Source: a virus
DNA length: 64,000 nt
Reading direction: 5' to 3' (one strand)
Virus record (IMG/VR): IMGVR_UViG_3300011230_000030
Coordinates: 4,126 to 68,125 of that record
The translations under genes and the position numbers were made by a program. Below the pieces are notes generated by a model, which saw only the letters and a program-made list of their open reading frames with translations, did no database searches and was not told the DNA's origin. Positions 1 through 64,000 of this stretch are shown here, piece by piece (position 1 is the first letter of the stretch; each line of letters begins with the position of its first letter).

Positions 1-1194
1 ATGCCCGGCGAGGATGGCCACGTTCGCGCGGATCCTCTCGGCGTACTGGCTGGCGTCGATCTTGGCATTGGCGGCCACCGCGTCCACTGCTTCCTGCATG
101 CTGCTGAAGGAGCGCTTGCCCTTCATCGCCTCGGCGATGTCGGCAACCAGCGTCGTCGGCATCGGAATGGCGTGCTCGCCCAGGGTCTCGTTGATGGCCA
201 GCACGTGCTGCTGCACCGCCCGGCGTGCGGCGTTGCCGATCTCGGTGCGGCGCTCGTCCTTGCGGCGCTTCACCAGCTTCTCCAGGTCCAGACGCTTGGC
301 CCGCGCCTCGGCCGCGATGTCATCGATCGTGCGGAACAGCAGGTCGATGCTCTCGGTCTGGCTCAGGGCGTGCTGCTTGGCCGCCTTCAGCTGTTCCTCG
401 ATGTTGCCGCACCACTTCACGGTGGTCTCGGCATCGGCAAAATCCTGGTCGCTCACCAGCTCGGTGCTGATGCCCTGGAACACGGCGATGGCCTGCTCCT
501 TCCACTCGGCCAGGTTCGAAGCGGTGACCATGCCGGTCACCTCGATGCGCAGGGCCGGCAGCTGGTCCGGGGCACGGCCGGAGGCAACAGGTGCGGCCAT
601 CGACGCCGGCTCGTACGCGGCAACGTCAGCCTCGAACTGGGCCCAGCCCGCAACGATCTTGGCGCGCAGCTCCGGGTTCGGGACGTACCAGCAGTGGCGT
701 TCCTCCACCAGTTCGTCGCCGGCCCACTTCGAAGCCATGAACAGCACTCGCTCGGCGCCGCTGACCATGGCCTGATGTTCCATCTGCACCTGGTAGTGCA
801 GCGGCAGGCAGGCGTCGGTGCCGTCCAGCGGCATGGCCAGACGCAGGTCGTCGTTGAGCGACTTGTGCTCAAAGGCCTTGTCCTCCAGCAGGGTCAGGCC
901 GTCGAAGCTGGCCGAGAACTTCCCGTCCACGCCGACGCAGGGATACAGCTCCTCGCCGATGATGCGCTCGGCCAGCGGCCGGGCCAGGTCTTCGAAGCGG
1001 TGGCCGTCGGCGAAGCGCTGCAGCGTGGCAGCGTCGTGCTCAACCGCCGCGCCAGTGGCGAACTCGCGCACCAACTGGCTGCGGGTCTTGTAAGGGCTGC
1101 AGCCCATCATCGCCGGCGCATCGCTGGCGTTGAAGTGCGCGGCGCGGTGGGCATGCCATTCCGGAGTGCCCTGGATCAGTTCCACGGTCTTCAT
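1..1194 (-). CDS. YqaJ/lambda-exonuclease-family recombinase (partial, runs off window; absent from the ORF track)
   Basis: Reverse strand reads MKTVELIQGTPEWHAHRAAHFNASDAPAMMGCSPYK...ASFDGLT...FEHK...YQVQMEHQ; ATGA overlap with bet. Confidence 0.9.
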   Translation of the reverse strand, partial: MKTVELIQGTPEWHAHRAAHFNASDAPAMMGCSPYKTRSQLVREFATGAAVEHDAATLQRFADGHRFEDLARPLAERIIGEELYPCVGVDGKFSASFDGLTLLEDKAFEHKSLNDDLRLAMPLDGTDACLPLHYQVQMEHQAMVSGAERVLFMASKWAGDELVEERHCWYVPNPELRAKIVAGWAQFEADVAAYEPASMAAPVASGRAPDQLPALRIEVTGMVTASNLAEWKEQAIAVFQGISTELVSDQDFADAETTVKWCGNIEEQLKAAKQHALSQTESIDLLFRTIDDIAAEARAKRLDLEKLVKRRKDERRTEIGNAARRAVQQHVLAINETLGEHAIPMPTTLVADIAEAMKGKRSFSSMQEAVDAVAANAKIDASQYAERIRANVAILAGH

Positions 1195-2135
1195 GCGCGC
1201 TCTCCTTCGCCCGGCGCATCCCAGTCGATGGGGCCGGTGTCTTCGCTGGTGCTGGTGGTGGTCGAGGCGGCATCGGTGGCATCAGTGGCGATGTCGTCCA
1301 CCTGTTCGTAATCCTCGATGGCGATCATCTGCTCCTCGGTCAGGGAGCCTTTCGTCTTGACCATGTTGATGATCTGGCTGGCCGTCTTTTTGCCAGCGGC
1401 GATCAGTGCCCCCCAAGCCGGCAGGTTCTCCTTGAACTTGTCGGCCGGGTAGGGCGGCAGCTCGCGAGGCAGCTGCTGCTGCGGGTCCTGGCGAACCTGG
1501 GCGGCTTCGCCCTCGATAACGCGGCCTTCCATCTCCTCTGCGGTCGGCTGGGCGCCCACAGCCTCCGGGAAGGCCTTTCGCAGGGCCAGCGCTTCAGCGC
1601 ACTTCTCCAGCTGTCCGAAGGGGCGCTTCTTCCACATGGCATTCGGTGCATCGCTGTCGCGCTTGGCGGTCGCGTAGCTCTCCAGCCAGTAGGCCTTTGC
1701 CGAGTAGCGCACGGGGTTCCCGTTCACCAGGCGGTAGACGGAAACGCTGCACCACTCCGGATAGCGAACACGCACGCCGCTGAGGGTGTCTTCGATGGTC
1801 GGGCCGAACGTGGCCTCATCCTGGCCTGCGTACTCGCCGGTGCGGTGCGCCTTGGTCCGGTACAGCTCGATGCCCGGCATGATCACGTCGCGCATGCCTG
1901 CCGGGCTGATGACCCGGTTCCCCTGCTTCTTCTCTGGAACCCACATGGGCACGATGTGCACGGGCTTGGTCATCGGGTCCAAACCACCGGCGCGGCAATA
2001 GGCCAGCACCATGTCCACGGAATCATCAGTGGCGCCCGGGTACAGACTGGTCTTCAGGGCAGTGCGAATGGCTTCGGCCTGCTCGGCCGTCGCCAGCTCC
2101 CCGGCGCGCGGCTTCATGGGTGCGATGTTGCTCAT
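1191..2135 (-). CDS. bet: Phage recombination protein Bet (RecT/Redbeta family)
   Basis: YC...GLDP..K.VHIVPMW, GI..YR..AHRTG.YAG, W.K.P..QL.KCAEA.ALRKAFP motifs; adjacent to exonuclease. Confidence 0.92.
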   Translation of the reverse strand: MSNIAPMKPRAGELATAEQAEAIRTALKTSLYPGATDDSVDMVLAYCRAGGLDPMTKPVHIVPMWVPEKKQGNRVISPAGMRDVIMPGIELYRTKAHRTGEYAGQDEATFGPTIEDTLSGVRVRYPEWCSVSVYRLVNGNPVRYSAKAYWLESYATAKRDSDAPNAMWKKRPFGQLEKCAEALALRKAFPEAVGAQPTAEEMEGRVIEGEAAQVRQDPQQQLPRELPPYPADKFKENLPAWGALIAAGKKTASQIINMVKTKGSLTEEQMIAIEDYEQVDDIATDATDAASTTTSTSEDTGPIDWDAPGEGERA

Positions 2136-2281
2136 TGAATGCTCCGGCCGGCATAGCCGGCGATGTGGGAATGAGGTGCCCCGTCATCCCGGGGCCACGG
2201 AGGGAACGATCGATCCCTGCGCGATGGGTAAGTGCCCGGCTCTCGGAGCCGCCGCCGGGCGGGCGGGTGCTTCCCTGCGGG

Positions 2282-2854
2282 TTACTTCGAGATGACGCCG
2301 ACCTTCAGCGTCGTGGAGATCTCGGCGAGCTTGGTCTTGACCGTTTCCTGGATGCCGGTCGCGATCGCGCTGTTGGCGATCTTCAGTGCGTCCTTCATGG
2401 CGCTGTCGATGCTGTAGTGGAGGTGCTGATGGACCAGGTGCGTGATACGGGTCTGCGTGCCCGACCAGCTGTAGCTGCCAGCCTCGTCCTTCGTCTTGCC
2501 GTCGAAGTTCACCTTCTCCTGCATGTAGGCTTCCGCCCTGCGGGTCAGGTACTCGATGAAGGTCACCTTTTCGCCGGTCTTCTCTCCCCAGCGGTTCGTT
2601 TCCTGCAGGGTCAGGTTCTCGATGTAGGTGGCCACGTTGGGAAGCACCTCGCGCTCGGCGATGGTGTTGATCGTCGTTTCGATCTGCTCCCTGACGCGGG
2701 CCTGCATCTGGCGCTGGAACTGGCTTGCGGTGGTGAATTCGTTGTCGTCTTCGTCGTAGCCGACGCCTTCCAGCAGCTTCGCGCAGATGCGAGCGATCAC
2801 GCGCTCTTGCAGTTCTTCCTTGGTGAAGCCGAGGGATTCGAGGGTGATATCCAT
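2282..2854 (-). CDS. Hypothetical phage protein
   Basis: 190-aa ORF with GGAG RBS in early-left operon. Confidence 0.75.
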   Translation of the reverse strand: MDITLESLGFTKEELQERVIARICAKLLEGVGYDEDDNEFTTASQFQRQMQARVREQIETTINTIAEREVLPNVATYIENLTLQETNRWGEKTGEKVTFIEYLTRRAEAYMQEKVNFDGKTKDEAGSYSWSGTQTRITHLVHQHLHYSIDSAMKDALKIANSAIATGIQETVKTKLAEISTTLKVGVISK

Positions 2855-2932
2855 GTTGTTCTCCGGGGTGAATGAGGTGCCGGCGTCGTGGAATCCCGGC
2901 CGGCGCGGGGCCCGTGAGGGCGGGGGAATGCG

Positions 2933-3451
2933 TTACGCGGCGAGGTCTTCCTGCTGCGCGGGAGCGCTCGGCGGCGTGAGGGTCAGACGCACCTCGCCGC
3001 GGCGCCATGCAGAGATCAGCTCGGCGTCTTCGTCCTCGTCCAGCAGCACCGAGACGGTGAAGCCCATGGCCACGCTGCCGCCTTCGAGCGGTTTCCAGGT
3101 GATCTTTTTCACCTTGGCGTCGGCGAAGAACACCGGTTCGATGTGGTCCATCAGGGAGCCGATCGACAGCTCGTAGCCTTCGAACTTGCCGGTGATGTCC
3201 TGCTCGCCCAGCAGCGGCAGGTTCAGCGCCACCAGGTCGGTGCTGCCTTCCATCGGCAGGTTCTGCTGCTGGCCCTTGTCGGCCTTCTTCCAGAACGCCG
3301 GCAGGATGGCCGGGTCGATGGTGTTGAGGATCGTGTTCGGAGCGTTCAGCGAGAACTTCAGGTCAGCAGCGGCCGCGTCTTCGTCGCCGTGCTTTTCCTT
3401 CCGCAGGTTCAGATGCGAGAACACCGCATCGTGTTGATCGAGTTGGAACAT
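2933..3451 (-). CDS. Hypothetical phage protein (start trimmed to MFQLDQH)
   Basis: GAGG RBS before ATG at 3451; natural composition from there on. Confidence 0.75.
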   Translation of the reverse strand: MFQLDQHDAVFSHLNLRKEKHGDEDAAAADLKFSLNAPNTILNTIDPAILPAFWKKADKGQQQNLPMEGSTDLVALNLPLLGEQDITGKFEGYELSIGSLMDHIEPVFFADAKVKKITWKPLEGGSVAMGFTVSVLLDEDEDAELISAWRRGEVRLTLTPPSAPAQQEDLAA

Positions 3452-3605
3452 CGGTGGTGCCTCTCGTAGGAGCCGGCCGCGCCGGCGGGAAGTCAGGACC
3501 AGGACCACGCCAGCGGCCAGCACATGGCGGCTGCGAGCGCAGCGGTGATGGCGTAGCAGGCGAGGCAGGCGGCGAAGTCGCGCCAGCTGCGGCAGCCGAT
3601 GGCGG

Positions 3606-3923
3606 TCAGAAAACGCATGTGGCCCCCGATTCGCAGGCCGCGAGAGCCGCGCGCAGGCGGTCATCTGCGGCGATCTGGTCGGCCAGGTCGCGGGCTGCGA
3701 GGGACGCGTGGGCGGCGGCGCGCAGTTCGATCAGCGGCGCACGTAGTGAGCGCAGCTCTTCCAGTTGGATCCGCGCGTGTTCGGCCATCCGGTCCGCGGT
3801 CACCTGCCGGGCGCCGTGCTTGGCGGCAGCCTTGTCGGCTTGCTTGCCGTAGCGTGCGGCGCGGTCAGCTCGGTCCCGCAACTGGCGATCCAGTACGGCC
3901 AGCACATCCACGGCCCGGCTCAC
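3606..3923 (-). CDS. Hypothetical phage protein
   Basis: GTGA overlap with upstream ORF; helical Ala/Arg-rich sequence. Confidence 0.55.
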   Translation of the reverse strand: MSRAVDVLAVLDRQLRDRADRAARYGKQADKAAAKHGARQVTADRMAEHARIQLEELRSLRAPLIELRAAAHASLAARDLADQIAADDRLRAALAACESGATCVF

Positions 3924-4036
3924 GACAGCACCGCCTGCGCCAGCAGCGAGGCCAGCACGCCAATGCACAGCGCCAGGAAGTGGCTCACGCAGGTGGCCAG
4001 CACGCTGCGGAGGTACTCGCGTTCGGCGGCGGTCAT
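3920..4036 (-). CDS. Small hydrophobic phage protein
   Basis: ATGA-coupled 38-aa ORF MTAAEREY..., one hydrophobic segment. Confidence 0.45.
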   Translation of the reverse strand: MTAAEREYLRSVLATCVSHFLALCIGVLASLLAQAVLS

Positions 4037-4497
4037 GCCGCCACCTGCTGCAGTGCGCGGGCCGTGTCGTTGGCGCACATCTGCGCCTGGGCCAGCATGT
4101 CGACCGCAGCCAGACCGCTGCAGGGGCGCATGGCGCGCATCCGGTACAGGCGGTAGTAGTGCAGCCGCTCCGCCTTTCGGATGGCCGTCATGGCCCAGCT
4201 GAATCGGTCCTTTCGGTACTTCGCCACCAGCAGCAGGGGGTCGATCAGGCCGTCGGCAATCTCGCCTTCGCCGTTGCAGCGGCCGCAGTCCACGCCGTAC
4301 TCGCACTGCGGGTCGCCGATGGCGCTGTCGTTGCGGGTGTGTTCGCCGGTGCCCTCGCAGTCCGGGCAGGCGATGAAGCCATTGGCCGGGTGCAGCGGAA
4401 GGCCCCGTTCCTCGCGGCAATCGTCCTGGCACCGCAGGTGCGACCGCAGGTCCTGGTAGCCAGACCGCGTGGTGTTGCGTGGCAGGTTCTCGAACAT
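4033..4497 (-). CDS. Phage protein with DnaJ-type zinc-finger repeats
   Basis: CPDCEGTG and CGRCNGEG motifs; first gene after pL. Confidence 0.7.
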   Translation of the reverse strand: MFENLPRNTTRSGYQDLRSHLRCQDDCREERGLPLHPANGFIACPDCEGTGEHTRNDSAIGDPQCEYGVDCGRCNGEGEIADGLIDPLLLVAKYRKDRFSWAMTAIRKAERLHYYRLYRMRAMRPCSGLAAVDMLAQAQMCANDTARALQQVAA

Positions 4498-4539
4498 GTG
4501 GAGCCCCGTCTGGATGGCCCGGGTGGGCCGACGGAATCG

Positions 4540-4581
4540 AGATTAGGGGCGCTAATCTTCCCTGTCAATAGGGGCGCTTAT
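4540..4581 (-). promoter_or_regulatory. pL promoter with two operators (OL)
   Basis: Minus strand TTGACA-17 bp-TAATCT; operators ATTAGGGGCGCTAAT (4542-4556) and AATAGGGGCGCTTAT (4567-4581). Confidence 0.85.
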
Positions 4582-4626
4582 ATTTCTTTTGGCAGTTGTC
4601 CAGATCGGGCGGAGCCAGGGTACGGA

Positions 4627-4995
4627 TTATTGATCGACCGATCGGCAGATTAGAGAGGGGAGGTGGAAGCCCACCCACAGGGCGATGAAGGTGGCCACTA
4701 TCCCTCGAATGGGAGAGAACCCGCCTTCCTCATCTACGAGACCGAAGGAATCCGGGAGCCACCAGAGGACGGCATACGTGCCGGCGTACGCCATGATCCC
4801 GAACCCGATCACCGCCGCCAAGTAGTAAGCCCATGCGAACGCGGTTTTTCCTCTGCCCGCATCTGGGTGGCCAGTTCCGTGAGAGAGACGCGCCAGCCAA
4901 GCCGAGGCAAAGTGGCTGGCCAGCAGCATGTGCAGGGCAGCCAGCAGCGGCAGCATCCCCAGGACGCCTATGCTGATCAGCACTGCAGCTTTCAT
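4627..4995 (-). CDS. Multi-pass membrane protein co-transcribed with cI (immunity-region cargo)
   Basis: ATGA overlap with cI stop; three hydrophobic segments. Confidence 0.7.
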   Translation of the reverse strand: MKAAVLISIGVLGMLPLLAALHMLLASHFASAWLARLSHGTGHPDAGRGKTAFAWAYYLAAVIGFGIMAYAGTYAVLWWLPDSFGLVDEEGGFSPIRGIVATFIALWVGFHLPSLICRSVDQ

Positions 4996-5717
4996 TCTTC
5001 CCAGCTCCCGATCCATCGAACGCGGCCGATTATCTGTATTGGGTGGCGGGGGCTGTCCATGCGCTTTGGCTTGCGCCAGTTGTGGTCGCCACGCGGGTTG
5101 TCGGCCTTGAAGAACACCAGGTCATCGATCACCTCGCAGCGCTTCACCTGGTACTCCTTCGCTGCGCCACCCCCATCCACCATAACCACGTAGAGATGCC
5201 CATCACGGGGACGCGTGTCGGTGGTGTCGAAAAGAACCGCATCACCGCTGTGGATGCGTGGTTCCATGCTGTCGCCGCGACCGTACATCACCGCTAAGGC
5301 ATCAGGACGCAGGCGCTTCCGTGCCAGAGACTCGGCGCGGAACTTCAGGCGATGGGTCTCTGCGTATTCCTGTGCTTCAGGGCCGCCACCAAGGCCCATC
5401 GCCTGGGCGTAGCCCTTAATGTCTGCCCAGTCGCCGTTGTCGGCCGGCGCTCCGAGCAGCTGCTGCTCAGGTAGGTCGCGGCGCACGTCGGTGTCGTTGA
5501 TGCCCAGCAGCCGGCAGAACACCAACAGCGTCCGATAGTTCATCGGGATCTTACCGTTGAGGTACTGGCTCACCGCTCCCTGCGTGATGCCCAGCTCGTC
5601 GGCCACTTGGTCCTGCGTCAACCCAAGGGACCGCGCACGCGCCTGCCACTCCAGTTTGAGCTTTGCGGCAGCGGCGACATCCGCCGGGGTGGGCTTCGAT
5701 TTACGGCTGTTTTCCAT
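4992..5717 (-). CDS. cI: CI-like repressor (HTH + S24 autopeptidase)
   Basis: LTQDQVADELGITQGAVSQYLNG HTH; GDSMEP and VKR catalytic Ser/Lys motifs. Confidence 0.93.
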   Translation of the reverse strand: MENSRKSKPTPADVAAAAKLKLEWQARARSLGLTQDQVADELGITQGAVSQYLNGKIPMNYRTLLVFCRLLGINDTDVRRDLPEQQLLGAPADNGDWADIKGYAQAMGLGGGPEAQEYAETHRLKFRAESLARKRLRPDALAVMYGRGDSMEPRIHSGDAVLFDTTDTRPRDGHLYVVMVDGGGAAKEYQVKRCEVIDDLVFFKADNPRGDHNWRKPKRMDSPRHPIQIIGRVRWIGSWEE

Positions 5718-5795
5718 ATCAGGAACGCTAATTGGAGCGGGTTCAGGAAGCCATGAGGGGCGCTATTGATCTTTCACATCAGGGGCGCTAATAAT
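5718..5795. promoter_or_regulatory. OR region: three operators with divergent pRM/pR
   Basis: ATCAGGAACGCTAAT (5718-5732), ATGAGGGGCGCTATT (5753-5767), ATCAGGGGCGCTAAT (5778-5792) match the OL sites; TTGATC...AATAAT on plus strand. Confidence 0.85.
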
Positions 5796-5802
5796 GCGGC
5801 CT

Positions 5803-6024
5803 ATGGACATCGCCACCTACCGCAAAGAAAAGGGGCTGTCGCAGTCGGCGTTCGCCGATCTGCTGACGGCATCGGGCTCACCGGCTACGCAGGGCCTCGT
5901 CTCCCAGTGGGAGAAGGGCGCAACGATTCCGGCCGAACGGGTCGTCGAGATCGAGAAGGCGACCGGGGGAGAGGTGAAGCGGCACTCGCTTCGCCCGGAT
6001 CTCTGGGCCGAGGCCACTGCCTGA
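5803..6024 (+). CDS. cro: Cro-like repressor (YdaS family)
   Basis: Small HTH divergent from cI; IEKATGGEV...LRPDLW signature. Confidence 0.88.
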   Translation: MDIATYRKEKGLSQSAFADLLTASGSPATQGLVSQWEKGATIPAERVVEIEKATGGEVKRHSLRPDLWAEATA

Positions 6025-6319
6025 CATGTCCATCTACGGCGCCGCGATGGGGAAAGGGATCACCACCCCGGGCATCTTCCGGCGCCGTCTCGGCCTCACC
6101 ACCTGGCCGACCGGCCGCACGTCGACCCGCTCGCCGACCCGCTTCAGCACGAACCACTTCCCACCCATCCGCATGAGCGTCAGGACGTTGGCTCCGGCCA
6201 GCTGATTCGTTTTTGCCACAAGGCTGCACTCCGATTGGGGATGCGGCCATTTTCAGAACCAGTCAGGGGAACGCAGGGGAAAACGTCTTCCCCCGCATTC
6301 CCACCCACGGGATAACTGC

Positions 6320-6685
6320 ATGAAAAGCCTAACAATTACCTACGACGACTCGGTGGCTCGCAGTCGCTCGTTGCGTGAACACATCGCCACCCAGGTGTAC
6401 GCCGGCGCAGGTGTCACGGCGGTGGCCGGCCGGCTCGACATGGCCCCTTCGAAGCTGAGCGAGAAGCTGGCCGGCTGCGACAGCAGCGGCAAGCCGCGGG
6501 GGCTGTCCATCGACGACTTCGAGCGCTACGTGGACGAGACGAAGGATGTGTCGCCGATTCACTACCTCGTCGAGCGCTACCTGATCTCGCCGGAGGCGCA
6601 GCACGCCGAGGCCATCGCCCAGTTCACCAAGCTGGTGGCGGCGATCGAGCCGCTGGCCAAGAGCCTGGGGGTCAAGTGGCCATGA
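6320..6685 (+). CDS. CII-like phage regulatory protein
   Basis: Downstream of cro; VAGRLDMAPSKLSEKL HTH-like segment. Confidence 0.6.
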   Translation: MKSLTITYDDSVARSRSLREHIATQVYAGAGVTAVAGRLDMAPSKLSEKLAGCDSSGKPRGLSIDDFERYVDETKDVSPIHYLVERYLISPEAQHAEAIAQFTKLVAAIEPLAKSLGVKWP

Positions 6686-6897
6686 ACGCCAACACGATCA
6701 ACCTGGCCGACGAGCAGCGCGAGCGCCGCATCCGCGAGCTGGCGGCGGCCATGAGGGTCGCCAGGTCCTGTGGCGATGGCTCGGCGCTACGGCGCCTATG
6801 GAGCGAGCTGCGCGCGTCGGTGCTGGCCCGTTCCCCAGAGCAGGTGCGTGCCATGGAGCAGCGCATGGGCATGCAGGAGGGCCGTTGCCATGGCTGA
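6682..6897 (+). CDS. Hypothetical phage protein
   Basis: ATGA-coupled ORF followed by GGAGG RBS of the replication gene. Confidence 0.6.
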   Translation: MNANTINLADEQRERRIRELAAAMRVARSCGDGSALRRLWSELRASVLARSPEQVRAMEQRMGMQEGRCHG

Positions 6898-7867
6898 GGC
6901 AGACGTTCGCCAAGCCAAGGGCCGGTATCGCAAGGTCGAGGTGCGCACGTGGGGCGATGAGAAGTTCCGCCGCCTTACGCCGATCCCGCCTTGCGGCCAA
7001 GGCCTGTGGCTGTTCCTGATCACTGGCCCCCACACCGGCCCGATCCCCGGCCTGTTCCGTGCTGGCCGTGCGGCGATGGCCGAGGAACTGGATTGGGAAG
7101 TGGAAGACTTCGATAAAGCCTTTGGGGAAGCCTTCCGCGAAGGCATGGTTAAAGCCGACTTCAAAGCCCGCGTTGTGTGGGTGCCGAAGGCTATCAACCA
7201 CAACCGGCCCGAGTCGCCCAACGTGGTGCTGAGCTGGGCCGCTGAGTTCGACCTGATCCCCGAGTGCGCCCTGAAATGGGAAGCTCTCGAAGTGCTGAGA
7301 GCCTTTGTTTACGGGCTTGGAGAGGCTTTCGCAAAGGCATTCGATAGGGCTTTCGGGAAGGCTTCCCAGAAGGCTTTGCCGAAGACTATGCCTAATCAGG
7401 AGCAGGAACAGGAACAGGAACAGGAACAGGAAGAAGATGAAGCCACTGACGTGGCTTTGCCGGCAGCAGGCGGCGATGCCGCTGCTGACGCCGATGGCGA
7501 AGAGGGCGGCGATGCAGGGGAGGGCGAGGACCTGCTGGGCAAGGTGCCGAAGAAGGTCGGCACGCCGCCATGCCCGCACCTGAAGATCATCGACCTGTAC
7601 CACGACATCCTCCCGGAACTGACCGAGGTCCGTGTGTGGGAGGGCGAGCGCGAGCGAAAGCTGGCGGCCCGCTGGAAGGGCGACAAGGCGCGGCAGAACC
7701 TGGACTGGTGGCGCAGCTTCTTCGAGTCCGTGCGCGGCATGCCGTTCCTGATGGGCGAGCGCACTGGCCGTGACGGTCGGGCCTTCACCTGCACGCTGGA
7801 ATGGCTGGTCAGCCCGAAGAACTTCGCCAAAGTCATCGAAGGCAACTACGTGGACCTGCGCCGATGA
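6890..7867 (+). CDS. Phage replication initiator (O-like)
   Basis: N-terminal YRK.....W.DEKF..L; internal repeats and QE linker; C-terminal LEWL....NF.KV.EGNY; followed by DnaB. Confidence 0.8.
   Translation: MAEADVRQAKGRYRKVEVRTWGDEKFRRLTPIPPCGQGLWLFLITGPHTGPIPGLFRAGRAAMAEELDWEVEDFDKAFGEAFREGMVKADFKARVVWVPKAINHNRPESPNVVLSWAAEFDLIPECALKWEALEVLRAFVYGLGEAFAKAFDRAFGKASQKALPKTMPNQEQEQEQEQEQEEDEATDVALPAAGGDAAADADGEEGGDAGEGEDLLGKVPKKVGTPPCPHLKIIDLYHDILPELTEVRVWEGERERKLAARWKGDKARQNLDWWRSFFESVRGMPFLMGERTGRDGRAFTCTLEWLVSPKNFAKVIEGNYVDLRR
7322..7432. repeat. Probable replication origin of prophage 1: six degenerate 12-bp repeats then (CAGGAR)x6
   Basis: GAGGCTTTCGCA/AAGGCATTCGAT/AGGGCTTTCGGG/AAGGCTTCCCAG/AAGGCTTTGCCG/AAGACTATGCCT in tandem inside the initiator gene. 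Confidence 0.65.
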
Positions 7868-9300
7868 ACGCACTCCGCGAACAAGAGCCCATGCGCGGCC
7901 CCTTTAACCTCGACGCCGAAACGGCGGTGCTGGCGGGCCTGCTGCTGCACAACTCCGAGCTGGCCAACGTCCAGGACTGGCTCGGTGCAGACGACTTCTA
8001 TTCCCCGGACAACCGCACCATCTATGCCGCGATCGTGGAGCTGACCGGCGCGAACAAGCCTGCGGACGGCGTCACTGTTGGCGAGTGGCTGCTGGCGCAG
8101 GGCGGCGAGGACGGCGACCGCCTCGCGACAATGGCAATGGAGCTGGCATCTACCGCCTACACCGCGTCGAACGTCGTCTCCTACGCCGAGGTGATCGTCG
8201 AGCATTCGCACATGCGGCAGTTCATCGACACCTGCCAGAAGGCGCTCGGCGCCGCCCAAGGGCGCCGCGGTCACTCTGCGGAGCAGCTGGCGGCGCACCT
8301 CGCAACGCGGCTGAGTGCCATCGCGCCGGTTCGGGCGACGGGCCTGCGGCCGTACCGCGAGGTGATGAATCGATTCGCCACCCAGATGGCCGAGCGTCAC
8401 CAGCATGGGCGTCGTGTGGGCATGCCGACGCCGTGGGCGGACGTGAACAAGGCCATCGGTGGACTGTTGGACGGCCAGGTGATCGTGCTGGCCGCGCGCT
8501 CGAACATCGGCAAGTCGCTGCTGGCTTTCCAGCAGGCGCGCTTTACCGGCTTGCGTGGCGATCCAGTTGCGGTGTTCTCCATGGAAATGGTCGACACCGA
8601 CGTGGCAGCACGCGACGTGGCTGCGCTGGGAGAGGTGCCGCTGCAGTGGATCATCGGCCAGGATGAAGGCGCCACTGCGGAAGACGCGGACCTCTACTGG
8701 GCGCGCAGCACCGAAGCGATCCGCAGCATGATGGGCGCCTCGATCTTCCTGGACGATGACCCGCAACTGTCGGCGCCTCAGATCGTCGCTCGCGCCAAAC
8801 GTGCCCATGCACGCAAGCCGCTGCGGCTGGTCGTGATCGATCACCTGCACGAAATGTCGCTGCCGGGAAAGCAGGACGAGGCGCTGGAGCGCGGGCAGGC
8901 GCTGCGCGACATCAAGGGGCTGGCCAAGTTCCTGAAGTGCCCTGTGCTGGTGCTGGCCCAGCTCAATCGAGCAGGCGCCAAGGGGGAACGCCCGAAGGTG
9001 ACCGACATCCGTGGATCGGGCGGCATCGAAGAAGTGGCCGACGTGATCCTGTTCGTCCACCGGCCCGACGTCTACAACCCGACCGACCGCCCTGGACTGG
9101 TCGAGGTGATCGTGGGCAAGGGGCGGAACATCCAGACCGGCACCGTCGTTTCGCTGCGCAACGAGTACCAGTTCCAGCGTGCCGTCGATTGGGACGGACC
9201 CGCGTTCGAGTTCGAGCAGACCGCTCCGCCGGCAAAGCCGCATAGGCAGTTGGCGCAGCGTCTCGGCAGCCGTCGCCGCGACCAAGGAGACGACGAATGA
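7864..9300 (+). CDS. DnaB-like replicative helicase
   Basis: Walker A LAARSNIGKS, FSMEM, VVIDHL, LAQLNR, DIRGSGGIEEVADVILF. Confidence 0.95.
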   Translation: MNALREQEPMRGPFNLDAETAVLAGLLLHNSELANVQDWLGADDFYSPDNRTIYAAIVELTGANKPADGVTVGEWLLAQGGEDGDRLATMAMELASTAYTASNVVSYAEVIVEHSHMRQFIDTCQKALGAAQGRRGHSAEQLAAHLATRLSAIAPVRATGLRPYREVMNRFATQMAERHQHGRRVGMPTPWADVNKAIGGLLDGQVIVLAARSNIGKSLLAFQQARFTGLRGDPVAVFSMEMVDTDVAARDVAALGEVPLQWIIGQDEGATAEDADLYWARSTEAIRSMMGASIFLDDDPQLSAPQIVARAKRAHARKPLRLVVIDHLHEMSLPGKQDEALERGQALRDIKGLAKFLKCPVLVLAQLNRAGAKGERPKVTDIRGSGGIEEVADVILFVHRPDVYNPTDRPGLVEVIVGKGRNIQTGTVVSLRNEYQFQRAVDWDGPAFEFEQTAPPAKPHRQLAQRLGSRRRDQGDDE

Positions 9301-9917
9301 CCCTGACCGCTGCAGCAAAGAAGATCCGCGCCAAGCGCGCGCGCCGGCCGATCTACTTGGTGGTGGCCAAGCTGATCGATCCGAACACCGGAGCGCTGGT
9401 AGGTGCGCTGGTGCCGGCCGACGACGTGGATGGCAGGCTGATGCGCGATCGCAAGTTCCGCATCGGCCGAAAGATCAGGGCCGAACTGAAGCAACCGCGC
9501 GAGGAATGGCAGCACCGTCTGATCCACAAGATCGGACACCTGATGGTCGACCACGTGGAGGGCTGGGAGCAGTTGGAAGCGCACGACGCAGTGAAGCGCC
9601 TGCAGCTGGAAGCCAACGTGTGCTGCGAGGTGGTAGAGCTGGACGCCACGCCGGTCATATCGGCGGTCCTCTACGCGTGCGAGGCGATGCTGGGTGCTGG
9701 CGCGCGAAAGGTCATTGCCGGAGTCCTTCCGGCGATCCGTACCGTGCCGGTCAAGCGCGCCGAGAGCCTGTCATTCGACGAGATGGAACAGGCCCGGTTC
9801 CAGGAGCTGTTCGACGGCCTGACCGAGTACATCGGAAACCACTACACCCACGTGATGCTCGACGACGTGCGCGCCGAGTTCTGGAACATGGCCGGGCAGA
9901 ACAGGAGGGTTGCGTGA
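9297..9917 (+). CDS. Nin-region protein (DUF1367-like C-terminus)
   Basis: ATGA overlap; SLSFDEMEQARFQELF motif. Confidence 0.55.
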   Translation: MTLTAAAKKIRAKRARRPIYLVVAKLIDPNTGALVGALVPADDVDGRLMRDRKFRIGRKIRAELKQPREEWQHRLIHKIGHLMVDHVEGWEQLEAHDAVKRLQLEANVCCEVVELDATPVISAVLYACEAMLGAGARKVIAGVLPAIRTVPVKRAESLSFDEMEQARFQELFDGLTEYIGNHYTHVMLDDVRAEFWNMAGQNRRVA

Positions 9918-9925
9918 TGGGAATG

Positions 9926-10462
9926 TCAGCTGCCGAGTACCTCATCGACGGCCTTGCCAAGGGCCAAGCCCGCTTCGACTGCGGCTTCTATCGTCTTCGC
10001 CAGTTCGAATGGGTCGTTGCCTTCATGCCACTGCGCAAAAGCAGAGTTGGAGGTGGAAACGGCGCTCGACCGGGCGGAACTGAGGCGAAGGGCAAAGTTC
10101 ACAAGGCTGTCGGAAAGCGAAGGGAATTCGTGCCCAACCGCGAGCGCGTCGCGCATTTCCTTGGAAATCTCGGTTGCAGTCAGGGCTCTCTGAAGAAGCT
10201 CGTCGTCGCGGTTGTTCCCAGTGAGGTGCACACCTATTTCAAAGAGCTCCAAAAGCTGATTATTGAAAGGTTCCATCGCGAGCGCGAAGGCACATCGCGC
10301 ACGCGCTCTTTCACGGATGACTGCTTTCTGCTGATCGTGTCTGAAGATTCTGGTGGGCACCCATGCCGCGACCAATACAGAAGCGGCGGCTATTGCCGTC
10401 TGGATCCAAGCCGACCAGTTGACCGACCCAGTCTCAGCCATGCAGTTGTATACGCAGTCCAT
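9926..10462 (-). CDS. Antisense moron: N-terminal transmembrane protein
   Basis: Opposite strand to operon, more AT-rich, AGGGG RBS, WSAWIQTAIAAASVLVAAWV hydrophobic segment. Confidence 0.7.
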   Translation of the reverse strand: MDCVYNCMAETGSVNWSAWIQTAIAAASVLVAAWVPTRIFRHDQQKAVIRERARARCAFALAMEPFNNQLLELFEIGVHLTGNNRDDELLQRALTATEISKEMRDALAVGHEFPSLSDSLVNFALRLSSARSSAVSTSNSAFAQWHEGNDPFELAKTIEAAVEAGLALGKAVDEVLGS

Positions 10463-10491
10463 GCAAATTCCCCTGTCTGTTGGGGGCAAGC

Positions 10492-10887
10492 ATGAAGCGC
10501 GGCCGCTCAACCAGCAAGCCGACCGTGGCTGAGCAGCAGCGGATGGACGCCATCGCCGAAATCGGCTGCATCGTGGCCCATAGCCTGGGCATCGACTTGG
10601 GCGACAGGCCTATCCCGGCGGAAGTGCATCACCTGACGGTCGGCGGCAAGCACGGTGCCAAGCGTCGGGGCCACGATTTCACCATCGGCCTCAACCCTTG
10701 GTCCCATCGCGGCGAGCCCTTTGGCGGCATGTCCGCTGCGCGGTGCGAGGAACTGTTCGGCCCGTCCTACGCCCGCCAACCCCGCAAGTTCCGCCAAGAG
10801 GTCGGCAGCGACGACTACCTGCTGGACCTACAGAACACCTTGATCGAGAAACACATGAAGGAGACCCGCCAATGGCAAGCCGCCTGA
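10492..10887 (+). CDS. Ref/DUF968-like HNH-type protein
   Basis: IAEIGCI...AEVHH...GH.FTI.L...HRG...F....GSD..LL. Confidence 0.7.
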   Translation: MKRGRSTSKPTVAEQQRMDAIAEIGCIVAHSLGIDLGDRPIPAEVHHLTVGGKHGAKRRGHDFTIGLNPWSHRGEPFGGMSAARCEELFGPSYARQPRKFRQEVGSDDYLLDLQNTLIEKHMKETRQWQAA

Positions 10888-11381
10888 CGTTTGGCATTGA
10901 CCCCGGCCTGACCGGCGCCATCGTGACGCTGATCGATGGCGAGCCCGGCCCGCTGGTCGACATGCCGGTGATGGACGGGGAGGTGGACGCGCGCGCCGTT
11001 GCCGCATTCCTTCGCCAGCAGCGGGACGCCAATCCTGGCGCGTCGATCGCCGTGGCTCTGGAAAGGATCCACGCCCGTCCGATGCGCAACGGCGAGGGCA
11101 AGGCCATCGAGGGATCGGTGGCCAGGCACAACTTGGCCGAGGGCTTCGGGCAGCTGAAGGCGACCGTGCGGCTACTGGGCCTGCACCTGGTGCTGGTGCA
11201 GCCGTCGGTCTGGAAGCGCCGCTTCGATCTGTCGGGGAAAGGCAAGGACGCCGGCCGCGTGCTGGCGATCCAGCGTTTCCCGACCGCCGCCACCCAGCTG
11301 CAGCGGAAGAAGGACAACGGCCGGGCAGATGCGCTGCTGATTGGCCTATACGGCGACAGCCTGATCAGGGGTGGCGCATGA
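10872..11381 (+). CDS. RuvC-like Holliday junction resolvase
   Basis: GIDPGLTGA, ALE, P.VWK, RADALLI motifs. Confidence 0.85.
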   Translation: MASRLTFGIDPGLTGAIVTLIDGEPGPLVDMPVMDGEVDARAVAAFLRQQRDANPGASIAVALERIHARPMRNGEGKAIEGSVARHNLAEGFGQLKATVRLLGLHLVLVQPSVWKRRFDLSGKGKDAGRVLAIQRFPTAATQLQRKKDNGRADALLIGLYGDSLIRGGA

Positions 11382-11590
11382 CCACCGCCGAGGCCCGCAC
11401 GCGGAAGCGATACAACGCCTACCTGCGCCGGCATGGCGTATGCGCCGTCTGCACCATGCGCGAGCGTGGCAGCAGCCCAGCGCACTGCCAGCGCCGTCCG
11501 GACAGGAGGGGGAACTGCGACACCGACGGCCTGCTGCCGGTGTTCCGATTCGACGAGAACGTGCTGAAGGGGATGCGCGATGGCGACTGA
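11378..11590 (+). CDS. Small Cys-rich phage protein
   Basis: CAVC plus two further Cys; coupled to neighbours. Confidence 0.6.
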   Translation: MTTAEARTRKRYNAYLRRHGVCAVCTMRERGSSPAHCQRRPDRRGNCDTDGLLPVFRFDENVLKGMRDGD

Positions 11591-12113
11591 TGACTACCTA
11601 GTGCAACAGCTCCGGGCATGGGGTCATGCGCAGGCCAACCGCTTCGCGATGACCTACGCCGACCGCAGCACGCACGTGCTGGAGAAGGCCCGCGACATGG
11701 CGCCCGGTACCCGGGAAAGGGCCCTCCGCGACCTGGTGGGCCGAGACGGATCCAGCCGCCGGCGATTCATGGCCGACCGCAGCGGCGTAGAAGGCATGGG
11801 AATGCTGCCGGCTTGGGCAGTTGACCCGGTGCGGTCGACGAACGATGCCGACAAGCCGCATGACAACCCCGAGATCGCCGTCGACGTCGGTATCCCCGAC
11901 GAACTGCGGTGGGTCGAGCAGGCGCTGGCGTCGATGATGCGGCAGTGCCCGCTGCGCGCCCTGGTGCTGCACACCGAATACACGGTGTCCGCCAGCCAAG
12001 CCGTCAAAGCGAGGATGGTCGCCGAAAAGTATGGGGGGGAGCTGACACTGCGCCAGTATCGGTATGAGCTGGGCAAGGGGTTGGAGTGGTTCCGGGGACG
12101 GCTTGCTGCATAA
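11580..12113 (+). CDS. Putative late antiterminator (Q-like)
   Basis: Last early-right gene before late promoter; L..WG N-terminus and C-terminal HTH-like segment. Confidence 0.6.
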   Translation: MATDDYLVQQLRAWGHAQANRFAMTYADRSTHVLEKARDMAPGTRERALRDLVGRDGSSRRRFMADRSGVEGMGMLPAWAVDPVRSTNDADKPHDNPEIAVDVGIPDELRWVEQALASMMRQCPLRALVLHTEYTVSASQAVKARMVAEKYGGELTLRQYRYELGKGLEWFRGRLAA

Positions 12114-12142
12114 TCCAAAGACCCAGTCCAAGGAGATGGAAC

Positions 12143-12316
12143 ATGCAGGGGAAGTGCCCGAAGTGCGATAAGGCCGTTGTCCGCATCAATACCGAAAAGC
12201 AGACCACAGCGGTGGGCGGAATCACAACCCACATTCTGGTGTTCAGCACCAGCTGCTGCCATGTGATTGTCAGCGTGGCGTTGGATCCGAAGGAGATCGT
12301 GAAGCGGATCGGTTGA
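12143..12316 (+). CDS. Small zinc-ribbon protein (moron)
   Basis: AAGGAG RBS; CPKC...CC.V; upstream CATAAT. Confidence 0.65.
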   Translation: MQGKCPKCDKAVVRINTEKQTTAVGGITTHILVFSTSCCHVIVSVALDPKEIVKRIG

Positions 12317-12359
12317 CAGTGACGTCACCGAATGGTTTGATTCTGCAACTGTCAAGAAT
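12313..12359 (+). promoter_or_regulatory. Late promoter (pR'-like)
   Basis: TTGACA-17 bp-TTTGAT; downstream AAGAAT resembling a sigma pause element; followed by terminator. Confidence 0.6.
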
Positions 12360-12366
12360 TGTCCCT

Positions 12367-12400
12367 GAAGCCCCGGCCCTGCGTCGGGGCTTCTGCGTTT
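12367..12400 (+). terminator. tR'-like terminator
   Basis: GAAGCCCCGG/TCGGGGCTTC hairpin followed by TGCGTTT. Confidence 0.6.
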
Positions 12401-12416
12401 CCGGGACTGCGCTTCC

Positions 12417-12495
12417 TGCGGGCGTAGGCCAGAGGTCCAGGCTGCCGGGCTCATAACCCGGAGATTCGCCGGTTCGAATCCGGCCCCCGCAACCA
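12417..12495 (+). tRNA. tRNA-Met(CAU), initiator-like, atypical
   Basis: Cloverleaf: CCGGG-CTCATAA-CCCGG anticodon arm, GCCGG-TTCGAAT-CCGGC T arm, encoded CCA; extra C in acceptor stem. Confidence 0.85.
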
Positions 12496-12578
12496 TCCAC
12501 GCCCGTCCACCCTCACCGGACCAATTCGCCGAGCCTGCCGGGCTGCGGTGACGGGCACCTATCGCCGGAGATCCACCC

Positions 12579-13076
12579 ATGTCACAGCTGCTGCTGCCAA
12601 TGACCCCAGCGCAGTGCCTGCAGCACGTGGTCGTGCCGGCGCTCGCCCTGTTGGGTGCCGCTCGCTACGACTCGCCCGAGGCTCGCGTGCTAATGCTGGC
12701 CATTGCCGGGCAGGAGTCAGGCCTGGCCCACCGCCGGCAGGTGAAGGGCCCAGCCCGTGGGCTGTGGCAGTTCGAAGAAGGCGGTGGCGTTCGGGGGGTG
12801 CTGAACCACCCGTCGACCCGCGTGGCTGCTGCCGCACTGTGCAAAGCCCAGGGTGTCAGCGCCAATCAGGCTTCGGTGTACTTGCAGCTTGAACTGGACG
12901 ACATCCTGGCTGCGGGCTTCGCCAGGCTGCTGCTCTTCACGCTACCGCAGCGCTTGCCCGAGCTGGGGAACGTGTCGATGGGGTGGAAGCAGTACCTGGA
13001 CGCCTGGCGACCTGGGAAGCCTCACATCGACCGCTGGCCGAAGTGCTACGCCGCGGCCATGCAGGCGGCAGGCTGA
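12579..13076 (+). CDS. Putative endolysin (lysozyme-like fold)
   Basis: AIAGQES...GPARGLWQFE motif; first gene of the lysis cassette. Confidence 0.75.
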   Translation: MSQLLLPMTPAQCLQHVVVPALALLGAARYDSPEARVLMLAIAGQESGLAHRRQVKGPARGLWQFEEGGGVRGVLNHPSTRVAAAALCKAQGVSANQASVYLQLELDDILAAGFARLLLFTLPQRLPELGNVSMGWKQYLDAWRPGKPHIDRWPKCYAAAMQAAG

Positions 13077-13396
13077 TGGCGGAGGACACTGCACCGTGGT
13101 GGCTGGCTGGCGGCGCGGTGGCGCTGTGGTTGGTCCGCGAGACCTGGGGCTCGATCCTGTCCCGGCGCAAGGAGCGCACCGAGACCGATGCCAACGTCGA
13201 CCTGCTCAATGGTCTGGTGGAGCGGGTCAAGTCGTTGGAGGCATCCCAGGTGGCCACCAGCAATCAGCTGGCCGACGAGATCCGGCTGCGCATGGCAGCG
13301 CAGGAGGAATCGCACCGCCTGCGCCTGCGCGTCATGTCCCTGGAAGACGCAATGCGCCGAGTTGGCGCGGTGATTCCCCCGGAGCCTACGCAATGA
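13076..13396 (+). CDS. Putative holin / TM-coiled-coil lysis protein
   Basis: N-terminal hydrophobic segment plus coiled coil, between endolysin and spanin. Confidence 0.55.
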   Translation: MAEDTAPWWLAGGAVALWLVRETWGSILSRRKERTETDANVDLLNGLVERVKSLEASQVATSNQLADEIRLRMAAQEESHRLRLRVMSLEDAMRRVGAVIPPEPTQ

Positions 13397-13860
13397 ACCG
13401 CATCGCCATCGCAGTCGCCGCCTTCACCCTGTGGTCCGCAGCCATGTTCGGTGCGGGGTGGGTCTGGCGCGGCGACCGGGCAGAGACCAGGGAAGCCGAC
13501 CAGCGCGCCGCCAGCGCCGAGGCAGTCGCCACCCAGGTCAACCAGACCCGTGCCACCGAGCACGCCCAGGCCGAGACACTGGCCGCCATTGGAGCGAAGC
13601 ATGAAGAAGACCGCACTGCGGCCGCGGCCGTCCCTGCTGCTGTTGTTGCTGGCGTGCGTGATGGCAGCCTCCAGCTGCGCGACGACCTCGCCACCTGCAA
13701 TACCGCTCGCCTGTCCCAAGCCATCGCCGGCACCATCGAACGTGACCAGGCAGCCCAACTACGAGCAGAGGTCGCGGGCGCTCTTGTTCAAATCGGGCGA
13801 GACGCCGATGACCACGTCCGCGCCTGCCAAGCCGTGATCCGGGCGGACAGGGAGCAGTAA
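13393..13860 (+). CDS. Rz-like i-spanin
   Basis: N-terminal TM, Ala-rich helical periplasmic part, C-terminal ACQ. Confidence 0.8.
   Translation: MNRIAIAVAAFTLWSAAMFGAGWVWRGDRAETREADQRAASAEAVATQVNQTRATEHAQAETLAAIGAKHEEDRTAAAAVPAAVVAGVRDGSLQLRDDLATCNTARLSQAIAGTIERDQAAQLRAEVAGALVQIGRDADDHVRACQAVIRADREQ
13601..13837 (+). CDS. Rz1-like o-spanin embedded in Rz
   Basis: GGAG RBS; MKK...LLLLLLAC...SSC lipoprotein-like signal; Pro-rich; +1 frame. Confidence 0.72.
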   Translation: MKKTALRPRPSLLLLLLACVMAASSCATTSPPAIPLACPKPSPAPSNVTRQPNYEQRSRALLFKSGETPMTTSAPAKP

Positions 13861-14315
13861 TGGCACGGCCCAGTAAGTACAGCCAGCAGCTTGCCGACGC
13901 GATCTGCGACCTGCTGGTGGATGGCAAGAGCCTGCGCACGATCTGTTCCACGGCGAAGATGCCGAGCCGTTCCACGGTCATCCGTTGGTTGGCTGAGAAC
14001 GAGGCATTTCGCAACCAGTACGCGCGTGCACGCGAGCTGCAGGCGGACACGCTGGCCGAAGAGATCCTCGACATCGCCGACAAGGCGGTGCTGGGCGAGC
14101 GGCTGAAGAAGGACGGCAAGGGCAAGGTGTTGGAGCGACAGACCGGCGACATGGTCGAGCGCTCCAAGCTGATGATCGATGCCCGGAAGTGGTACGCCGG
14201 CAAGCTTCAGCCCAAGAAGTACGGCGAGCGCGTCGCCTTGGACCACGGCGTACAGGACAACCTGGCCGACCAACTGAGGGCCGCCCGTGAGCGCGCAGCC
14301 GGCCGCGAGTCCTGA
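13860..14315 (+). CDS. Terminase small subunit
   Basis: RPSKY.....D.IC.....G.SLR.IC...MP...TV..WL; IDARKW...KL.PKKYG. Confidence 0.9.
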   Translation: MARPSKYSQQLADAICDLLVDGKSLRTICSTAKMPSRSTVIRWLAENEAFRNQYARARELQADTLAEEILDIADKAVLGERLKKDGKGKVLERQTGDMVERSKLMIDARKWYAGKLQPKKYGERVALDHGVQDNLADQLRAARERAAGRES

Positions 14316-15786
14316 GCAGCAGCTGGTCGAGGCGATCGGCTCGTTCCAGCACGACCCGCTGGGCTATGTGCTGTTCAACTTCCCTTGGGGCGTCAAGGGC
14401 GGCCCACTGGACGGCAAGAAGCTGCGCGCTTGGCAGCGCCGGCGGCTGGAGAAGATCGGTAACAGGCTGCAGGCCGGTGCGGCTGATGCTGGTGAGGTCA
14501 TCCGGCAGGCTGTCGGTTCGGGTCACGGCATCGGCAAGTCCGCGCTGGTGGCGATGCTGATCAAGTGGGCCTTCGACACGTTCGAAGACACGCGCGGCGT
14601 CGTCACAGCCAACACCGACATCCAGCTGCGCACGAAGACCTGGGCGGAACTGTCGAAGTGGCATGAGATCAGCCTCACCAAAGACTGGGCCACGCTGACC
14701 GCCACGGCGCTGATCAGCAACGCCCCAGGCCACGACAAGACCTGGCGCATCGACGCGGTGCCGTGGTCGCAGAACAACACCGAGGCGTTCGCCGGCCTGC
14801 ACAACGAGGGCCGGCGCATCCTGCTGGTGTTCGACGAGGCTTCGGCCATCGCCGACAAGGTGTGGGAAGTGGCCGAGGGTGCGCTGACCGACCAGGGCAC
14901 CGAGATCATCTGGGCCGCGTTCGGCAACACCACCCGCAACACCGGCCGGTTCCGCGAGTGCTTCCGCCGGTTCAAGGCCAGTTGGGACACCGAGCAGATC
15001 GACAGCCGCACCGTTGAGGGAGTGAACCTGGTCGAGGCCGAGCGCATGGTGCGCGACTACGGCGAGGACAGCGACGTGGTGAAGGTCCGTATCCGCGGCC
15101 TGTTCCCCTCGATGTCAGCCCGCCAGTTCATCGCCGAGGCGGATGTGGCTGCAGCCTACGGGCGACACCTGCGGCCGGAGCAGTACAGCTGGGCGCCGAA
15201 GATCCTCACGCTGGATCCGGCGTGGGAAGGCGACGACGAGCTGGTGATCGGCCTGCGTCAGGGCCTGGCCTATCGGCAGCTGCGCACGCTGGCCAAGAAC
15301 GACAACGACATGGCGGTGGCGGCGATCCTCGCCCAGCTGGAGGACGAGCATCAGGCCGACGCTGTGTTCGTCGATGGCGGGTTCGGCACAGGCATCGTGT
15401 CCGCAGGCCGAACCATGGGCCGCGACTGGCGCCTGGTGTGGTTCTCGGGCGAGTCGGGCGACCAAGGCTGCCTCAACAAGCGCGCCGAGATGTGGAAAGC
15501 CTGCCGCGACTGGCTGAAGGAAGGCGGCGCCATCCCTGAAGACCCGCAGCTGCGCGACGAGCTGCAAGCACCGGAAACCGTGCCGCGCCTCGACGGCAAG
15601 CTGCAGATGGAATCGAAGAAGGACATGAAGCGCCGCGGCCTGCCGAGCCCCAACCGGGCCGACGCCCTGGTGCTGTCGTTCGCATACCCCGTGATGCCCC
15701 GGCCGCGCTTCCCCGACGGGTCGCCGATGGAGCATCGCGACCACGCCGACCAGCAGGCCGGCGAGCCCTACAACCCGTTGTCCTGA
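14287..15786 (+). CDS. Terminase large subunit
   Basis: SGHGIGKS Walker A, VFDEAS Walker B, GN.TR, LDPA..GDD, SPNRADAL nuclease motifs. Confidence 0.95.
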   Translation: MSAQPAASPEQQLVEAIGSFQHDPLGYVLFNFPWGVKGGPLDGKKLRAWQRRRLEKIGNRLQAGAADAGEVIRQAVGSGHGIGKSALVAMLIKWAFDTFEDTRGVVTANTDIQLRTKTWAELSKWHEISLTKDWATLTATALISNAPGHDKTWRIDAVPWSQNNTEAFAGLHNEGRRILLVFDEASAIADKVWEVAEGALTDQGTEIIWAAFGNTTRNTGRFRECFRRFKASWDTEQIDSRTVEGVNLVEAERMVRDYGEDSDVVKVRIRGLFPSMSARQFIAEADVAAAYGRHLRPEQYSWAPKILTLDPAWEGDDELVIGLRQGLAYRQLRTLAKNDNDMAVAAILAQLEDEHQADAVFVDGGFGTGIVSAGRTMGRDWRLVWFSGESGDQGCLNKRAEMWKACRDWLKEGGAIPEDPQLRDELQAPETVPRLDGKLQMESKKDMKRRGLPSPNRADALVLSFAYPVMPRPRFPDGSPMEHRDHADQQAGEPYNPLS

Positions 15787-15796
15787 AGGAATCCCC

Positions 15797-16000
15797 ATGT
15801 GCAACTCCGCCCCCAAGGTGAAGCCGGTGGCCGCAGCGCCCGAAGTGGCGCCCGAGTCGATCGACGATGCCGCCGTGAACGAGCGCGACCGCGAGCGCCA
15901 GCGGCAGCGCCTGCGCTTCGGCGCCAGGTCGACCATCCTGGCCGGCGATACCAGCTCGGCGATGCCGACCGCGTCGGTCAAGACGGCGCTGGGTGCCTGA
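15797..16000 (+). CDS. Small virion-associated protein
   Basis: AAGGA RBS; begins MC; STIL...KTALG; between terL and portal. Confidence 0.7.
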   Translation: MCNSAPKVKPVAAAPEVAPESIDDAAVNERDRERQRQRLRFGARSTILAGDTSSAMPTASVKTALGA

Positions 16001-16004
16001 CGCC

Positions 16005-16268
16005 ATGTGCACCTCGCGCCAGATCATCGATCCGGGTGGACTGCTGTTCGGCGACAAGACCGGCAAGTACGCCGACCCGCTCGGCATCACCAAGACCGCC
16101 GTGGGTGATCCGACCGGCCGCGTGCGCCGCGCTCGCAAGGAAGCCGAGGACGAGCGCCGCACGTACGCCAGCAGCGGCGCGTCCTCTGTGGCGTATCGAT
16201 CGCTGGCGCCGACGACAACCGCGCTGGGTGGAACAGCTCCGCGCAACACCGTGCTGGGGGGAGGCTGA
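16005..16268 (+). CDS. Small virion-associated protein
   Basis: Begins MC; ends TVLGGG; coupled to portal. Confidence 0.6.
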   Translation: MCTSRQIIDPGGLLFGDKTGKYADPLGITKTAVGDPTGRVRRARKEAEDERRTYASSGASSVAYRSLAPTTTALGGTAPRNTVLGGG

Positions 16269-17980
16269 TGGACATGATGGAGCTGCGCGCGCACTGCCGG
16301 CGCCGCAAGAAGGCCATGAAGGACAGCCAGACGGACTGGAACACCGACTGGCGCCAAGTGTCGGAGTACGTGGACCCAACCCGCGGCCGCTTCTACGGCG
16401 AGACCGACACGAAGCCCAGGAAGCGCAACCGGGCCAAGGTGATCAACAGCACCGCCACCGAGGTCCTGCGCACGATGTCGGCCGGGATGATGTCCCACAT
16501 GACGCCGAAGGCGCAGCCGTGGTTCCTGGTCAAGACGCCGGACCCGGCGTTGTCTGAGCAGTTTGGCGTCCGGGTATGGCTGGACGACGTCGCGCAGCGC
16601 ATCCGGGACGCCTTGGCCAGCAGCAACTTCTACAAGGCCATGCCGGTCGTCTACACGGAAGACGGACTTTTCGGCACTGCGCCAATGCTGATCCTCGAAG
16701 ATCCGCGCGAGGTGGTCCGGTTCTACTCGCTCACCGCAGGCACCTACGCGGTGGGGCTGGACGACCAGCAGCGCGTCGACTCGCTGTGGCGCCGGTACAC
16801 GAAGACTGCCCGGCAGCTGGAGCAGCGCTACGGTGCAGACCGGCTGCCGAGAACCGTTCGGGACTGCCTGGCGAACAATGGCGACCGCGAGTTCATCGTG
16901 GAATCGCTGATCGAGCCGAATCCCAACGAGCGCCCCGGTATCGGGCCGCTGGGGCTGCAGGCGCCGCAGTTCCGACCCTACCGTGAGGTGGTCTGGATCG
17001 ATGGGGTGGGCACTGCCGATCACGGGATTCTGGACATCGGTGGGCATTACGAAGCGCCGTTCGTGGTGGCTCGCTGGAATCCGGTGGCTGAAGACGTGTA
17101 CTCCACCAGCCCGGCGGTCGACTGCTTGGGAGACATCAAGCAGCTGCAATATCTGGAAGGCGAAAAGCTGCGTCTGATGGAGCAACTCTCCGATCCCACG
17201 CTCGGAGGGCCGGAATCGCTGAAGCGGTCCGGAGGCGCGCGCCTGCGAAAGGGCGGCATGGTTTACCTGCCACAGGACTCGGTCAACGCCACCGTTGCGC
17301 CGGTCTACACCCCTGACGCCAGAGGGCTGCAGCAGATCCGCGAAGAGATCGCCACCATCGAGGCCCGCATCCAGCGGGCTTTCTTCTATCAGCTCTTCCT
17401 GATGCTCGAAGCGCTGGGCGACAAGACCGACCGCACGGCAACCGAGATCGCCACCCGCAAGGAAGAGAAGGCGGCCGTGCTGGCGCCCACGCTGGAGTCG
17501 ATCACGGACGAAGTTCTCGACCCGGTGATCGTTCGTGTGTTCCGCCTTCTGGAACGCGCCGGCCGCATCCCGGACCCACCGCAGGTGCTGGCGGACCTGC
17601 CCCTGAAGATCGAGTACACCAGCATCCTGGCGCAGGCGGCCAAGGCCGCAGCAGTCGGCTCCATCGAGCGCACGGTGCAGTTCGTTGCCGGCGTCGCCCA
17701 GGCAACCGGCGATCCCTCGGTGATGGACAAGCTGGACGCGGACCAGGTAGTCGACGAGTACACCACTGCGGTAGGTGGTCCGGCTTCGATCATCCGCAGC
17801 GACGATGCCGTGGCCAGCATTCGTGCCGATCGCGCCCAGCAGCAGCGTCAGCAGCAGCTCGCGGCGGCCGCGCAGCCGCTGAAGGATGCAACCCAAGCAC
17901 TGAAGACCGCCAGCGATACGGTGCCCGAGGAAGGCTCGGCGGCCCAGGCGCTGATTGACGCCATGCAGGGTGCCGCATGA
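16268..17980 (+). CDS. Portal (head-tail connector), podovirus type
   Basis: 570 aa; FGTA, RW......Y..SP....LGD.KQLQ, TATE...R.EEK...L.P motifs. Confidence 0.93.
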   Translation: MDMMELRAHCRRRKKAMKDSQTDWNTDWRQVSEYVDPTRGRFYGETDTKPRKRNRAKVINSTATEVLRTMSAGMMSHMTPKAQPWFLVKTPDPALSEQFGVRVWLDDVAQRIRDALASSNFYKAMPVVYTEDGLFGTAPMLILEDPREVVRFYSLTAGTYAVGLDDQQRVDSLWRRYTKTARQLEQRYGADRLPRTVRDCLANNGDREFIVESLIEPNPNERPGIGPLGLQAPQFRPYREVVWIDGVGTADHGILDIGGHYEAPFVVARWNPVAEDVYSTSPAVDCLGDIKQLQYLEGEKLRLMEQLSDPTLGGPESLKRSGGARLRKGGMVYLPQDSVNATVAPVYTPDARGLQQIREEIATIEARIQRAFFYQLFLMLEALGDKTDRTATEIATRKEEKAAVLAPTLESITDEVLDPVIVRVFRLLERAGRIPDPPQVLADLPLKIEYTSILAQAAKAAAVGSIERTVQFVAGVAQATGDPSVMDKLDADQVVDEYTTAVGGPASIIRSDDAVASIRADRAQQQRQQQLAAAAQPLKDATQALKTASDTVPEEGSAAQALIDAMQGAA

Positions 17981-18336
17981 GCAGGCCGGGGCGTAGCCAA
18001 GAGGACATCGACCAGGAGCGCCGCGAGCGCCAGCTGGCCACGCTGGAGCTTCGCCAACTGCGCGAGGACGTCCGTACCGTACTGGCGGAGCCTGTCGGCC
18101 GCCGTGTGGTCTGGGCGTTCCTGCAAGCAATGGGCGTGGACGCCAGCGCCTTCAACACCAACGCGATGGCCCAGTCCCGCGCCATCGGCCGCCAGGAGGC
18201 GGCCCTGTGGTGGCTGCTGGCAATCCGTGACAACTGCCCGGAGCGCGAAGCTCAAATGCGCGCCGAGGCCAACAGTGCACTGAAGCGGCTGCAGTCGCAG
18301 CTGCAGCAACCCGAGGAAAGTGAACATGTCGACTGA
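17977..18336 (+). CDS. Bbp19-like phage protein
   Basis: D...VL....GRRVVW; AF......A....GRQ; follows portal. Confidence 0.7.
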   Translation: MSRPGRSQEDIDQERRERQLATLELRQLREDVRTVLAEPVGRRVVWAFLQAMGVDASAFNTNAMAQSRAIGRQEAALWWLLAIRDNCPEREAQMRAEANSALKRLQSQLQQPEESEHVD

Positions 18337-19039
18337 AACCGCCACCGAGACCAGCACCCAAAATTCTGGCGAAGGCGAGGGCAAGACCACCACCAGCACC
18401 ACGGAACAGCAGGGCACCGGCGGCAGTGGCCAGCCGGCAACCGAGGGTACGGGGAACGGAGGTGATGCGAAGGGCACCACCAGCACGGACACCAAGGACG
18501 AAGGCGGCGAGGCCGGCAAGTCCAAGGGCGACACCAGCGATGGCGCACCGGAGCAGTACGAGGCGTTCAAGGTGCCGGAGGGATTCACCCTCGAAGGCGA
18601 CCGCCTCGGGCAGGCCACCGAGTTCTTCAAGGCAAAGGGTTGGACGCAGGAACAGGCCCAGGAGGCCGTGGACTTGTATACCCAGATGGCCGGGCAGGAC
18701 GCGGCGGCACTGCAGCAAGCCGTGGAGGCTCAGCGCCTGCAGCAGCTGGAGCAGTGGGGCGCTGATGCCAAGCAGCAGTTGGGCGCCAAGTACGACGAAA
18801 CCGTCGGCCTGGCCACCACCGCGGTGAAGGCCATCAACGATCCCGAGTTGACCAAGGCGTTCAACGACCTGGGTTGGGGCAACCACCCGACCATGATCAA
18901 GGCGTTTGCCTTCTTCGGTGGCTTCCTTCGCGACAGCAAGGTGGACGGTCTCGGCGGCACCACGACCAGTGGCACCCAGAGCACCGGTGACCGCATGTAC
19001 CAATACGCCGACCGCCCTGCCGCACGCCAGCGCGACTGA
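18326..19039 (+). CDS. Capsid scaffolding/assembly protein
   Basis: Low-complexity N-terminus, APE.Y, GWGNHP; precedes capsid gene. Confidence 0.75.
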   Translation: MSTETATETSTQNSGEGEGKTTTSTTEQQGTGGSGQPATEGTGNGGDAKGTTSTDTKDEGGEAGKSKGDTSDGAPEQYEAFKVPEGFTLEGDRLGQATEFFKAKGWTQEQAQEAVDLYTQMAGQDAAALQQAVEAQRLQQLEQWGADAKQQLGAKYDETVGLATTAVKAINDPELTKAFNDLGWGNHPTMIKAFAFFGGFLRDSKVDGLGGTTTSGTQSTGDRMYQYADRPAARQRD

Positions 19040-19063
19040 GCCAACACAACAACCCATCCCACG

Positions 19064-19085
19064 GCCGCCGATTGGCGGCTTTTTC
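19064..19085 (+). terminator. Terminator-like hairpin
   Basis: GCCGCC-GATT-GGCGGC-TTTTT. Confidence 0.55.
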
Positions 19086-19104
19086 GTATCCAGAGGACTG
19101 AACA

Positions 19105-20097
19105 ATGGCAACTCTGACCCGTGATGTTCCGAACATCACCGACATCTCCACCCGCTACACCCAGGACGGCAAGCCGCTGCCGATCGCGGAGATCCTGACC
19201 AAGCGCAAGCCGGTCTTCCAGGACATCCCGTGGGTTGAAGCCAACACCACGAACGGTCACCGCATCGGCGTGGAAACGCAGCTGCCCGAGGCCGTTCTGC
19301 GCAAGCTCAACGCTGGCGTGAAGCCGTCGACCGGCAAGGCCGCCGACATCACCGAAGCCACTGCCGAGTTCGCGTCGCTGGGCCAGGTCGACAAGGTGCT
19401 GGCTGAGCTGTCGACCAACGTCTCCGATTTCCGCGTGAAGAAGAACGGCCGCCACATCGAGGCGATCGGCCAGAGCTTCGAGTCGCAGTTCTTCAACGGC
19501 TCCAAGATCCAGTCGGCCGGATTCGTGGGCCTGAAGGAGCGCTACGCCGACGCCACCGGCGACCTGTCGCGCCAGATCATTAAGCTGCCGGGCACTGGCA
19601 GCAATCTGACCTCGATCTGGGTCGTTGGCTGGGGCGATGACTCGGTGTACGGCATCTACGCCAAGGGCACCAAGGCCGGCATCCAGCACACCGATTACGG
19701 CGACGAACTGGTCGACGACGGCAACGGCGGCAAGTACCCGGCCTACCGCGACTGGTTTGCGCTGCAGGCCGGCCTGGCGGTTGAAGACCCGCGCTGCATC
19801 GCCCGCGTGGCGAACATCAAGGTCAGCACTCTGAAGGTCGACCCCGAGCCGAACACCGAGCTGGTGCTGATCAACGAGCTGATCAAGGCGACGCACCGCA
19901 TCGAGCGCCTGGAGAGCTTGAACACGGTGATCTACGTCAACCGCGACATTTACGAGTGGCTGGACATCCAGGCCAACAACCGCCGCATCCTGGCGCTGAA
20001 GCAGACCGAACTGAACGGTCAGCCGGTGAACACCTTCCGTGGCATCCCGATCCGCGTCAGCGACGCGCTCGCCTGGGATGAAGGTGCCGTTGCGTAA
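19105..20097 (+). CDS. Major capsid protein
   Basis: 330 aa; D.PW.EAN...GH, RKLN.GV, TSIW.V.WG, FRGIPIR..DA motifs. Confidence 0.92.
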   Translation: MATLTRDVPNITDISTRYTQDGKPLPIAEILTKRKPVFQDIPWVEANTTNGHRIGVETQLPEAVLRKLNAGVKPSTGKAADITEATAEFASLGQVDKVLAELSTNVSDFRVKKNGRHIEAIGQSFESQFFNGSKIQSAGFVGLKERYADATGDLSRQIIKLPGTGSNLTSIWVVGWGDDSVYGIYAKGTKAGIQHTDYGDELVDDGNGGKYPAYRDWFALQAGLAVEDPRCIARVANIKVSTLKVDPEPNTELVLINELIKATHRIERLESLNTVIYVNRDIYEWLDIQANNRRILALKQTELNGQPVNTFRGIPIRVSDALAWDEGAVA

Positions 20098-20156
20098 CTG
20101 ACCGACCCCGCTTCGGCGGGTGCTGAAAGTAAACCCACACAACTGGAGCAGGATCC

Positions 20157-20624
20157 ATGTCCCACATTGACGCACGCGCCGAGTTCTCCTCGGCGCAGGC
20201 GGTCACCGCGACCGCCATTTCGACCAACGTGATGAATCTGAAGGGCACCGGCCTTGCGCCGAATGCCACCGAAAACTTGGGCGCTCCGGCGATTACCTAT
20301 CTGGTGATCGTTGCCACCCAGGCTGCAGCAGCGGCAGGCGCTGCCACCGTCGTCGCGTCCTTGGAGTCGGCCGACAACGCCGCTCTGTCCACCAACCCGA
20401 GGGTGCACTACGCCACCGGCGCCTTGGCACTGGCCGACATGACCGCCGGTGCGGTTCTGGCGGTCGTGCCGCTGCCGGCGGGCGACTACAAGCAGTACCT
20501 GGGTGTGCGCTACACGGTGGCGACCGGGCCGCTGACTGCGGGCGCCTTCAACGCGTATCTGACGCTCGACCCGAGCATCTGGCGCGTGTACGCAGATGGC
20601 AAGCCGGCCACCCCGGCGTCCTGA
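20157..20624 (+). CDS. Bbp16-like capsid cement protein
   Basis: FS.AQAVTATA.STN, YL...YTVATGP.TAG.F.A.L. Confidence 0.8.
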   Translation: MSHIDARAEFSSAQAVTATAISTNVMNLKGTGLAPNATENLGAPAITYLVIVATQAAAAAGAATVVASLESADNAALSTNPRVHYATGALALADMTAGAVLAVVPLPAGDYKQYLGVRYTVATGPLTAGAFNAYLTLDPSIWRVYADGKPATPAS

Positions 20625-20642
20625 TCGCACCACTGGCAACAC

Positions 20643-20673
20643 AAGGCCGCCTTCGGGCGGCCTTCTTCTTTCT
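20643..20673 (+). terminator. Rho-independent terminator
   Basis: AAGGCCGCC-TTCG-GGCGGCCTT followed by CTTCTTTCT. Confidence 0.75.
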
Positions 20674-20682
20674 GGGTGAGCC

Positions 20683-21324
20683 ATGACCTCCCAAGTTGAA
20701 ATCTGCAACCTGGCCTTGGGCAAGCTGGCCCAGGACATCACGATCACCTCGCTGACCGAGCGCTCCAAAGAAGCGCGCGTGTTCTCGCGCCTGTGGGAGC
20801 CGTTGCGCGACCTGGTGCTGGCCGACCGGCTGTGGCCGTGGGCGATGAAGGCCCAGCGCCTGGCGGTCGCCGCAGAGGCGCCGATGCCGGGTTGGGAGAT
20901 CCGCTACGCGCGCCCGTCGGATTGCATCACAGTGCTGGCCATCACCGACGACCAGGGCACGCGCGCTGGACGCCGACTGTCGCGCTGGTGTGAGCCGCAG
21001 TTTCGCCAGCGCCACGGCATCCAGTTCGAACAGGCGATGGGCACCGATGGCACGTCGCTGCTGTGCGACCGGGCCGAGGCCTATCTGATCTACGTCGCCC
21101 GCGTGGAAGACCCGGAGCGCTACCCGGCGCACTTCGTGGATGCGCTGGCCTGCAAGCTGGCCGAGGAAGGCGCGCCGGCGATCATCGGCGCCAATGGGTT
21201 CTCCAACAAATCCGGCCTGAAGCAGCTGTACCAGCTCGCGCTCAGCCAGGCCGCGGCGCACGACTTCAACGAGGCCGACGAGGACGAGCGCCAGCCGTCC
21301 ATGGCCCAGATGGCGAGGGCCTGA
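20683..21324 (+). CDS. Tail tubular protein A (adaptor)
   Basis: S.V.ICNLAL..L, W.WA, Y..P.DC, F..ALA.KLA. Confidence 0.85.
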   Translation: MTSQVEICNLALGKLAQDITITSLTERSKEARVFSRLWEPLRDLVLADRLWPWAMKAQRLAVAAEAPMPGWEIRYARPSDCITVLAITDDQGTRAGRRLSRWCEPQFRQRHGIQFEQAMGTDGTSLLCDRAEAYLIYVARVEDPERYPAHFVDALACKLAEEGAPAIIGANGFSNKSGLKQLYQLALSQAAAHDFNEADEDERQPSMAQMARA

Positions 21325-21326
21325 CC

Positions 21327-22499
21327 ATGGCACGTCTGCTGCAACCGAGCATGTCCGGCGGCGAGCTGTCGCCCGGGCTCCAGGGTCGCGTCGACATGGT
21401 GCGCTATGCCATCAGCCTGAAGACCTGCCGCAACGTCATCACCAAGCCCACCGGTGGGGCTGAGAAGCGTCCGGGCTATCTATTCCGCGGCGGCGCCAAG
21501 CACAACGAACGCGCGACGCGCTTCATCCCGTTCATCTACTCGACCACGGTCAAGTATGCGATCGAGATGGGCGACGGCTACATGCGGTTCTGGGTAGGCG
21601 GCGCGCTGCTGCGCAATGGGGCGGGGGACATCGTCGAGGTGGCCACGCCCTACACCGGCGAGGACATCTACAAGGTGCGGCACACGCAGTCGGCCGACGT
21701 GCTGTTCCTGGTGCACCCGTGGATCCCGCCGAAGGAGCTGCGCCGCCTTGCTGTTGACCAGTTCGAACTGCGGGATTTCGAGTACCGGCGTGGTCCATTC
21801 CGCCCGTTCAACAACGACGAGGCCGCGCTGCTGGCTGTGTCCGGCACCCAGGGCGTGGTGACGGTGACGACCAATGTCCCGACTTTCACCGCGGAGATGG
21901 TCGGCTCGCTGCTGTACGCCGAGGAAAAGGAACTGCGCTCGGTGAAGCCGTGGGTAGCGGCGGAGAAGAAGGTGCCGCTGGGCGCACTTCGCCGGAGTGA
22001 CCAGAAGGTTTACCGCTGCGTGAGCGTCCCCGTGGTGACCGGCCTGGAAGGAACGCCGTACTACGTCTGCGGCAGCGTGCGCCCCGTGCACGACAGCGGC
22101 CGTGCGTTCGACGGCCCGCAGGACGTGAAGTTCGACAACGTCAACGACTACGCCGTCGGGGTCGAATGGGAATACGTGCATGGCGGGTTCGGAATCATGA
22201 AGATCACCGCGTTCACCAGCCCGTTCGAGGTCACCGCCACGGTGATCGAGCGGATCCCCGACAGCATCGTGGGCAACGTGCCGCCGCCGGTGGCGGGCCC
22301 GTGGACGTTCAGCGGCGACGGCACCACAAAACAGTTCTCCATCCCTGGCGCGACCAGCAGCAGCTACCTGGACTACCAGGTCAAGATCGATGGCGTGCCG
22401 GTTCAATCCAATCCGTACTACCCGGGTGGCAGCGGCACTGGCGGCACCAGTGGTGGCGGTATCGGTCGCGGCGGCAACGTCGCGCAGGAGGCGCAGTAA
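21327..22499 (+). CDS. Tail tubular protein B (nozzle), N-terminal part
   Basis: QPS.SGGELSP.L.GR.D...Y, GG..KRPG, RFIPF, QSADV motifs. Confidence 0.85.
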   Translation: MARLLQPSMSGGELSPGLQGRVDMVRYAISLKTCRNVITKPTGGAEKRPGYLFRGGAKHNERATRFIPFIYSTTVKYAIEMGDGYMRFWVGGALLRNGAGDIVEVATPYTGEDIYKVRHTQSADVLFLVHPWIPPKELRRLAVDQFELRDFEYRRGPFRPFNNDEAALLAVSGTQGVVTVTTNVPTFTAEMVGSLLYAEEKELRSVKPWVAAEKKVPLGALRRSDQKVYRCVSVPVVTGLEGTPYYVCGSVRPVHDSGRAFDGPQDVKFDNVNDYAVGVEWEYVHGGFGIMKITAFTSPFEVTATVIERIPDSIVGNVPPPVAGPWTFSGDGTTKQFSIPGATSSSYLDYQVKIDGVPVQSNPYYPGGSGTGGTSGGGIGRGGNVAQEAQ

Positions 22500-24142
22500 T
22501 GGCACAGGGCTGGACGATCGATCCCGGCGCGGACCTGATCAACTTCTACGAGGCACCGCCGACCGGCACCAACAACATCGTGGTGACGCAGTACGCGGCC
22601 GGCGCTGTCGGTGGAACCGACGTCTGGGCTGTCGGCGCATGGTCGTATCGCTACGGCTACCCTGGGGAGGTCGAGTTCTTCGGCGACCGCCTGTGGTTCG
22701 CCGGCAGCCCTGGCGATCCGCAGACCGTGTGGGCGTCGAACATCGGCGATTACCCCAACTTCGGCCGCAGCTCGCCGATCGTCGACAGTGACGCGGTGTC
22801 GTTCACGATCAATGCGCGCCAGGTGAACGCGATCCGCGACCTGGTGCCGCTGGACAGCCTGCTGGTGCTGACCACCGGCGGCGAATGGAAGGTCACAGGC
22901 GGGCAGGATTCAGTGGTGACGCCCAGCACCATCGGGATCAAGCCGCAGTCCGCCTATGGCACTGGCGACCTGCAAGCGCGGGTCCTGGGCGAGTCGGCGG
23001 TGTTCCTGCAGGCGCAGGGCCAGCGCGTGCGTGATCTGGCCTACCAGTTCGAGAAGGACGGCTTCCGCGGCAATGAGATCAGCATTTGGGCCGACCACCT
23101 TGTGCAGGGCTACACGTTCCGCGGCATCGAATACAGCACGGCGCCCTGGCCGATTCTGTGGATGCCGCGCACGGACGGTGTGCTGATCGGCTGCACGTAT
23201 ATGCCCGAGCAGGAGGTCACTGGCTGGCATCCGCACGAAACCGACGGTCAGGTGCTGGACGTCTGTTGCCTACCTGGCGAGATCGAAACCGAGGTCTACC
23301 TGCTGGTGCGCCGCCTCATCAACGGCGAATGGGTCCAGTACGTGGAGCAGATGGCACCGACCCGGTACGACGATCCACTCGATTGGAAGTATGCGGACAG
23401 CATGCTGACGTACGACGGCCGGCGTCCGAACGGCTCGTCGATGACCCTGGCCAGCACCGATGGGTGGAGCGAGGGCGCGGTGATAACGGCCACGACCGGC
23501 GCGGCAATCTTCAGCGGGGCAGGGGATGTGGGCAACATCCTGCGGCTGGCAGCTGGCGATGAACACGTGCGTGTACGGGTGATGACGGTGGTGTCGCCCA
23601 CGGTCGCGACGGTGGAATCGATCGGCTCAGTGCCGCTGGCGCTGCGCGGCGTCGCTGTGCAGGACTGGACCTACCAGCGCTCGGCGATCGCCGGCATGGG
23701 CCACCTGGAGGGCAAGGGCGTGGTGGCCCTGGTCGACGGAAACGTACAGAAGGACCTGCAGGTGGTCGACGGCAAGGTGCAGCTGCAGCGCCCGGGCGGC
23801 GTGGTGCACATCGGCCTGCCATACACCGCCCACATCGAGACGCTGGAGGTGAATGCCAACGGTGGTGACCCGCTGCGGCCGATGAAGAAACTCGCCTTCG
23901 AGGTAGCGCTGTTGGTGCGCAATACCCGCGGCGTCTACGTCGGCACCACGCTCGATACGCTGGATCCCATCGCACAGCGGGAGTTCGAGAACTACGACGA
24001 GCCCACGGGTGCGTACACCGGCGTCCTGACGAAGAACATGTCCTGCCGGTGGGGCGTGGACAGTGGCCACTTCCACATCATCAGCGACGACCCGCTGCCG
24101 ATGGAGATCCTGTCCCTGATGCCACAGGTGGTGGCGTCCTGA
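22499..24142 (+). CDS. Tail tubular protein B (nozzle), C-terminal part
   Basis: W..GAW....GYP..V.F..DRL.FAG, EQEV.GW..H.T, GLPY; AGGAG RBS and TAATG overlap. Confidence 0.85.
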   Translation: MAQGWTIDPGADLINFYEAPPTGTNNIVVTQYAAGAVGGTDVWAVGAWSYRYGYPGEVEFFGDRLWFAGSPGDPQTVWASNIGDYPNFGRSSPIVDSDAVSFTINARQVNAIRDLVPLDSLLVLTTGGEWKVTGGQDSVVTPSTIGIKPQSAYGTGDLQARVLGESAVFLQAQGQRVRDLAYQFEKDGFRGNEISIWADHLVQGYTFRGIEYSTAPWPILWMPRTDGVLIGCTYMPEQEVTGWHPHETDGQVLDVCCLPGEIETEVYLLVRRLINGEWVQYVEQMAPTRYDDPLDWKYADSMLTYDGRRPNGSSMTLASTDGWSEGAVITATTGAAIFSGAGDVGNILRLAAGDEHVRVRVMTVVSPTVATVESIGSVPLALRGVAVQDWTYQRSAIAGMGHLEGKGVVALVDGNVQKDLQVVDGKVQLQRPGGVVHIGLPYTAHIETLEVNANGGDPLRPMKKLAFEVALLVRNTRGVYVGTTLDTLDPIAQREFENYDEPTGAYTGVLTKNMSCRWGVDSGHFHIISDDPLPMEILSLMPQVVAS

Positions 24143-24615
24143 TGAAGATCACCGCAGAGCTGGTGCCGGCAGAGGCCGGCCACATCGAGGCGATCGCATC
24201 GGCGGCACGGCCGGCAGACGTAGCTGAACTGTGGGCATGCGCTCGCACCACGCCCGCCGAGGCCCTGCAGCGCGGCCTGGCCGGGAGCGCCGAAGCGTGG
24301 ACCGCGATGGTGCGCGGGGTGCCCGTGTGCATGTTCGGCGCCACGCCTTACTCGATTCTCGGCGGCATCGGCACGCCCTGGATGGTGGGCTCGACTGGCC
24401 TGAACCCGCTTGCGGTCCAGAAGGAACTGCTGCGCCTGTCGCGACCGGCCCTGGCCCGGATGCAGCAGGCGTTCCCCTCAATGCTGTTCAACGTGGTCGA
24501 CCAGCGCAACGAGGCCGCCCAGCGCTGGCTGCAATGGCTGGGCTTCCATTTCCTCGCGCCGGTGCCGGTCGGACCGGACAGCGCCCCTTTCCTCCCGTTC
24601 TACTGGAGCGCATAA
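24142..24615 (+). CDS. Internal virion protein A-like (GNAT-like fold)
   Basis: R.AD..E, G.PW, N.V..RN..A.RWL.WLGF. Confidence 0.8.
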   Translation: MKITAELVPAEAGHIEAIASAARPADVAELWACARTTPAEALQRGLAGSAEAWTAMVRGVPVCMFGATPYSILGGIGTPWMVGSTGLNPLAVQKELLRLSRPALARMQQAFPSMLFNVVDQRNEAAQRWLQWLGFHFLAPVPVGPDSAPFLPFYWSA

Positions 24616-24616
24616 C

Positions 24617-25186
24617 GTGTGCAATCCCGCCATCGCCCTTTTGGCGACAACGCTCGTCACCGGCGCGTATCAGGCCGATGTCCAGCGCAAGCAGGGCCAG
24701 GCCAGCGCGCAGGTGGCCGAGAACAACGCAGTGCTGGCCCAGCAAGAGGCCGACGCCAGCAACGCCTTGGCCACCCGCGAGATGGAGCAGCAGGCCTGGC
24801 GCACGCGGATTGCGCTGGGGCAGCAGCGCGCCGCGATCGCCGCCAACAACATCGACCCGACGCTCGGGACGCCGGCGGAGATCCTGGGCGAAACGGCGCT
24901 GTTCGGTGAGGTCGACCAGCAGACCATCCGAATGAACGCTGCGCGGCAGGCGTGGGGCTTCAACGCACAGGCCCAGAACCAGCGGACGCAGGGAGAGCTG
25001 GCCCGCTGGAGCGGTAACGCGCAGGCGACCGGCACGATCCTGGGCTCGCTCGCCAGTGCGGCCAGCATGGGCTTTGGAGGCATTGGTGGCGCCGGTGCTG
25101 GTGGTGCCGGTGGAAACCTGTCCGGGCAGGCCAACGCCATCACCATGCGCAACAACGCGCGCATCTCGCGCGGCTGGGGGCTGTGA
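24617..25186 (+). CDS. Internal virion (ejection) protein B-like
   Basis: GGAG RBS, GTG start, MCNP...; Gln/Ala-rich; position after the GNAT-like gene. Confidence 0.75.
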   Translation: MCNPAIALLATTLVTGAYQADVQRKQGQASAQVAENNAVLAQQEADASNALATREMEQQAWRTRIALGQQRAAIAANNIDPTLGTPAEILGETALFGEVDQQTIRMNAARQAWGFNAQAQNQRTQGELARWSGNAQATGTILGSLASAASMGFGGIGGAGAGGAGGNLSGQANAITMRNNARISRGWGL

Positions 25187-25187
25187 C

Positions 25188-27428
25188 ATGGCGACCCTGA
25201 TCCCCCGCACCAGCGGCCCGCAGGTCGAGGCCCAGCTGGGTCCGCAGGTCCGCAACACCGCACAGGTCGACCTGTCGCCGCTCAGCCGTACCGCAGGTGC
25301 CGTTGGCCAAGCGGCGGCCGACCTGTTCCAGCGGCAGAAGGACAGCGCAGACCTGACCGCCGTCATGGACGCCCGTCTGGAGCTTTCAAACTGGGAGGGC
25401 AATGCGTTCAACCCGGGCAATCCGGATGGCATCGCGAAGTACCAGGGCAAGAACGCGCTGCAGGCGAATGAGGCACTGCTGGGCGATCTGGATCAGCGCG
25501 TGTCTAGCCTCCGGGCGACCCTGTCCCGCGACCAGCAGCAGAAATTCGACCAGGTTGCCTTCAGCTTTCGGGACTCGGTGCAGAGCCGGCTCAACAACTA
25601 CGCCGACCGCGAATACAGCGCTTACGAGCGCACCCGCCTGAAGGCCAGCCTGGACAACATCGGCCAGGACGCCGTCAGCGCCGGCATGTCCGGCGACTTT
25701 GGGCTGGCCGACGTGCGGCTGCAGGAAGCCGTGGGCATCGCCAGCGCCGCCTATCAGACGCAGGGCATGGGCGCGGAAGCGATCAAGGCCAGCGAGCGCG
25801 GCATCGTATCGTCCGTGCGCAAGCAGACGGCTGCGGCGATGGCCACCCGCGACCCGTTTGCGGCAGAGGACTACTACCACCGCTACGCGGACCAGATGAC
25901 GCCGGAGGACCGCGCGCAGGTCGAGCGCACGCTGTACCCGGTGGTGAAGGACCGCGCGGCCTATGAACTGGCCCAGTCGCTGGCCGATGGCCGCGGTGCG
26001 GTCGAACCGTTGCCGGCGCCAGCGGCAAGGGGCACACCCTCTGCAGCAATCGCCAAGGCGATCGATGATGCCGCGAAGGCCGAGGGGCTGGACGCAGCAG
26101 GTCGCGCGGATCTGTATGCGCTGGCCGAACAGGAATCGGGATTCCGCGCCGACGCCGTCAACCCTGAAGTGCTGGATGACGGCGACCAGGCCACCGGCCT
26201 GTTCCAGTACCGCGCCACCAGCGCTGGCGGCATCGACCGCAAGGACGCTGCAGCGTCTGCCCGGCGCGCAGCTCGTGAGTATAAGGAACGGCTGGCCAAG
26301 GGCGGCCGGGCGTTCGCCATTGCCGCTCATTTCGCTGGAGAGGGTGGGGCCGATGCGGTGGTGAACCGTGGCCGCTCAGCGCAGAACCCGAAGACGGCGC
26401 TGTACGTGCGGCAGGTGATGGGCCGCTCCGCGCGGTGGGCGTCGTCCGCGATGCAGGGTGCAACACCGGGAACGCCGGCCGCTGCCGCTGCGACGGCCGC
26501 ACCGTCGACGCTGGCCGATGCCATTGCTGCGATCCCGCGGACCATGCCGCCGGACCAGCGTGCTGCTGCCGAGGGGTACCTGCGCGACATCTACGCGCAG
26601 CGCAAGGACAGGCTGGAGCAGGCGAAGAAGGCTGCGGCCATGTCGATCTACGACAAGGTGGCTGCCGCCGGCGCCAGCGTGCCGCTGTCGCAGGTTCTGG
26701 CTCCGGCCGAACTGGCGCTTGTGGGTCAGGATTCCAGCCTGTCCGAGTCGATCAACCGTTACCGGAAGCTGGTCGCCGAGGGGGCCGTGGTCCAGGACGA
26801 TCCCGAGACACTGGAGAACATCCAGCTCATGCAGGCCCTGCGGCCCACCGAGTTCGCCAAGCTGCCGCTCGGCCAGTACGCCGACAAGCTCAGCGGAAAG
26901 ACACTGAAGTCGCTGGCCGACGATCAGAACAAGGCCAACGACCCCGCGAAGCGGGCCGACTGGATGACCGACAACGAGCGGTTGGAGCGCGGGTTCCAGA
27001 TGCTGGGGTTCGGAAAGGACACCGACATATCCGGCAGTGGCTCGCAAGCGAAGAATGCCCCGCGGGACGCGTTGCGCGGCGAGTTCCGCATCGCCTACCA
27101 GAACGCGCATACAGCGTTCGTGCAGTCCACAGGCAAGAAGCCGACCCCTGAGCAGGCGGACGTGCTGCTGTCGGCCACGGCGAAGCAGTTTGCCCAGAAC
27201 CTGCAGTCTGGCCGCCTCGGCGCGATCCAGGAGAAGGACGGCAAGTTCAAGAACAACCCGAAGGTGAAGGTGGGTCTCTACAGCAGCGCGGCGCAGTTCG
27301 ACCTGCAGGTGAGCCAAGCCGACCGCGACGCGGTGCGGAGCGCATACGCCGATAAGTACGGCCGTCCCCCAACCGACGCCTGGGTCACCCAGTACCTCGC
27401 CCGCAAGAGCCAAGGAGCCAAGAAGTGA
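25188..27428 (+). CDS. Internal virion protein with lytic transglycosylase (SLT) domain
   Basis: ALAEQESGF...A, ATGLFQY, AAHFAG.G, T..YV..V. Confidence 0.82.
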   Translation: MATLIPRTSGPQVEAQLGPQVRNTAQVDLSPLSRTAGAVGQAAADLFQRQKDSADLTAVMDARLELSNWEGNAFNPGNPDGIAKYQGKNALQANEALLGDLDQRVSSLRATLSRDQQQKFDQVAFSFRDSVQSRLNNYADREYSAYERTRLKASLDNIGQDAVSAGMSGDFGLADVRLQEAVGIASAAYQTQGMGAEAIKASERGIVSSVRKQTAAAMATRDPFAAEDYYHRYADQMTPEDRAQVERTLYPVVKDRAAYELAQSLADGRGAVEPLPAPAARGTPSAAIAKAIDDAAKAEGLDAAGRADLYALAEQESGFRADAVNPEVLDDGDQATGLFQYRATSAGGIDRKDAAASARRAAREYKERLAKGGRAFAIAAHFAGEGGADAVVNRGRSAQNPKTALYVRQVMGRSARWASSAMQGATPGTPAAAAATAAPSTLADAIAAIPRTMPPDQRAAAEGYLRDIYAQRKDRLEQAKKAAAMSIYDKVAAAGASVPLSQVLAPAELALVGQDSSLSESINRYRKLVAEGAVVQDDPETLENIQLMQALRPTEFAKLPLGQYADKLSGKTLKSLADDQNKANDPAKRADWMTDNERLERGFQMLGFGKDTDISGSGSQAKNAPRDALRGEFRIAYQNAHTAFVQSTGKKPTPEQADVLLSATAKQFAQNLQSGRLGAIQEKDGKFKNNPKVKVGLYSSAAQFDLQVSQADRDAVRSAYADKYGRPPTDAWVTQYLARKSQGAKK

Positions 27429-30400
27429 TCGACAACGTGCTGGAAGGCTTCGACGAACTGTCGGACGAGATCGAGAACAACCGGCAGGTGACGCTGCGCA
27501 GTGCCTACACCGGCACCAGCCAGAAGCCGGAAGAAGCCGCGCGCGCGAACCAGCTGTCGGACCAGCTTGGCCAGCCCTTCGGTGTCGTGGCGGCGAACCT
27601 TGCCGACTACGAGCAGGACGCGCGCCGGCAGGAGATCGACGACGCCGGCCGCGCGTCGCCCCACGTGGGCGATTTCCTCAGCGATCCGCGCCGCATGGCG
27701 CTGGCCAGCGATGAGGCCCCGAAGCTGGCCACCTATGCCAACTCGCTGGTCACCGGCGAGGCCCGCGCGACTGCAGAGCCGAGTATCCTGGAGCAGGTCA
27801 TCGGCGGCATCGTCAGCGGATGGCAGCGCGGCAAGGCGAATGCACTGGCACTGCTGCCGGATGGTCCGGCGGTGATGGACCCCGCGACGGGCCGCCTGAC
27901 CACGGATCGCTCGGCCGAGGAAGCGGCACTGCGCGCGGACCTGGAACGCAAGGCGCAGGCTGCGGAGGTGACCAGCGCCAGCACCACCCGTGGTTTCGAG
28001 GCCTTCGACCGCGCGAACAAGGCAGGTAGCTTCAGCGGCGCGGTGCGCGAGCTGGCCGGCGGCGGCACCGACACTCTGGGCGCTATCGCCGTCACCTTGG
28101 GGCAGTCGATCGGCATGGGTGCCCCGGGCCTGGCGCTGACGGCAGCCACCGGCGGCGGTAGCCGCGTGGTGACCGCTGCCTCGGCCGGTACCGGTTCGGG
28201 CCTGACCGAGTTTGGCGCCAGCATCGCCGATGCAATGCAGGACGCGAAGGTCGACCCGACCGATGCCTACGCAGTGGGCCAATTCCTGCGTGATCCACAG
28301 AAGATGGCCGCGGCACGCGACAAGGCGGCCAAGCGGGGCTTGGCCATCGGCGCGTTCGACGCGTTGACCGCCGGCGTGGCTGGCCATTTCATCAACAACG
28401 CCCGACGCAGCGCGTCCTCGGCGATCCTGCGCACCGGTGCCGAGGCTGGCGTGCAGCTGGGCGGCGGCGCGGCCGGCGAGGCCACGGCGCAGCTGCTGAC
28501 CGAGGAACGCCTGAAGTGGGGCGACATCATCATGGAGGGCTTGGCCGAGGTCCCCACCGGTGCGGTCGAGGTGCATGCCAACTACCGCGCTGCGCGCGCG
28601 TCCGGGCGGGTGCGGTGGATCAACGAGCGCCTGGACCAGGTGATGCAGTCGGGGCAGAGCAACGACCGGCTGCGCGCTGCCACCGAGCTTGCCGGCGAGC
28701 TGAAACTGGGTGAACGCTCGCCGGAGGACATGAAGGCGCTGACGGCGCAGGTGGCCGGCGAGGACGCGCGCGTGTATCTGGACGCTGACCAGGCTCAGAC
28801 GCTGTTCCAGTCCGCACCGCAGGTGCTGCAGGACATGGTTGGCGGCGAGTCGGCGCTGGCCGAGCAGCTGGCGACGGGTCAGGTCGTGATCCCAATGGCC
28901 GAGTGGATGGCTGCTGTCCCGCGGCTGCCGAACCGCGACGAGATCCTGCGCAACGCTCGAACCACCGCAGACGGGCTGTCGCCGGCGGAGCTGGAAACGC
29001 TCGACATCGACGCCATGGCTCGCGAGCTGGGAGTGCCGCTGGACGCGCCGGCCCCGGATGCTACGGCTGCGAATGCCCGCGCGCAGGTGCAGCAGTCGGT
29101 CATGGCGCAGCTGGTTGGAACCGAGCGCTACACCCCGGCCCAAGCCGAGAGCCAGGCACAGTTGTGGGGCGCGATGTTCGGCCGCCTGGGCGAGGTCACG
29201 GGGCAGGATCCGGTGGCGCTGTACGAACGCTATGCCGCCGGCATCGAGGTAGCCGAGGCGCCGGCAGAGGGCGGCGAGAACCAGCCGCGCACGCTGATGC
29301 AGCGGGGTATGGACGCACTGCGCAGCCTGTTCGGCCGGCCGCAGGTGGCCACCGATGGCCGCGGCCAGCAGACCATCGAGCGTGACGGCAGCGCCTATGT
29401 GCAGCGCGCCGGGCAGTGGCTGCTGGCGGACGAACAGGGGCAGGCGCGCGATTTCCTGACGCTGGACCAGGCCCGCACCGAAGCCGAACGCACCGGCGGC
29501 GAGATCGTGCAAGACGATCCGATTGATGGTCAGCGGCAGACCTGGAGCGTGGCGCTGCCGGATACCGCTGCGCGCGAGGTGCTGGCTGGAGACATCCTGT
29601 TCCAGCCGACCCGCACTGACGAAGTGCCCACCGGCCTTGCCCCCGACACGCCGGTGCCGGTGATCGAACTGGAGCCCACCACCGGCAACCCGGCCGAGTG
29701 GTTCACCGAGTCGAACGAGCTGATGCGCACGCAGCAGGACGGCACCGAGGTCACCGCACCGGATGGGCAGCCCGTGCGCTTCGCATCCCGCGGCCGGAAG
29801 AAGGTCATGTCCAAGGGCCGCCGCGACCCGCTGCGCCAGGCGGTCGCACGGGAGCTGCCGGCGCTGGTGGAGTCGGCCCCGATCCACGCCACCTCGATCG
29901 ATACGGACGACAAGACGGTTTCCTACGCCTACGCGGCATCGGCGGTGCAATACGACGGCCAGGTCTACCCGGTTCGCCTGGTCTACAGGGTGGGTAACGA
30001 CGGCGTCCGCCGCGCCTACGATTTCGAGGGCTTTGAAATAGGAAACCCCGACGGCCTCGGCAGCGAAGCGCTGCGCCAATCGGGGTCTGACGTCGGTGCC
30101 ATGGAGCGGGCCGGCACGGCCGAGTCCGAGTTGCGTACCCGCGGTCTGCCGACGTCGGGGCTGACGCTATCAGAGGTCCTGCCGGCTTTCAACGCCCGGC
30201 CGTTCTTCCAGTCGTCTGAGGCGGCCCCCCGGGGGCAGATTCAGATTGGCCAGGGCCGGTCGATGCAGATCAGCCTGTTCAGGGGGGCGGACCTGTCCAC
30301 CTTCCTGCACGAATCGGGGCACTTCTTCCTGGAGGTCTACCGCGACTTGGCCACGGCAGAGGACGCTGCCCCCCAGCTGCGCTCCGACCTGGACGCATTG

Positions 30401-33400
30401 CTGAAATGGTTCGGTGTCGAGTCGGCGGACCAGATCGGCGTCGATCAGCACGAACAGTTCGCCCGGGGCTTCGAGGCCTACCTTGGCGAGGGCAGGGCGC
30501 CGACGCCTGAGCTGCAGTCCGTTTTCAGCCAGTTCAAGCAGTGGATCCTCGGCGTCTACCGCAGCCTGCGGAATCTGGACGTGGAGCTGACCGACGAAGT
30601 GCGCGGCGTGTTCGACCGCATGCTGGCCAGCCAGGAAGAGATCGATGCGGCGCAGGCCCGGGTCGGCTTCGAGCCCATCGCGCGCGACCTGGCCGAAGCG
30701 CAGGCGCTGGGCATGACCGAGCGGCAGTTCGCGGACTATCAGGCGCAGGTGGCCGCCGCGCGCGAGCAGGCTGAGGCTGACCTGATGGCGCAGCTGCAGG
30801 AAGCCGATGCACGCGCCCGGGAGCGCTGGTGGAAGGACGAGCTGGCCAACATCCGCAGCGAGGTAGAGGCGGAGGTCGAGGCCACGCCGATCGTGCGCGC
30901 CTACCGCGTGCTGACCGGGCGCAAGGAAGCCGCCGGCGAGCCCGTGCCGGAGCAGCTGCAGGGCCTGAAGCTGGACCGCGCGGTGCTGGCGGCGACCTAC
31001 GGCGATGGCCTGCTGGGCAAGATGGGCCGGGTCTACGCGCGCAAGGGCGGAACCCATCCCGAAGAGGTGGCAGCCATGCTGGGCTTCACATCCGCCGACG
31101 AGCTGGTGCAGGGCCTGTGGACGGTACGGCAGACCCTGGCCGGCGTGAACGCGGAGGCCGATGCGCGGATGCAGGCGCGCCACGGCGACCCGATGACCGA
31201 CGGAACGCTGCCGCAGCGGGCCCTGGATGCGGTTCACGGCAGCCGCAAGATCCAGCTGCTGGAGCGGGAGCTGGGTGTACTGGCAGACCTGGCCAAGGAG
31301 CCCCGGCCGAACCGGCGCGAGCTGAAGGCCGTTGCGCAGGCGCTCCTGGCTGAGAAGACCGCGCGCCAGATCCGACCGAACGAATACCTGGTAGCCGAGC
31401 GAAAGGCTGCCCGCGCGGCGGCGCAGGCGGCGGCCAAGGGGAAGTTTGCCGATGCCCTGCAGGCGAAGCGGCAGCAGGCCCTGAACGCCGTTCTGTTCGC
31501 CGAAGCCCGCGCTGTGCAGCAGGAGGTCGAGTCGAAGGTTGGCTACATCCGCCGGCAGATGACCCCGCAGGCCCGCGAGCGGCTGGGCAAGGCGGGCGCC
31601 GACTACCTGGAAGCGATGGACACCATCGCCGACACCTACGAGTTCCGCGACGTGTCCGGCCGGGCCGTTGCGCGCCGCCAGAGCCTGCGGCAGTGGGTGG
31701 AAGCCCGCCAGGCCGAGGACGACCTGACCGCCGTAAGCGATGCGCTGCTGGCCCGGGTCGAAGCGGAAAGCGTGACGAACTATGCCGATTTGCCGATTAC
31801 CGAGTTCCGCGAGCTGCACGACGCGGTGACCAACATCGCGCGGCTGGCCAAGCTGAAGAACAAGCTGCTGAGCAACAAGGACCAGCGCGACTGGGAGAGC
31901 GCGCAGGCGGAGCTGGCCGGCGCCATCCGCGGTGCGATCGCCGAAGGTAGGCCGCTGCCGCTCTCGGATGCGGACCTGACGGCGATGCAGAAGGTGGGCG
32001 CGACCTACACCGGCCTGATGGACTGGGTGCTGCGGCCGGAGACGGTGGTCGAGTGGTTGGACGGCGGCGAGACCGGGCCGTGGCACGACTTCCTCTGGAA
32101 CCAAGCCGAGGCAGCGCAGCAGCAGCGGATTGAGTTGCGCAACCGCGTCGGCGGCATGCTGGAGCAGACCATGAAGGCCCTGACCCCGGCGCAGCGGGCG
32201 GACCTGAACCGACTGGTGTACGTGCCGAGCCTGGGGCGCTCGCTGTCGAAAAACACGATCGTGGCCGTGGCCCTGAACATGGGCAACGCTGGCAATCGCG
32301 ACAAGCTGATGCGCGGCGGATTCATCGGCAAGAACGCCGAAGTGGTTCAGTTCACCCCGCAGAACATCGCGGAAATGCTGAGTCACCTCACGCCGGCGGA
32401 CGCACAGATGGTGCAGGGCATCTGGGATGCGGTGAACAGCCTGTGGCCGGACATCGTGGAGCAGCAGCGCCGACTGTCGGGTGTCGCGCCTGAGCAGGTC
32501 GAGCCGATGCCGCTGATCTTCACCGCGGCCGATGGCTCGACAGTCAGCCTGCGCGGCGGGTACTACCCGGCGGTGTACGACCCGCGGGCAGGCGCCGGCG
32601 GCGTCAAGCAGGCGCGCGCGGCCGAGGAACAGATCATGGGCGGCACCTTCAGCCGCGCCATGACGAGTAAGGGGCACACGAAGGAGCGCACCGGGTATGC
32701 AGCGCCGATGCTGTTGGACTACCACCGTGTGCTGTCGCGCCACCTCAATGACGTGATCACCGACGTCTCCCACCGCGGCTACGTGAAGCAGGCGCTGCGG
32801 GTGCTGGAAGACCAGGAGCTGAAGAACCTGATCCAGCAGCGGCTGTCGGAGGGCGCCTATCACGCGCTCTACGGGAGCGTGAAGAACGCGGTGCGCGGCG
32901 CATCGGTGTCGGAACCCGGCTCCAGCATGGCCGAGAAGATCGGCGACGCCGTCCTGACGAACACTGCAGTGGCCGCACTGGGCTTCCGCCTGCCGCTGGT
33001 GTTCGCCAACACCGTGGTGGCGCCGATCCAGGCGGCGGCGCGCGTTGATCCGAAGTACCTGGCCACCGGTTACGCGGCGTACTACCGCAACCCCGGCAAG
33101 ATGACCGAGATGATTCACTCGCTGTCGCCCTTTATGGAGGAACGCGCCAACTCGCTGGATTCGTCCTACCAGGTGGTGCTGGGCAAGCTGTCGGGGAAAC
33201 GCGGCATCCGCGCGGCGGCCATGAAGATGGCCATGGAGGTCCACCGCTGGACCGTTCCGCTCGCCGAGCGCGCCATCTGGCTGGGCCGCTACCAGCAGGC
33301 CCAGGCGCAGGGCGTCAGCATCGAAGAGGCGGTGCGCTTGGCCGACAAGTCGATCCGAACCACCCAGCAAGCCGGCGCGCCGAAGGACCTCAGCGCTGCC

Positions 33401-34027
33401 GAGCGTGACCCACGCTACAAGTGGGTGCGCATGTTCATCGGCCCGATGATCATCATGAACAACCGCCTGCAGGAATCGGGCCTGCGTGGCTTGTACCTGG
33501 GGCGCGTGCAGTCCCCGGCCCGGGCGCTGGGCACCTGGCTGTCGGCCGGCGTGCTGTCCAACGCGGTGTTCGAGCTGCTGATGATGCGCGGTCCGGATGG
33601 TGGCGACGACGACGAGAAGGGCTGGGATGACTGGAGCGCCTGGCTCGCGCGCAAGACCCTGCTGTTCCCGTTCCAGACGATCCCGTTGTTGCGCGATGTC
33701 GCCGGAGGCATCGATGCGGCGATCGAGGGCAAGCCGAGCATGGGCCGCCCGAATCCGATCGTTGATGCCGGCGTGGCGCTGGCGAAGTTCGGTCACGCCG
33801 TGTGGAAGGAGGGCCGTGACTGGATCGCCGACGATGACGAGCCCGACGCGGAAAAGCTGATCAAGACCGGCGTGCGCGCTGCCGGCCCGCTGACCGGCAT
33901 CCCCAGCAATCAGATGCTGACCACCGGCGAATACCTCTACGACGTCGGTACCGGCCAGTACACCCCGGACAACCCAGCGGAGGCGGCCGCATACCTCATG
34001 TACCGCCGACCCAAGGACGAGCAGTAA
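27425..34027 (+). CDS. Large ejection / polyvalent protein (2200 aa)
   Basis: Size and position; ADLSTFLHESGHFFL zincin-like motif, HEQFARGFE.YL.EG; LPD3-like insert; GGYYP..YD. Confidence 0.85.
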   Translation: MIDNVLEGFDELSDEIENNRQVTLRSAYTGTSQKPEEAARANQLSDQLGQPFGVVAANLADYEQDARRQEIDDAGRASPHVGDFLSDPRRMALASDEAPKLATYANSLVTGEARATAEPSILEQVIGGIVSGWQRGKANALALLPDGPAVMDPATGRLTTDRSAEEAALRADLERKAQAAEVTSASTTRGFEAFDRANKAGSFSGAVRELAGGGTDTLGAIAVTLGQSIGMGAPGLALTAATGGGSRVVTAASAGTGSGLTEFGASIADAMQDAKVDPTDAYAVGQFLRDPQKMAAARDKAAKRGLAIGAFDALTAGVAGHFINNARRSASSAILRTGAEAGVQLGGGAAGEATAQLLTEERLKWGDIIMEGLAEVPTGAVEVHANYRAARASGRVRWINERLDQVMQSGQSNDRLRAATELAGELKLGERSPEDMKALTAQVAGEDARVYLDADQAQTLFQSAPQVLQDMVGGESALAEQLATGQVVIPMAEWMAAVPRLPNRDEILRNARTTADGLSPAELETLDIDAMARELGVPLDAPAPDATAANARAQVQQSVMAQLVGTERYTPAQAESQAQLWGAMFGRLGEVTGQDPVALYERYAAGIEVAEAPAEGGENQPRTLMQRGMDALRSLFGRPQVATDGRGQQTIERDGSAYVQRAGQWLLADEQGQARDFLTLDQARTEAERTGGEIVQDDPIDGQRQTWSVALPDTAAREVLAGDILFQPTRTDEVPTGLAPDTPVPVIELEPTTGNPAEWFTESNELMRTQQDGTEVTAPDGQPVRFASRGRKKVMSKGRRDPLRQAVARELPALVESAPIHATSIDTDDKTVSYAYAASAVQYDGQVYPVRLVYRVGNDGVRRAYDFEGFEIGNPDGLGSEALRQSGSDVGAMERAGTAESELRTRGLPTSGLTLSEVLPAFNARPFFQSSEAAPRGQIQIGQGRSMQISLFRGADLSTFLHESGHFFLEVYRDLATAEDAAPQLRSDLDALLKWFGVESADQIGVDQHEQFARGFEAYLGEGRAPTPELQSVFSQFKQWILGVYRSLRNLDVELTDEVRGVFDRMLASQEEIDAAQARVGFEPIARDLAEAQALGMTERQFADYQAQVAAAREQAEADLMAQLQEADARARERWWKDELANIRSEVEAEVEATPIVRAYRVLTGRKEAAGEPVPEQLQGLKLDRAVLAATYGDGLLGKMGRVYARKGGTHPEEVAAMLGFTSADELVQGLWTVRQTLAGVNAEADARMQARHGDPMTDGTLPQRALDAVHGSRKIQLLERELGVLADLAKEPRPNRRELKAVAQALLAEKTARQIRPNEYLVAERKAARAAAQAAAKGKFADALQAKRQQALNAVLFAEARAVQQEVESKVGYIRRQMTPQARERLGKAGADYLEAMDTIADTYEFRDVSGRAVARRQSLRQWVEARQAEDDLTAVSDALLARVEAESVTNYADLPITEFRELHDAVTNIARLAKLKNKLLSNKDQRDWESAQAELAGAIRGAIAEGRPLPLSDADLTAMQKVGATYTGLMDWVLRPETVVEWLDGGETGPWHDFLWNQAEAAQQQRIELRNRVGGMLEQTMKALTPAQRADLNRLVYVPSLGRSLSKNTIVAVALNMGNAGNRDKLMRGGFIGKNAEVVQFTPQNIAEMLSHLTPADAQMVQGIWDAVNSLWPDIVEQQRRLSGVAPEQVEPMPLIFTAADGSTVSLRGGYYPAVYDPRAGAGGVKQARAAEEQIMGGTFSRAMTSKGHTKERTGYAAPMLLDYHRVLSRHLNDVITDVSHRGYVKQALRVLEDQELKNLIQQRLSEGAYHALYGSVKNAVRGASVSEPGSSMAEKIGDAVLTNTAVAALGFRLPLVFANTVVAPIQAAARVDPKYLATGYAAYYRNPGKMTEMIHSLSPFMEERANSLDSSYQVVLGKLSGKRGIRAAAMKMAMEVHRWTVPLAERAIWLGRYQQAQAQGVSIEEAVRLADKSIRTTQQAGAPKDLSAAERDPRYKWVRMFIGPMIIMNNRLQESGLRGLYLGRVQSPARALGTWLSAGVLSNAVFELLMMRGPDGGDDDEKGWDDWSAWLARKTLLFPFQTIPLLRDVAGGIDAAIEGKPSMGRPNPIVDAGVALAKFGHAVWKEGRDWIADDDEPDAEKLIKTGVRAAGPLTGIPSNQMLTTGEYLYDVGTGQYTPDNPAEAAAYLMYRRPKDEQ

Positions 34028-34039
34028 TCGACCACGCCC

Positions 34040-34068
34040 AGCCCCGCAGAAGTGGGGCTTCTTATTTC
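34040..34068 (+). terminator. Terminator-like hairpin
   Basis: AGCCCCGC-AGAA-GTGGGGCT then TCTTATTT. Confidence 0.6.
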
Positions 34069-34084
34069 TGGAGCCGATGCACCC

Positions 34085-35614
34085 ATGACCATCTCCGCCA
34101 ACGACCGCCGCAAGACCTACGTGGGCAACGGCGTCGCTACCGCGTTCCCCGGGCCGCGCGCATTCCTGGCCTCGCATATCCAGGTGTTCACCGGCACGCA
34201 TCCGGTCTACACCCTGGTGCCGCCTTCGCAGTACACCGTGACCGGACTGCGGGCAAATACCAGCACGGTCACCTTCAACGCCGCGCCTGCATTGAATCGC
34301 GACGTCCTGATCCTGCGCACTGTTCCGCTGGATCAGCCGGCCGACATCACCAACCAGGGCGCGTTCCTGCCGGAAATCCATGAGGACGCATTCGACTACC
34401 GCGTGATGCAGCTGCAGCAGCTGCTCGACAGCGGCATGCAGCTGGTACAGGATCCCGACAGCGGCGAGTTCGTGTGGGACGCCAAGGGCAGCCGCATCAT
34501 CAGGGTGGGCGATGCTAAGGGCGATGCCGATGCGGTGAACTTCCGCACCGTCCTGGTGCTGATCGAGCAGATCCAGAATGGCGGCGGATCAGTCGGCATT
34601 GCACCGAAGTTCTGGACCTTCGAAGGCGACGGAGAGGTGACCGACTTCCCGCTGCCGGGCGCCGACGTGTTCGATGCCCTGTTCTTCGACACCGCGCTGG
34701 AAGGCACGGCCGGCATTGGCGACTACCTGGTATCCAAACCAGGAGACTTCCAGATCCTGGAAGGGGTTGCCGGCGCCAGCCCTGTGATTCGGTTCTCTGT
34801 AGCACCAGGCGATGGGGTGCGGGGCTTCACCACCCTGCGCGGCTATGCCCGTCCATGGATCGGACAGCCTCCGATCTACACCGTGGCGCCGCGCATCGTG
34901 AGCGTCACCGGCAACACTACCCTGGCCGGTGACATGCACAACACCCTGATCCTGGCCAGCTCGGCCACGCCGATCACCTTGACCATCCGCGCCAACACTG
35001 GTGGGAACGTGGATTGGAAGGCCGGCCAGTTCTTCTCAGTGATGCAGATTGGGGCAGGGCAGGTCACGCTGACCATCGAGGGCGGCGGTGGGCAATTCAA
35101 CGTGCCGGCCGGCTTCGAGTCGAAGACCCGGGCGCAACGCAGCATCATCAGTGCCACGAACATCGCCCCGGACGCCGATGCCTGGGTGGCTGCTGGCGAC
35201 CTGCTGCGGGTGACGTCGGTACCGGACCTGCAGTGCTTCGAACTGATCGACCGCACGGTCCTGCTGGCGACCAACATTGCCACCGGCAATGGCAAGGACA
35301 GCTTGGTCTTGCCCTATGGCCTCCTGTTGGACACGGTAGCCAACGGGGGCATCTACGCCACCCTGTCCACCGCGCAGGCCTCCGGCAAGCCGCTGACGAT
35401 CGACGTCAACCGCAACGGCACCAGCATCCTGTCCACGAAGATGAACTTTGACAACAACGAGCGCAGTACCACCACCGCGGCGACTCCGCCGGTGCTGGTG
35501 GCCGGCGGCGAGGTGTTGGCCAAGGGTGACGAAATCACCATCGACGTGGACCAGGTGGGCACGGCCGGAGCCCGGGGCCTGCGGGTGTACCTGGTTGGCC
35601 AGAGGGCAGGCTGA
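34085..35614 (+). CDS. Tail fibre protein (T7 gp17-like N-terminus)
   Basis: Y.GNG..T.F, R.VP..Q......QG.F.PE.HE.AFD...M..QQ; DAVN. Confidence 0.85.
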   Translation: MTISANDRRKTYVGNGVATAFPGPRAFLASHIQVFTGTHPVYTLVPPSQYTVTGLRANTSTVTFNAAPALNRDVLILRTVPLDQPADITNQGAFLPEIHEDAFDYRVMQLQQLLDSGMQLVQDPDSGEFVWDAKGSRIIRVGDAKGDADAVNFRTVLVLIEQIQNGGGSVGIAPKFWTFEGDGEVTDFPLPGADVFDALFFDTALEGTAGIGDYLVSKPGDFQILEGVAGASPVIRFSVAPGDGVRGFTTLRGYARPWIGQPPIYTVAPRIVSVTGNTTLAGDMHNTLILASSATPITLTIRANTGGNVDWKAGQFFSVMQIGAGQVTLTIEGGGGQFNVPAGFESKTRAQRSIISATNIAPDADAWVAAGDLLRVTSVPDLQCFELIDRTVLLATNIATGNGKDSLVLPYGLLLDTVANGGIYATLSTAQASGKPLTIDVNRNGTSILSTKMNFDNNERSTTTAATPPVLVAGGEVLAKGDEITIDVDQVGTAGARGLRVYLVGQRAG

Positions 35615-35615
35615 C

Positions 35616-37319
35616 ATGAGCGCTCGTATCTATGACCGTCCTGATCTGGACCAGCGCGCCGCACGGCTGGGCCTCTACGTGACGGGAGTCCTGCCCGACG
35701 CCCAACTGGCCATGGCCTACGAAGGGCGCCTTTTGATCCACAACGGGATCGGAGGCCTGTCAGTTGAGCAGATCGATGGAGACACGTTGCCAAACGGCTA
35801 CAGCCTATATATCGAAGGGAACGAGATCGTTGTGGCGTGGCCGCCTTACAGCGAGACGGAGACCATCATTCCAAACCCTGGTTTCGAGGAGGGGGACGTC
35901 GGCTGGGTGAAGGGGCCAGGCTGGACCATTGGAACTGAGAACCCGATCACTGGCGCACGATCAGCCCGCTATGGGGAAAATCCTGGAATCTCACCGATCA
36001 ACAACGGTGCCAGGTATCCCATCAATCGTGGCCGGGCAATCACCGCAAGCTGTAACGTCCGGCAGGGAGCCAGCGCAGAAGGGAACGCAGGCGCGCGGGT
36101 AAAGCTGGTATGGCTTGCCGCTGATGGCGGCGTGGTAGCTGAGTCCCTTGGAAACGCCGTCATGTCGGCGTCGAAGAACCGGGTGTACCCGTCTACGGTG
36201 GTTGCAGAGCCCCCGGCGGATGCCGAGTTGGTGATGATTGCCGCGGACGGTATCCGCTACAGGGAGAACAAAGCCCTTTTTGTCGACGACTTCGCCTGGG
36301 ACCATGTTTCTACTACCGGCACCAACACCCGGCGAACCTACCAGCTGACGTTGCGGGTGCGTGATTCTGCTGCGAGGTCGTACATCTGGAGAGGGAGCGT
36401 ATCCGTCGCCAGGCTCCATCCAGTGTGGGCATCTGCTCCTGTCGACCCGAGCAACTCTGGAACCATTTTCAAGAGTGTCGACGGCGTCACCTGGCCTTCG
36501 GGGAGTTATGTCACTGCGGCACCGGCGGGCAAGCTGGCGGGGGTGATCTTCGCTGGGGGGAATAGGCTGTTCGCCTTGGACGATGATTCTGTGCGGCGCG
36601 TGTCGTCGGACGAAGGAGAAACCTTCACGGACGTCCTGGGCATTCCTCCTGGCCGCCCCAGGTCCATGTGCTTTACCGGCGAGGCCTGGATAGTGTTCCC
36701 ATACGTGGACTTTGATGGGGTGTATGGGAACTGCTGGCGTTCCATCGATGGCAGCAACTTCTCCATGGTGAATCTCGGGTTCATCAACTATATGGGCGGG
36801 TGCATTGCAAGGGGGGGGACGGTCCTGATCGGCCGACGTGGTTCAGGCCTTGGCCTGTCTACTGACCATGGCCAGACCTTCCAGAACTTCACCCTTCCGC
36901 CGGGCTTTGAGGGGGAGTATTTCGCCGACAGTGGGGCGCTGTTTGCGGGTTGCGGTAGTGGCAACGTCAGTTCCGTATTCCTCTCTCCAGACGCGTCGAA
37001 CGGTTCTTGGACTGCGTCCGCCCTGCCCAGCACCGTTTCACCCCGGGGAATCGCTTACGGTAATGGTCGCTTTGTTCTGATTGATCGGGACGGTGTTGCC
37101 TATGTGCGTCCGGATTCCACAGGGGCGTGGGTGCAGGGAGGTACTGCGGGTCCAATCGACAACACTGCCACCCCGTACACCAATCTCCTGATCTTCGCGC
37201 AAGACGTGTTTGTCGCGGCGGGGTCAGACGGAAAGGTCTACACATCCCCGGACGGGATGACCTGGGCCCAATCGACAATCTCGACACTTCCAGTCAGCAG
37301 TCTGGCCTGGCAGAGGTAG
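35616..37319 (+). CDS. Tail/receptor-binding protein (carbohydrate-binding-like module plus Asp-box propeller)
   Basis: NPGFEEG..GW; repeated S.DG..W/F Asp-box motifs. Confidence 0.7.
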   Translation: MSARIYDRPDLDQRAARLGLYVTGVLPDAQLAMAYEGRLLIHNGIGGLSVEQIDGDTLPNGYSLYIEGNEIVVAWPPYSETETIIPNPGFEEGDVGWVKGPGWTIGTENPITGARSARYGENPGISPINNGARYPINRGRAITASCNVRQGASAEGNAGARVKLVWLAADGGVVAESLGNAVMSASKNRVYPSTVVAEPPADAELVMIAADGIRYRENKALFVDDFAWDHVSTTGTNTRRTYQLTLRVRDSAARSYIWRGSVSVARLHPVWASAPVDPSNSGTIFKSVDGVTWPSGSYVTAAPAGKLAGVIFAGGNRLFALDDDSVRRVSSDEGETFTDVLGIPPGRPRSMCFTGEAWIVFPYVDFDGVYGNCWRSIDGSNFSMVNLGFINYMGGCIARGGTVLIGRRGSGLGLSTDHGQTFQNFTLPPGFEGEYFADSGALFAGCGSGNVSSVFLSPDASNGSWTASALPSTVSPRGIAYGNGRFVLIDRDGVAYVRPDSTGAWVQGGTAGPIDNTATPYTNLLIFAQDVFVAAGSDGKVYTSPDGMTWAQSTISTLPVSSLAWQR

Positions 37320-37421
37320 TAGACGGGGTGGGAAGGGTCCGGCTCGGCTCTGCCCGAACGGTTCAGGTAGGTGGCCGGCCCGTTCGCAGGATCTGCGACG
37401 GCCGGCCGTATCCTTCCGGCC

Positions 37422-37925
37422 ATGCGTTCTTCCCACGGCTTCCGCACCGCCCCGATCCCCTCTGGCTGGGTCCAGACCGGTGAGCGCTGGGCGCTTTGGT
37501 ACAACGGCCGGGAGACGGCCGGCGTCGAACCCGATGGCGGGCCTGGGGTGCGCCTATGGCTGGAAGGCCACAAGTTTTGGGAAGTGAAGGAAGTCCGCGC
37601 GGCCAACGTCCGGCAGGCGAAGCGGTACGCTGAGCGCTGGTGTGCGGCCAGGCTCTATCCCGATCTGCCCCTGCGCCGGGCAGTCGCCCGGCTGACCGAC
37701 AGCACCCCGACCCAGCCGCCACCGCCACTGCCCGGCCTGCCGCCGACCCGCGAGCAGCAGCAACAGGCCCGGCGTCTGGCCGAGGCCGGGGCGAAGGAAA
37801 TCGAGCGGATCAAGGCGGCGCTCGAACCGCGCAAGCCGCCGGCAGAGACGAAACCGCGAGCGAGGGACGTCCGCACCAAGGCGTGGGTGAGGGCAGGGCT
37901 GCAGCAGATGCGGAGGGGCGTGTAG
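37422..37925 (+). CDS. Hypothetical protein
   Basis: ATG 7 nt after TATCCT; converges on the integrase. Confidence 0.6.
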   Translation: MRSSHGFRTAPIPSGWVQTGERWALWYNGRETAGVEPDGGPGVRLWLEGHKFWEVKEVRAANVRQAKRYAERWCAARLYPDLPLRRAVARLTDSTPTQPPPPLPGLPPTREQQQQARRLAEAGAKEIERIKAALEPRKPPAETKPRARDVRTKAWVRAGLQQMRRGV

Positions 37926-37928
37926 GCG

Positions 37929-39134
37929 TCATCCGGCCCGCAGCTTCACCACGTTTCCATCGCGCAGGCCATCGAGGTAATCCGCCCACACCTGCATCAT
38001 CCGCACGCGCTCCTGCAGGTGCGATGTGCGGTTGTAGGCCCGACCGTTGGGATCCTTCACCGCGTGAGCAAGCTGGTGCTCGATGATGTCCGGGCGGAAG
38101 TGCAGGACCTCGTCCAGAATGGTGCGAGCCGTCGCGCGGAAGCCGTGGCCGGTCATCATCGTTCGGTCGTAACCCATGTTGCGAAGCGCTGCGGTAACGG
38201 CGTTCTCCGACATCGGGCGTTTGGGGTCGCGGGCCCCAGAGAACACCCACTTGTGCCGGCCGGTGATCGGCTTGATGTCCTCCAGGATCTGCAGCGCCTG
38301 TCTGGACAGCGGCACCAGGTGCGCAGCGCGCATCTTCATCTTGTTGGCGGGGATGGTCCACACGGCCGCGTCGAGGTCAAATTCCTCCCATTCCGCATGC
38401 CGCAGTTCTCCAGGACGCAGGAACACCAGCGGCGCCAGCCGCAGCGCCGAGCGGGTGATGGCAGAGCCGCTGTATGCCTCGATGGAGCGCAGCAGGCCTC
38501 CCAACTGCACGGGGTCGGTAATCGCCGCATGGTGGGCCTCCTTCGGTGGCGCGAGTGCTCCCTTCAGGTCGGCGACCGGGTTTCGCTCGGCGCGGCCAGT
38601 GGCCACGGCGTACCGCATGATCTGGCCGCAGTTCTGCATGATCCGGTGCGCGGATTCGATCGCGCCGCGGTCCTCAATGCGTCGGGCGACCCGGAGGAAG
38701 TCCGGCGCGGTGAGGTCGGCAACAGAGCGTGACCCGATCCAGGGGAAGACATCGTTCTTCATCCAGGCTTCGACCTTCTCCGCATAGCTGGGCACCCAGG
38801 GGCGCGTGGCCAGCCACTCATTGGCGATGGTCTCGAAGCTGTCCGATCCGAGGGCGGCGTGGGCGAGGGCGGCAGCCTTCTTCTGCGCGCCCGGGTCGAC
38901 GCCTCGGGCCAGCAGCCGGCGGGCTTCGTCGCGGGCCTCGCGGGCGCGCGCCAAGGAGACGTCCGGGTACAGCCCGATCGACAGCAGCTTTTCCTTGCCG
39001 GCGATGCGGTACTTCCAGCGCCAGCTGCGTGCACCGGTCGGGGTGAGGTAGAGGTACAGGCCGCCACCGTCGGTGATCTTCTGCGGCTTGTCGCTGGGCT
39101 TGGCGCGCCTGATGGCTGCGTCGGTCAGAGGCAT
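37929..39134 (-). CDS. int: P4-type tyrosine integrase of prophage 1
   Basis: MPLTD..IR.AKP...DGGGLYL, G.YP.VSLA.AR arm domain; RPGE, HGFR, QLAH, AYNR catalytic residues. Confidence 0.96.
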   Translation of the reverse strand: MPLTDAAIRRAKPSDKPQKITDGGGLYLYLTPTGARSWRWKYRIAGKEKLLSIGLYPDVSLARAREARDEARRLLARGVDPGAQKKAAALAHAALGSDSFETIANEWLATRPWVPSYAEKVEAWMKNDVFPWIGSRSVADLTAPDFLRVARRIEDRGAIESAHRIMQNCGQIMRYAVATGRAERNPVADLKGALAPPKEAHHAAITDPVQLGGLLRSIEAYSGSAITRSALRLAPLVFLRPGELRHAEWEEFDLDAAVWTIPANKMKMRAAHLVPLSRQALQILEDIKPITGRHKWVFSGARDPKRPMSENAVTAALRNMGYDRTMMTGHGFRATARTILDEVLHFRPDIIEHQLAHAVKDPNGRAYNRTSHLQERVRMMQVWADYLDGLRDGNVVKLRAG

Positions 39135-39231
39135 TGGGGGTATCGCTTCAGTGGGTGCGGTCGGATACCCCTTGATATACCCCCACCGTCTCATGGATTG
39201 AAACGGATTGCCCCGGTCTGCTGCGGACAAT

Positions 39232-39274
39232 AAAAAAGCCCGGAAACCCTTGTGATGCGGGGGTTTCCGGGCTT
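39232..39274 (-). terminator. Terminator downstream of ssrA
   Basis: Minus strand AAGCCCGGAAACCC...GGGTTTCCGGGCTT-TTTT. Confidence 0.8.
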
Positions 39275-39299
39275 CTCCGGTCCTTGACGAACCGTTCGT

Positions 39300-39653
39300 T
39301 GGTGGAGGTGGGCGGAATTGAACCGCCGTCCGAAGGCACTCCATCCCCAGCACTACATGCTTAGCTCACCGTTGGATCTCGTCCCCGAACAGCACGGTGC
39401 GCAAAGCGCATCCGGGAACCAGCCTGTTGTGTTCTAGTGCCGGACTGACAGGCAGCCGCCCAGCGCGATTCCATGATAGTGACTCTACACCGCGAGCATG
39501 GACACAAGCGGTTTCGAGGCTTAGGCCTTAAGCGGCCAGAGCGTAGTTGTCGTCGTTGGCAACTAGAGTTTTGCAGCTGGATTTACGAGGAAAGCTACCC
39601 CCTCGGCATGCGCCAGGCGACTTCACAACCCCCGTCGAAACCAATGCACCCCC
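39300..39653 (-). ncRNA. ssrA: tmRNA
   Basis: 5' GGGGGTG pairs with 3' CACCTCC-ACCA (G3-U70); T arm GGCGG-TTCAATT-CCGCC; tag ORF ANDDNYALAA* at 39528-39560. Confidence 0.98.
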
Positions 39654-39824
39654 GGTTTCTTCAAGTATTGCAAGGCTTTTGGGATCAATGCTGGCAAAAA
39701 GCTGGCACTGACCCTGCCCAACGAGGCGAATGGTACCCCAATCTTCCTGAACAGTCACGCGCCGCAACCGTGGCATAGGTTCGGCCCCAGAGCGGAAGAT
39801 CGGGCTCTCGACGGCAGAATTAGA

Positions 39825-40679
39825 TCAGGCGGCGACTCTCCCGTTCAACGTCGCGGGACACTTGAGCATTGGAGACAACACCAACAGTTCGGACGCCTTG
39901 CGCTTCACTTGCGCGTAATAGGTCAGCGCCTTTCGATAGGTTGGCATTCCTTCATACAGAGATTCGATTTGGGGTACATCGTCGTAGGTGAGCATCCATG
40001 GCACCTTCATGCCTCGAACGAGTTTGGCAAGACGGGCATGGTCTTCAGGGTTGTAGAAGCTCAGGTATAGGTCGCGTCCCTGAGAGTAGTAGGGTGGATC
40101 GATGTTGATCAGCCCTCTCTTGGGAAGAAGCTTTGCCCACTTCTTGAGGCAGTTCTCGGCGTCTAGCCGAGTTACCTGGATTACCTCGCGGTAGAGATGT
40201 ATCCGCTGGATCTTATGGACAAGATCTGACTTGTTAAAGCGGCAGTCTAGTTTGTAGTCACCCTCTTGTGCCTTGCCACCAATGACGCCGCCCTTGAGAA
40301 TGCCGGAGCGATTAGTCCGGTTAAGGAAGATCGTCGCGAATGCGAGCTCGGCAAGCCCCGCATTGCCATCTTGAAGAATGGCCCTCTGCTTGTGCCATTC
40401 ATCCATAGTGACTGCAGTCTTCTCGATTTGATTGCAGAGCTCATCTGGAAAATCGACAACGGTCTTCCAGAACGCATAGATTGCGGGATCGATATCGTTG
40501 AGCCAGACCTCTGTCATATCGCCGTTCAGTAGAAGGCGCCAAGCAATGCCGGCTCCTCCGGCAAATGGCTCGGCATACACGCCCCCGTAGACGCTGTTTG
40601 CGCGAGCGATGTCAACCACGAGAGGGGCAAGCTGAGTCTTGCCCCCAGGATATCTGAGCGGGGAATCGGTAACTGGCAT
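39825..40679 (-). CDS. DNA adenine methyltransferase (D12/Dam-like)
   Basis: SPLRYPGGK, YAEPFAGGAG (motif I), NRTNRSG, IDPPYY (motif IV). Confidence 0.93.
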   Translation of the reverse strand: MPVTDSPLRYPGGKTQLAPLVVDIARANSVYGGVYAEPFAGGAGIAWRLLLNGDMTEVWLNDIDPAIYAFWKTVVDFPDELCNQIEKTAVTMDEWHKQRAILQDGNAGLAELAFATIFLNRTNRSGILKGGVIGGKAQEGDYKLDCRFNKSDLVHKIQRIHLYREVIQVTRLDAENCLKKWAKLLPKRGLINIDPPYYSQGRDLYLSFYNPEDHARLAKLVRGMKVPWMLTYDDVPQIESLYEGMPTYRKALTYYAQVKRKASELLVLSPMLKCPATLNGRVAA

Positions 40680-40734
40680 GAGTGCACCTTAGCGAAAAGT
40701 TGAGCTGTTGGCCAGCGCTGTAACACGCTGAATC

Positions 40735-42108
40735 TCAAGGTTTTCCGCCTTCAAGGTGATCGAGCATTGCCTCTAGCGAAGGACGCCAGGTGTCGAAGTG
40801 CTTCTTGAGGTCGTTGGCGGTGGGTATGGTGCCGCCGTGAACAGCGTGCCCGAGGCTGTGTAGGCTGTGACCTGTATGCATTGCGCCCGCCGCCTTCTCG
40901 AGATTTGTTAGAGCTTTGCCTGTGACACCAGACTTTTTAAGCTCGTCTGCGCAGGCTTGCGTCAGCGCTGCATCAGTCATGCCGGGTCTGTGCTTTCTGA
41001 CGCTCTTGGCATATAGCGTCATCACTTGCTCCACCAACGCGCGGAGCAGATAGTTGCCGCTGAAGGTGAAATCGTTCAGTTCCAGCTCCAATCCTTCACG
41101 TCGAAGACGAGCCAGGATCGGATCCTTGTAGCTGATACGAAAATCTGTAGGAATCAGTCGTTTTCGTGTATCCGGATGCGCTGCGCTCCGCTTCTGAGGT
41201 CCTGTCTTAGAGTTCTCAGGCTGAGTTCTGAGCTTCGTTGCCGCAGGGGGAGCGTGTGGGCGGTCAAGAAGAGTGGACGGCGCGACTCCCTGGGCTTTCA
41301 GTTCGTGGGCATAGTTCAAGCGATCCGAGCTGCTTGAGCGCGAGTGCACTCTGTAGCTGCCATCCTCCGCTGGAGTCAGGCTGTCTTCCACCAGGCGCAA
41401 CAGTGCACCGTCGACTTCATCAACGTCGTGTGTATAGATAAGTTCGCGATTGCTTCCAAGACCAAGGATGGCTCGGACTCCAGGGGTTCCTAGGTAGCGT
41501 GTTATCGTCGTAAGGTTGACCTGTTTCCGTTGCTGTGGAGTGAGCGCCCCCCGCGCAACTAGTCGATCCAGAACGCTCACTGCTAGGGTATTCGCGTGAG
41601 CTGCAGCGCCTTTGCTCCCGCCAGCCGCGCGATTCTGCTGAGTAGCTGTCCAGTCTTTGGTGCCCGCGCCACCTTGAGCCCCTAGGTGCCGCAACTGAAT
41701 CCATTGCTGCGCCTCTGCTTCGTCGGCGAAGACGAAAACCTTGACCTCTTTGGGCAGGTTGGCTCTGGAGGAAAGTGCACGAAGCTGCGGCCGTATTGCG
41801 TCTGGAGCCCTGGAAGGGTCATTGGCCACAATGAGTGCGCAGGTGCGTCTGTTCCCCTCCACAGAAACGAAATGCCCTGGGTTTCCTTCCATAGGGATGA
41901 CCCCCAGGACTTCCAGCGGACTGAGCGCCCCCCTTTCAACGATGTCCTTTGCGAGCTCCGCGATCAGTTCATCATCGCAGAGAGCCGCAATAGCCTCTGC
42001 CTCGCTTGATACCGGCTCATGCCGTGGATTGTTGAGATTGAGGTGGAGCCTGCTTACCGCGATGCGTTGATCGCCGAGTTGTTCTTGCGCTTGATTCTGA
42101 TTACTCAT
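40735..42108 (-). CDS. ParB/Srx-like N-terminal domain protein with helical (possibly HEPN-like) C-terminus
   Basis: L...NPRH, I...G, VEGNRR.CAL; C-terminal LLRALVE...L...VH. Confidence 0.75.
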   Translation of the reverse strand: MSNQNQAQEQLGDQRIAVSRLHLNLNNPRHEPVSSEAEAIAALCDDELIAELAKDIVERGALSPLEVLGVIPMEGNPGHFVSVEGNRRTCALIVANDPSRAPDAIRPQLRALSSRANLPKEVKVFVFADEAEAQQWIQLRHLGAQGGAGTKDWTATQQNRAAGGSKGAAAHANTLAVSVLDRLVARGALTPQQRKQVNLTTITRYLGTPGVRAILGLGSNRELIYTHDVDEVDGALLRLVEDSLTPAEDGSYRVHSRSSSSDRLNYAHELKAQGVAPSTLLDRPHAPPAATKLRTQPENSKTGPQKRSAAHPDTRKRLIPTDFRISYKDPILARLRREGLELELNDFTFSGNYLLRALVEQVMTLYAKSVRKHRPGMTDAALTQACADELKKSGVTGKALTNLEKAAGAMHTGHSLHSLGHAVHGGTIPTANDLKKHFDTWRPSLEAMLDHLEGGKP

Positions 42109-42272
42109 CGATATGTCCCCCTGTGAACAATACGTTCACAAATACTGCCAGCTTGTTAACAAGGTTTATGTAGGTGTTTTCCTACATGGCGTTCTAGGGG
42201 AATGGGTGACAGGTTGATCGCGGCGGCCGGGGGCGTGGGAGCCCAAGATTCTGCACGGGAGGAGTCCGGTGG

Positions 42273-43448
42273 CTACTGTCCAGCATCACCTGCGTGAAGT
42301 AGCGACCAAACTGCTGCCGCCTTGGCTCCGGCATCCGGAACCATCGAAGGGATCCACCGGCCGTACTTCTTGGCGGTGATCGTCCAGTCGCGGTGCCCCA
42401 TCTGCCTCGCCACCCACATGACGTTCTCGCCGGCGCTGAGCGCGTGGGAGGCGAAGGTGTGGCGCATCTGATACGGATACCGGTACCGGACGCCGGCCTT
42501 GCGCAGCGCGCGCTGCCACTCGCCGGCGCGGATGCTCTGGTCGGACCCCCACCGGGCGTTCGTCCTGGGATCGTGGAAGACGAACTCGCCGGCGGTGGCC
42601 GTATGAGCGCGCTGGGCCTTCAGGGCATCGATCGCCGGCTGCAGCAGCTGCACCTCGCGCACGCCGGACTCTGTCTTAGGTGCCTTCATCTTGCCCATGA
42701 CCCATGCGCGCCGGATCTTGACCGTGCCCTTGCGCCAATCGATGTCCGACCAGCAGAGGCCAATCATTTCCGAGGTCCGCAGGCCCGTGGCGAAGTTGAG
42801 CTGGCAGTAGTTGCGCACCTGGTCCTCGCGGCAGGCGGCCAGGATCGCCTGGACTTCCTCCGGGGTGAAAGGGTCGACCTCTTCACGAGCGTTGGCCTTG
42901 GCGCGCCGCCTCACCCTGAATCCATCGAGGGGATTGCTGGGGATCAGGTCGTCGGCGACGGCCTCGTCCAGGGCGCCGCGGAGCGGGCCCAGGACGTTGT
43001 TGATGCGCTTGGCCGAAGTCGACTCGTCGAACGTGGCCACCAGCTCCTTCAGGCTGATACGGTCGAAGTCACGCAGCGCGATCGCTCCGCACCGCGGCAC
43101 CAGGATGTTCTCGACGATGCGCCGGTAGCCGATCAGGCTGCTGTGCTCGAGCTCGGGCTCTTTCTGCGCCAGCCACCGGGTCAGCACCTGCTCCAGGTTG
43201 TCCAAGGCTGCAGGGCGCGTGGCGACCTGACGGGCACGCTTGCTGTTGGGAAAGTGCGCGGCGTAGTCGAACGTGCCTTTCTCGATCTCGATCTTGATCT
43301 GGCCAAGCAGGTTTTCGCAGTACCGCAGGTTCCGTGCGGTTGGGGGCAGCTTCAGTCGTTCGCGGCAGCGCTTGCCGCGGTAGTGGAACGTTATCTCGAT
43401 GCTGCCTTGTGAAACTGGCCGGACGCCGCTTTGCCTTGGACTACCCAC
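42273..43448 (-). CDS. int: Tyrosine integrase of prophage 2 (DUF3596-type arm domain)
   Basis: SIEI.F.YRG.RCRE.L, TGLRTSE, YQMRHTFAS, QMGH, KYGRWI; GTG start overlapping xis. Confidence 0.93.
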   Translation of the reverse strand: MGSPRQSGVRPVSQGSIEITFHYRGKRCRERLKLPPTARNLRYCENLLGQIKIEIEKGTFDYAAHFPNSKRARQVATRPAALDNLEQVLTRWLAQKEPELEHSSLIGYRRIVENILVPRCGAIALRDFDRISLKELVATFDESTSAKRINNVLGPLRGALDEAVADDLIPSNPLDGFRVRRRAKANAREEVDPFTPEEVQAILAACREDQVRNYCQLNFATGLRTSEMIGLCWSDIDWRKGTVKIRRAWVMGKMKAPKTESGVREVQLLQPAIDALKAQRAHTATAGEFVFHDPRTNARWGSDQSIRAGEWQRALRKAGVRYRYPYQMRHTFASHALSAGENVMWVARQMGHRDWTITAKKYGRWIPSMVPDAGAKAAAVWSLLHAGDAGQ

Positions 43449-43669
43449 TCTTCGTACCCCTCCAAATCGATCAGGTTTCTTCCATCGGGCGCCTTGATGA
43501 ACACCGCGCCTTCCAACCAATCGCCACGCTTGATCTTCGAGTTGGTGGCGTCGACCGTGTAGCCGGTCAGCGCCTCGAACTGCTTGAGCGTCACGTATCG
43601 GACCGGGCGCAGGTTCGCGGGGGATGCGGCCCTCAACAATCCTCGCGCTGAGGGGGCGTGGCTACTCAT
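43391..43669 (-). CDS. xis: Excisionase
   Basis: YVT..QF..LTGYT..A...KI..G.W.EG....KAPDG..LID..GY..WV; immediately upstream of int. Confidence 0.82.
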   Translation of the reverse strand: MSSHAPSARGLLRAASPANLRPVRYVTLKQFEALTGYTVDATNSKIKRGDWLEGAVFIKAPDGRNLIDLEGYEEWVVQGKAASGQFHKAASR

Positions 43670-43892
43670 TGGACACTACCTGCAGGCTCCAGAGGACCGA
43701 CGGGCGCTCGTCGGGGCCGTGGAAGGGCGCGCGCCGCACGCGGCCGGTCTTGGCCAGCTGGTGCAGGTAGCTGCTGACCCGGTTCGAAGGTAGCTGCAGT
43801 TCCGCGGCCAGCTCGCCGGCCAGGGCCGGCCCCTCCTGCAGTAGCTGCAGGATCCGGGTGGAGGTGCAGCCTGTGATCGTTGCGTTACTCAT
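43662..43892 (-). CDS. Small winged-HTH protein
   Basis: ILQLL..GP....ELA..L......VS.YL..L...G.V. Confidence 0.65.
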   Translation of the reverse strand: MSNATITGCTSTRILQLLQEGPALAGELAAELQLPSNRVSSYLHQLAKTGRVRRAPFHGPDERPSVLWSLQVVSNE

Positions 43893-44013
43893 CGAAAGTC
43901 TCCTGGCCTGCCTGCGGCTTCCAGCAGTTGGTGTTCGCCAATACGGATGAGTTCCTGCTTCCAGTGAGCCGAGGTCGTGGCAGAATTCCAGTAATCGCTA
44001 AGGGGATTTGACT

Positions 44014-44661
44014 ATGGATTGGTGGCTTGGCTTCAGTCAGTGCTGGCCCATGGGCGAGGTGTGCACCATCGATTGGGATGCATGGGCGGTTGTGGCCACC
44101 CTTGTCACGATTTACATAGCCTGGCTTTCGGCTTTGGTCACTGCTCTTTCCGCTGCCGCTGTTTTTTGGCTTGGCAAGCAAGCCAATTCCGTAGCGACTG
44201 CATCCCACCGCATCGCCACGGCCTCCCATGAAATTGCCCAGGCCGAAAGGTCGCGAGAGGCGCACTTGATCCTTGCATACCTCTATTCGGAGGTTCTGGA
44301 CACGTACTCCAGCATCGAAGGATGGCTTCAGCAGGCCAATGCGGTGGAGGCGCATTTTCTCGGGATGAACGATACGGAGCGGCGACAGGTTCTTGATGGA
44401 CTTGGCCCTCTCGCTATGCCTCAGACAGAGGCCATCTTCGGTAGACTCCACGTCGTTGACGAGGAAGTGGGTGGCCGGTTGGCTCGTGCTCTGGGAACCC
44501 TGAAGATTCTGCGGCTTGCGCGCGAGCCGATGTTTCGCCTGCAGAACGACGATGAAGGCCGCGTGCGAGTTTGCGCAGTAATTCGCTACGTTCGAAGCCT
44601 TCGTGACGATCTGCGGGTCGTGAACGAGGCTGGGATGGAGGCAAACCGGCCTGTGGCCTAG
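44014..44661 (+). CDS. Antisense moron: N-terminal transmembrane protein
   Basis: Opposite to operon; TGG-CAGAAT extended -10 and AAGGGG RBS; DWDAWAVVATLV...VFWLG hydrophobic segment. Confidence 0.75.
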   Translation: MDWWLGFSQCWPMGEVCTIDWDAWAVVATLVTIYIAWLSALVTALSAAAVFWLGKQANSVATASHRIATASHEIAQAERSREAHLILAYLYSEVLDTYSSIEGWLQQANAVEAHFLGMNDTERRQVLDGLGPLAMPQTEAIFGRLHVVDEEVGGRLARALGTLKILRLAREPMFRLQNDDEGRVRVCAVIRYVRSLRDDLRVVNEAGMEANRPVA

Positions 44662-44671
44662 GTGCAAGATG

Positions 44672-44746
44672 CTAGCCATGCGACCTCTGGCCGACCAAGC
44701 CGGCGCGCACCATGGCACCGTTGAACAGGATGGGAAGCTCACGCAT
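44672..44746 (-). pseudogene. Truncated N-terminus of an ASCH-like phage gene
   Basis: MRELPILFNGAMVRA matches the common phage MKE.PILF...MVRAIL start, then breaks at the moron. Confidence 0.55.
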
Positions 44747-45479
44747 GGGCGGCCTCCGCCAGCGGTGCCGGCGCGGCAATGTCGCCGGGCAGGCCTGTCG
44801 GTTCGGCTGCGCCGGCGGCATCGTCGTAGGCGCGGATCGTGCGGGCGATTGCGTACAGGCGCCAGAGGAAGTGGAACGTGTACTGCTGCAGGGACGATGC
44901 GTATTCCCAGGCGTCGGTGATCCGGAAGTCGCTGTAGTCCGGGTCGTTCGGCCTGAAGTCCGACATGGCACTGATCGCGTTGCTCAGGGCATCGTGATCT
45001 TCCGAGTCGTTCAGCACCTCGAGCTCGAGCTCCTGCCACAGCCGGGCGACCCATTCCGGAGTCGACGTGTCCGGATCCGCCAGGTCGTCTGGGTCCACGC
45101 GTTCCTCGACGTGTTCCTTGAACAGGCGCGTCACCAAGTCGCGGAAGAGGCGTGCGCTGAATTCCTGCTTCGCGCCGTCGTTGGCCACGCACTTTTCGGC
45201 CCAGTAGCCGTCGTTCACGAACAGGCCACCGGCCTTTTCATGCTCCGCAGGCTTGGCGCGGAAGAACTCGAACATGTCGTGCAGGCGGCTGAAAACTGCG
45301 GTGCCCATGTCGCCGGAGATCGCCAGGTGGCCGGGCCAGGTGACGATGTCGAAGCCGTAGCAGTAGGTACCAGGGCGCCGGAACTGCAGGTGGCGGTGCA
45401 CGCCGTCGTCGACCACGATCCGCAGCTCATGGGTGGCCGTATCGGCGAGGAAGCGAGGGAGGACGTCACTGCGGTTCAT
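44739..45479 (-). CDS. Hypothetical phage protein
   Basis: GGAG RBS; DDG.HRHL.F, TWPG.L.I.GD.G, DMF.FFR, YWAEK. Confidence 0.75.
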   Translation of the reverse strand: MNRSDVLPRFLADTATHELRIVVDDGVHRHLQFRRPGTYCYGFDIVTWPGHLAISGDMGTAVFSRLHDMFEFFRAKPAEHEKAGGLFVNDGYWAEKCVANDGAKQEFSARLFRDLVTRLFKEHVEERVDPDDLADPDTSTPEWVARLWQELELEVLNDSEDHDALSNAISAMSDFRPNDPDYSDFRITDAWEYASSLQQYTFHFLWRLYAIARTIRAYDDAAGAAEPTGLPGDIAAPAPLAEAAHA

Positions 45480-45675
45480 GGGTATCTCCGGACTGTGCGG
45501 GCGAGGCCTGGGCGGCCTTCAGGGCGGTTTGCCAAGCGGGTATCGGGCTGTCGTCGGCGCCGAGCAGCTGCAGCAGGCCGGGCCGATGGCCAGCGGCGAT
45601 GCGGCCGCCGGCGAGCAGAACCAGCAGCACCTGCGACTTTTTCGTTAGCGGATCTTGGCGAGGGCTGGTGCTCAT
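45466..45675 (-). CDS. Hypothetical phage protein
   Basis: ATGA-coupled small ORF. Confidence 0.45.
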   Translation of the reverse strand: MSTSPRQDPLTKKSQVLLVLLAGGRIAAGHRPGLLQLLGADDSPIPAWQTALKAAQASPAQSGDTHEPQ

Positions 45676-46037
45676 ACCTTCCAGCCCTCGTGCTTCGCGG
45701 CAAGGCGGTGCAGGGCGGCCACCTCAAGGCCCAGCGCGATTGCGAGCTTGGTCACCTGCCACGGTTGAAGCGCCCTTTTCCCGCGGGTCTTTGACAGCCG
45801 TTGGCGCAGCGAATCCGGCTTCATTCCCACCAGCGGCGCAAGGCGAGTGAGGGGAATTCCGCAGTCCCAGGCGCGCAGCTTGATGGCACCAGCAAGGGTT
45901 GTCGGGTCGTATCGATGCTGACGCGGGACATGGCGAACGTTGATGACCCTGCCATCGACGATCTCCGCCACGGAGGTGAGGTCGGGGCCATTGGCCATGT
46001 CGCAGCCCTCGATTGCTACGGCGCGATCTGCGGTCAT
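45672..46037 (-). CDS. HTH-like phage protein
   Basis: LTRLAPLVGMKPDSLRQRL segment. Confidence 0.55.
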   Translation of the reverse strand: MTADRAVAIEGCDMANGPDLTSVAEIVDGRVINVRHVPRQHRYDPTTLAGAIKLRAWDCGIPLTRLAPLVGMKPDSLRQRLSKTRGKRALQPWQVTKLAIALGLEVAALHRLAAKHEGWKV

Positions 46038-46039
46038 CG

Positions 46040-46753
46040 TCAGCGCCTCTGGTCGGCCGGCACTGTGGGGAGCTGCTGCCGCGCGCGCTGCCGAACCGCT
46101 TCCTTCCGGAAGAACTCGCGGTGCTCGATCTTCTGACCGCGGATTCGGAAGCCCCAGCTGTGCGCGCGCGGCGGTAGGGTCAGCACCACCGTCCAGGTGC
46201 CTTCGGCCTGCAGGTCCTCGGCCAGCGCGATGCGATGCCAGCCCTCAGCACGGCGGAACAGCAGCTGGCCAGCGCCATACCAGGTCGACGAGTACGGTTC
46301 CTCGGCGATCGCCGAGGGCAGCGCGTCCGGTACCGCCGGCAGCGGCCCGTCGAAGGGGCGATGCTCGAAGTACCCGCCGCGCAGAATCAGGCTGAAGAAG
46401 GACCAGGGGTGGTCGTGGAAGACGCCGCCGTGGTCGCTGCTGCGGATGTGGTGCAGGCGCAGGGCCAACCAGGGCCGGGGCTGGCCACGGTCGTCGACGC
46501 CGCCGCGGCCGATACGCAGCAGCCAGAAGCGGTCCATGTACGGCGTGCCATCGGCGTTGACCAGGTGGAAGTAGGGCGTGCGGGTGCCGCGCTGGATCAG
46601 TGCAGTGGCAACGCGATCCAGCACGCGCCGGCCCACAGTGCGGTGCGGCGCCTGCAGATCCATGTAGCTGCCGCAGCGGCCGCACGATTCCATATCCGGC
46701 CAGTCGCGGGCGCAGCCGAACAGGGCGCAGATGAAGGCGCGCACCCGGCTCAC
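46040..46753 (-). CDS. Cupin-like phage protein with N-terminal Cys cluster
   Basis: LHH...SD....HDHPW.F.S.IL.GGY.E; R.A...HRI. Confidence 0.7.
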   Translation of the reverse strand: MSRVRAFICALFGCARDWPDMESCGRCGSYMDLQAPHRTVGRRVLDRVATALIQRGTRTPYFHLVNADGTPYMDRFWLLRIGRGGVDDRGQPRPWLALRLHHIRSSDHGGVFHDHPWSFFSLILRGGYFEHRPFDGPLPAVPDALPSAIAEEPYSSTWYGAGQLLFRRAEGWHRIALAEDLQAEGTWTVVLTLPPRAHSWGFRIRGQKIEHREFFRKEAVRQRARQQLPTVPADQRR

Positions 46754-46996
46754 GGCAGCTCGCCCTTGTAGGTCGCGACCAGGCCGTCGGCGGCGGTCAG
46801 CGTGCCGGCCTCGATCTGGCGCTGGCGGCGGGCGCGCTCAGCCCGGCCGCCGCCGGCCGGTGCCCAGGTGGTGCGATGGCGTGCTGGCATGCGGCGGACA
46901 GGGGCGGCGCGCGCTGCGCGCTGCGGCTGGGCCAGTAGGGCAGCCAGTAGGACGTCGAGGGACAAGCGGCCAGTGCTGAGACGATGCGGGTTCATG
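46750..46996 (-). CDS. Hypothetical phage protein
   Basis: GAGG RBS; coupled to downstream gene. Confidence 0.45.
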
Positions 46997-47002
46997 GAGA
47001 CC

Positions 47003-47905
47003 TCATGCGTAGGTGGTGAGGCGGAAGTGCTCGCGGACCAGGTCGTAGAGCCGGCCGACTTCGGCGATCTGCAGGGCGAACCGGGCATCGAACTCGGCGC
47101 GCCTGCCGTCCTCGTCACCGTGCTGCAGCTGCTCCACTGCGCCGTCCAGGAAACGGAGCTTTCGGACGATCAGGTCGTCACCGAGGACGAAGGAGAGGTG
47201 GTCCTCCAGCACCAGGGCGAGCTTGGTGACCTGCTTGCCGGTCTCCAGGTGCAGGTCGACCTCGTCGCAGCGCAGTTCGTGGTGCTGGCAACGAACGATT
47301 GCGCCGCCCTCGACTGGATCGCGCAGCTCGCATTCCTCGCCCAGGCTGAGGCCGTCGGGCAGGGCTTCACCGGCAACCCAACCGGTCAGAATCGCCCGCG
47401 GCGAAACCTCGGCATTCAAGGGCAGGGCGGGGAAGCTGCCGACCACGTTGCGCAGCTGGCTCATGGCGGCCTCGCCGGTCTTACGGCTGCTGGTGTCGAC
47501 GAACACAACGCCGCGCTGGTGGTCCAGGTACAGATCCGTGCGGGAGGGGCGGACGAAGGCACGAGGCAGCAGCTCGTGCAGCAGATCGTCCTTGATGCGC
47601 CTCCGTTCGCGGCCGCCGGGGCGGCGCCCGTCGCGTTCCTCGATCTCCAGCAGCTTGAGGTCGAGCAGGTTGTTCACCACTGCCGGCGGCAGGATCTTCT
47701 CTTCGGCGCCGATGGCCATCCACATGCAGCGGCCGATCTCGTGCGACAGCAGCTCCTTCTCTTCGCGGCCGAACGGCGAAATGAAGCCGACAGAGGACAT
47801 TTCCAGCGGGCCGACCGGCTTCAGGGCGCGCGCCTGCAGGCCGTCCTGCCAGTCGAACATCTGCAGCTGCGGGTAGGTGAACATCGTGAGGTTGCGGAAG
47901 AACAT
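47003..47905 (-). CDS. rdgC: Recombination-associated protein RdgC
   Basis: MFFRNL, GF.SP.G, EEKILP..VV, LLPRAF, GKQVTKLAL, RF.ADF-like motifs. Confidence 0.93.
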   Translation of the reverse strand: MFFRNLTMFTYPQLQMFDWQDGLQARALKPVGPLEMSSVGFISPFGREEKELLSHEIGRCMWMAIGAEEKILPPAVVNNLLDLKLLEIEERDGRRPGGRERRRIKDDLLHELLPRAFVRPSRTDLYLDHQRGVVFVDTSSRKTGEAAMSQLRNVVGSFPALPLNAEVSPRAILTGWVAGEALPDGLSLGEECELRDPVEGGAIVRCQHHELRCDEVDLHLETGKQVTKLALVLEDHLSFVLGDDLIVRKLRFLDGAVEQLQHGDEDGRRAEFDARFALQIAEVGRLYDLVREHFRLTTYA

Positions 47906-48063
47906 CAGGTGTCTCCGGTCTGTTCAGAGGTGACGCTGCTGCCTTCGGGCAGCTCGGAAAGGCCCAGGGTGTAGAGCGCGTCGTCGATCGCGGCCTGCTC
48001 GGCTTCTGCGATGACGCTGTGCGGTCCAGCCACGCCCGGGATGTGGACGTGGAAGAGCCTCAT
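47905..48063 (-). CDS. Small hypothetical phage protein
   Basis: MRLFHVHIPG...; ATGA and TGATG coupling. Confidence 0.5.
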   Translation of the reverse strand: MRLFHVHIPGVAGPHSVIAEAEQAAIDDALYTLGLSELPEGSSVTSEQTGDT

Positions 48064-48323
48064 GGTCGGCAGGCCTCTGCTATGCGCTGGAACTTGCGCG
48101 CCCAGGTGGCCAGGTCCGGCTTCATCCCCGCGCTCCAGGCGATCTGGAAGATCGTGCCGAAGCGGATCCGCAGCGCGCGCCACTGGTCCGGCGGTGCGAT
48201 CGACACCGCGCGCTGGTAGCGCTGCACGCGCGCCGCAGGGGTGATCGCTGGCGGCATACGGTCCAGGTCGTGCTGCAGGATCGCGTCGACGCCGTGGCCC
48301 AGCAGGTGCAGGTCTGCCGTCAT
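48060..48323 (-). CDS. Hypothetical phage protein
   Basis: GGAGG RBS; coupled on both sides. Confidence 0.55.
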   Translation of the reverse strand: MTADLHLLGHGVDAILQHDLDRMPPAITPAARVQRYQRAVSIAPPDQWRALRIRFGTIFQIAWSAGMKPDLATWARKFQRIAEACRP

Positions 48324-48568
48324 GACATGGCCCTCCCGTGCACCACCCAGAACAGCTCGACCAACGCCCGCGGTACTGAGGGCATTGCCCGCGTCTCATA
48401 GAACGCGGCTTCGATGATCTGTTCGAAGGTGCGGCCATTTGGCGCGCGCGCTGCTTCGCCGTCGACTTTCAGCAGGTTCATGAGGTATTCCTTGCTCTGC
48501 GGTCCCAGGTTCTCGACCAGGTCGTCGAGGTCGATCTCGGCGTCGACCGTCATGTTCACGATGGTCAT
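48320..48568 (-). CDS. Hypothetical phage protein
   Basis: MTIVNMTVDAEIDLDD...; ATGA coupling. Confidence 0.55.
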   Translation of the reverse strand: MTIVNMTVDAEIDLDDLVENLGPQSKEYLMNLLKVDGEAARAPNGRTFEQIIEAAFYETRAMPSVPRALVELFWVVHGRAMS

Positions 48569-48693
48569 GACAGCACCGCCCTGGATCCGAGGGTTGCGAA
48601 CACGCCCAGCACGAAGCCGGCGGCGGTGCCGATGGCCAGCACCCGCCGGAACAGCGCACCGGTGGCCTCGGCGATGATCTCTTCGGTCTTCAT
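48565..48693 (-). CDS. Small membrane protein
   Basis: MKTEEII...VLAIGTAAGFVLGVFA; ATGA coupling. Confidence 0.5.
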   Translation of the reverse strand: MKTEEIIAEATGALFRRVLAIGTAAGFVLGVFATLGSRAVLS

Positions 48694-48953
48694 GCGGCAC
48701 CGCCTTTGCCACGCGCCAGGGCGCGCTGGCAGCGAGGGCAGGTCACAGCATGCGATTCGCAGGCGGTCCAGCCCACGGAACGGCGGCCTGGTGCTGCTCC
48801 GCATAGCGCCTTGCCGGTGGCTTCGACATATCCGCCATGGCGCCGCACCTGCGCGGAAGGGATCGCGTGCAGGTTGGTGCCCTGGCCGCGCTCGAGGCCA
48901 TTCGCACATCGGCCGGCCAGCTTGGCCGCCAGCACTTCACCAGGCGCGTTCAT
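48690..48953 (-). CDS. Small zinc-binding phage protein
   Basis: H...ALCG...VTCPRC; flanked by 20-bp direct repeats. Confidence 0.6.
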   Translation of the reverse strand: MNAPGEVLAAKLAGRCANGLERGQGTNLHAIPSAQVRRHGGYVEATGKALCGAAPGRRSVGWTACESHAVTCPRCQRALARGKGGAA

Positions 48954-49249
48954 GCGGCACCGCCTTTGGCATGCTCAGCGAGGAAGGCCTGGATCTTCGG
49001 GGCGAGGGTGTCCGGCAGATCGAAGGCGGCAGAGCCAAGCCACAGAGCGGCGGGCGTGTCGGCGTCAGCATCGGGCGGAACTACGCGCGGCACTTTGCCG
49101 GGATGGGTACAGGCGAAGGCGATGTTTCGGAGCGTCTTGTTCTTGCCGACGAAGGTGTAGAGCGAAATGCGCCAGGAGCTGTCGCTATCCCGGGTGAGGC
49201 GAAGGTTCGCGCCGAAGCACTTGGCAGTGAAGTCGACTGGGGCGGTCAC
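48950..49249 (-). CDS. Hypothetical phage protein
   Basis: GTGA coupling; ends KGGAA. Confidence 0.55.
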   Translation of the reverse strand: MTAPVDFTAKCFGANLRLTRDSDSSWRISLYTFVGKNKTLRNIAFACTHPGKVPRVVPPDADADTPAALWLGSAAFDLPDTLAPKIQAFLAEHAKGGAA

Positions 49250-49665
49250 GCGGCACCCCCTTGGGGCATCACGAAGCGGTAGCCGCGCAGGCGGATGGTC
49301 TCGATGGCGTGCTTGTGGCCAGCGGCAGCGAGCTTGCGGCGCACGCGCGACACCAGCACCTGCAGGACGTTGGACTCCCGCGACGGCGGCTTGCTGCCCG
49401 GGTACATCGCAGCGTGCAGCGCGTCGATCTCCACCAGGCGATCAGGCGCCCCAACCAGGACCTGCATCACCACGGCCTCGGTGCGGCTGAGCTTGATGCT
49501 GCTGCCGGCGATCAGCAGGCGCTGCCCCATGATGACGGGCGCGGTATGGCTGGCAGCCTCGCCGCAGCTGCTGCAGAGATCCTTGTCGATCCAGGAGCAG
49601 CCGCCGCGGCAGGCCTGCAGCTCGGTGCAGCCGCAGATGCGGCAGCGGCGTTCGGTGAAGGCCAT
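49246..49665 (-). CDS. Zinc finger fused to OmpR/PhoB-type winged helix
   Basis: CRICGC....AC..GCSW....LCS.C; LS..E..V...L, N.L.V.VSR.R.KL, I.T.R..GY.F. Confidence 0.8.
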   Translation of the reverse strand: MAFTERRCRICGCTELQACRGGCSWIDKDLCSSCGEAASHTAPVIMGQRLLIAGSSIKLSRTEAVVMQVLVGAPDRLVEIDALHAAMYPGSKPPSRESNVLQVLVSRVRRKLAAAGHKHAIETIRLRGYRFVMPQGGAA

Positions 49666-50153
49666 CAGTGCACCTCCACGAAAGCCAGGTCATAGATGAC
49701 GCACTGCGCCCGGGCCACCACAGGGGAGGTGGCTTCCGTCGACAGGGGGACGACGGTATTGGCCCGGGCGCAGGCGTCGGGGGAAACGGAATAGGTACCG
49801 GCGACAACGGCGTCGACGGCGTCGAGCGCGAGCTGCCAGCGATAGGGGGAGAAGTCCTTGGCCAGCGCAGCGGAGACGCCGGCGGCACAGTCCGGCACGC
49901 GGCCGGCATCGTTGAAGCCGTTGAGCACTGCCTGCGCGATGGTGGTGCGCAGGCCCCAGTCGTTCTCGTTGGCCAGGGTGTAGACCTCCAGCGCCGCGCA
50001 GATGCGCGGGCTGGTGATCACCAGCGCAGCTGGTGCCCGGACGGCCTGGCCGGGTTCGTCTGTGGAAGGGGACGATGGGGAGAAGAAGGCGCCAAGGCCG
50101 GTGGCTCCGAGAGCCCCCAGTGCCAGGTACAGCGACGAAGACAGTGCAGACAT
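49665..50153 (-). CDS. Exported SleB/Hydrolase_2-like protein, probably inactive
   Basis: N-terminal hydrophobic signal; CAALEVYTLANE...IAQAVLN resembles CLA..IY.EARGE...VA.V.LN. Confidence 0.55.
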   Translation of the reverse strand: MSALSSSLYLALGALGATGLGAFFSPSSPSTDEPGQAVRAPAALVITSPRICAALEVYTLANENDWGLRTTIAQAVLNGFNDAGRVPDCAAGVSAALAKDFSPYRWQLALDAVDAVVAGTYSVSPDACARANTVVPLSTEATSPVVARAQCVIYDLAFVEVH

Positions 50154-50182
50154 GTGCTCAACCATCCGTGCTTGGGATGATG

Positions 50183-50226
50183 AGCACTCTAGTGCTTAAT
50201 TATGCCTTGTCAAGCACTTTAATGCC
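50183..50226 (-). promoter_or_regulatory. pL promoter and operators of prophage 2
   Basis: Minus strand TTGACA-16 bp-TAGAGT; AGCACTCTAGTGCT (50183-50196) and AGCACTTTAATGCC (50213-50226). Confidence 0.7.
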
Positions 50227-50807
50227 TATGGCAGTGGGGGAGGCATGGCGCGAGGCCACTTTCCGCGCTGGATCAGCGTGTCGCGAGCCGCCTTCAGTGC
50301 TTCATCCGGAAGGACCGACGGCGTGGAGGCCCAGGCGTCCTCGGCGATCTGCATCAGCTCCCAGCAGACATCGCGGGTCTCGAGGTCGTAGTAGATGCGG
50401 CTGTTAGAGGGCTGATCCCAGAACCGTGCGACCGCCAGGCGCCAAGCGCCTTCTCGTGGGTCCATTGTCTCAGGCACGTTCGCATTGCCGCCGAGCCAGT
50501 TGCCAAAGATGGCAGGCTGCCAATCGGCGGCTCGCGCCGCAAACCACCTGGCGACGCTGTACTCCGCGGTGGTGAGCACCACATCTATCTTGAGGCGATT
50601 CGTCGAGCCGTCACGAGGGTAGAGGACCGCAGTGCCTGGAGTGGGTGCGGACCACTCCCAGAATGAGTGCTGAGGGAGACGCGCGGAATCTCGGCGGTCG
50701 ACCGACGCTACGACGTAGATGGCAGGCTTCTTCTCGACACGAAGTACGGCAGCGCCAGTGGTCTCTTCGATCCACTGGCACCAGCATCCCGTCCAGAGAA
50801 GCGCCAC
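50226..50807 (-). CDS. Hypothetical Trp-rich protein downstream of the repressor
   Basis: 193-aa ORF starting 4 nt after repressor stop; start uncertain. Confidence 0.55.
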   Translation of the reverse strand: MALLWTGCWCQWIEETTGAAVLRVEKKPAIYVVASVDRRDSARLPQHSFWEWSAPTPGTAVLYPRDGSTNRLKIDVVLTTAEYSVARWFAARAADWQPAIFGNWLGGNANVPETMDPREGAWRLAVARFWDQPSNSRIYYDLETRDVCWELMQIAEDAWASTPSVLPDEALKAARDTLIQRGKWPRAMPPPLP

Positions 50808-50810
50808 GGG

Positions 50811-51194
50811 CTACCCCGCAGATCGCTGCTTAACCGCATGGCTGCCTGTGCCTCTGCCCATGGCCGAGACCAAGCGATCCACGGTTTCCCGATCCCCGGC
50901 TTCCAGGTCCATGTAGTTTCCGAGCAGCATTGACACCGACTCCAAGACAGCAGGATCTGAAGGGAAATTCGGCAGCAACAGTGCCCAAGGGGCTACGGAA
51001 TAGGCTGCTGCTATGGCGTCGACAGTCCGGACAGTCGGATTCTTGAAATGCCCGCGGCCATACGTCATGAGGTCGCCGATGGCGCGTTGAGATACTCCAG
51101 CCCGCTGAGCCAGCGCCGCCTGGGAGTCGCCGCGCGCCTGCATGAAGCGGCGGACGTTGTCTGCAATCGTTACCACTGGGTCTACTTTCGCCAT
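50811..51194 (-). CDS. XRE-family repressor (no S24 peptidase)
   Basis: SQAALAQRAGVSQRAI HTH, NPT..T.DAIA.A..V.PW.LL; divergent from cro-like gene. Confidence 0.8.
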   Translation of the reverse strand: MAKVDPVVTIADNVRRFMQARGDSQAALAQRAGVSQRAIGDLMTYGRGHFKNPTVRTVDAIAAAYSVAPWALLLPNFPSDPAVLESVSMLLGNYMDLEAGDRETVDRLVSAMGRGTGSHAVKQRSAG

Positions 51195-51267
51195 TTGTTC
51201 AGCGTAAGCACCGGCTTGCGCATTTCGGTGCTTGCCGGATAAGCATTGTAGTGCTACAAAGTCGCGC
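51195..51267. promoter_or_regulatory. OR region of prophage 2
   Basis: AGCATTGTAGTGCT (51242-51255) and CGCATTTCGGTGCT (51219-51232) match OL; TTGCCG-17 bp-TACAAA on plus, TACGCT on minus. Confidence 0.7.
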
Positions 51268-51588
51268 ATGGACGCCGATACCCTCTTGCATCAAACCGTG
51301 GTGCGCCTGCGTGCGCATGAAGGGAAGTACGCCGAGATCGCCCGGCAGAACCCGGACATCGGCTATTCGTGGCTGACGAAGCTGGCACACGGGCAGATCA
51401 CGAACCCGACGATCGCCAGCCTGCAGCAGCTGATCGAGGCGCTGAACGCCTTCGAAGGCCTGGAGCGGGGCGGCCTGGCCGAAGTGGTGGCGCAGGCCGA
51501 TCCGGTTATGGACCCAGTTATGGAACAGCGCGCCGAACCGAGCGGCGACGTGGACGCCGGCCGCATCGTGCCGCTGGAGACAGCCTGA
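51268..51588 (+). CDS. Cro-like HTH protein
   Basis: YAEIAR....IGYSWLTKLAHGQITNPTI. Confidence 0.75.
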   Translation: MDADTLLHQTVVRLRAHEGKYAEIARQNPDIGYSWLTKLAHGQITNPTIASLQQLIEALNAFEGLERGGLAEVVAQADPVMDPVMEQRAEPSGDVDAGRIVPLETA

Positions 51589-51875
51589 TGGCCCGTCGAC
51601 ACCTCAGCAATCCTCGGGAAGGGGAAGATCGAGGCCACGGCCGGGATCGCAGGGAGCTGCGCGCGCTGCGTAACCAAGTCCGGGACCTGCAGCGGCAGGT
51701 CGATGACCTCACGGTTTGCCTTGCCCAGAGGGAAGCCACGGCCCGCTGGGCTGCGACGACACTGGCGGCGATCGAGGCAGCCCGTACCCAGCCGTCGACG
51801 AAAGTCCGACCGGCCGGACTCTTCGCGCGTGCTGCTGCGGCATTGCGCGCGCTGTTTCGCCGGGGGGCGCAATGA
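51588..51875 (+). CDS. Hypothetical coiled-coil phage protein
   Basis: GGAG RBS and TGATG overlap; LRNQVRDLQRQVDDL. Confidence 0.55.
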   Translation: MARRHLSNPREGEDRGHGRDRRELRALRNQVRDLQRQVDDLTVCLAQREATARWAATTLAAIEAARTQPSTKVRPAGLFARAAAALRALFRRGAQ

Positions 51876-52007
51876 ACAGCGGCCCCCAAAAGCGCGGTCG
51901 GGCGGGCCCACTGCCACCCACCACGCCTACCGTCATGACCGCAGCGTTGCAGCGCATCGGAGCGCTGGAGCGCCGGGTGCGCGTGCTGGAGCAGCGGCAG
52001 CAGGCTT

Positions 52008-52349
52008 CTAGCGTTCCTGCTCCGATCCCGCGCGCTGCTGCTCCAACAGCCGCTCCGCTTCCCCAGCCTCCGCCAGCGCCTGTTGGCTCTGCTGCGCCTT
52101 CAGGATCTGACGTTCGATCTCCAACAGCCGAAGCACGGTCGCAGCTGCCACGTCGGCTGGGGCTTCGGGCCCGGTTTTGCCGCGCAGTGTTTGGATGGCG
52201 GCGCGAACCATCTCAAGCAGCATTTCTGTGTCGGGATGACTGCCAATGACGGCCAGCGTGAACCAGCTGTTCGCCTGCTTTTCAGCCTCCAACGCGGCGA
52301 TTCGTTCGTCGTATTGGGCGAACCGGGCTTCCAGTTCGGATGGGGTCAT
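52008..52349 (-). CDS. Antisense moron, small helical protein (paralogue A)
   Basis: TGA-CAGAAT extended -10 and AAGGA RBS; EKQANSWFTLAVIGSHPD. Confidence 0.7.
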   Translation of the reverse strand: MTPSELEARFAQYDERIAALEAEKQANSWFTLAVIGSHPDTEMLLEMVRAAIQTLRGKTGPEAPADVAAATVLRLLEIERQILKAQQSQQALAEAGEAERLLEQQRAGSEQER

Positions 52350-52578
52350 GGGGGAGATTGTCCTTTGGGCGGGCGTCGATTCTGTCAGTAGTCGGCAACA
52401 GATGCCTACGAACAAGGGTGTGCCACGTTCATCTGGAGGTGCCGAGTGATGTCTGGCGATTGCAAGCCGATGGCCGACAAGCATGTCGGCGCATCGGACC
52501 TGGTGTTTACCGCCGAAACTCGAGATCCGAGTCGACCAGGGCACTGGGCGCCGGTTTTCGACGACAACTCCGGGGAAA

Positions 52579-52884
52579 TCAGACCCCCGGATGAACCTGC
52601 TCGAAGAAGGCGCCATACCGCTGGAGCATCCGGGTCAGGGAATCTCGTCTCTGAACCGCCCAGTCTGGCGTACCCGCTTTCTCTACCTGTCCGACAAGGT
52701 CTTGGACCCGAGCCTTCAGAGCGGCTGGGTTTGGATGAGTAGCGATGAGCGCATGAATCCATAGGTCCATGGCTGCCTTCTCACCATGGAGTACGTGCAT
52801 GTCCTGAGCGACCGCCTCGAACTGTCCGCGGACGCGGTGCTGGAAGCCGTCAAAGTCAATTGCAAGTTGCTGCAAATCTGCCAT
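52579..52884 (-). CDS. Antisense moron, small helical protein (paralogue B)
   Basis: TGG-CAGAAT extended -10 and GGAG RBS; EKAAMDLWIHALIATHPN. Confidence 0.7.
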   Translation of the reverse strand: MADLQQLAIDFDGFQHRVRGQFEAVAQDMHVLHGEKAAMDLWIHALIATHPNPAALKARVQDLVGQVEKAGTPDWAVQRRDSLTRMLQRYGAFFEQVHPGV

Positions 52885-52966
52885 GGGTGTCTCCGGTTGG
52901 TGTTTGGGTTGGGTTGCACCCCCATTCTGCCAGCCGGAGGACCCGCCCTTACTACCGAGGACTCCC

Positions 52967-53494
52967 ATGCCCTGGATCGATGAAACCTGGCTGCAGGACG
53001 CGCTGGCGGCCCTGAAGGCCACGTGCGATGTCGACGCACATACCCGCAACGCGATGATCCAGTTCCTGCTGGACAACGGCTTCTGGGATCAGGAGAAGCT
53101 GAAGGATTGGACCAGCGCTGTTGCCAAGTTCAACAGCTGCCTCAACCCGAACAAGGCCGAGTTCTTCAAGATCGGCGAGCTGTGGGCGCTGATGCGCCGC
53201 TTCGGCCGCCACCAGCTCTTCCTGGCCATGGCCGCGGATCTCGGCTATGAGGTCCGCCCGATCCCCACCGAGCATCGCAGGCAGGAGCTGCTGCAGCAGC
53301 TGGTCGACGTCCAGGCGCAGTGTGCAGCCGCCGTGGAGCGCGCCGCCAGCCAGCTGGAACGCCTCAACACGCCCGCGCCGGAGCCGCGCCCAGGTGCCAT
53401 CCATGGACAGGGTCGCGCGCAGTTCAGCACCAGCCCGAGCGATTGGAGCGCGCCCATCAGGGGCAACGCCGTCCAAAGCGTGGGCTGCCCGTAA
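52967..53494 (+). CDS. CII-like phage regulatory protein
   Basis: GAGG RBS; CLNPNK.E.FK; between cro and replication genes. Confidence 0.6.
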   Translation: MPWIDETWLQDALAALKATCDVDAHTRNAMIQFLLDNGFWDQEKLKDWTSAVAKFNSCLNPNKAEFFKIGELWALMRRFGRHQLFLAMAADLGYEVRPIPTEHRRQELLQQLVDVQAQCAAAVERAASQLERLNTPAPEPRPGAIHGQGRAQFSTSPSDWSAPIRGNAVQSVGCP

Positions 53495-53511
53495 CGGGGT
53501 AGGCCTGCGTA

Positions 53512-54558
53512 ATGAGCAACGAAATCACGAAGCTCTGCTGGCCACTGCAGATGCCGCCGCCCGCAAAGGCGGTGCTGATGGCGATCGCGTGGCACGCAGA
53601 CGACTTCGGCATGGCCTTCCCGGGCTTCACCACGCTGATCGAGAAGACCTGCCTGAGCAAGACAGCACTGCTCAGCGCGATCGCGTGGTTGGAAGACAAC
53701 CAGGTGCTGACCATTCGCCGCGGCGGCAGTGACGCCGGCGGCACCAAGTACAGCAACCGATACAGCCTCAACCTCAGCCGTCTGGACAAGAACGCATTCC
53801 CGTCGAAGCCGCGGCGCGCATCCAAACCGGTTCGCCAGACGGACCGGTCCGAGAGCGATGACGATGCTGACCGGTCCGGCACGCACACCGGTACGAATGC
53901 CGGACCGGTACGCGACACGGAAGGGTTGGAAGAGACTGAAGGCTCCGACCGGTGCGCGGGAAGTACCGGTGCGCAAGAACGACCGGTACGTCTCGCGAAC
54001 TCGACCGGTACGTCTGGCGAACCTGACCGGTCCGTCTCGCGTACTCAACCGGTCCGCGAGACGGACCCTAAAGGTCATGAAAGGTCAGTAAAGGTCATTG
54101 AATCGTCAAACGCGCAGGCGCGCGACGACGATGCGGTGGTGCCGCAGCTCAGCGACGACGAGGTCAAGCGCGAGCTGATGGGCATCCCCCGATTGCCGCC
54201 GGGTCTGGACCCGCAAGTCCTGGCCAGGTTCGTGCGGCACCGCCGCGTGCTGGGGAAGCCGATGACGATCAGCGCCTGGTTGGAGCTGCAGCCGCGCTTC
54301 CGCCAGCTCACGGCCGACGGCCACGACCTCAACCGCTCCCTGCGCCAGACGATGGCTGCAGGCCTGGCACTGCCCGTAACACCGAAACCCGAGGGGACCG
54401 ACCATGCCAAAAATTCAGGCTCTGCTGCCGAACGAGTCCGACGTCGAGCAGAAGCAGACGAGCTCCGTGACACCGCTGCAGAGGCAGACGCCGCCGCCGG
54501 CACAGCAGGCGCCCTTGACGGCCCGGGCTACGCGCACGCTGTGGGTGCGCATGGCTGA
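53512..54558 (+). CDS. Phage replication initiator (N-terminal HTH, O-like)
   Basis: K.VL.A.A..ADD.G.A.P....L...T.LS......AI..LE, SNRY.L; internal iterons. Confidence 0.85.
   Translation: MSNEITKLCWPLQMPPPAKAVLMAIAWHADDFGMAFPGFTTLIEKTCLSKTALLSAIAWLEDNQVLTIRRGGSDAGGTKYSNRYSLNLSRLDKNAFPSKPRRASKPVRQTDRSESDDDADRSGTHTGTNAGPVRDTEGLEETEGSDRCAGSTGAQERPVRLANSTGTSGEPDRSVSRTQPVRETDPKGHERSVKVIESSNAQARDDDAVVPQLSDDEVKRELMGIPRLPPGLDPQVLARFVRHRRVLGKPMTISAWLELQPRFRQLTADGHDLNRSLRQTMAAGLALPVTPKPEGTDHAKNSGSAAERVRRRAEADELRDTAAEADAAAGTAGALDGPGYAHAVGAHG
53826..54098. repeat. Probable replication origin of prophage 2: 11 ACCGGT-cored iterons then three AAAGGTCA repeats
   Basis: ACCGGT at 53826, 53843, 53870, 53887, 53904, 53948, 53965, 53982, 54004, 54026, 54048; AAAGGTCA at 10-bp period 54070-54097. 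Confidence 0.8.
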
Positions 54559-55105
54559 GATCTACGGTTACCGCTGGACCAGCGCCTACGGCGAGGATCC
54601 CAGCGGCGGCGCTGCCGCGACCTGGGCGAAGGGGCTTGCCGGGCTCACCGGGGAGCAGCTGGCAGCAGGCCTGGGCTCGAGCATCGCCTCGGCTGACCCG
54701 TGGCCGCCGACCCTGCCGGAATTCCGGCTGCGCTGCCTGGGCGTGCCGAGCTTCGCCGCTGTCCGCAACGACACCAGCCGCCAGGACGGCTTCACGCGCC
54801 TGGTGTGGCAATACCTGGACGGCCATCGCTACCGCACATCGAGTGCCGACAAGAGCGATCGCCTGTTGCGGGAGGCCTACGACCAGGCGCGCGAATACGT
54901 GATGCGCGGCGGGCAGCTGCCGGACGAGCCGGTGGCGGTCCTGGGCCAGGCCGCCGTGGCCACGCCGGTACCGGCCAGCCCTGAAGCACTCCGCCGTGCT
55001 GAGCGCGAGATCGCGGAGATCTTCGGCAAGGGATCTGCAGAGCCAGGCAACGACGACCATCCGCCGGCGACGGGCAAGATGGCAGCGGCAGGGCTGGATC
55101 GATGA
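54404..55105 (+). CDS. Replication protein P-like (helicase loader)
   Basis: GAGGGG RBS; LW.RM..IYG.RW...YG, W...L.GL, WPP.LPEF...C; overlaps initiator gene. Confidence 0.7.
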   Translation: MPKIQALLPNESDVEQKQTSSVTPLQRQTPPPAQQAPLTARATRTLWVRMAEIYGYRWTSAYGEDPSGGAAATWAKGLAGLTGEQLAAGLGSSIASADPWPPTLPEFRLRCLGVPSFAAVRNDTSRQDGFTRLVWQYLDGHRYRTSSADKSDRLLREAYDQAREYVMRGGQLPDEPVAVLGQAAVATPVPASPEALRRAEREIAEIFGKGSAEPGNDDHPPATGKMAAAGLDR

Positions 55106-55641
55106 TCGACCAGGAGCAACTGCGCAGCTACCACCGGTCGCAGGTGCTGTATGCCCTGCAAGAGGCCAGCGAACCGATGACGGCCTCCGAAGTGCACGAG
55201 GCCATGACGACCCTGGCGCTGGCCATGGGCCATCCCAGGGAATGCGCAGCGATCACCCCAGCCGCTGTGGCCGGGATACTGCGTGGCATGCTCGGCGAGC
55301 AACTGGTCACCCAAGGCGACGACAGGACAAATCGCCGTTATGGGCGTGCCGAGCCGACCTGGTCGATCGCTGCTGGCCAGGCGCGGGTCCTGCAGCCGTC
55401 GGCCCCGGGCAAGAGCACGGCCGCATTGGCTGCCGCGTCACCGATGGCGGGGCAGGGCACCCAGCTCCGCCAGATCACCATTGATCAGCGCCTGGCATTC
55501 CTGCAGGCCGAGTGCGCCGCGCTGCTGGCGGACGTGACAAAGGAACATGCGGCGTTCGAGCTCCGGGTTCGAAACCAGCTGGAGGCGTTCGAAGCGCGCG
55601 CTGCACGATTGCTCGGTCTACCGCAGGACGGTGGCCAATGA
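55102..55641 (+). CDS. Hypothetical protein (possible winged helix)
   Basis: ATGA coupling; VL.AL.....PMTA.EV. Confidence 0.6.
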   Translation: MIDQEQLRSYHRSQVLYALQEASEPMTASEVHEAMTTLALAMGHPRECAAITPAAVAGILRGMLGEQLVTQGDDRTNRRYGRAEPTWSIAAGQARVLQPSAPGKSTAALAAASPMAGQGTQLRQITIDQRLAFLQAECAALLADVTKEHAAFELRVRNQLEAFEARAARLLGLPQDGGQ

Positions 55642-56069
55642 GCAACCGTGGGCTCCGCTACAACCGGATTGAGGACATGCCGCAAGGTATGCAGCAGCTG
55701 GTGCACAAGGCTGGCCAGCTGGCGCCTACGCGTGGGCCAGCCGAGCACCAGGTGCATGCACCGGTGGAGAAGCGGCCGAAGTACGGCAATGTGATCACCA
55801 CGGTGGACGGGATCCGCTTCGACTCCAAGCGCGAGGCCCGCTACTACGAGCAGCTGAAACTGCGCCAGCAGGCCGGCGAGGTGCACTTCTGGCTGCGCCA
55901 GGTACCGATCCACCTGCCCGGCGGCACCAGGTACGTCCTGGACTTCCTGGTGTTCCTGCGCGACGGACATGTCGACTTCGTGGACGTGAAGGGCCGGGAG
56001 ACGAAGGAATTCCGCATCAAGAAGCGTGAAGTGGAGCACCACTACCCGATCAAGGTGTTGCTGGCATGA
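55638..56069 (+). CDS. DUF1064-like endonuclease/resolvase
   Basis: KYGN..T.VDGIRFDSK.EA..Y, Y..DF, DVKG..T..F.IK. Confidence 0.85.
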   Translation: MSNRGLRYNRIEDMPQGMQQLVHKAGQLAPTRGPAEHQVHAPVEKRPKYGNVITTVDGIRFDSKREARYYEQLKLRQQAGEVHFWLRQVPIHLPGGTRYVLDFLVFLRDGHVDFVDVKGRETKEFRIKKREVEHHYPIKVLLA

Positions 56070-56404
56070 GTGGCTGGAGATCCAGTGGCCGCGTAGGCGG
56101 TGCCGGCGTCGACCTCAGCGCGGTGGCCACCACCGACCTGCTGCGGGAGATCGAACGGCGCTGCTCGGCGGGCGGCCCCCCCCCGGTCGACCGCCCTGCG
56201 AAGGACCGGCCATTCGCGACCAAGGCGCTCTGGGCCGAGGACAAGGTCAACCAGGCACGTGCCCGGCTTGCCGAGCTCCGCGCGCTGCCGGTACCGACCT
56301 GCGAGGCCGAGCGCGCCGCCCGCTCCGCCCAGGACTCGCAACTGGTCGCCGACGTCGTCAAGTACGACGGCATGGCCAAGGCATTCAAGAGGAAGGGCCA
56401 ATGA
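56066..56404 (+). CDS. Hypothetical phage protein
   Basis: ATGA coupling on both sides. Confidence 0.55.
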   Translation: MSGWRSSGRVGGAGVDLSAVATTDLLREIERRCSAGGPPPVDRPAKDRPFATKALWAEDKVNQARARLAELRALPVPTCEAERAARSAQDSQLVADVVKYDGMAKAFKRKGQ

Positions 56405-57228
56405 AACCTGCGGAGCTCAAGGCGAGGTACCCGACCGAAGCTGCCCTCTGCACGTGCCTGATCGACTGCCTGACCGCAGCTGGGGGCTGGGAAATCTACC
56501 CCGAGACGGCCGGCTTCGACATCCTCGCTGTGTGGAAGGCGACCGGGCACCAGCTCGGCATCGAGGCGAAGCTGCAGCTCAACGCCAAGGTGGCCGACCA
56601 GATCCTGCCGGCGCACTGGAGCAACGCCGACCAGCGGGGCCCGGACTTCAGGGCTGTGCTGGTTCCCTGTACGACGGCAGCAAACTACGGCATTGCACGC
56701 ATGCTCGATGCGCTGGGTGTGCAGGTCCTGGTGCCGGACAGCTGCATCGGCCGGTGGAAGATGGAGCCCGGGCAGCAGATCCAGCGCGAGGTGCATCGGC
56801 ATGGCCTGCACCAGGCCGCCCCATGGGACCGCGCATCCGGCGATCTCCGCGAGTGGGGGCCCACGGCATGGTTCGACTGGAACCCCACCAAGCGCTGTGA
56901 GCTGCCTGAATTTGTGCCGAAAGTGGCCGCAGGTGTACCGGCGCCGCTGCAGTTGACGCCCTGGAAGGTCGGCGCGCTGAAGGTGCTGGCAGATCTCGAG
57001 CTCGACGGCTTCACAACGGCGAAGGGCGTCCGGGCCCATGGCGTGGATCCGCGCCGCTTCTGTGCGACCGACGGATGGCTGAAGCAACTGGGCGGCGGGA
57101 AATGGGCCCGCGGAACCCTCCCTGCTTTCGAGGACCAGCACCCCGAGGCCTATGCCCAGGTGCTGGCCCAGGCGCGCGCCGCGCGCGCTGCAGCGGATTC
57201 CAAGAAGACCCTGGAAAAGACGCCATGA
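56401..57228 (+). CDS. PD-(D/E)xK-like phage protein
   Basis: E..L, YPET.G.DIL.V, GIEAK motif. Confidence 0.65.
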   Translation: MKPAELKARYPTEAALCTCLIDCLTAAGGWEIYPETAGFDILAVWKATGHQLGIEAKLQLNAKVADQILPAHWSNADQRGPDFRAVLVPCTTAANYGIARMLDALGVQVLVPDSCIGRWKMEPGQQIQREVHRHGLHQAAPWDRASGDLREWGPTAWFDWNPTKRCELPEFVPKVAAGVPAPLQLTPWKVGALKVLADLELDGFTTAKGVRAHGVDPRRFCATDGWLKQLGGGKWARGTLPAFEDQHPEAYAQVLAQARAARAAADSKKTLEKTP

Positions 57229-58142
57229 ACGAAGCTGCAGTCGGTACCACCGCGCTCGCTGCCGCGCGCGAGCTCGAAGTGGCGTTCCTCAAGGGGAAGA
57301 AGATCCCGTCCTGCGCCAACTGCAACGGCAAGGCGAGGGTGTGCTGGCCTGGTCGCGAGTCGCAGCTCGTGCAGCTCCAATGCCGGCACTGTGGGCCGCG
57401 CGGAGCCATCTTCGACAGCAGCGCACCAGTCCAGTGCGGCCGCTGTGGTGCCGCCCCGACCGGCCTGTTCCCGCGCGGCGCACAGATTCAGTGCTGCAGC
57501 TGCGGTGCATCCTCAGCCGTGTTCGTTGGCCAGGATCCTGCCGGTGCTCTGGCGGCGGCGCTGGATGCCTGGTGCCGCCGTGCACCGGTTCTTCCGCCGG
57601 CGGCGGACGACAGCGCAGGGCAGCGGCGCCGCGGCGCAGCCCCGGATGGATTCGATGACGAGGGCAAGGGCGATGTCCTGGAGCTGCTGTCGCGCCTGCT
57701 GGTTGGCGGGAGCTACCGCATGCCAGTGGAGGGGCGCAGCACCTTGGCGCCGCTTGGCAGCAGCGACATCGCCGGCGCGGTCGGCTACATGCGGAACCAG
57801 CTGGAGAAGCACACCGCCCTGGCTGTAGCGACGCGGATGGGCCCCGCTGCGATCGCAAGGCTCTCCCTCGCTGCCTACCGCCAGGTAGCCAAGGACGTGC
57901 GCGCAATGCGGCCGCGGCCGCTGGACCTCGGCAAGCCGGCGGATCGGTGGCGCCTTCGCCTGGTGATCTACGACGCAGCCCACGAACTGGTGTGGCCGGA
58001 GCGGCGGCAGCCGTTCGCCGGCCTGGCCAAGTCCGCCAAGATGCGCAAGGGCAACTACATCAAGGCCCACAAGTGCGCTAGCGCTGTCCTGCAGGAAGCG
58101 CTGCACGGCGGAAGGCGTGGGTTCCGGCACGCGATGTGGTGA
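57225..58142 (+). CDS. Zinc-ribbon (Lar-like) N-terminus fused to putative late regulator (Q-like) C-terminus
   Basis: Four CxxC pairs then A..AW.RR; C-terminal DIAGA.G helical domain; last early-right gene. Confidence 0.55.
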   Translation: MNEAAVGTTALAAARELEVAFLKGKKIPSCANCNGKARVCWPGRESQLVQLQCRHCGPRGAIFDSSAPVQCGRCGAAPTGLFPRGAQIQCCSCGASSAVFVGQDPAGALAAALDAWCRRAPVLPPAADDSAGQRRRGAAPDGFDDEGKGDVLELLSRLLVGGSYRMPVEGRSTLAPLGSSDIAGAVGYMRNQLEKHTALAVATRMGPAAIARLSLAAYRQVAKDVRAMRPRPLDLGKPADRWRLRLVIYDAAHELVWPERRQPFAGLAKSAKMRKGNYIKAHKCASAVLQEALHGGRRGFRHAMW

Positions 58143-58156
58143 ACAAGACCGGTTGA

Positions 58157-58624
58157 TCAGTGTTTGAGGGACAGATGAGGTGCGACGATCTCGGGAAGTA
58201 CCAATGCCGCTCGAGATGCCGGGCCCATGGCATCTATGTGTTCTTCGGCGAGCTTCGACTCGTCGGATCCCGCGGTTCGGCTCCAAGCCGCATCCTTCGC
58301 TTCGGCCAGTATTTGAAAGGGGTTGCCCACCTCCTTCCTTAGCCTTTCTGCCGTCTTCTCTCCAAACAGCCATCGCGCCTCGGCCAGCAGGCGACGCATC
58401 TGGACAACAGCATCGCTATTGCCCTCCACGATTCGCTGCAAGGACTGACCAAGGTCGACGTACAGCTTGTAGCGCCTATCGAACAGATCCGCCTTCAGCT
58501 TATTTCTTGCCGTCAGCCATTGACGCAGCGCGATGATTCCCACCGCAGCAGCGACGAGTATCTGCCCGATCGCAGTGAAGAGTTTGATCTGAAGGTCGGT
58601 CATACCCAGTACGGTCTCAACCAT
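58157..58624 (-). CDS. Antisense moron: N-terminal transmembrane protein
   Basis: GATAAT and GGAGG upstream; ILVAAAVGIIALRQW..AR.KLK.DLFDRRY..Y. Confidence 0.75.
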   Translation of the reverse strand: MVETVLGMTDLQIKLFTAIGQILVAAAVGIIALRQWLTARNKLKADLFDRRYKLYVDLGQSLQRIVEGNSDAVVQMRRLLAEARWLFGEKTAERLRKEVGNPFQILAEAKDAAWSRTAGSDESKLAEEHIDAMGPASRAALVLPEIVAPHLSLKH

Positions 58625-58724
58625 TGCGACATCCTCCCTGTATTGGCCGCGATTATCACATTTGTTAAGGTTTGTTAGGGGCTGATGGTCAGTCCCATGG
58701 CCGTGCCTACAGTGGGGTAGACCG

Positions 58725-59033
58725 TTGAGCGAGAAGGACAGGTGGTACGACTTTGGTGAGGCCCTGGCCATCACGGCCGGCCTGATGACGGCTTCCGGTG
58801 CCATGTTCGCGGCACCGTCTCGATTGTTCCCGATTCCGGGGATCCAGCACGTGGTGGCAGTTGCCGTTGCATTTCTCGCACTGCGGATCTGTATCGGCGC
58901 AGGCTGGCGCCTTGGCGGCACGTTCAACCATCCACGCACGACAGCAGCCGTCGCGATCGGTACGTCGGTGATCTACACGACGATGATCGGCAGCCTCGTC
59001 GTGGCGCTGCTGGAGCGTGGCCACGGTGCGTAA
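58725..59033 (+). CDS. Small three-TM membrane protein
   Basis: GGGG RBS with TTG start; three hydrophobic segments. Confidence 0.55.
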   Translation: MSEKDRWYDFGEALAITAGLMTASGAMFAAPSRLFPIPGIQHVVAVAVAFLALRICIGAGWRLGGTFNHPRTTAAVAIGTSVIYTTMIGSLVVALLERGHGA

Positions 59034-59060
59034 AACGTTCACCTAGCTGACCTCACTTGT

Positions 59061-59130
59061 TTCCTCATGAGGAAGAAATCTTCCTCATGAGGAACCGCAG
59101 TTGCCTCGGGAACCGAAAGTAGGTTTGAAT
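59061..59130 (+). promoter_or_regulatory. Late promoter preceded by two identical palindromes
   Basis: TTCCTCATGAGGAA at 59061-59074 and 59081-59094; TTGCCT-18 bp-TTGAAT. Confidence 0.6.
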
Positions 59131-59166
59131 CCCTACAGTGGGCGTTCTTATGGGCGCCTCAATTCA

Positions 59167-59225
59167 AAGGCCGTTGATTGACCAGGACGTGGGAGTCCGC
59201 TGGTCGATCAGCGGCCTTCTTGTTT
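59167..59225 (+). terminator. Long-stem late terminator immediately before the tRNA
   Basis: 19-bp stem AAGGCCGTTGATTGACCAG / CTGGTCGATCAGCGGCCTT followed by CTTGTTT. Confidence 0.65.
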
Positions 59226-59301
59226 GCGGGGTAGAGCAGTCCGGCAGCTCGCGTGGCTCATAACCACGAGGTCGGTGGTTCGAATCCACCTCCCGCTACC
59301 A
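59225..59301 (+). tRNA. tRNA-Met(CAU), initiator-like
   Basis: TGCGGGG-TA-GAGC..GCTC-G-CGTGG-CTCATAA-CCACG-AGGTC-GGTGG-TTCGAAT-CCACC-TCCCGCT-A-CCA; U1xU72 mismatch, A11-U24. Confidence 0.93.
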
Positions 59302-59304
59302 AAC

Positions 59305-59411
59305 GGCCGGTAGTCATGGCCACCACTCAAGCCAGCACATAGGCCGTCGTGAGACGCGCCGCTGGTGTCCGCGCGACCTTGCAACCGCGGTAGTGGTGGG
59401 CCATGCCGGCC
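59305..59411 (+). ncRNA. Candidate structured RNA element (three-way junction)
   Basis: Outer stems GGCCGG/CCGGCC, CATGGCC/GGCCATG, ACCACT/AGTGGT enclosing two hairpins, one with a GUGA tetraloop. Confidence 0.5.
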
Positions 59412-59433
59412 TCCTTTCATTGGGGGAACCGCG

Positions 59434-59688
59434 GTGAGCATCAAAGAGCAGATCACAACGGACCTGGCGGTCGCAGGTTCGAAGATCGGAGCGGCCGTCA
59501 GCGTCACCGCTGCAACCTACTCGCCGGGCTACACCCTCAGTGACTGGGCCCTGATCGGCACGATTATCTTCACCGTCGTCCAGACGCTCACCGTGCTGAT
59601 GAAAAACTGGGGTGACTGGTCGGCCTGGTGGACAGCGCGCGTAGGCAACGCCAGGCGCTTCTGGGCGTGGATCCGCCGCCGTGGCTGA
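59434..59688 (+). CDS. Putative holin
   Basis: GTG start; TLSDWALIGTIIFTV TM; basic C-terminus; precedes lysozyme. Confidence 0.7.
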   Translation: MSIKEQITTDLAVAGSKIGAAVSVTAATYSPGYTLSDWALIGTIIFTVVQTLTVLMKNWGDWSAWWTARVGNARRFWAWIRRRG

Positions 59689-60223
59689 CAGCCAGCTCAC
59701 CACCAAGCAGCGCATCGGCTTCGCCGCCGCGCCGCTGGCGCTGATCGGCGCGCTCGTCGCTGCCCTGGGCACGAACGACTCGGCGCACGAAGGGCGCCGC
59801 TACACGCCGTACTACGACTCGGCCGGCATCCTGACTGTCTGCGCCGGCATCACGGGCCCGGCGGTGGTGAAGGGCAAGCGCTACACCGACGATGAGTGCA
59901 CCAGGCTGGAGACGGCCTACGTGCGCACCATGCTCGGCCACATGGGGCAGTGCGTTCGCGGCGAGTTCGAGTTCCATGAGATCAAGGCCTGGGGCCACTT
60001 CGCGTACAACATCGGCACCCCGGCCTTCTGCGCCAGCACCGCGGCGAAGCGGCTCAACGCCGGCGAGCGCCAGGCTGCATGCACCGAGATGTGGAAGTGG
60101 CGGTACGTCACGATCGGCGGCGCCAAGCGTGACTGCGCGCTGCCGCAGTGGAGCTCGAAGTGCGGCGGCATCATCGATCGCCGGCAGTGGGAAATGGCCA
60201 CCTGCCAAGGCCGCCTGCAGTGA
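59681..60223 (+). CDS. SAR endolysin, GH24 lysozyme
   Basis: N-terminal Ala/Gly-rich SAR; HEG.....Y.D..G..TVC.G.T catalytic triad; F.YNIG; G...RR..E...C. Confidence 0.92.
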   Translation: MADSQLTTKQRIGFAAAPLALIGALVAALGTNDSAHEGRRYTPYYDSAGILTVCAGITGPAVVKGKRYTDDECTRLETAYVRTMLGHMGQCVRGEFEFHEIKAWGHFAYNIGTPAFCASTAAKRLNAGERQAACTEMWKWRYVTIGGAKRDCALPQWSSKCGGIIDRRQWEMATCQGRLQ

Positions 60224-60594
60224 TCACCAGGTCGGCGATCAGTGCCTGGTGGGCATCCTGGAAGTGGGTGGCCATCCTGGCCGGTCTGCTGGCCATGTCG
60301 CTCTGGCTCAACGTCAGGCAGTACGGCGATCGCCGTGAGGCAGCAGCTGCAGCCCGGGCCGCCGCCCTCGAAGACACGCTGAAGGTGACGGCGGGGATCG
60401 CGCGCCAGGCTCAGACCGACAGCGCCGAGCTGCTGCAGCGGCTCGAGGCGATCGCTGCACGCGGCGAGCGAACCAGAACCATCTACCGAGCAGCAGCTGC
60501 AGCGCAGCCGCTGCCAGCCAACTGCGCCCCGGGTCAGGCCCGGGTCAACGCCATCAACCAGGCCCTCGGGCCGACCAGCAGGACCGCGAAGTGA
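60220..60594 (+). CDS. Rz-like i-spanin
   Basis: GTGA overlap; N-terminal TM, helical, one C-terminal Cys. Confidence 0.65.
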   Translation: MITRSAISAWWASWKWVAILAGLLAMSLWLNVRQYGDRREAAAAARAAALEDTLKVTAGIARQAQTDSAELLQRLEAIAARGERTRTIYRAAAAAQPLPANCAPGQARVNAINQALGPTSRTAK

Positions 60595-60920
60595 CCCAGA
60601 AGCCCTCGATCGGACGGATCGTCCACTACACCCTGAGCGACACCGACGCGCTGCGCATCAATGCGCGCCGGACCGACGGTCCGTCCATCCAGGAGCGGCT
60701 GCTCGACAGCACCTGGCCGGTGGGTGCCCAGGCGCACGTCGGCAACAGGGTCGCGGCCGGCGACGTGCTGCCCGCCCTGGTTGTGGCGGTCCAATCGAAT
60801 GGCCAGGTCAACGCCCAGGTGTTCCTGGACGGCAATGACGTGCTGTGGGTCACCAGCCGTGACGAGGCCAGCGAAGAATCTGGCAGCCATCCCGGCCGCT
60901 GGCACTGGCCACAGCGCTGA
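60591..60920 (+). CDS. Hypothetical phage protein
   Basis: PSIGRIVHY...PA.V..V...VN..VFLDG...W.TS...W.WP. Confidence 0.7.
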   Translation: MTQKPSIGRIVHYTLSDTDALRINARRTDGPSIQERLLDSTWPVGAQAHVGNRVAAGDVLPALVVAVQSNGQVNAQVFLDGNDVLWVTSRDEASEESGSHPGRWHWPQR

Positions 60921-60924
60921 CGCC

Positions 60925-61221
60925 ATGAGGCTGCGCCAGACCCTCCCGGTCGCGGCACTGATGCTGCTGGCCGGCTGCACGCAGCACCTGCAGCGTGTGC
61001 CGGCCCAATGCGACGCGATGTGCTTCCGCTCGTGCGTCGACGCCGGCGAAGACACCGGCGTGCGCGTGACGGCCGATCCTGCCGCCGCGGACGCCTGGGA
61101 CAACATCGGCGGGGAGGTGGTCGGCCAGCTGGCCGACAAGCTCCGCACCTGCGACGTGCGACGGAAGGCCTGCGAACAGTGCCTGCGCCGGCTCGACGCC
61201 AAGAACGTAATCCAGCTTTGA
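60925..61221 (+). CDS. Lipoprotein, probable o-spanin
   Basis: MRLR...LMLLAGC lipobox; several further Cys. Confidence 0.7.
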   Translation: MRLRQTLPVAALMLLAGCTQHLQRVPAQCDAMCFRSCVDAGEDTGVRVTADPAAADAWDNIGGEVVGQLADKLRTCDVRRKACEQCLRRLDAKNVIQL

Positions 61222-61250
61222 GCGCCATCCCGGCGCCATAGGAGAGCAGC

Positions 61251-61535
61251 ATGTTGAACCAGCAAGCCGGCGTGAACCAACTGGCGGAGCCGCAAACCCC
61301 GATCGAATCTGCCGTAAAGGACCTAGCGCGGGCCCAGCAGGATCTGCACATCGCTGTCGAGCAGCTGGCGCTTCGCCTAGCGCCGGCGCTGGCAGAGGCG
61401 AAGCCTGAGTCGTCGGCATCCACCGGACGTGCCGTCGGTGCGTCCCCGTTGCTCGAAGACCTGTTCAAGAGGCGAGACGCAGCTGCGCAGACCCTCGACG
61501 TCGTCAACGCACTGCACGCCCAGCTGACCCTGTGA
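61251..61535 (+). CDS. Hypothetical phage protein
   Basis: AGGAG RBS; helical 94 aa. Confidence 0.6.
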   Translation: MLNQQAGVNQLAEPQTPIESAVKDLARAQQDLHIAVEQLALRLAPALAEAKPESSASTGRAVGASPLLEDLFKRRDAAAQTLDVVNALHAQLTL

Positions 61536-61936
61536 GCCGGACGCCTGCCAGCTTCAGCCTCACGGTCGTGCGTGGCGCGACCTGGGAGGACGACTTCACC
61601 TACACCAACCCGGATGGGAGCCCGTTCGATCTGACCGGCTACCAGGCGCGGATGCAGGTGCGGACGCTGGCGGGCCAGTTCGGGCTGACCGAGGCCGACA
61701 CCCTGGTCATGGAGCTCAGTACCGCGGACGGGTCGCTGGTCATCGCCGATCCGTTGGATGGGATGGTCTCGATCACCGTGCCAGCGGTGGCCACCGAGGT
61801 GCTGAATCCGGCGAACGCACGCAAGGTGAAGCACTGCTACAGCCTGGAACTGTTCAAGCCGGCAGGCGCGGATCCGGAGTACGTGATCCCGCTGGTGGCC
61901 GGCAAGGTCACTGTCCAGGGCGAGACGACACGCTGA
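61532..61936 (+). CDS. Virion structural adaptor (BppU-N-like Ig fold)
   Basis: GAT....F.....DG.P.DLTGY.ARMQVR...G...I...A..T...Y.LE...G.V.V. Confidence 0.65.
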   Translation: MSRTPASFSLTVVRGATWEDDFTYTNPDGSPFDLTGYQARMQVRTLAGQFGLTEADTLVMELSTADGSLVIADPLDGMVSITVPAVATEVLNPANARKVKHCYSLELFKPAGADPEYVIPLVAGKVTVQGETTR

Positions 61937-62484
61937 TGCCTGTGATTCGAGCCAGCGAGGGTGCAGCCCGCGTGATCGTGGTCGAACGCCGCGGTGCCGT
62001 TGCCATCCGCGATCCCCGCACGCCGATCGTCGCGACGGCCCGGCCGACACAGGTCGAGGCAATCCAGGCAGACACGCGGACGGTCGAGGTTGCAGCGCGC
62101 GGCGCGCAGGGCCCGGCCGGACCGGCCGGCCGAGACGGCACCTCGCCCGAAGCGACGTACCCGGTCGGTGAGCCGATCCATGGTCACCGCGTCGTTCGCC
62201 TGGACAGCGGCAAGGCCTATCACCCGGACACGGCGGTGCTGGAACACGCGCAGGCCTGCGTTGGCATCGCCCTGCAGTCGGCCAACACCGGCGAGGTCGC
62301 CGTGCGCCTGGCCGGCACGATCGAGGAAGCCAGCTGGACCTGGCGCGACGGCGCAGTGTGGTGCGGCGCCGACGGCGCGCTGACCCAAGCTCCAGGCACA
62401 GCCGGCTGGCTGCTGTGCGTTGGTCGTGCACTCAACGCCACCACTCTGATGATCGACTTCGACTCACCCATCGCGCGGATCTGA
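61936..62484 (+). CDS. Structural protein with short collagen-like segment and DUF2190-like domain
   Basis: GAQGPAGPAGRDG; GIA......G..V.V...G.I....W....GAV.....G.LTQ.P. Confidence 0.6.
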   Translation: MPVIRASEGAARVIVVERRGAVAIRDPRTPIVATARPTQVEAIQADTRTVEVAARGAQGPAGPAGRDGTSPEATYPVGEPIHGHRVVRLDSGKAYHPDTAVLEHAQACVGIALQSANTGEVAVRLAGTIEEASWTWRDGAVWCGADGALTQAPGTAGWLLCVGRALNATTLMIDFDSPIARI

Positions 62485-62488
62485 ACCC

Positions 62489-63016
62489 ATGGCCGACAAG
62501 ACCCTGCAGCTCAAGAACAACATCACCACCGAGGTCGAAGGCGTAACCGCGTCAGCTGGCGCCGCCGACGCCGGCAAGATCGCGGCCCTCGGCCCGGATG
62601 GCCGCTTCGACGACTCGCTGCTACCCGCTGGCATTGGCGCGGACACCAAGATCTACCCGGCCAGCGAGGTGCTGGCCGCCGGCGACTACGTGAACATCTG
62701 GGACGACGCCGGCACGGCCAAGGTGCGCAAGGCTGATGCCAGCGCCGCCAATGCCGGCAAGCGCGCCCATGGATTCGTGCGCGCCGGCGTGGGCACCATC
62801 GGCAGCGACGCCACCGTGTACTTCGAAGGGCCGAACAGCTCGCTTTCGGGGTTGACCCCAGGCGCGACGTACGTCCTGAGCCACACCACCCCTGGCGGTG
62901 TCGTGCCGCTGGCGTCGGGTACCACTACGGCCGGCCACATCCTGCAGGTCCTGGGCGTGGCTACCGACGTGGGCGAGATCAACGCCGAGATCGGCAATCC
63001 GGTGGTCCGGGCCTGA
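62489..63016 (+). CDS. DUF2190-like decoration/fibre protein
   Basis: ASE.L.AGD.VN, RKADA, A.GFV, VYFEG....SGLTPG..Y.LS. Confidence 0.65.
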   Translation: MADKTLQLKNNITTEVEGVTASAGAADAGKIAALGPDGRFDDSLLPAGIGADTKIYPASEVLAAGDYVNIWDDAGTAKVRKADASAANAGKRAHGFVRAGVGTIGSDATVYFEGPNSSLSGLTPGATYVLSHTTPGGVVPLASGTTTAGHILQVLGVATDVGEINAEIGNPVVRA

Positions 63017-63017
63017 C

Positions 63018-63221
63018 ATGGCAGCGCGCCGTCCGCTTGTCCTCGATGAGAGCAACCGCACCAGGGAGCTGCCTGGCGGTGACATCTTGGTCGGTGTTCC
63101 GATGCAAGTCGCGGTCGGGCTCCGGGCTGGCGGGGTGTTCAACATCGCGCTGACCTCGACGTACGCGATGACGATCGGCCTGCGGGCGGGCGGCGTTTTC
63201 AACGTTCAGGCGACCACCTGA
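63018..63221 (+). CDS. Small structural protein with internal duplication
   Basis: GLRAGGVFN occurs twice; N-terminus similar to the next gene. Confidence 0.6.
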   Translation: MAARRPLVLDESNRTRELPGGDILVGVPMQVAVGLRAGGVFNIALTSTYAMTIGLRAGGVFNVQATT

Positions 63222-64000
63222 TGGCTACCCGCACTCCATTGATCCTCAACCAGACCACGGCTCGCATCGAAGAGCTCGCGGCTGCTGACACCATCCCAGG
63301 TTTCATGGTCGAGGGTATGTTCGGCCGGAACGTGCTGATCAACGGCGATTTCCGCGTATGGCAGCGAGGAACGAATTTCCCAGCGGCCGCTTCTGCACGC
63401 TATACGGCAGATCGTTGGTTTGCGTGGGCCGCCGGGTCAACAGTGCAAGTGGATCGGATGGGCGCAGATGGTACTTCGCTGCCTCCCGGTATAGGGGTTG
63501 CTTCGCGCCCGCAGTACGCGTTTCGAGCCACCGTAGCATCGGTCGCCGGAGCGAACAATTTTGTTCTGTTGCAGCAGCGCGTTGAGAATGTGCGCACTCT
63601 TTCGGCCGGAAAAGCCACGTTCAGCGGGCTGATTTGGGCCAGCAACAGCAGTGGTATCGCGGTTAGCTTTTACCAGATTTTCGGTACTGGCGGCTCCGAG
63701 TCGATTGTAGGTACGCCGGTTATTGTCCCTACTGTCGCAAATACATGGCAGTACGTGACCGTAACCCTCGACGTGCCGAGCATTTTTGGTACTACGATCA
63801 CTGACGACAGCGCGCTCTGGCTGAATATTTGGCTCGACGCTGGTTCCTCGTCAGGAGGCGCTGGCGGCCAGAAGAACGGCGTTTACTGGTTTACTAACCT
63901 CCAGTTGGAGCGCGGCGCGTCGGCTACTGCTTTTGAACGCCGCTCCGATGCGCTTGAACTTATGCTCTGCCAGCGCTATGGACCGGCCAGAGTTCTGTAG
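63221..64000 (+). CDS. Fibre protein with carbohydrate-binding-like module; probably truncated at about 63978
   Basis: RN.LINGDF.VWQRG, Y.ADRW, QR.E, QLE.G..AT.FE.R....EL.LCQRY, then an abrupt stop. Confidence 0.75.
   Translation: MATRTPLILNQTTARIEELAAADTIPGFMVEGMFGRNVLINGDFRVWQRGTNFPAAASARYTADRWFAWAAGSTVQVDRMGADGTSLPPGIGVASRPQYAFRATVASVAGANNFVLLQQRVENVRTLSAGKATFSGLIWASNSSGIAVSFYQIFGTGGSESIVGTPVIVPTVANTWQYVTVTLDVPSIFGTTITDDSALWLNIWLDAGSSSGGAGGQKNGVYWFTNLQLERGASATAFERRSDALELMLCQRYGPARVL

Follow-up and report, generated by a model that had tools for sequence, protein, structure and literature searches.

Initiator-like tRNA(CAU) genes between the late terminator and the lysis genes of two unrelated Stenotrophomonas prophages

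The late leader of phage lambda (pR'-6S RNA-tR', with Q antitermination) consists of a promoter, a short leader and an intrinsic terminator, followed by the lysis genes. tRNAs after Q are well known in Stx phages, and those of the 933W type have the tRNA cluster ileZ-argN-argO behind Q and pR'. Why would two prophages that differ in their repressors and lysins each carry a single CAU tRNA gene in a late leader? The question was raised by a first-pass annotation of one viral record, which had described in both prophages a late promoter, a terminator, an initiator-type tRNA, a structured spacer and a lysis gene, and had proposed the arrangement as undescribed. The window analysed here is a 64,000-nt stretch of IMG/VR record IMGVR_UViG_3300011230_000030 (positions 4,126-68,125).

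Two prophages and their late leaders

Exactly two tRNA genes were found in the window using ARAGORN, both with a CAU anticodon, at 12417-12495 (79 nt) and 59225-59301 (77 nt). They scored 50.9 and 57.9 bits, respectively, with the Rfam tRNA model (gathering score 29). ARAGORN also called a tmRNA at 39300-39653 on the minus strand. The two Stenotrophomonas prophages are unrelated, as had been claimed: no similarity was found at E ≤ 1e-3 between their DNA (blastn, 1-39299 against 42201-64000) or their proteins (blastp, 43 against 42 ORF calls). The repressor of prophage 1 (4992-5717) has an HTH and an S24 peptidase, that of prophage 2 (50811-51269) has an HTH only, and the lysins are also unlike each other. 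One CAU tRNA is present in each prophage, immediately after a terminator hairpin and before a lysis gene.

The features of prophage 1 are:
11580-12113, plus strand: 177-aa protein, candidate late transcription regulator (phrog_35346, function unknown)
12143-12316, plus strand: 57-aa Cys-rich ORF from the ORF list, with its stop codon overlapping the -35 hexamer
12313-12341, plus strand: putative late promoter, by eye (TTGACA at 12313-12318, 17-nt spacer, TTTGAT)
12342-12361, plus strand: near-invariant initial transcribed motif (at most three changes in 29 distinct leader variants)
12367-12400, plus strand: terminator-like hairpin T1 followed by UGCGUUU
12417-12495, plus strand: tRNA1, initiator-like tRNA(CAU) (U1:A72, extra C in the 5' acceptor strand, CCA encoded)
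12501-12556, plus strand: hp2, a conserved hairpin downstream of tRNA1 and upstream of the lysin gene (17-variant alignment)
12579-13076, plus strand: 165-aa predicted lysozyme-fold protein, first late gene (phrog_3108, function unknown)

The features of prophage 2 are:
59061-59094, plus strand: 14-bp palindrome TTCCTCATGAGGAA, present twice ahead of the -35 and kept in 25 distinct regions
59101-59130, plus strand: putative late promoter, by eye (TTGCCT at 59101-59106, 18-nt spacer, TTGAAT)
59140-59224, plus strand: small hairpin (59140-59159), then long terminator hairpin (59167-59218) and U-rich tail, from fold and scan
59225-59301, plus strand: tRNA2, initiator-like tRNA(CAU) (U1xU72, A11:U24, U29:A41, CCA encoded)
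59302-59433, plus strand: 132-nt spacer with a predicted three-way junction, then the RBS (MFE -63.7 kcal/mol, z -1.9)
59434-59688, plus strand: holin, GTG start (phrog_920 holin, E 1.4e-7)
59681-60223, plus strand: endolysin (phrog_7 endolysin, E 4.5e-34)

The consensus promoter scan called no promoter at locus 1 or locus 2. We therefore infer the promoters from hexamers found by eye and from the start of conservation at the first -35; conservation among 22 distinct regions of relatives of locus 1 begins exactly there. The putative prophage-2 promoter is also conserved among relatives. The motif at 12342-12361 is also kept in leaders without a tRNA and is a possible pause or regulator-loading site. 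In the diverged cassette of L049 the palindrome upstream of the prophage-2 promoter reads TTCCGCATGCGGAA, a symmetric change, and the palindrome pair is probably a regulator binding site.

At locus 2, the hairpin at 59167-59218 is followed by CUUGUU, and this tail adjoins the first base of tRNA2. The 85-nt fold has -50.3 kcal/mol (z -7.5, with none of 200 shuffles as good), the scan listed terminator-like sites, and two stem pairs were seen by eye in the alignment to be changed on both sides in L077 and L176. The terminator described before this tRNA was confirmed. At locus 1, T1 is a 10-bp hairpin at 12367-12393 (z -2.1, 9 of 200 shuffles as good) with a tail 16 nt from tRNA1. Its stem core is invariant in relatives, and its apical part is variable yet still paired. 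T1 was not listed under the stricter T-run rule of the terminator scan, and the earlier call is kept here as terminator-like.

The 177-aa protein had no Pfam match even at E 10, and DUF1133 and Phage_antitermQ occur in its ESM Atlas neighbour cluster (score 0.95). Its AF2 model is poor overall (pLDDT 60) and confident for residues 106-177. A wide VIA search gave sigma-factor region 4 in 17 of the top 18 rows and a sigma complex (6dxo) in the remaining one, with Z from 7.5 to 5.5 (best 8jzt_A, rmsd 1.4 over 57 residues). Among tRNA1 loci with at least 2 kb of upstream DNA, the protein is missing upstream of nine. As the late regulator of prophage 1, it may be taken as a lead only. The 57-aa ORF had no family match, and a homologue is found at the equivalent place in L022.

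Identity of the two tRNAs

Four CAU tRNA genes are present in the Stenotrophomonas host: a tandem pair of initiators (for example, L089:1501-1577), one elongator Met and one Ile2-like gene. tRNA2 is 87% identical to the host initiator and 66% and 58% identical to the other two host CAU tRNAs; for tRNA1 the values are 77-80% against 62% and 67%. Both phage tRNAs have G2:C71, C3:G70, purine11:pyrimidine24, the anticodon loop CUCAUAA, G30:C40 and A73-CCA. From the alignment with the host CAU tRNAs, both are paralogues of the host initiator and not of elongator Met or Ile2, and the initiator hallmarks attributed to them were upheld.

The host initiator shares with both phage tRNAs U1, G2:C71, C3:G70, the anticodon loop, G30:C40, G31:C39 and A73-CCA, and its D arm is shared by tRNA2. 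tRNA2 differs from it by U29:A41, C27:G43, G28:C42, a changed T stem, G57 in the T-loop and G7:U66. tRNA1 departs from it in U1:A72, the extra acceptor-stem C, the D arm and a variable loop of 6 nt. The U1xU72 mismatch pointed out earlier is present in tRNA2 but is not phage-specific, being also that of the host initiator. The claimed departure from the canonical anticodon stem applies to tRNA2 (U29:A41) and is marginal in tRNA1, which keeps all three G:C pairs and differs from the host there only at 27:43. The extra acceptor C of tRNA1 was kept in all 10 sequence variants, and compensatory changes in the T and D stems (49:65, 50:64 and 13:22) point to selection on the fold.

PMC5389676 gives the Fmt determinants and reports that the middle G30:C40 pair is sufficient to sustain E. 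coli. It describes natural and engineered initiators without one flanking G:C pair (au/GC/GC, GC/GC/gu and cg/GC/cg), of which E. coli au/GC/GC has an initiation defect and a slight defect in the 30S-to-70S transition. The middle G30:C40 is likewise retained in tRNA2 (ua/GC/GC) and in the L049 type (GC/GC/ug). Unlike those described there, these two phage variants have pyrimidine:purine where the pair is changed, and they accompany a canonical host initiator as accessory copies.

Spacers and lysis genes

The distance from the tRNA to the lysis gene is 83 nt in prophage 1 (lysozyme-fold protein) and 132 nt in prophage 2 (holin). These lengths agree with the structured spacer described earlier, but the structure itself was confirmed in part: the z of -1.9 at locus 2 is modest, the locus-1 spacer with hp2 folds no better than shuffles (z -0.4), and covariation is thin. 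One of the 12 pairs of hp2 covaries in the 17 variants (C:G in 9, U:A in 7, U:G in 1), and 2 of the 43 pairs in the locus-2 consensus have two-sided changes, found only in L176. The prophage-1 spacer did not hold up as an element linked to the tRNA, since in L018, L022, L024 and L027 a T-run comes after hp2, and in L022 and L027 hp2 precedes the tRNA. A second terminator or a stabilising hairpin is a better reading of it than a riboregulator tied to the tRNA.

A lysis gene follows each spacer, as annotated. The prophage-2 holin starts with GTG at 59434; its match to Pfam Phage_holin_2_2 is below the cut-off. The 165-aa protein (AF2 pLDDT 95) gave VIA matches to muramidase 8b2e (Z 11.4, rmsd 2.8, 119 aligned), phiKZ gp144 (Z 10.1) and MltE (Z 9.4); with Foldseek alone the matches were weak (best E 0.18). 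Glu46 does not vary among 30 homologues, and a few homologues are named lysozyme or SLT by UniRef. The model suggests a lysozyme or lytic-transglycosylase fold, and the protein is the probable endolysin of prophage 1.

Recurrence among relatives

The layout recurs, with 36 viral contigs carrying tRNA1-type genes and 31 carrying the tRNA2 type. It lies behind at least five different leaders, and the tRNA1-hp2 unit follows four of different type. A GC hairpin with a T-run stands directly before tRNA1 in three other leader types. tRNA2 was present in 31 of the 32 loci reached via the prophage-2 endolysin, and an initiator-like CAU tRNA of three lineages in 24 of the 50 reached via the 177-aa protein. 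Two further initiator-like lineages were found among relatives of the prophage-1 locus; of the five tRNA lineages that accompany these leaders, four are initiator-like. In L026 and L085 a tRNA-Tyr fills the same slot, and in L022 and L027 the tRNA stands after hp2. Breakpoints of mosaicism lie at the tRNA flanks, and the stretch from promoter through terminator and tRNA to hairpin acts as a mosaic module, exchanged by recombination among unrelated phages. Many relatives have the same leader without a tRNA, so the leader itself does not need one. Decaying copies were found in two species genomes, L177 (U33A and stem mismatches) and L175 (G43U).

Comparison with known systems

The layout is not undescribed in the sense of being new to phage genomes. 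Pseudomonas phage D3 (NC_002484) has the same order of NinB, NinG, an unknown protein, TTGACA, a terminator hairpin with a T-run, a CAU tRNA directly after it, and the lysis genes.
53398-53473 of D3: tRNA-Met, followed by tRNA-Gly, tRNA-Asn and tRNA-Thr and then by holins

The D3 tRNA is annotated only as 'tRNA-Met' and is also initiator-like (C1xU72, A11:U24, three G:C pairs, A73). D3 differs in host genus, has three additional tRNAs and two small ORFs ahead of its holin, and reads CCCAUAA in the anticodon loop (against CUCAUAA in the window); its upstream protein has no similarity to the 177-aa protein. The tRNA-behind-terminator-before-lysis layout is real, widespread and already present in D3.

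Phages of the 933W type are similar in having tRNA genes in the late leader of a lambdoid prophage, between the antiterminator gene and the lysis genes. Theirs are elongators for rare codons (Ile2, Arg), whereas here a single initiator paralogue is found. The window leaders share with that of lambda the promoter, the short leader and the intrinsic terminator before the lysis genes, and by analogy the near-invariant transcribed motif is compatible with a regulator-loading pause. Unlike in lambda, no Q-family protein was identified in the window prophages, and the paired palindromes of prophage 2 suggest an activator-type regulator. Single tRNA-Met or tRNA-fMet (CAU) genes are reported for Sinorhizobium meliloti phiLM21-like prophages in PMC12429752, and Stenotrophomonas phage vB_Sm_QDWS359 has an annotated 'tRNA-fMet' after the large terminase gene. 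These are likewise phage-borne CAU tRNAs called initiator by annotation tools, with no function assigned in the text available; they belong to other phage groups, and the position in QDWS359 differs from the window layout.

Interpretation

A late, antitermination-dependent supply of initiator tRNA is the most likely reading, and we hold it to be somewhat more likely than not. It is built on the identity, position, conservation and modularity of the tRNA genes, from which we infer timing, processing, charging, formylation and benefit. The late operon of each prophage would open with a sigma-70-type promoter and one or more intrinsic terminators, in the layout of a lambdoid antitermination leader with a host-initiator paralogue directly behind the terminator. 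Because of this position, the tRNA would be made in quantity only on late terminator read-through, and it would share a transcript with the genes for lysis and virion proteins. Its excision would be the work of RNase P and 3' trimming, with CCA already encoded. MetRS would charge it via the CAU anticodon and A73, and formylase would modify it via G2:C71, C3:G70 and the unpaired or weak 1:72. Since G30:C40 is kept, the tRNA would serve in initiation. The hairpin after it would most likely be a further terminator, or a protective 5' stem of the lysis mRNA after tRNA excision. This agrees with the earlier view of a late-expressed initiator tRNA: both tRNAs are initiator-type, and each lies ahead of lysis genes where only terminator read-through can transcribe it. 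Against it, the Watson-Crick U1:A72 and bulged acceptor stem of tRNA1 might mean impaired formylation or use in elongation, and tRNA2 is without one of the three G:C pairs, for which a defect is known in the E. coli au/GC/GC type (PMC5389676). The lack of a promoter call at either locus and the nine tRNA1 loci without the 177-aa candidate were also noted against the supply reading, and among runs recorded as RNA none was found to contain the locus.

The tRNAs could instead be initiator variants that withstand or sequester a toxin of the host or of a competitor (a VapC-type nuclease or AtaT-type acetyltransferase) and keep late translation alive during abortive-infection responses. This toxin-resistant or decoy idea is not favoured, and we regard it as unlikely. 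In its favour, most phage lineages depart from the host initiator at four places: the T-loop is UUCGAAU against UUCAAAU in the host in all but one variant, 27:43 is C:G against U:A in tRNA1, tRNA2, the L022 type and D3, 29:41 is U:A in tRNA2, and tRNA1 has U1:A72 and the acceptor bulge. These last lie in the region read by formylase (PMC5389676). AtaT also reads the acceptor-stem region. The changes differ between lineages, however, and tRNA1 retains the full three-G:C stem. The anticodon loop is that of the host in both tRNAs of the window and in 15 of the 16 other Stenotrophomonas phage rows of the alignment, the sole exception being the decaying L177 copy; this includes A38-C39, where VapC cuts. 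No PIN or GNAT toxin was found among the 20 early-region proteins scanned from both prophages. Evasion of anticodon nucleases by phage tRNAs is a published hypothesis (PMC10264068, eLife), but the same source reports that Shigella phages generally avoid encoding tRNA-fMet.

Less probable still is a role in cis, with the tRNA as a processing signal at which RNase P and RNase E cuts part the leader from the lysis mRNA and set stability or, in another form, as a place where other elements recombine or attach, decoding being secondary. The breakpoints at the tRNA flanks, the tRNA1-hp2 unit behind four leaders, the tRNA-Tyr in the same slot and the tRNAs after hp2 would all suit it. Processing alone would not require four of five lineages to be initiator-like, identity elements, anticodon and CCA are all conserved, and an unsystematic look beside the window copies showed no integrase or partial tRNA repeat. 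Codon supply, by an elongator Met or by lysidine-type Ile2 tRNAs reading AUA like ileZ of Stx phages, is very improbable: ARAGORN labelled both genes tRNA-Met, but identity is 58-67% to host elongator Met and Ile2-like tRNAs against 77-87% to the initiator, and acceptor stem, 11:24, anticodon stem and G26 follow the initiator and not the two elongators.

For a late supply of initiator tRNA, the decay of the L177 and L175 copies may be counted in favour of a role in the lytic cycle rather than a benefit to the host. The effect would be a larger initiator pool during late-protein synthesis.

Two prophages and their tRNAs

The window covers 64 kb of the 68-kb virus record and has a G+C content of 65.7%. 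Two prophage-like gene sets flank a tmRNA gene (39300-39653, minus strand) identified with ARAGORN and Rfam. The two prophages had been described as unrelated in the first-pass annotation, and this was borne out by blastn of positions 1-39299 against 42201-64000 and by blastp of 43 against 42 ORF calls of prophages 1 and 2, neither of which gave a match at E ≤ 1e-3, and by the repressors, which differ. The tblastx matches between the two halves were compositional noise and were discarded. In addition to its repressor, prophage 1 encodes RecT, NinB, a phrog_1770 resolvase and terminase genes, and prophage 2 encodes RdgC, a phrog_190 resolvase, a holin and a phrog_7 endolysin. An integrase-sized ORF (37929-39353, minus strand) adjoins the tmRNA gene at its 3' end, next to the tail-fibre side of prophage 1. 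Prophages do not usually have this gene order, and the ORF may belong to a separate element.

Two tRNAs were found in the window using ARAGORN, both with anticodon CAU, on the plus strand and with an encoded CCA end. At gathering scores, Rfam detected no family in the whole window besides tRNA and tmRNA. The features of the two loci are as follows.

Features of prophage 1 and its late leader (locus 1)
4992-5717, repressor with HTH and S24 peptidase
11580-12113, 177-aa protein, family without assignment
57-aa Cys-rich ORF, the end of which falls within TTGACA 12313-12318
12313-12318, TTGACA of putative promoter 1, followed by a 17-nt spacer and TTTGAT; read from sequence and conservation
12342-12361, 20-nt motif, almost invariant across relatives
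12367-12400, terminator-like 10-bp hairpin with UGCGUUU tail (fold z -2.1)
12417-12495, plus strand, tRNA1 (Rfam tRNA model, 50.9 bits)
12501-12556, conserved hairpin hp2
12579, ATG start of a 165-aa protein with a lysozyme fold

Features of prophage 2 and its late leader (locus 2)
50811-51269, repressor with HTH only
59061-59094, two copies of the 14-bp palindrome TTCCTCATGAGGAA, 5' of the promoter
59101-59106, TTGCCT of putative promoter 2, followed by an 18-nt spacer and TTGAAT; read from sequence and conservation
small hairpin between TTGAAT and the long terminator hairpin
59167-59218, long terminator hairpin (85-nt fold z -7.5, 0 of 200 shuffles as good)
59225-59301, plus strand, tRNA2 (Rfam tRNA model, 57.9 bits)
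132-nt spacer between tRNA2 and the holin gene
59434, GTG start of the holin, followed by the endolysin

Isotype of the two tRNAs

Host tRNAs were taken from Stenotrophomonas genomes reached through a protein match, because the viral record is too small to hold them. Genome G003 contains four CAU tRNA genes, namely two tandem identical initiators, one of elongator-Met type and one Ile2-like. Both window tRNAs had been proposed to be of initiator type, and the comparison agrees: global identity of tRNA2 is 87% to the host initiator, 66% to elongator Met and 58% to the Ile2-like tRNA, and that of tRNA1 is 77-80%, 62% and 67%, respectively. The nearest cellular relative of both is thus the host initiator, and both have the CAU anticodon and A73. 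On this comparison with the host CAU tRNAs, elongator Met and Ile2 identity were rejected.

The two tRNAs also have in common G2:C71, C3:G70, a purine11:pyrimidine24 pair, G26, the anticodon loop CUCAUAA, G30:C40 and G31:C39. Purine11:pyrimidine24 marks initiators; the pair is A11:U24 in tRNA2 and G11:C24 in tRNA1, in contrast to C11:G24 in the host elongators. At 1:72, where initiators have no Watson-Crick pair, tRNA2 has U1xU72 and tRNA1 has a weak Watson-Crick U1:A72 next to a bulged C. The host initiator itself has U at both base 1 and base 72, so the U1xU72 of tRNA2 is the native state in the genus.

A departure from the canonical anticodon stem had been noted for both tRNAs; it stands for tRNA2 and is marginal for tRNA1. 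Relative to the host initiator, tRNA2 is changed at 27:43, 28:42, 29:41 (now U:A) and 7:66 (G:U), at position 57 of the T loop and, with compensation, in its T stem. Two of its three anticodon-stem G:C pairs, including the middle G30:C40, are kept, whereas tRNA1 keeps all three (29:41, 30:40 and 31:39). The peculiarities of tRNA1 lie mainly elsewhere: its variable loop has 6 nt, its D arm is different, and an additional C bulges from the 5' side of the acceptor stem. All 10 tRNA1 sequence variants share this C, and compensated changes occur among them at 49:65 (G:C to C:G), 50:64 and 13:22. We therefore regard the odd acceptor stem as a feature maintained in a functional fold. Chance or pseudogene origin was ruled out for the window copies by the compensated cloverleaf changes and the wide recurrence.

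According to passages of PMC5389676, formylase recognition depends mainly on the mismatch at 1:72 in combination with 2:71 and 3:70, G30:C40 as the middle pair is enough to support E. coli, and au/GC/GC and GC/GC/gu initiators occur naturally. Judged by these determinants, tRNA2 is plausibly a working initiator, perhaps a weaker one, and initiator function is also plausible for tRNA1, with less certainty at the formylation step.

Late leaders and lysis genes

At both loci, an intrinsic terminator separates the putative late promoter from the first late genes, and a terminator before the tRNA was also found in other leader types and in Pseudomonas phage D3. A consensus scan listed terminator-like sites at locus 2 and called 0 promoters at both loci, so the two promoters rest on reading of the sequence and on conservation; the exact TTGACA of locus 1 sits at a sharp conservation edge. 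The terminator tail of locus 1 ends 16 nt before tRNA1, and the U-rich tail of the locus 2 terminator runs up to base 1 of tRNA2 (0 nt). These gaps are too short to accommodate a promoter ahead of the tRNA, and transcription of either tRNA must therefore pass the terminator. Late, antitermination-dependent expression of the tRNA on the lysis transcript would fit its position. A look-up of sequencing runs that contain the locus returned none recorded as RNA.

The first genes downstream are lysis genes, as had been claimed: the holin and endolysin in prophage 2 and the 165-aa lysozyme-fold protein in prophage 1. The latter had no Pfam or NCBIfam match, and phmmer against PDB returned a chance-level row only. 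Its model has a pLDDT of 95, and VIA found similarity to lysozyme-fold enzymes, namely muramidases and lytic transglycosylases, with Z 11.4 for 8b2e (rmsd 2.8 over 119 residues), 10.1 for phiKZ gp144 and 9.4 for MltE; Foldseek alone gave weak matches (best E 0.18). Among 30 homologues, Glu46 does not vary. The protein is read as the endolysin of prophage 1, in line with the lysis-gene claim for this prophage.

A structured RNA between tRNA and lysis gene, also proposed, was found in part. At locus 1, the GC stem of hp2 is invariant and one of 12 pairs covaries (C:G in 9, U:A in 7 and U:G in 1 of the variants), but the fold of the copy in the window is no more stable than that of shuffled sequences (z -0.4). 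Several relatives have a T-run 3' of hp2, and we interpret hp2 as tRNA-independent, either a further terminator or a protective stem. At locus 2, a three-way junction is predicted for the spacer (z -1.9); homologues are almost identical, with a two-sided change in 2 of 43 pairs, both in one sequence, and the junction is plausible.

The palindromes TTCCTCATGAGGAA at locus 2 become TTCCGCATGCGGAA in a diverged cassette on contig L049 (L049:2780-2815), and the change is symmetric. The paired palindromes point to a dimeric DNA-binding regulator, the specificity of which would be altered in L049.

Candidate late regulator of prophage 1

For the 177-aa protein encoded upstream of locus 1, a search for a Q-family antiterminator gave no Pfam, PHROG-function or NCBIfam match, and BLASTP against D3 orf84 gave no match; no candidate for such an antiterminator emerged in prophage 2. 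Its ESM Atlas neighbour cluster carries DUF1133 and Phage_antitermQ (score 0.95). The model has low confidence overall, with a confident C-terminal part of 70 residues for which the top 18 rows had middling Z values of 7.5 to 5.5; 17 of these were sigma-factor region 4 and one was a sigma complex (6dxo). The protein is, on this modelling, a reasonable candidate for the late regulator. Two prophage-2-like cassettes (L049:3001-3297 and L088:3001-3297) encode, downstream of the tRNA, a homologue of only the sigma-region-4-like C-terminal half.

Nine tRNA1 loci with ≥2 kb of upstream DNA have no homologue of the 177-aa protein, which is thus not obligatory for the cassette. In these nine loci three other leaders occur, each with a T-run and a GC-rich hairpin immediately 5' of the tRNA; two of the three also contain TTGACA.

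Recurrence and modularity

The 177-aa protein was used to find 50 loci in viral contigs, with tRNA1-type tRNAs in 21, the L022 type (a 75-nt initiator-like tRNA with UxU and three G:C pairs) in two, the L049 type (UxU, U31:G39) in one, a tRNA-Tyr in one and no tRNA in 25, some of which sit on cut contigs. Six species genomes found in the same way have tRNA1 (two), tRNA-Tyr (one), the L049 type (one) or none (two). With the prophage-2 endolysin as query, tRNA2 was found at the same distance in 31 of 32 loci. Direct pattern scans of viral contigs gave tRNA1-type sequences in 36 and tRNA2-type sequences in 31, and among 147 Stenotrophomonas species genomes full-length tRNA1 was found in four and tRNA2 in seven (one cut by the contig end). 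On one viral contig (L082), a tmRNA (258-611) lies approximately 1.9 kb upstream of the tRNA2 cassette (2545-2621), and the prophage early region is seemingly missing.

Alignment of 22 distinct tRNA1 regions showed near-identity from the -35 element to the end of hp2, with unrelated outer flanks on both sides and, by eye, five different first ORFs downstream. The tRNA2 cassette has a sharp edge approximately 60 nt 5' of the palindromes and follows many different upstream genes. Leaders without a tRNA were found at L023, L024, L028, L031, L032, L033, L039 and L044, with the motif and the hairpin approximately 263 nt apart; the tRNA is located 3' of hp2 in L022 and L027, and a tRNA-Tyr lies 5' of hp2 in L026. 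Since the same leader occurs without a tRNA or with the tRNA moved or exchanged, the aligned sequences indicate that the tRNA is optional cargo of a modular leader, and nearly always an initiator paralogue.

Two further observations concern these leaders. In L022 (3860-4050), L031 and L024, approximately 170 nt of conserved sequence lie between the first terminator and hp2; Rfam at E ≤ 1 on the leaders of L022, L026, L031 and L049 returned nothing relevant, and the 170-nt stretch matches no family. In L026 (4015-4125), the tRNA-Tyr occupies the slot before hp2 with the pentamer CCTAC near both flanks, which hints at an insertion event.

Copies of tRNA2 with changes at conserved positions were found in two Stenotrophomonas species genomes (L177:1501-1577 with U33A, G28A and G5A; L175:1501-1577, minus strand, with G43U), which suggests, from sequence comparison, decay in old prophages. 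Because of these decaying copies, a role in the lytic cycle fits better than a benefit to the lysogen.

Known relatives and interpretation

The layout had been thought undescribed, which is not so, as it has been visible in the public genome record of D3 since its deposit. In this Pseudomonas aeruginosa phage, NinB, NinG and an unknown protein are followed by TTGACA, a terminator with T-run and, directly after it, a tRNA-Met; two small ORFs, three more tRNAs and holins lie downstream. Like the window tRNAs, the D3 tRNA-Met is initiator-like (C1xU72, A11:U24, three G:C pairs). Its anticodon loop (L105:2976-3051) is CCCAUAA, with C33 instead of the near-universal U. The 933W-type ileZ-argN-argO cluster consists of Ile2 and Arg elongator isotypes for rare codons. 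Only its position is common, as the window tRNAs resemble the initiator and not the Ile2-like host tRNA. Phage tRNA-fMet annotations exist for Sinorhizobium prophages and Stenotrophomonas phage QDWS359, and literature searches turned up no functional work on an initiator tRNA encoded by a phage.

A possible reading, proposed in the first-pass annotation, is that the phage initiator tRNAs are an anti-toxin device, either resistant or acting as a decoy. Several points count against it: the anticodon loop has not changed, the lineages do not share their changes, and Pfam found no fMet-directed toxin (PIN, GNAT) among 20 early-region proteins, where RecT, RdgC, repressors and one Trans_reg_C protein were detected. 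A tRNA acting purely in cis would leave the consistently initiator-derived cargo unexplained.

A broader proposal, which we consider unlikely, is that lambdoid phages infecting Stenotrophomonas and Pseudomonas repeatedly acquired the host initiator and reshaped it (bulged acceptor with U1:A72, ua/GC/GC stem, changed T-loop) into a private late initiator that would be immune to host or rival tRNA-fMet-directed defences or would bias initiation to phage late mRNAs. If true, the late leader would double as a counter-defence or translation-takeover module.

The observation itself is real and well supported, and it concerns a familiar type of phage cargo at an established position, with tRNA1 as a structurally unusual variant; the phage initiator tRNAs described here are a well-documented example of this cargo and not a new mechanism. 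For studies of discrimination by formylase, EF-Tu or initiation factors, tRNA1 offers an unusual natural variant in its conserved acceptor-stem bulge. Why phages carry tRNAs is still debated, and neither the codon-supply idea nor, to date, the anti-nuclease idea accounts for initiator tRNAs. The presence of at least four initiator-derived lineages, in addition to D3, in the late-gene leaders of unrelated temperate phages argues for selection on an extra or altered initiator tRNA during late expression.
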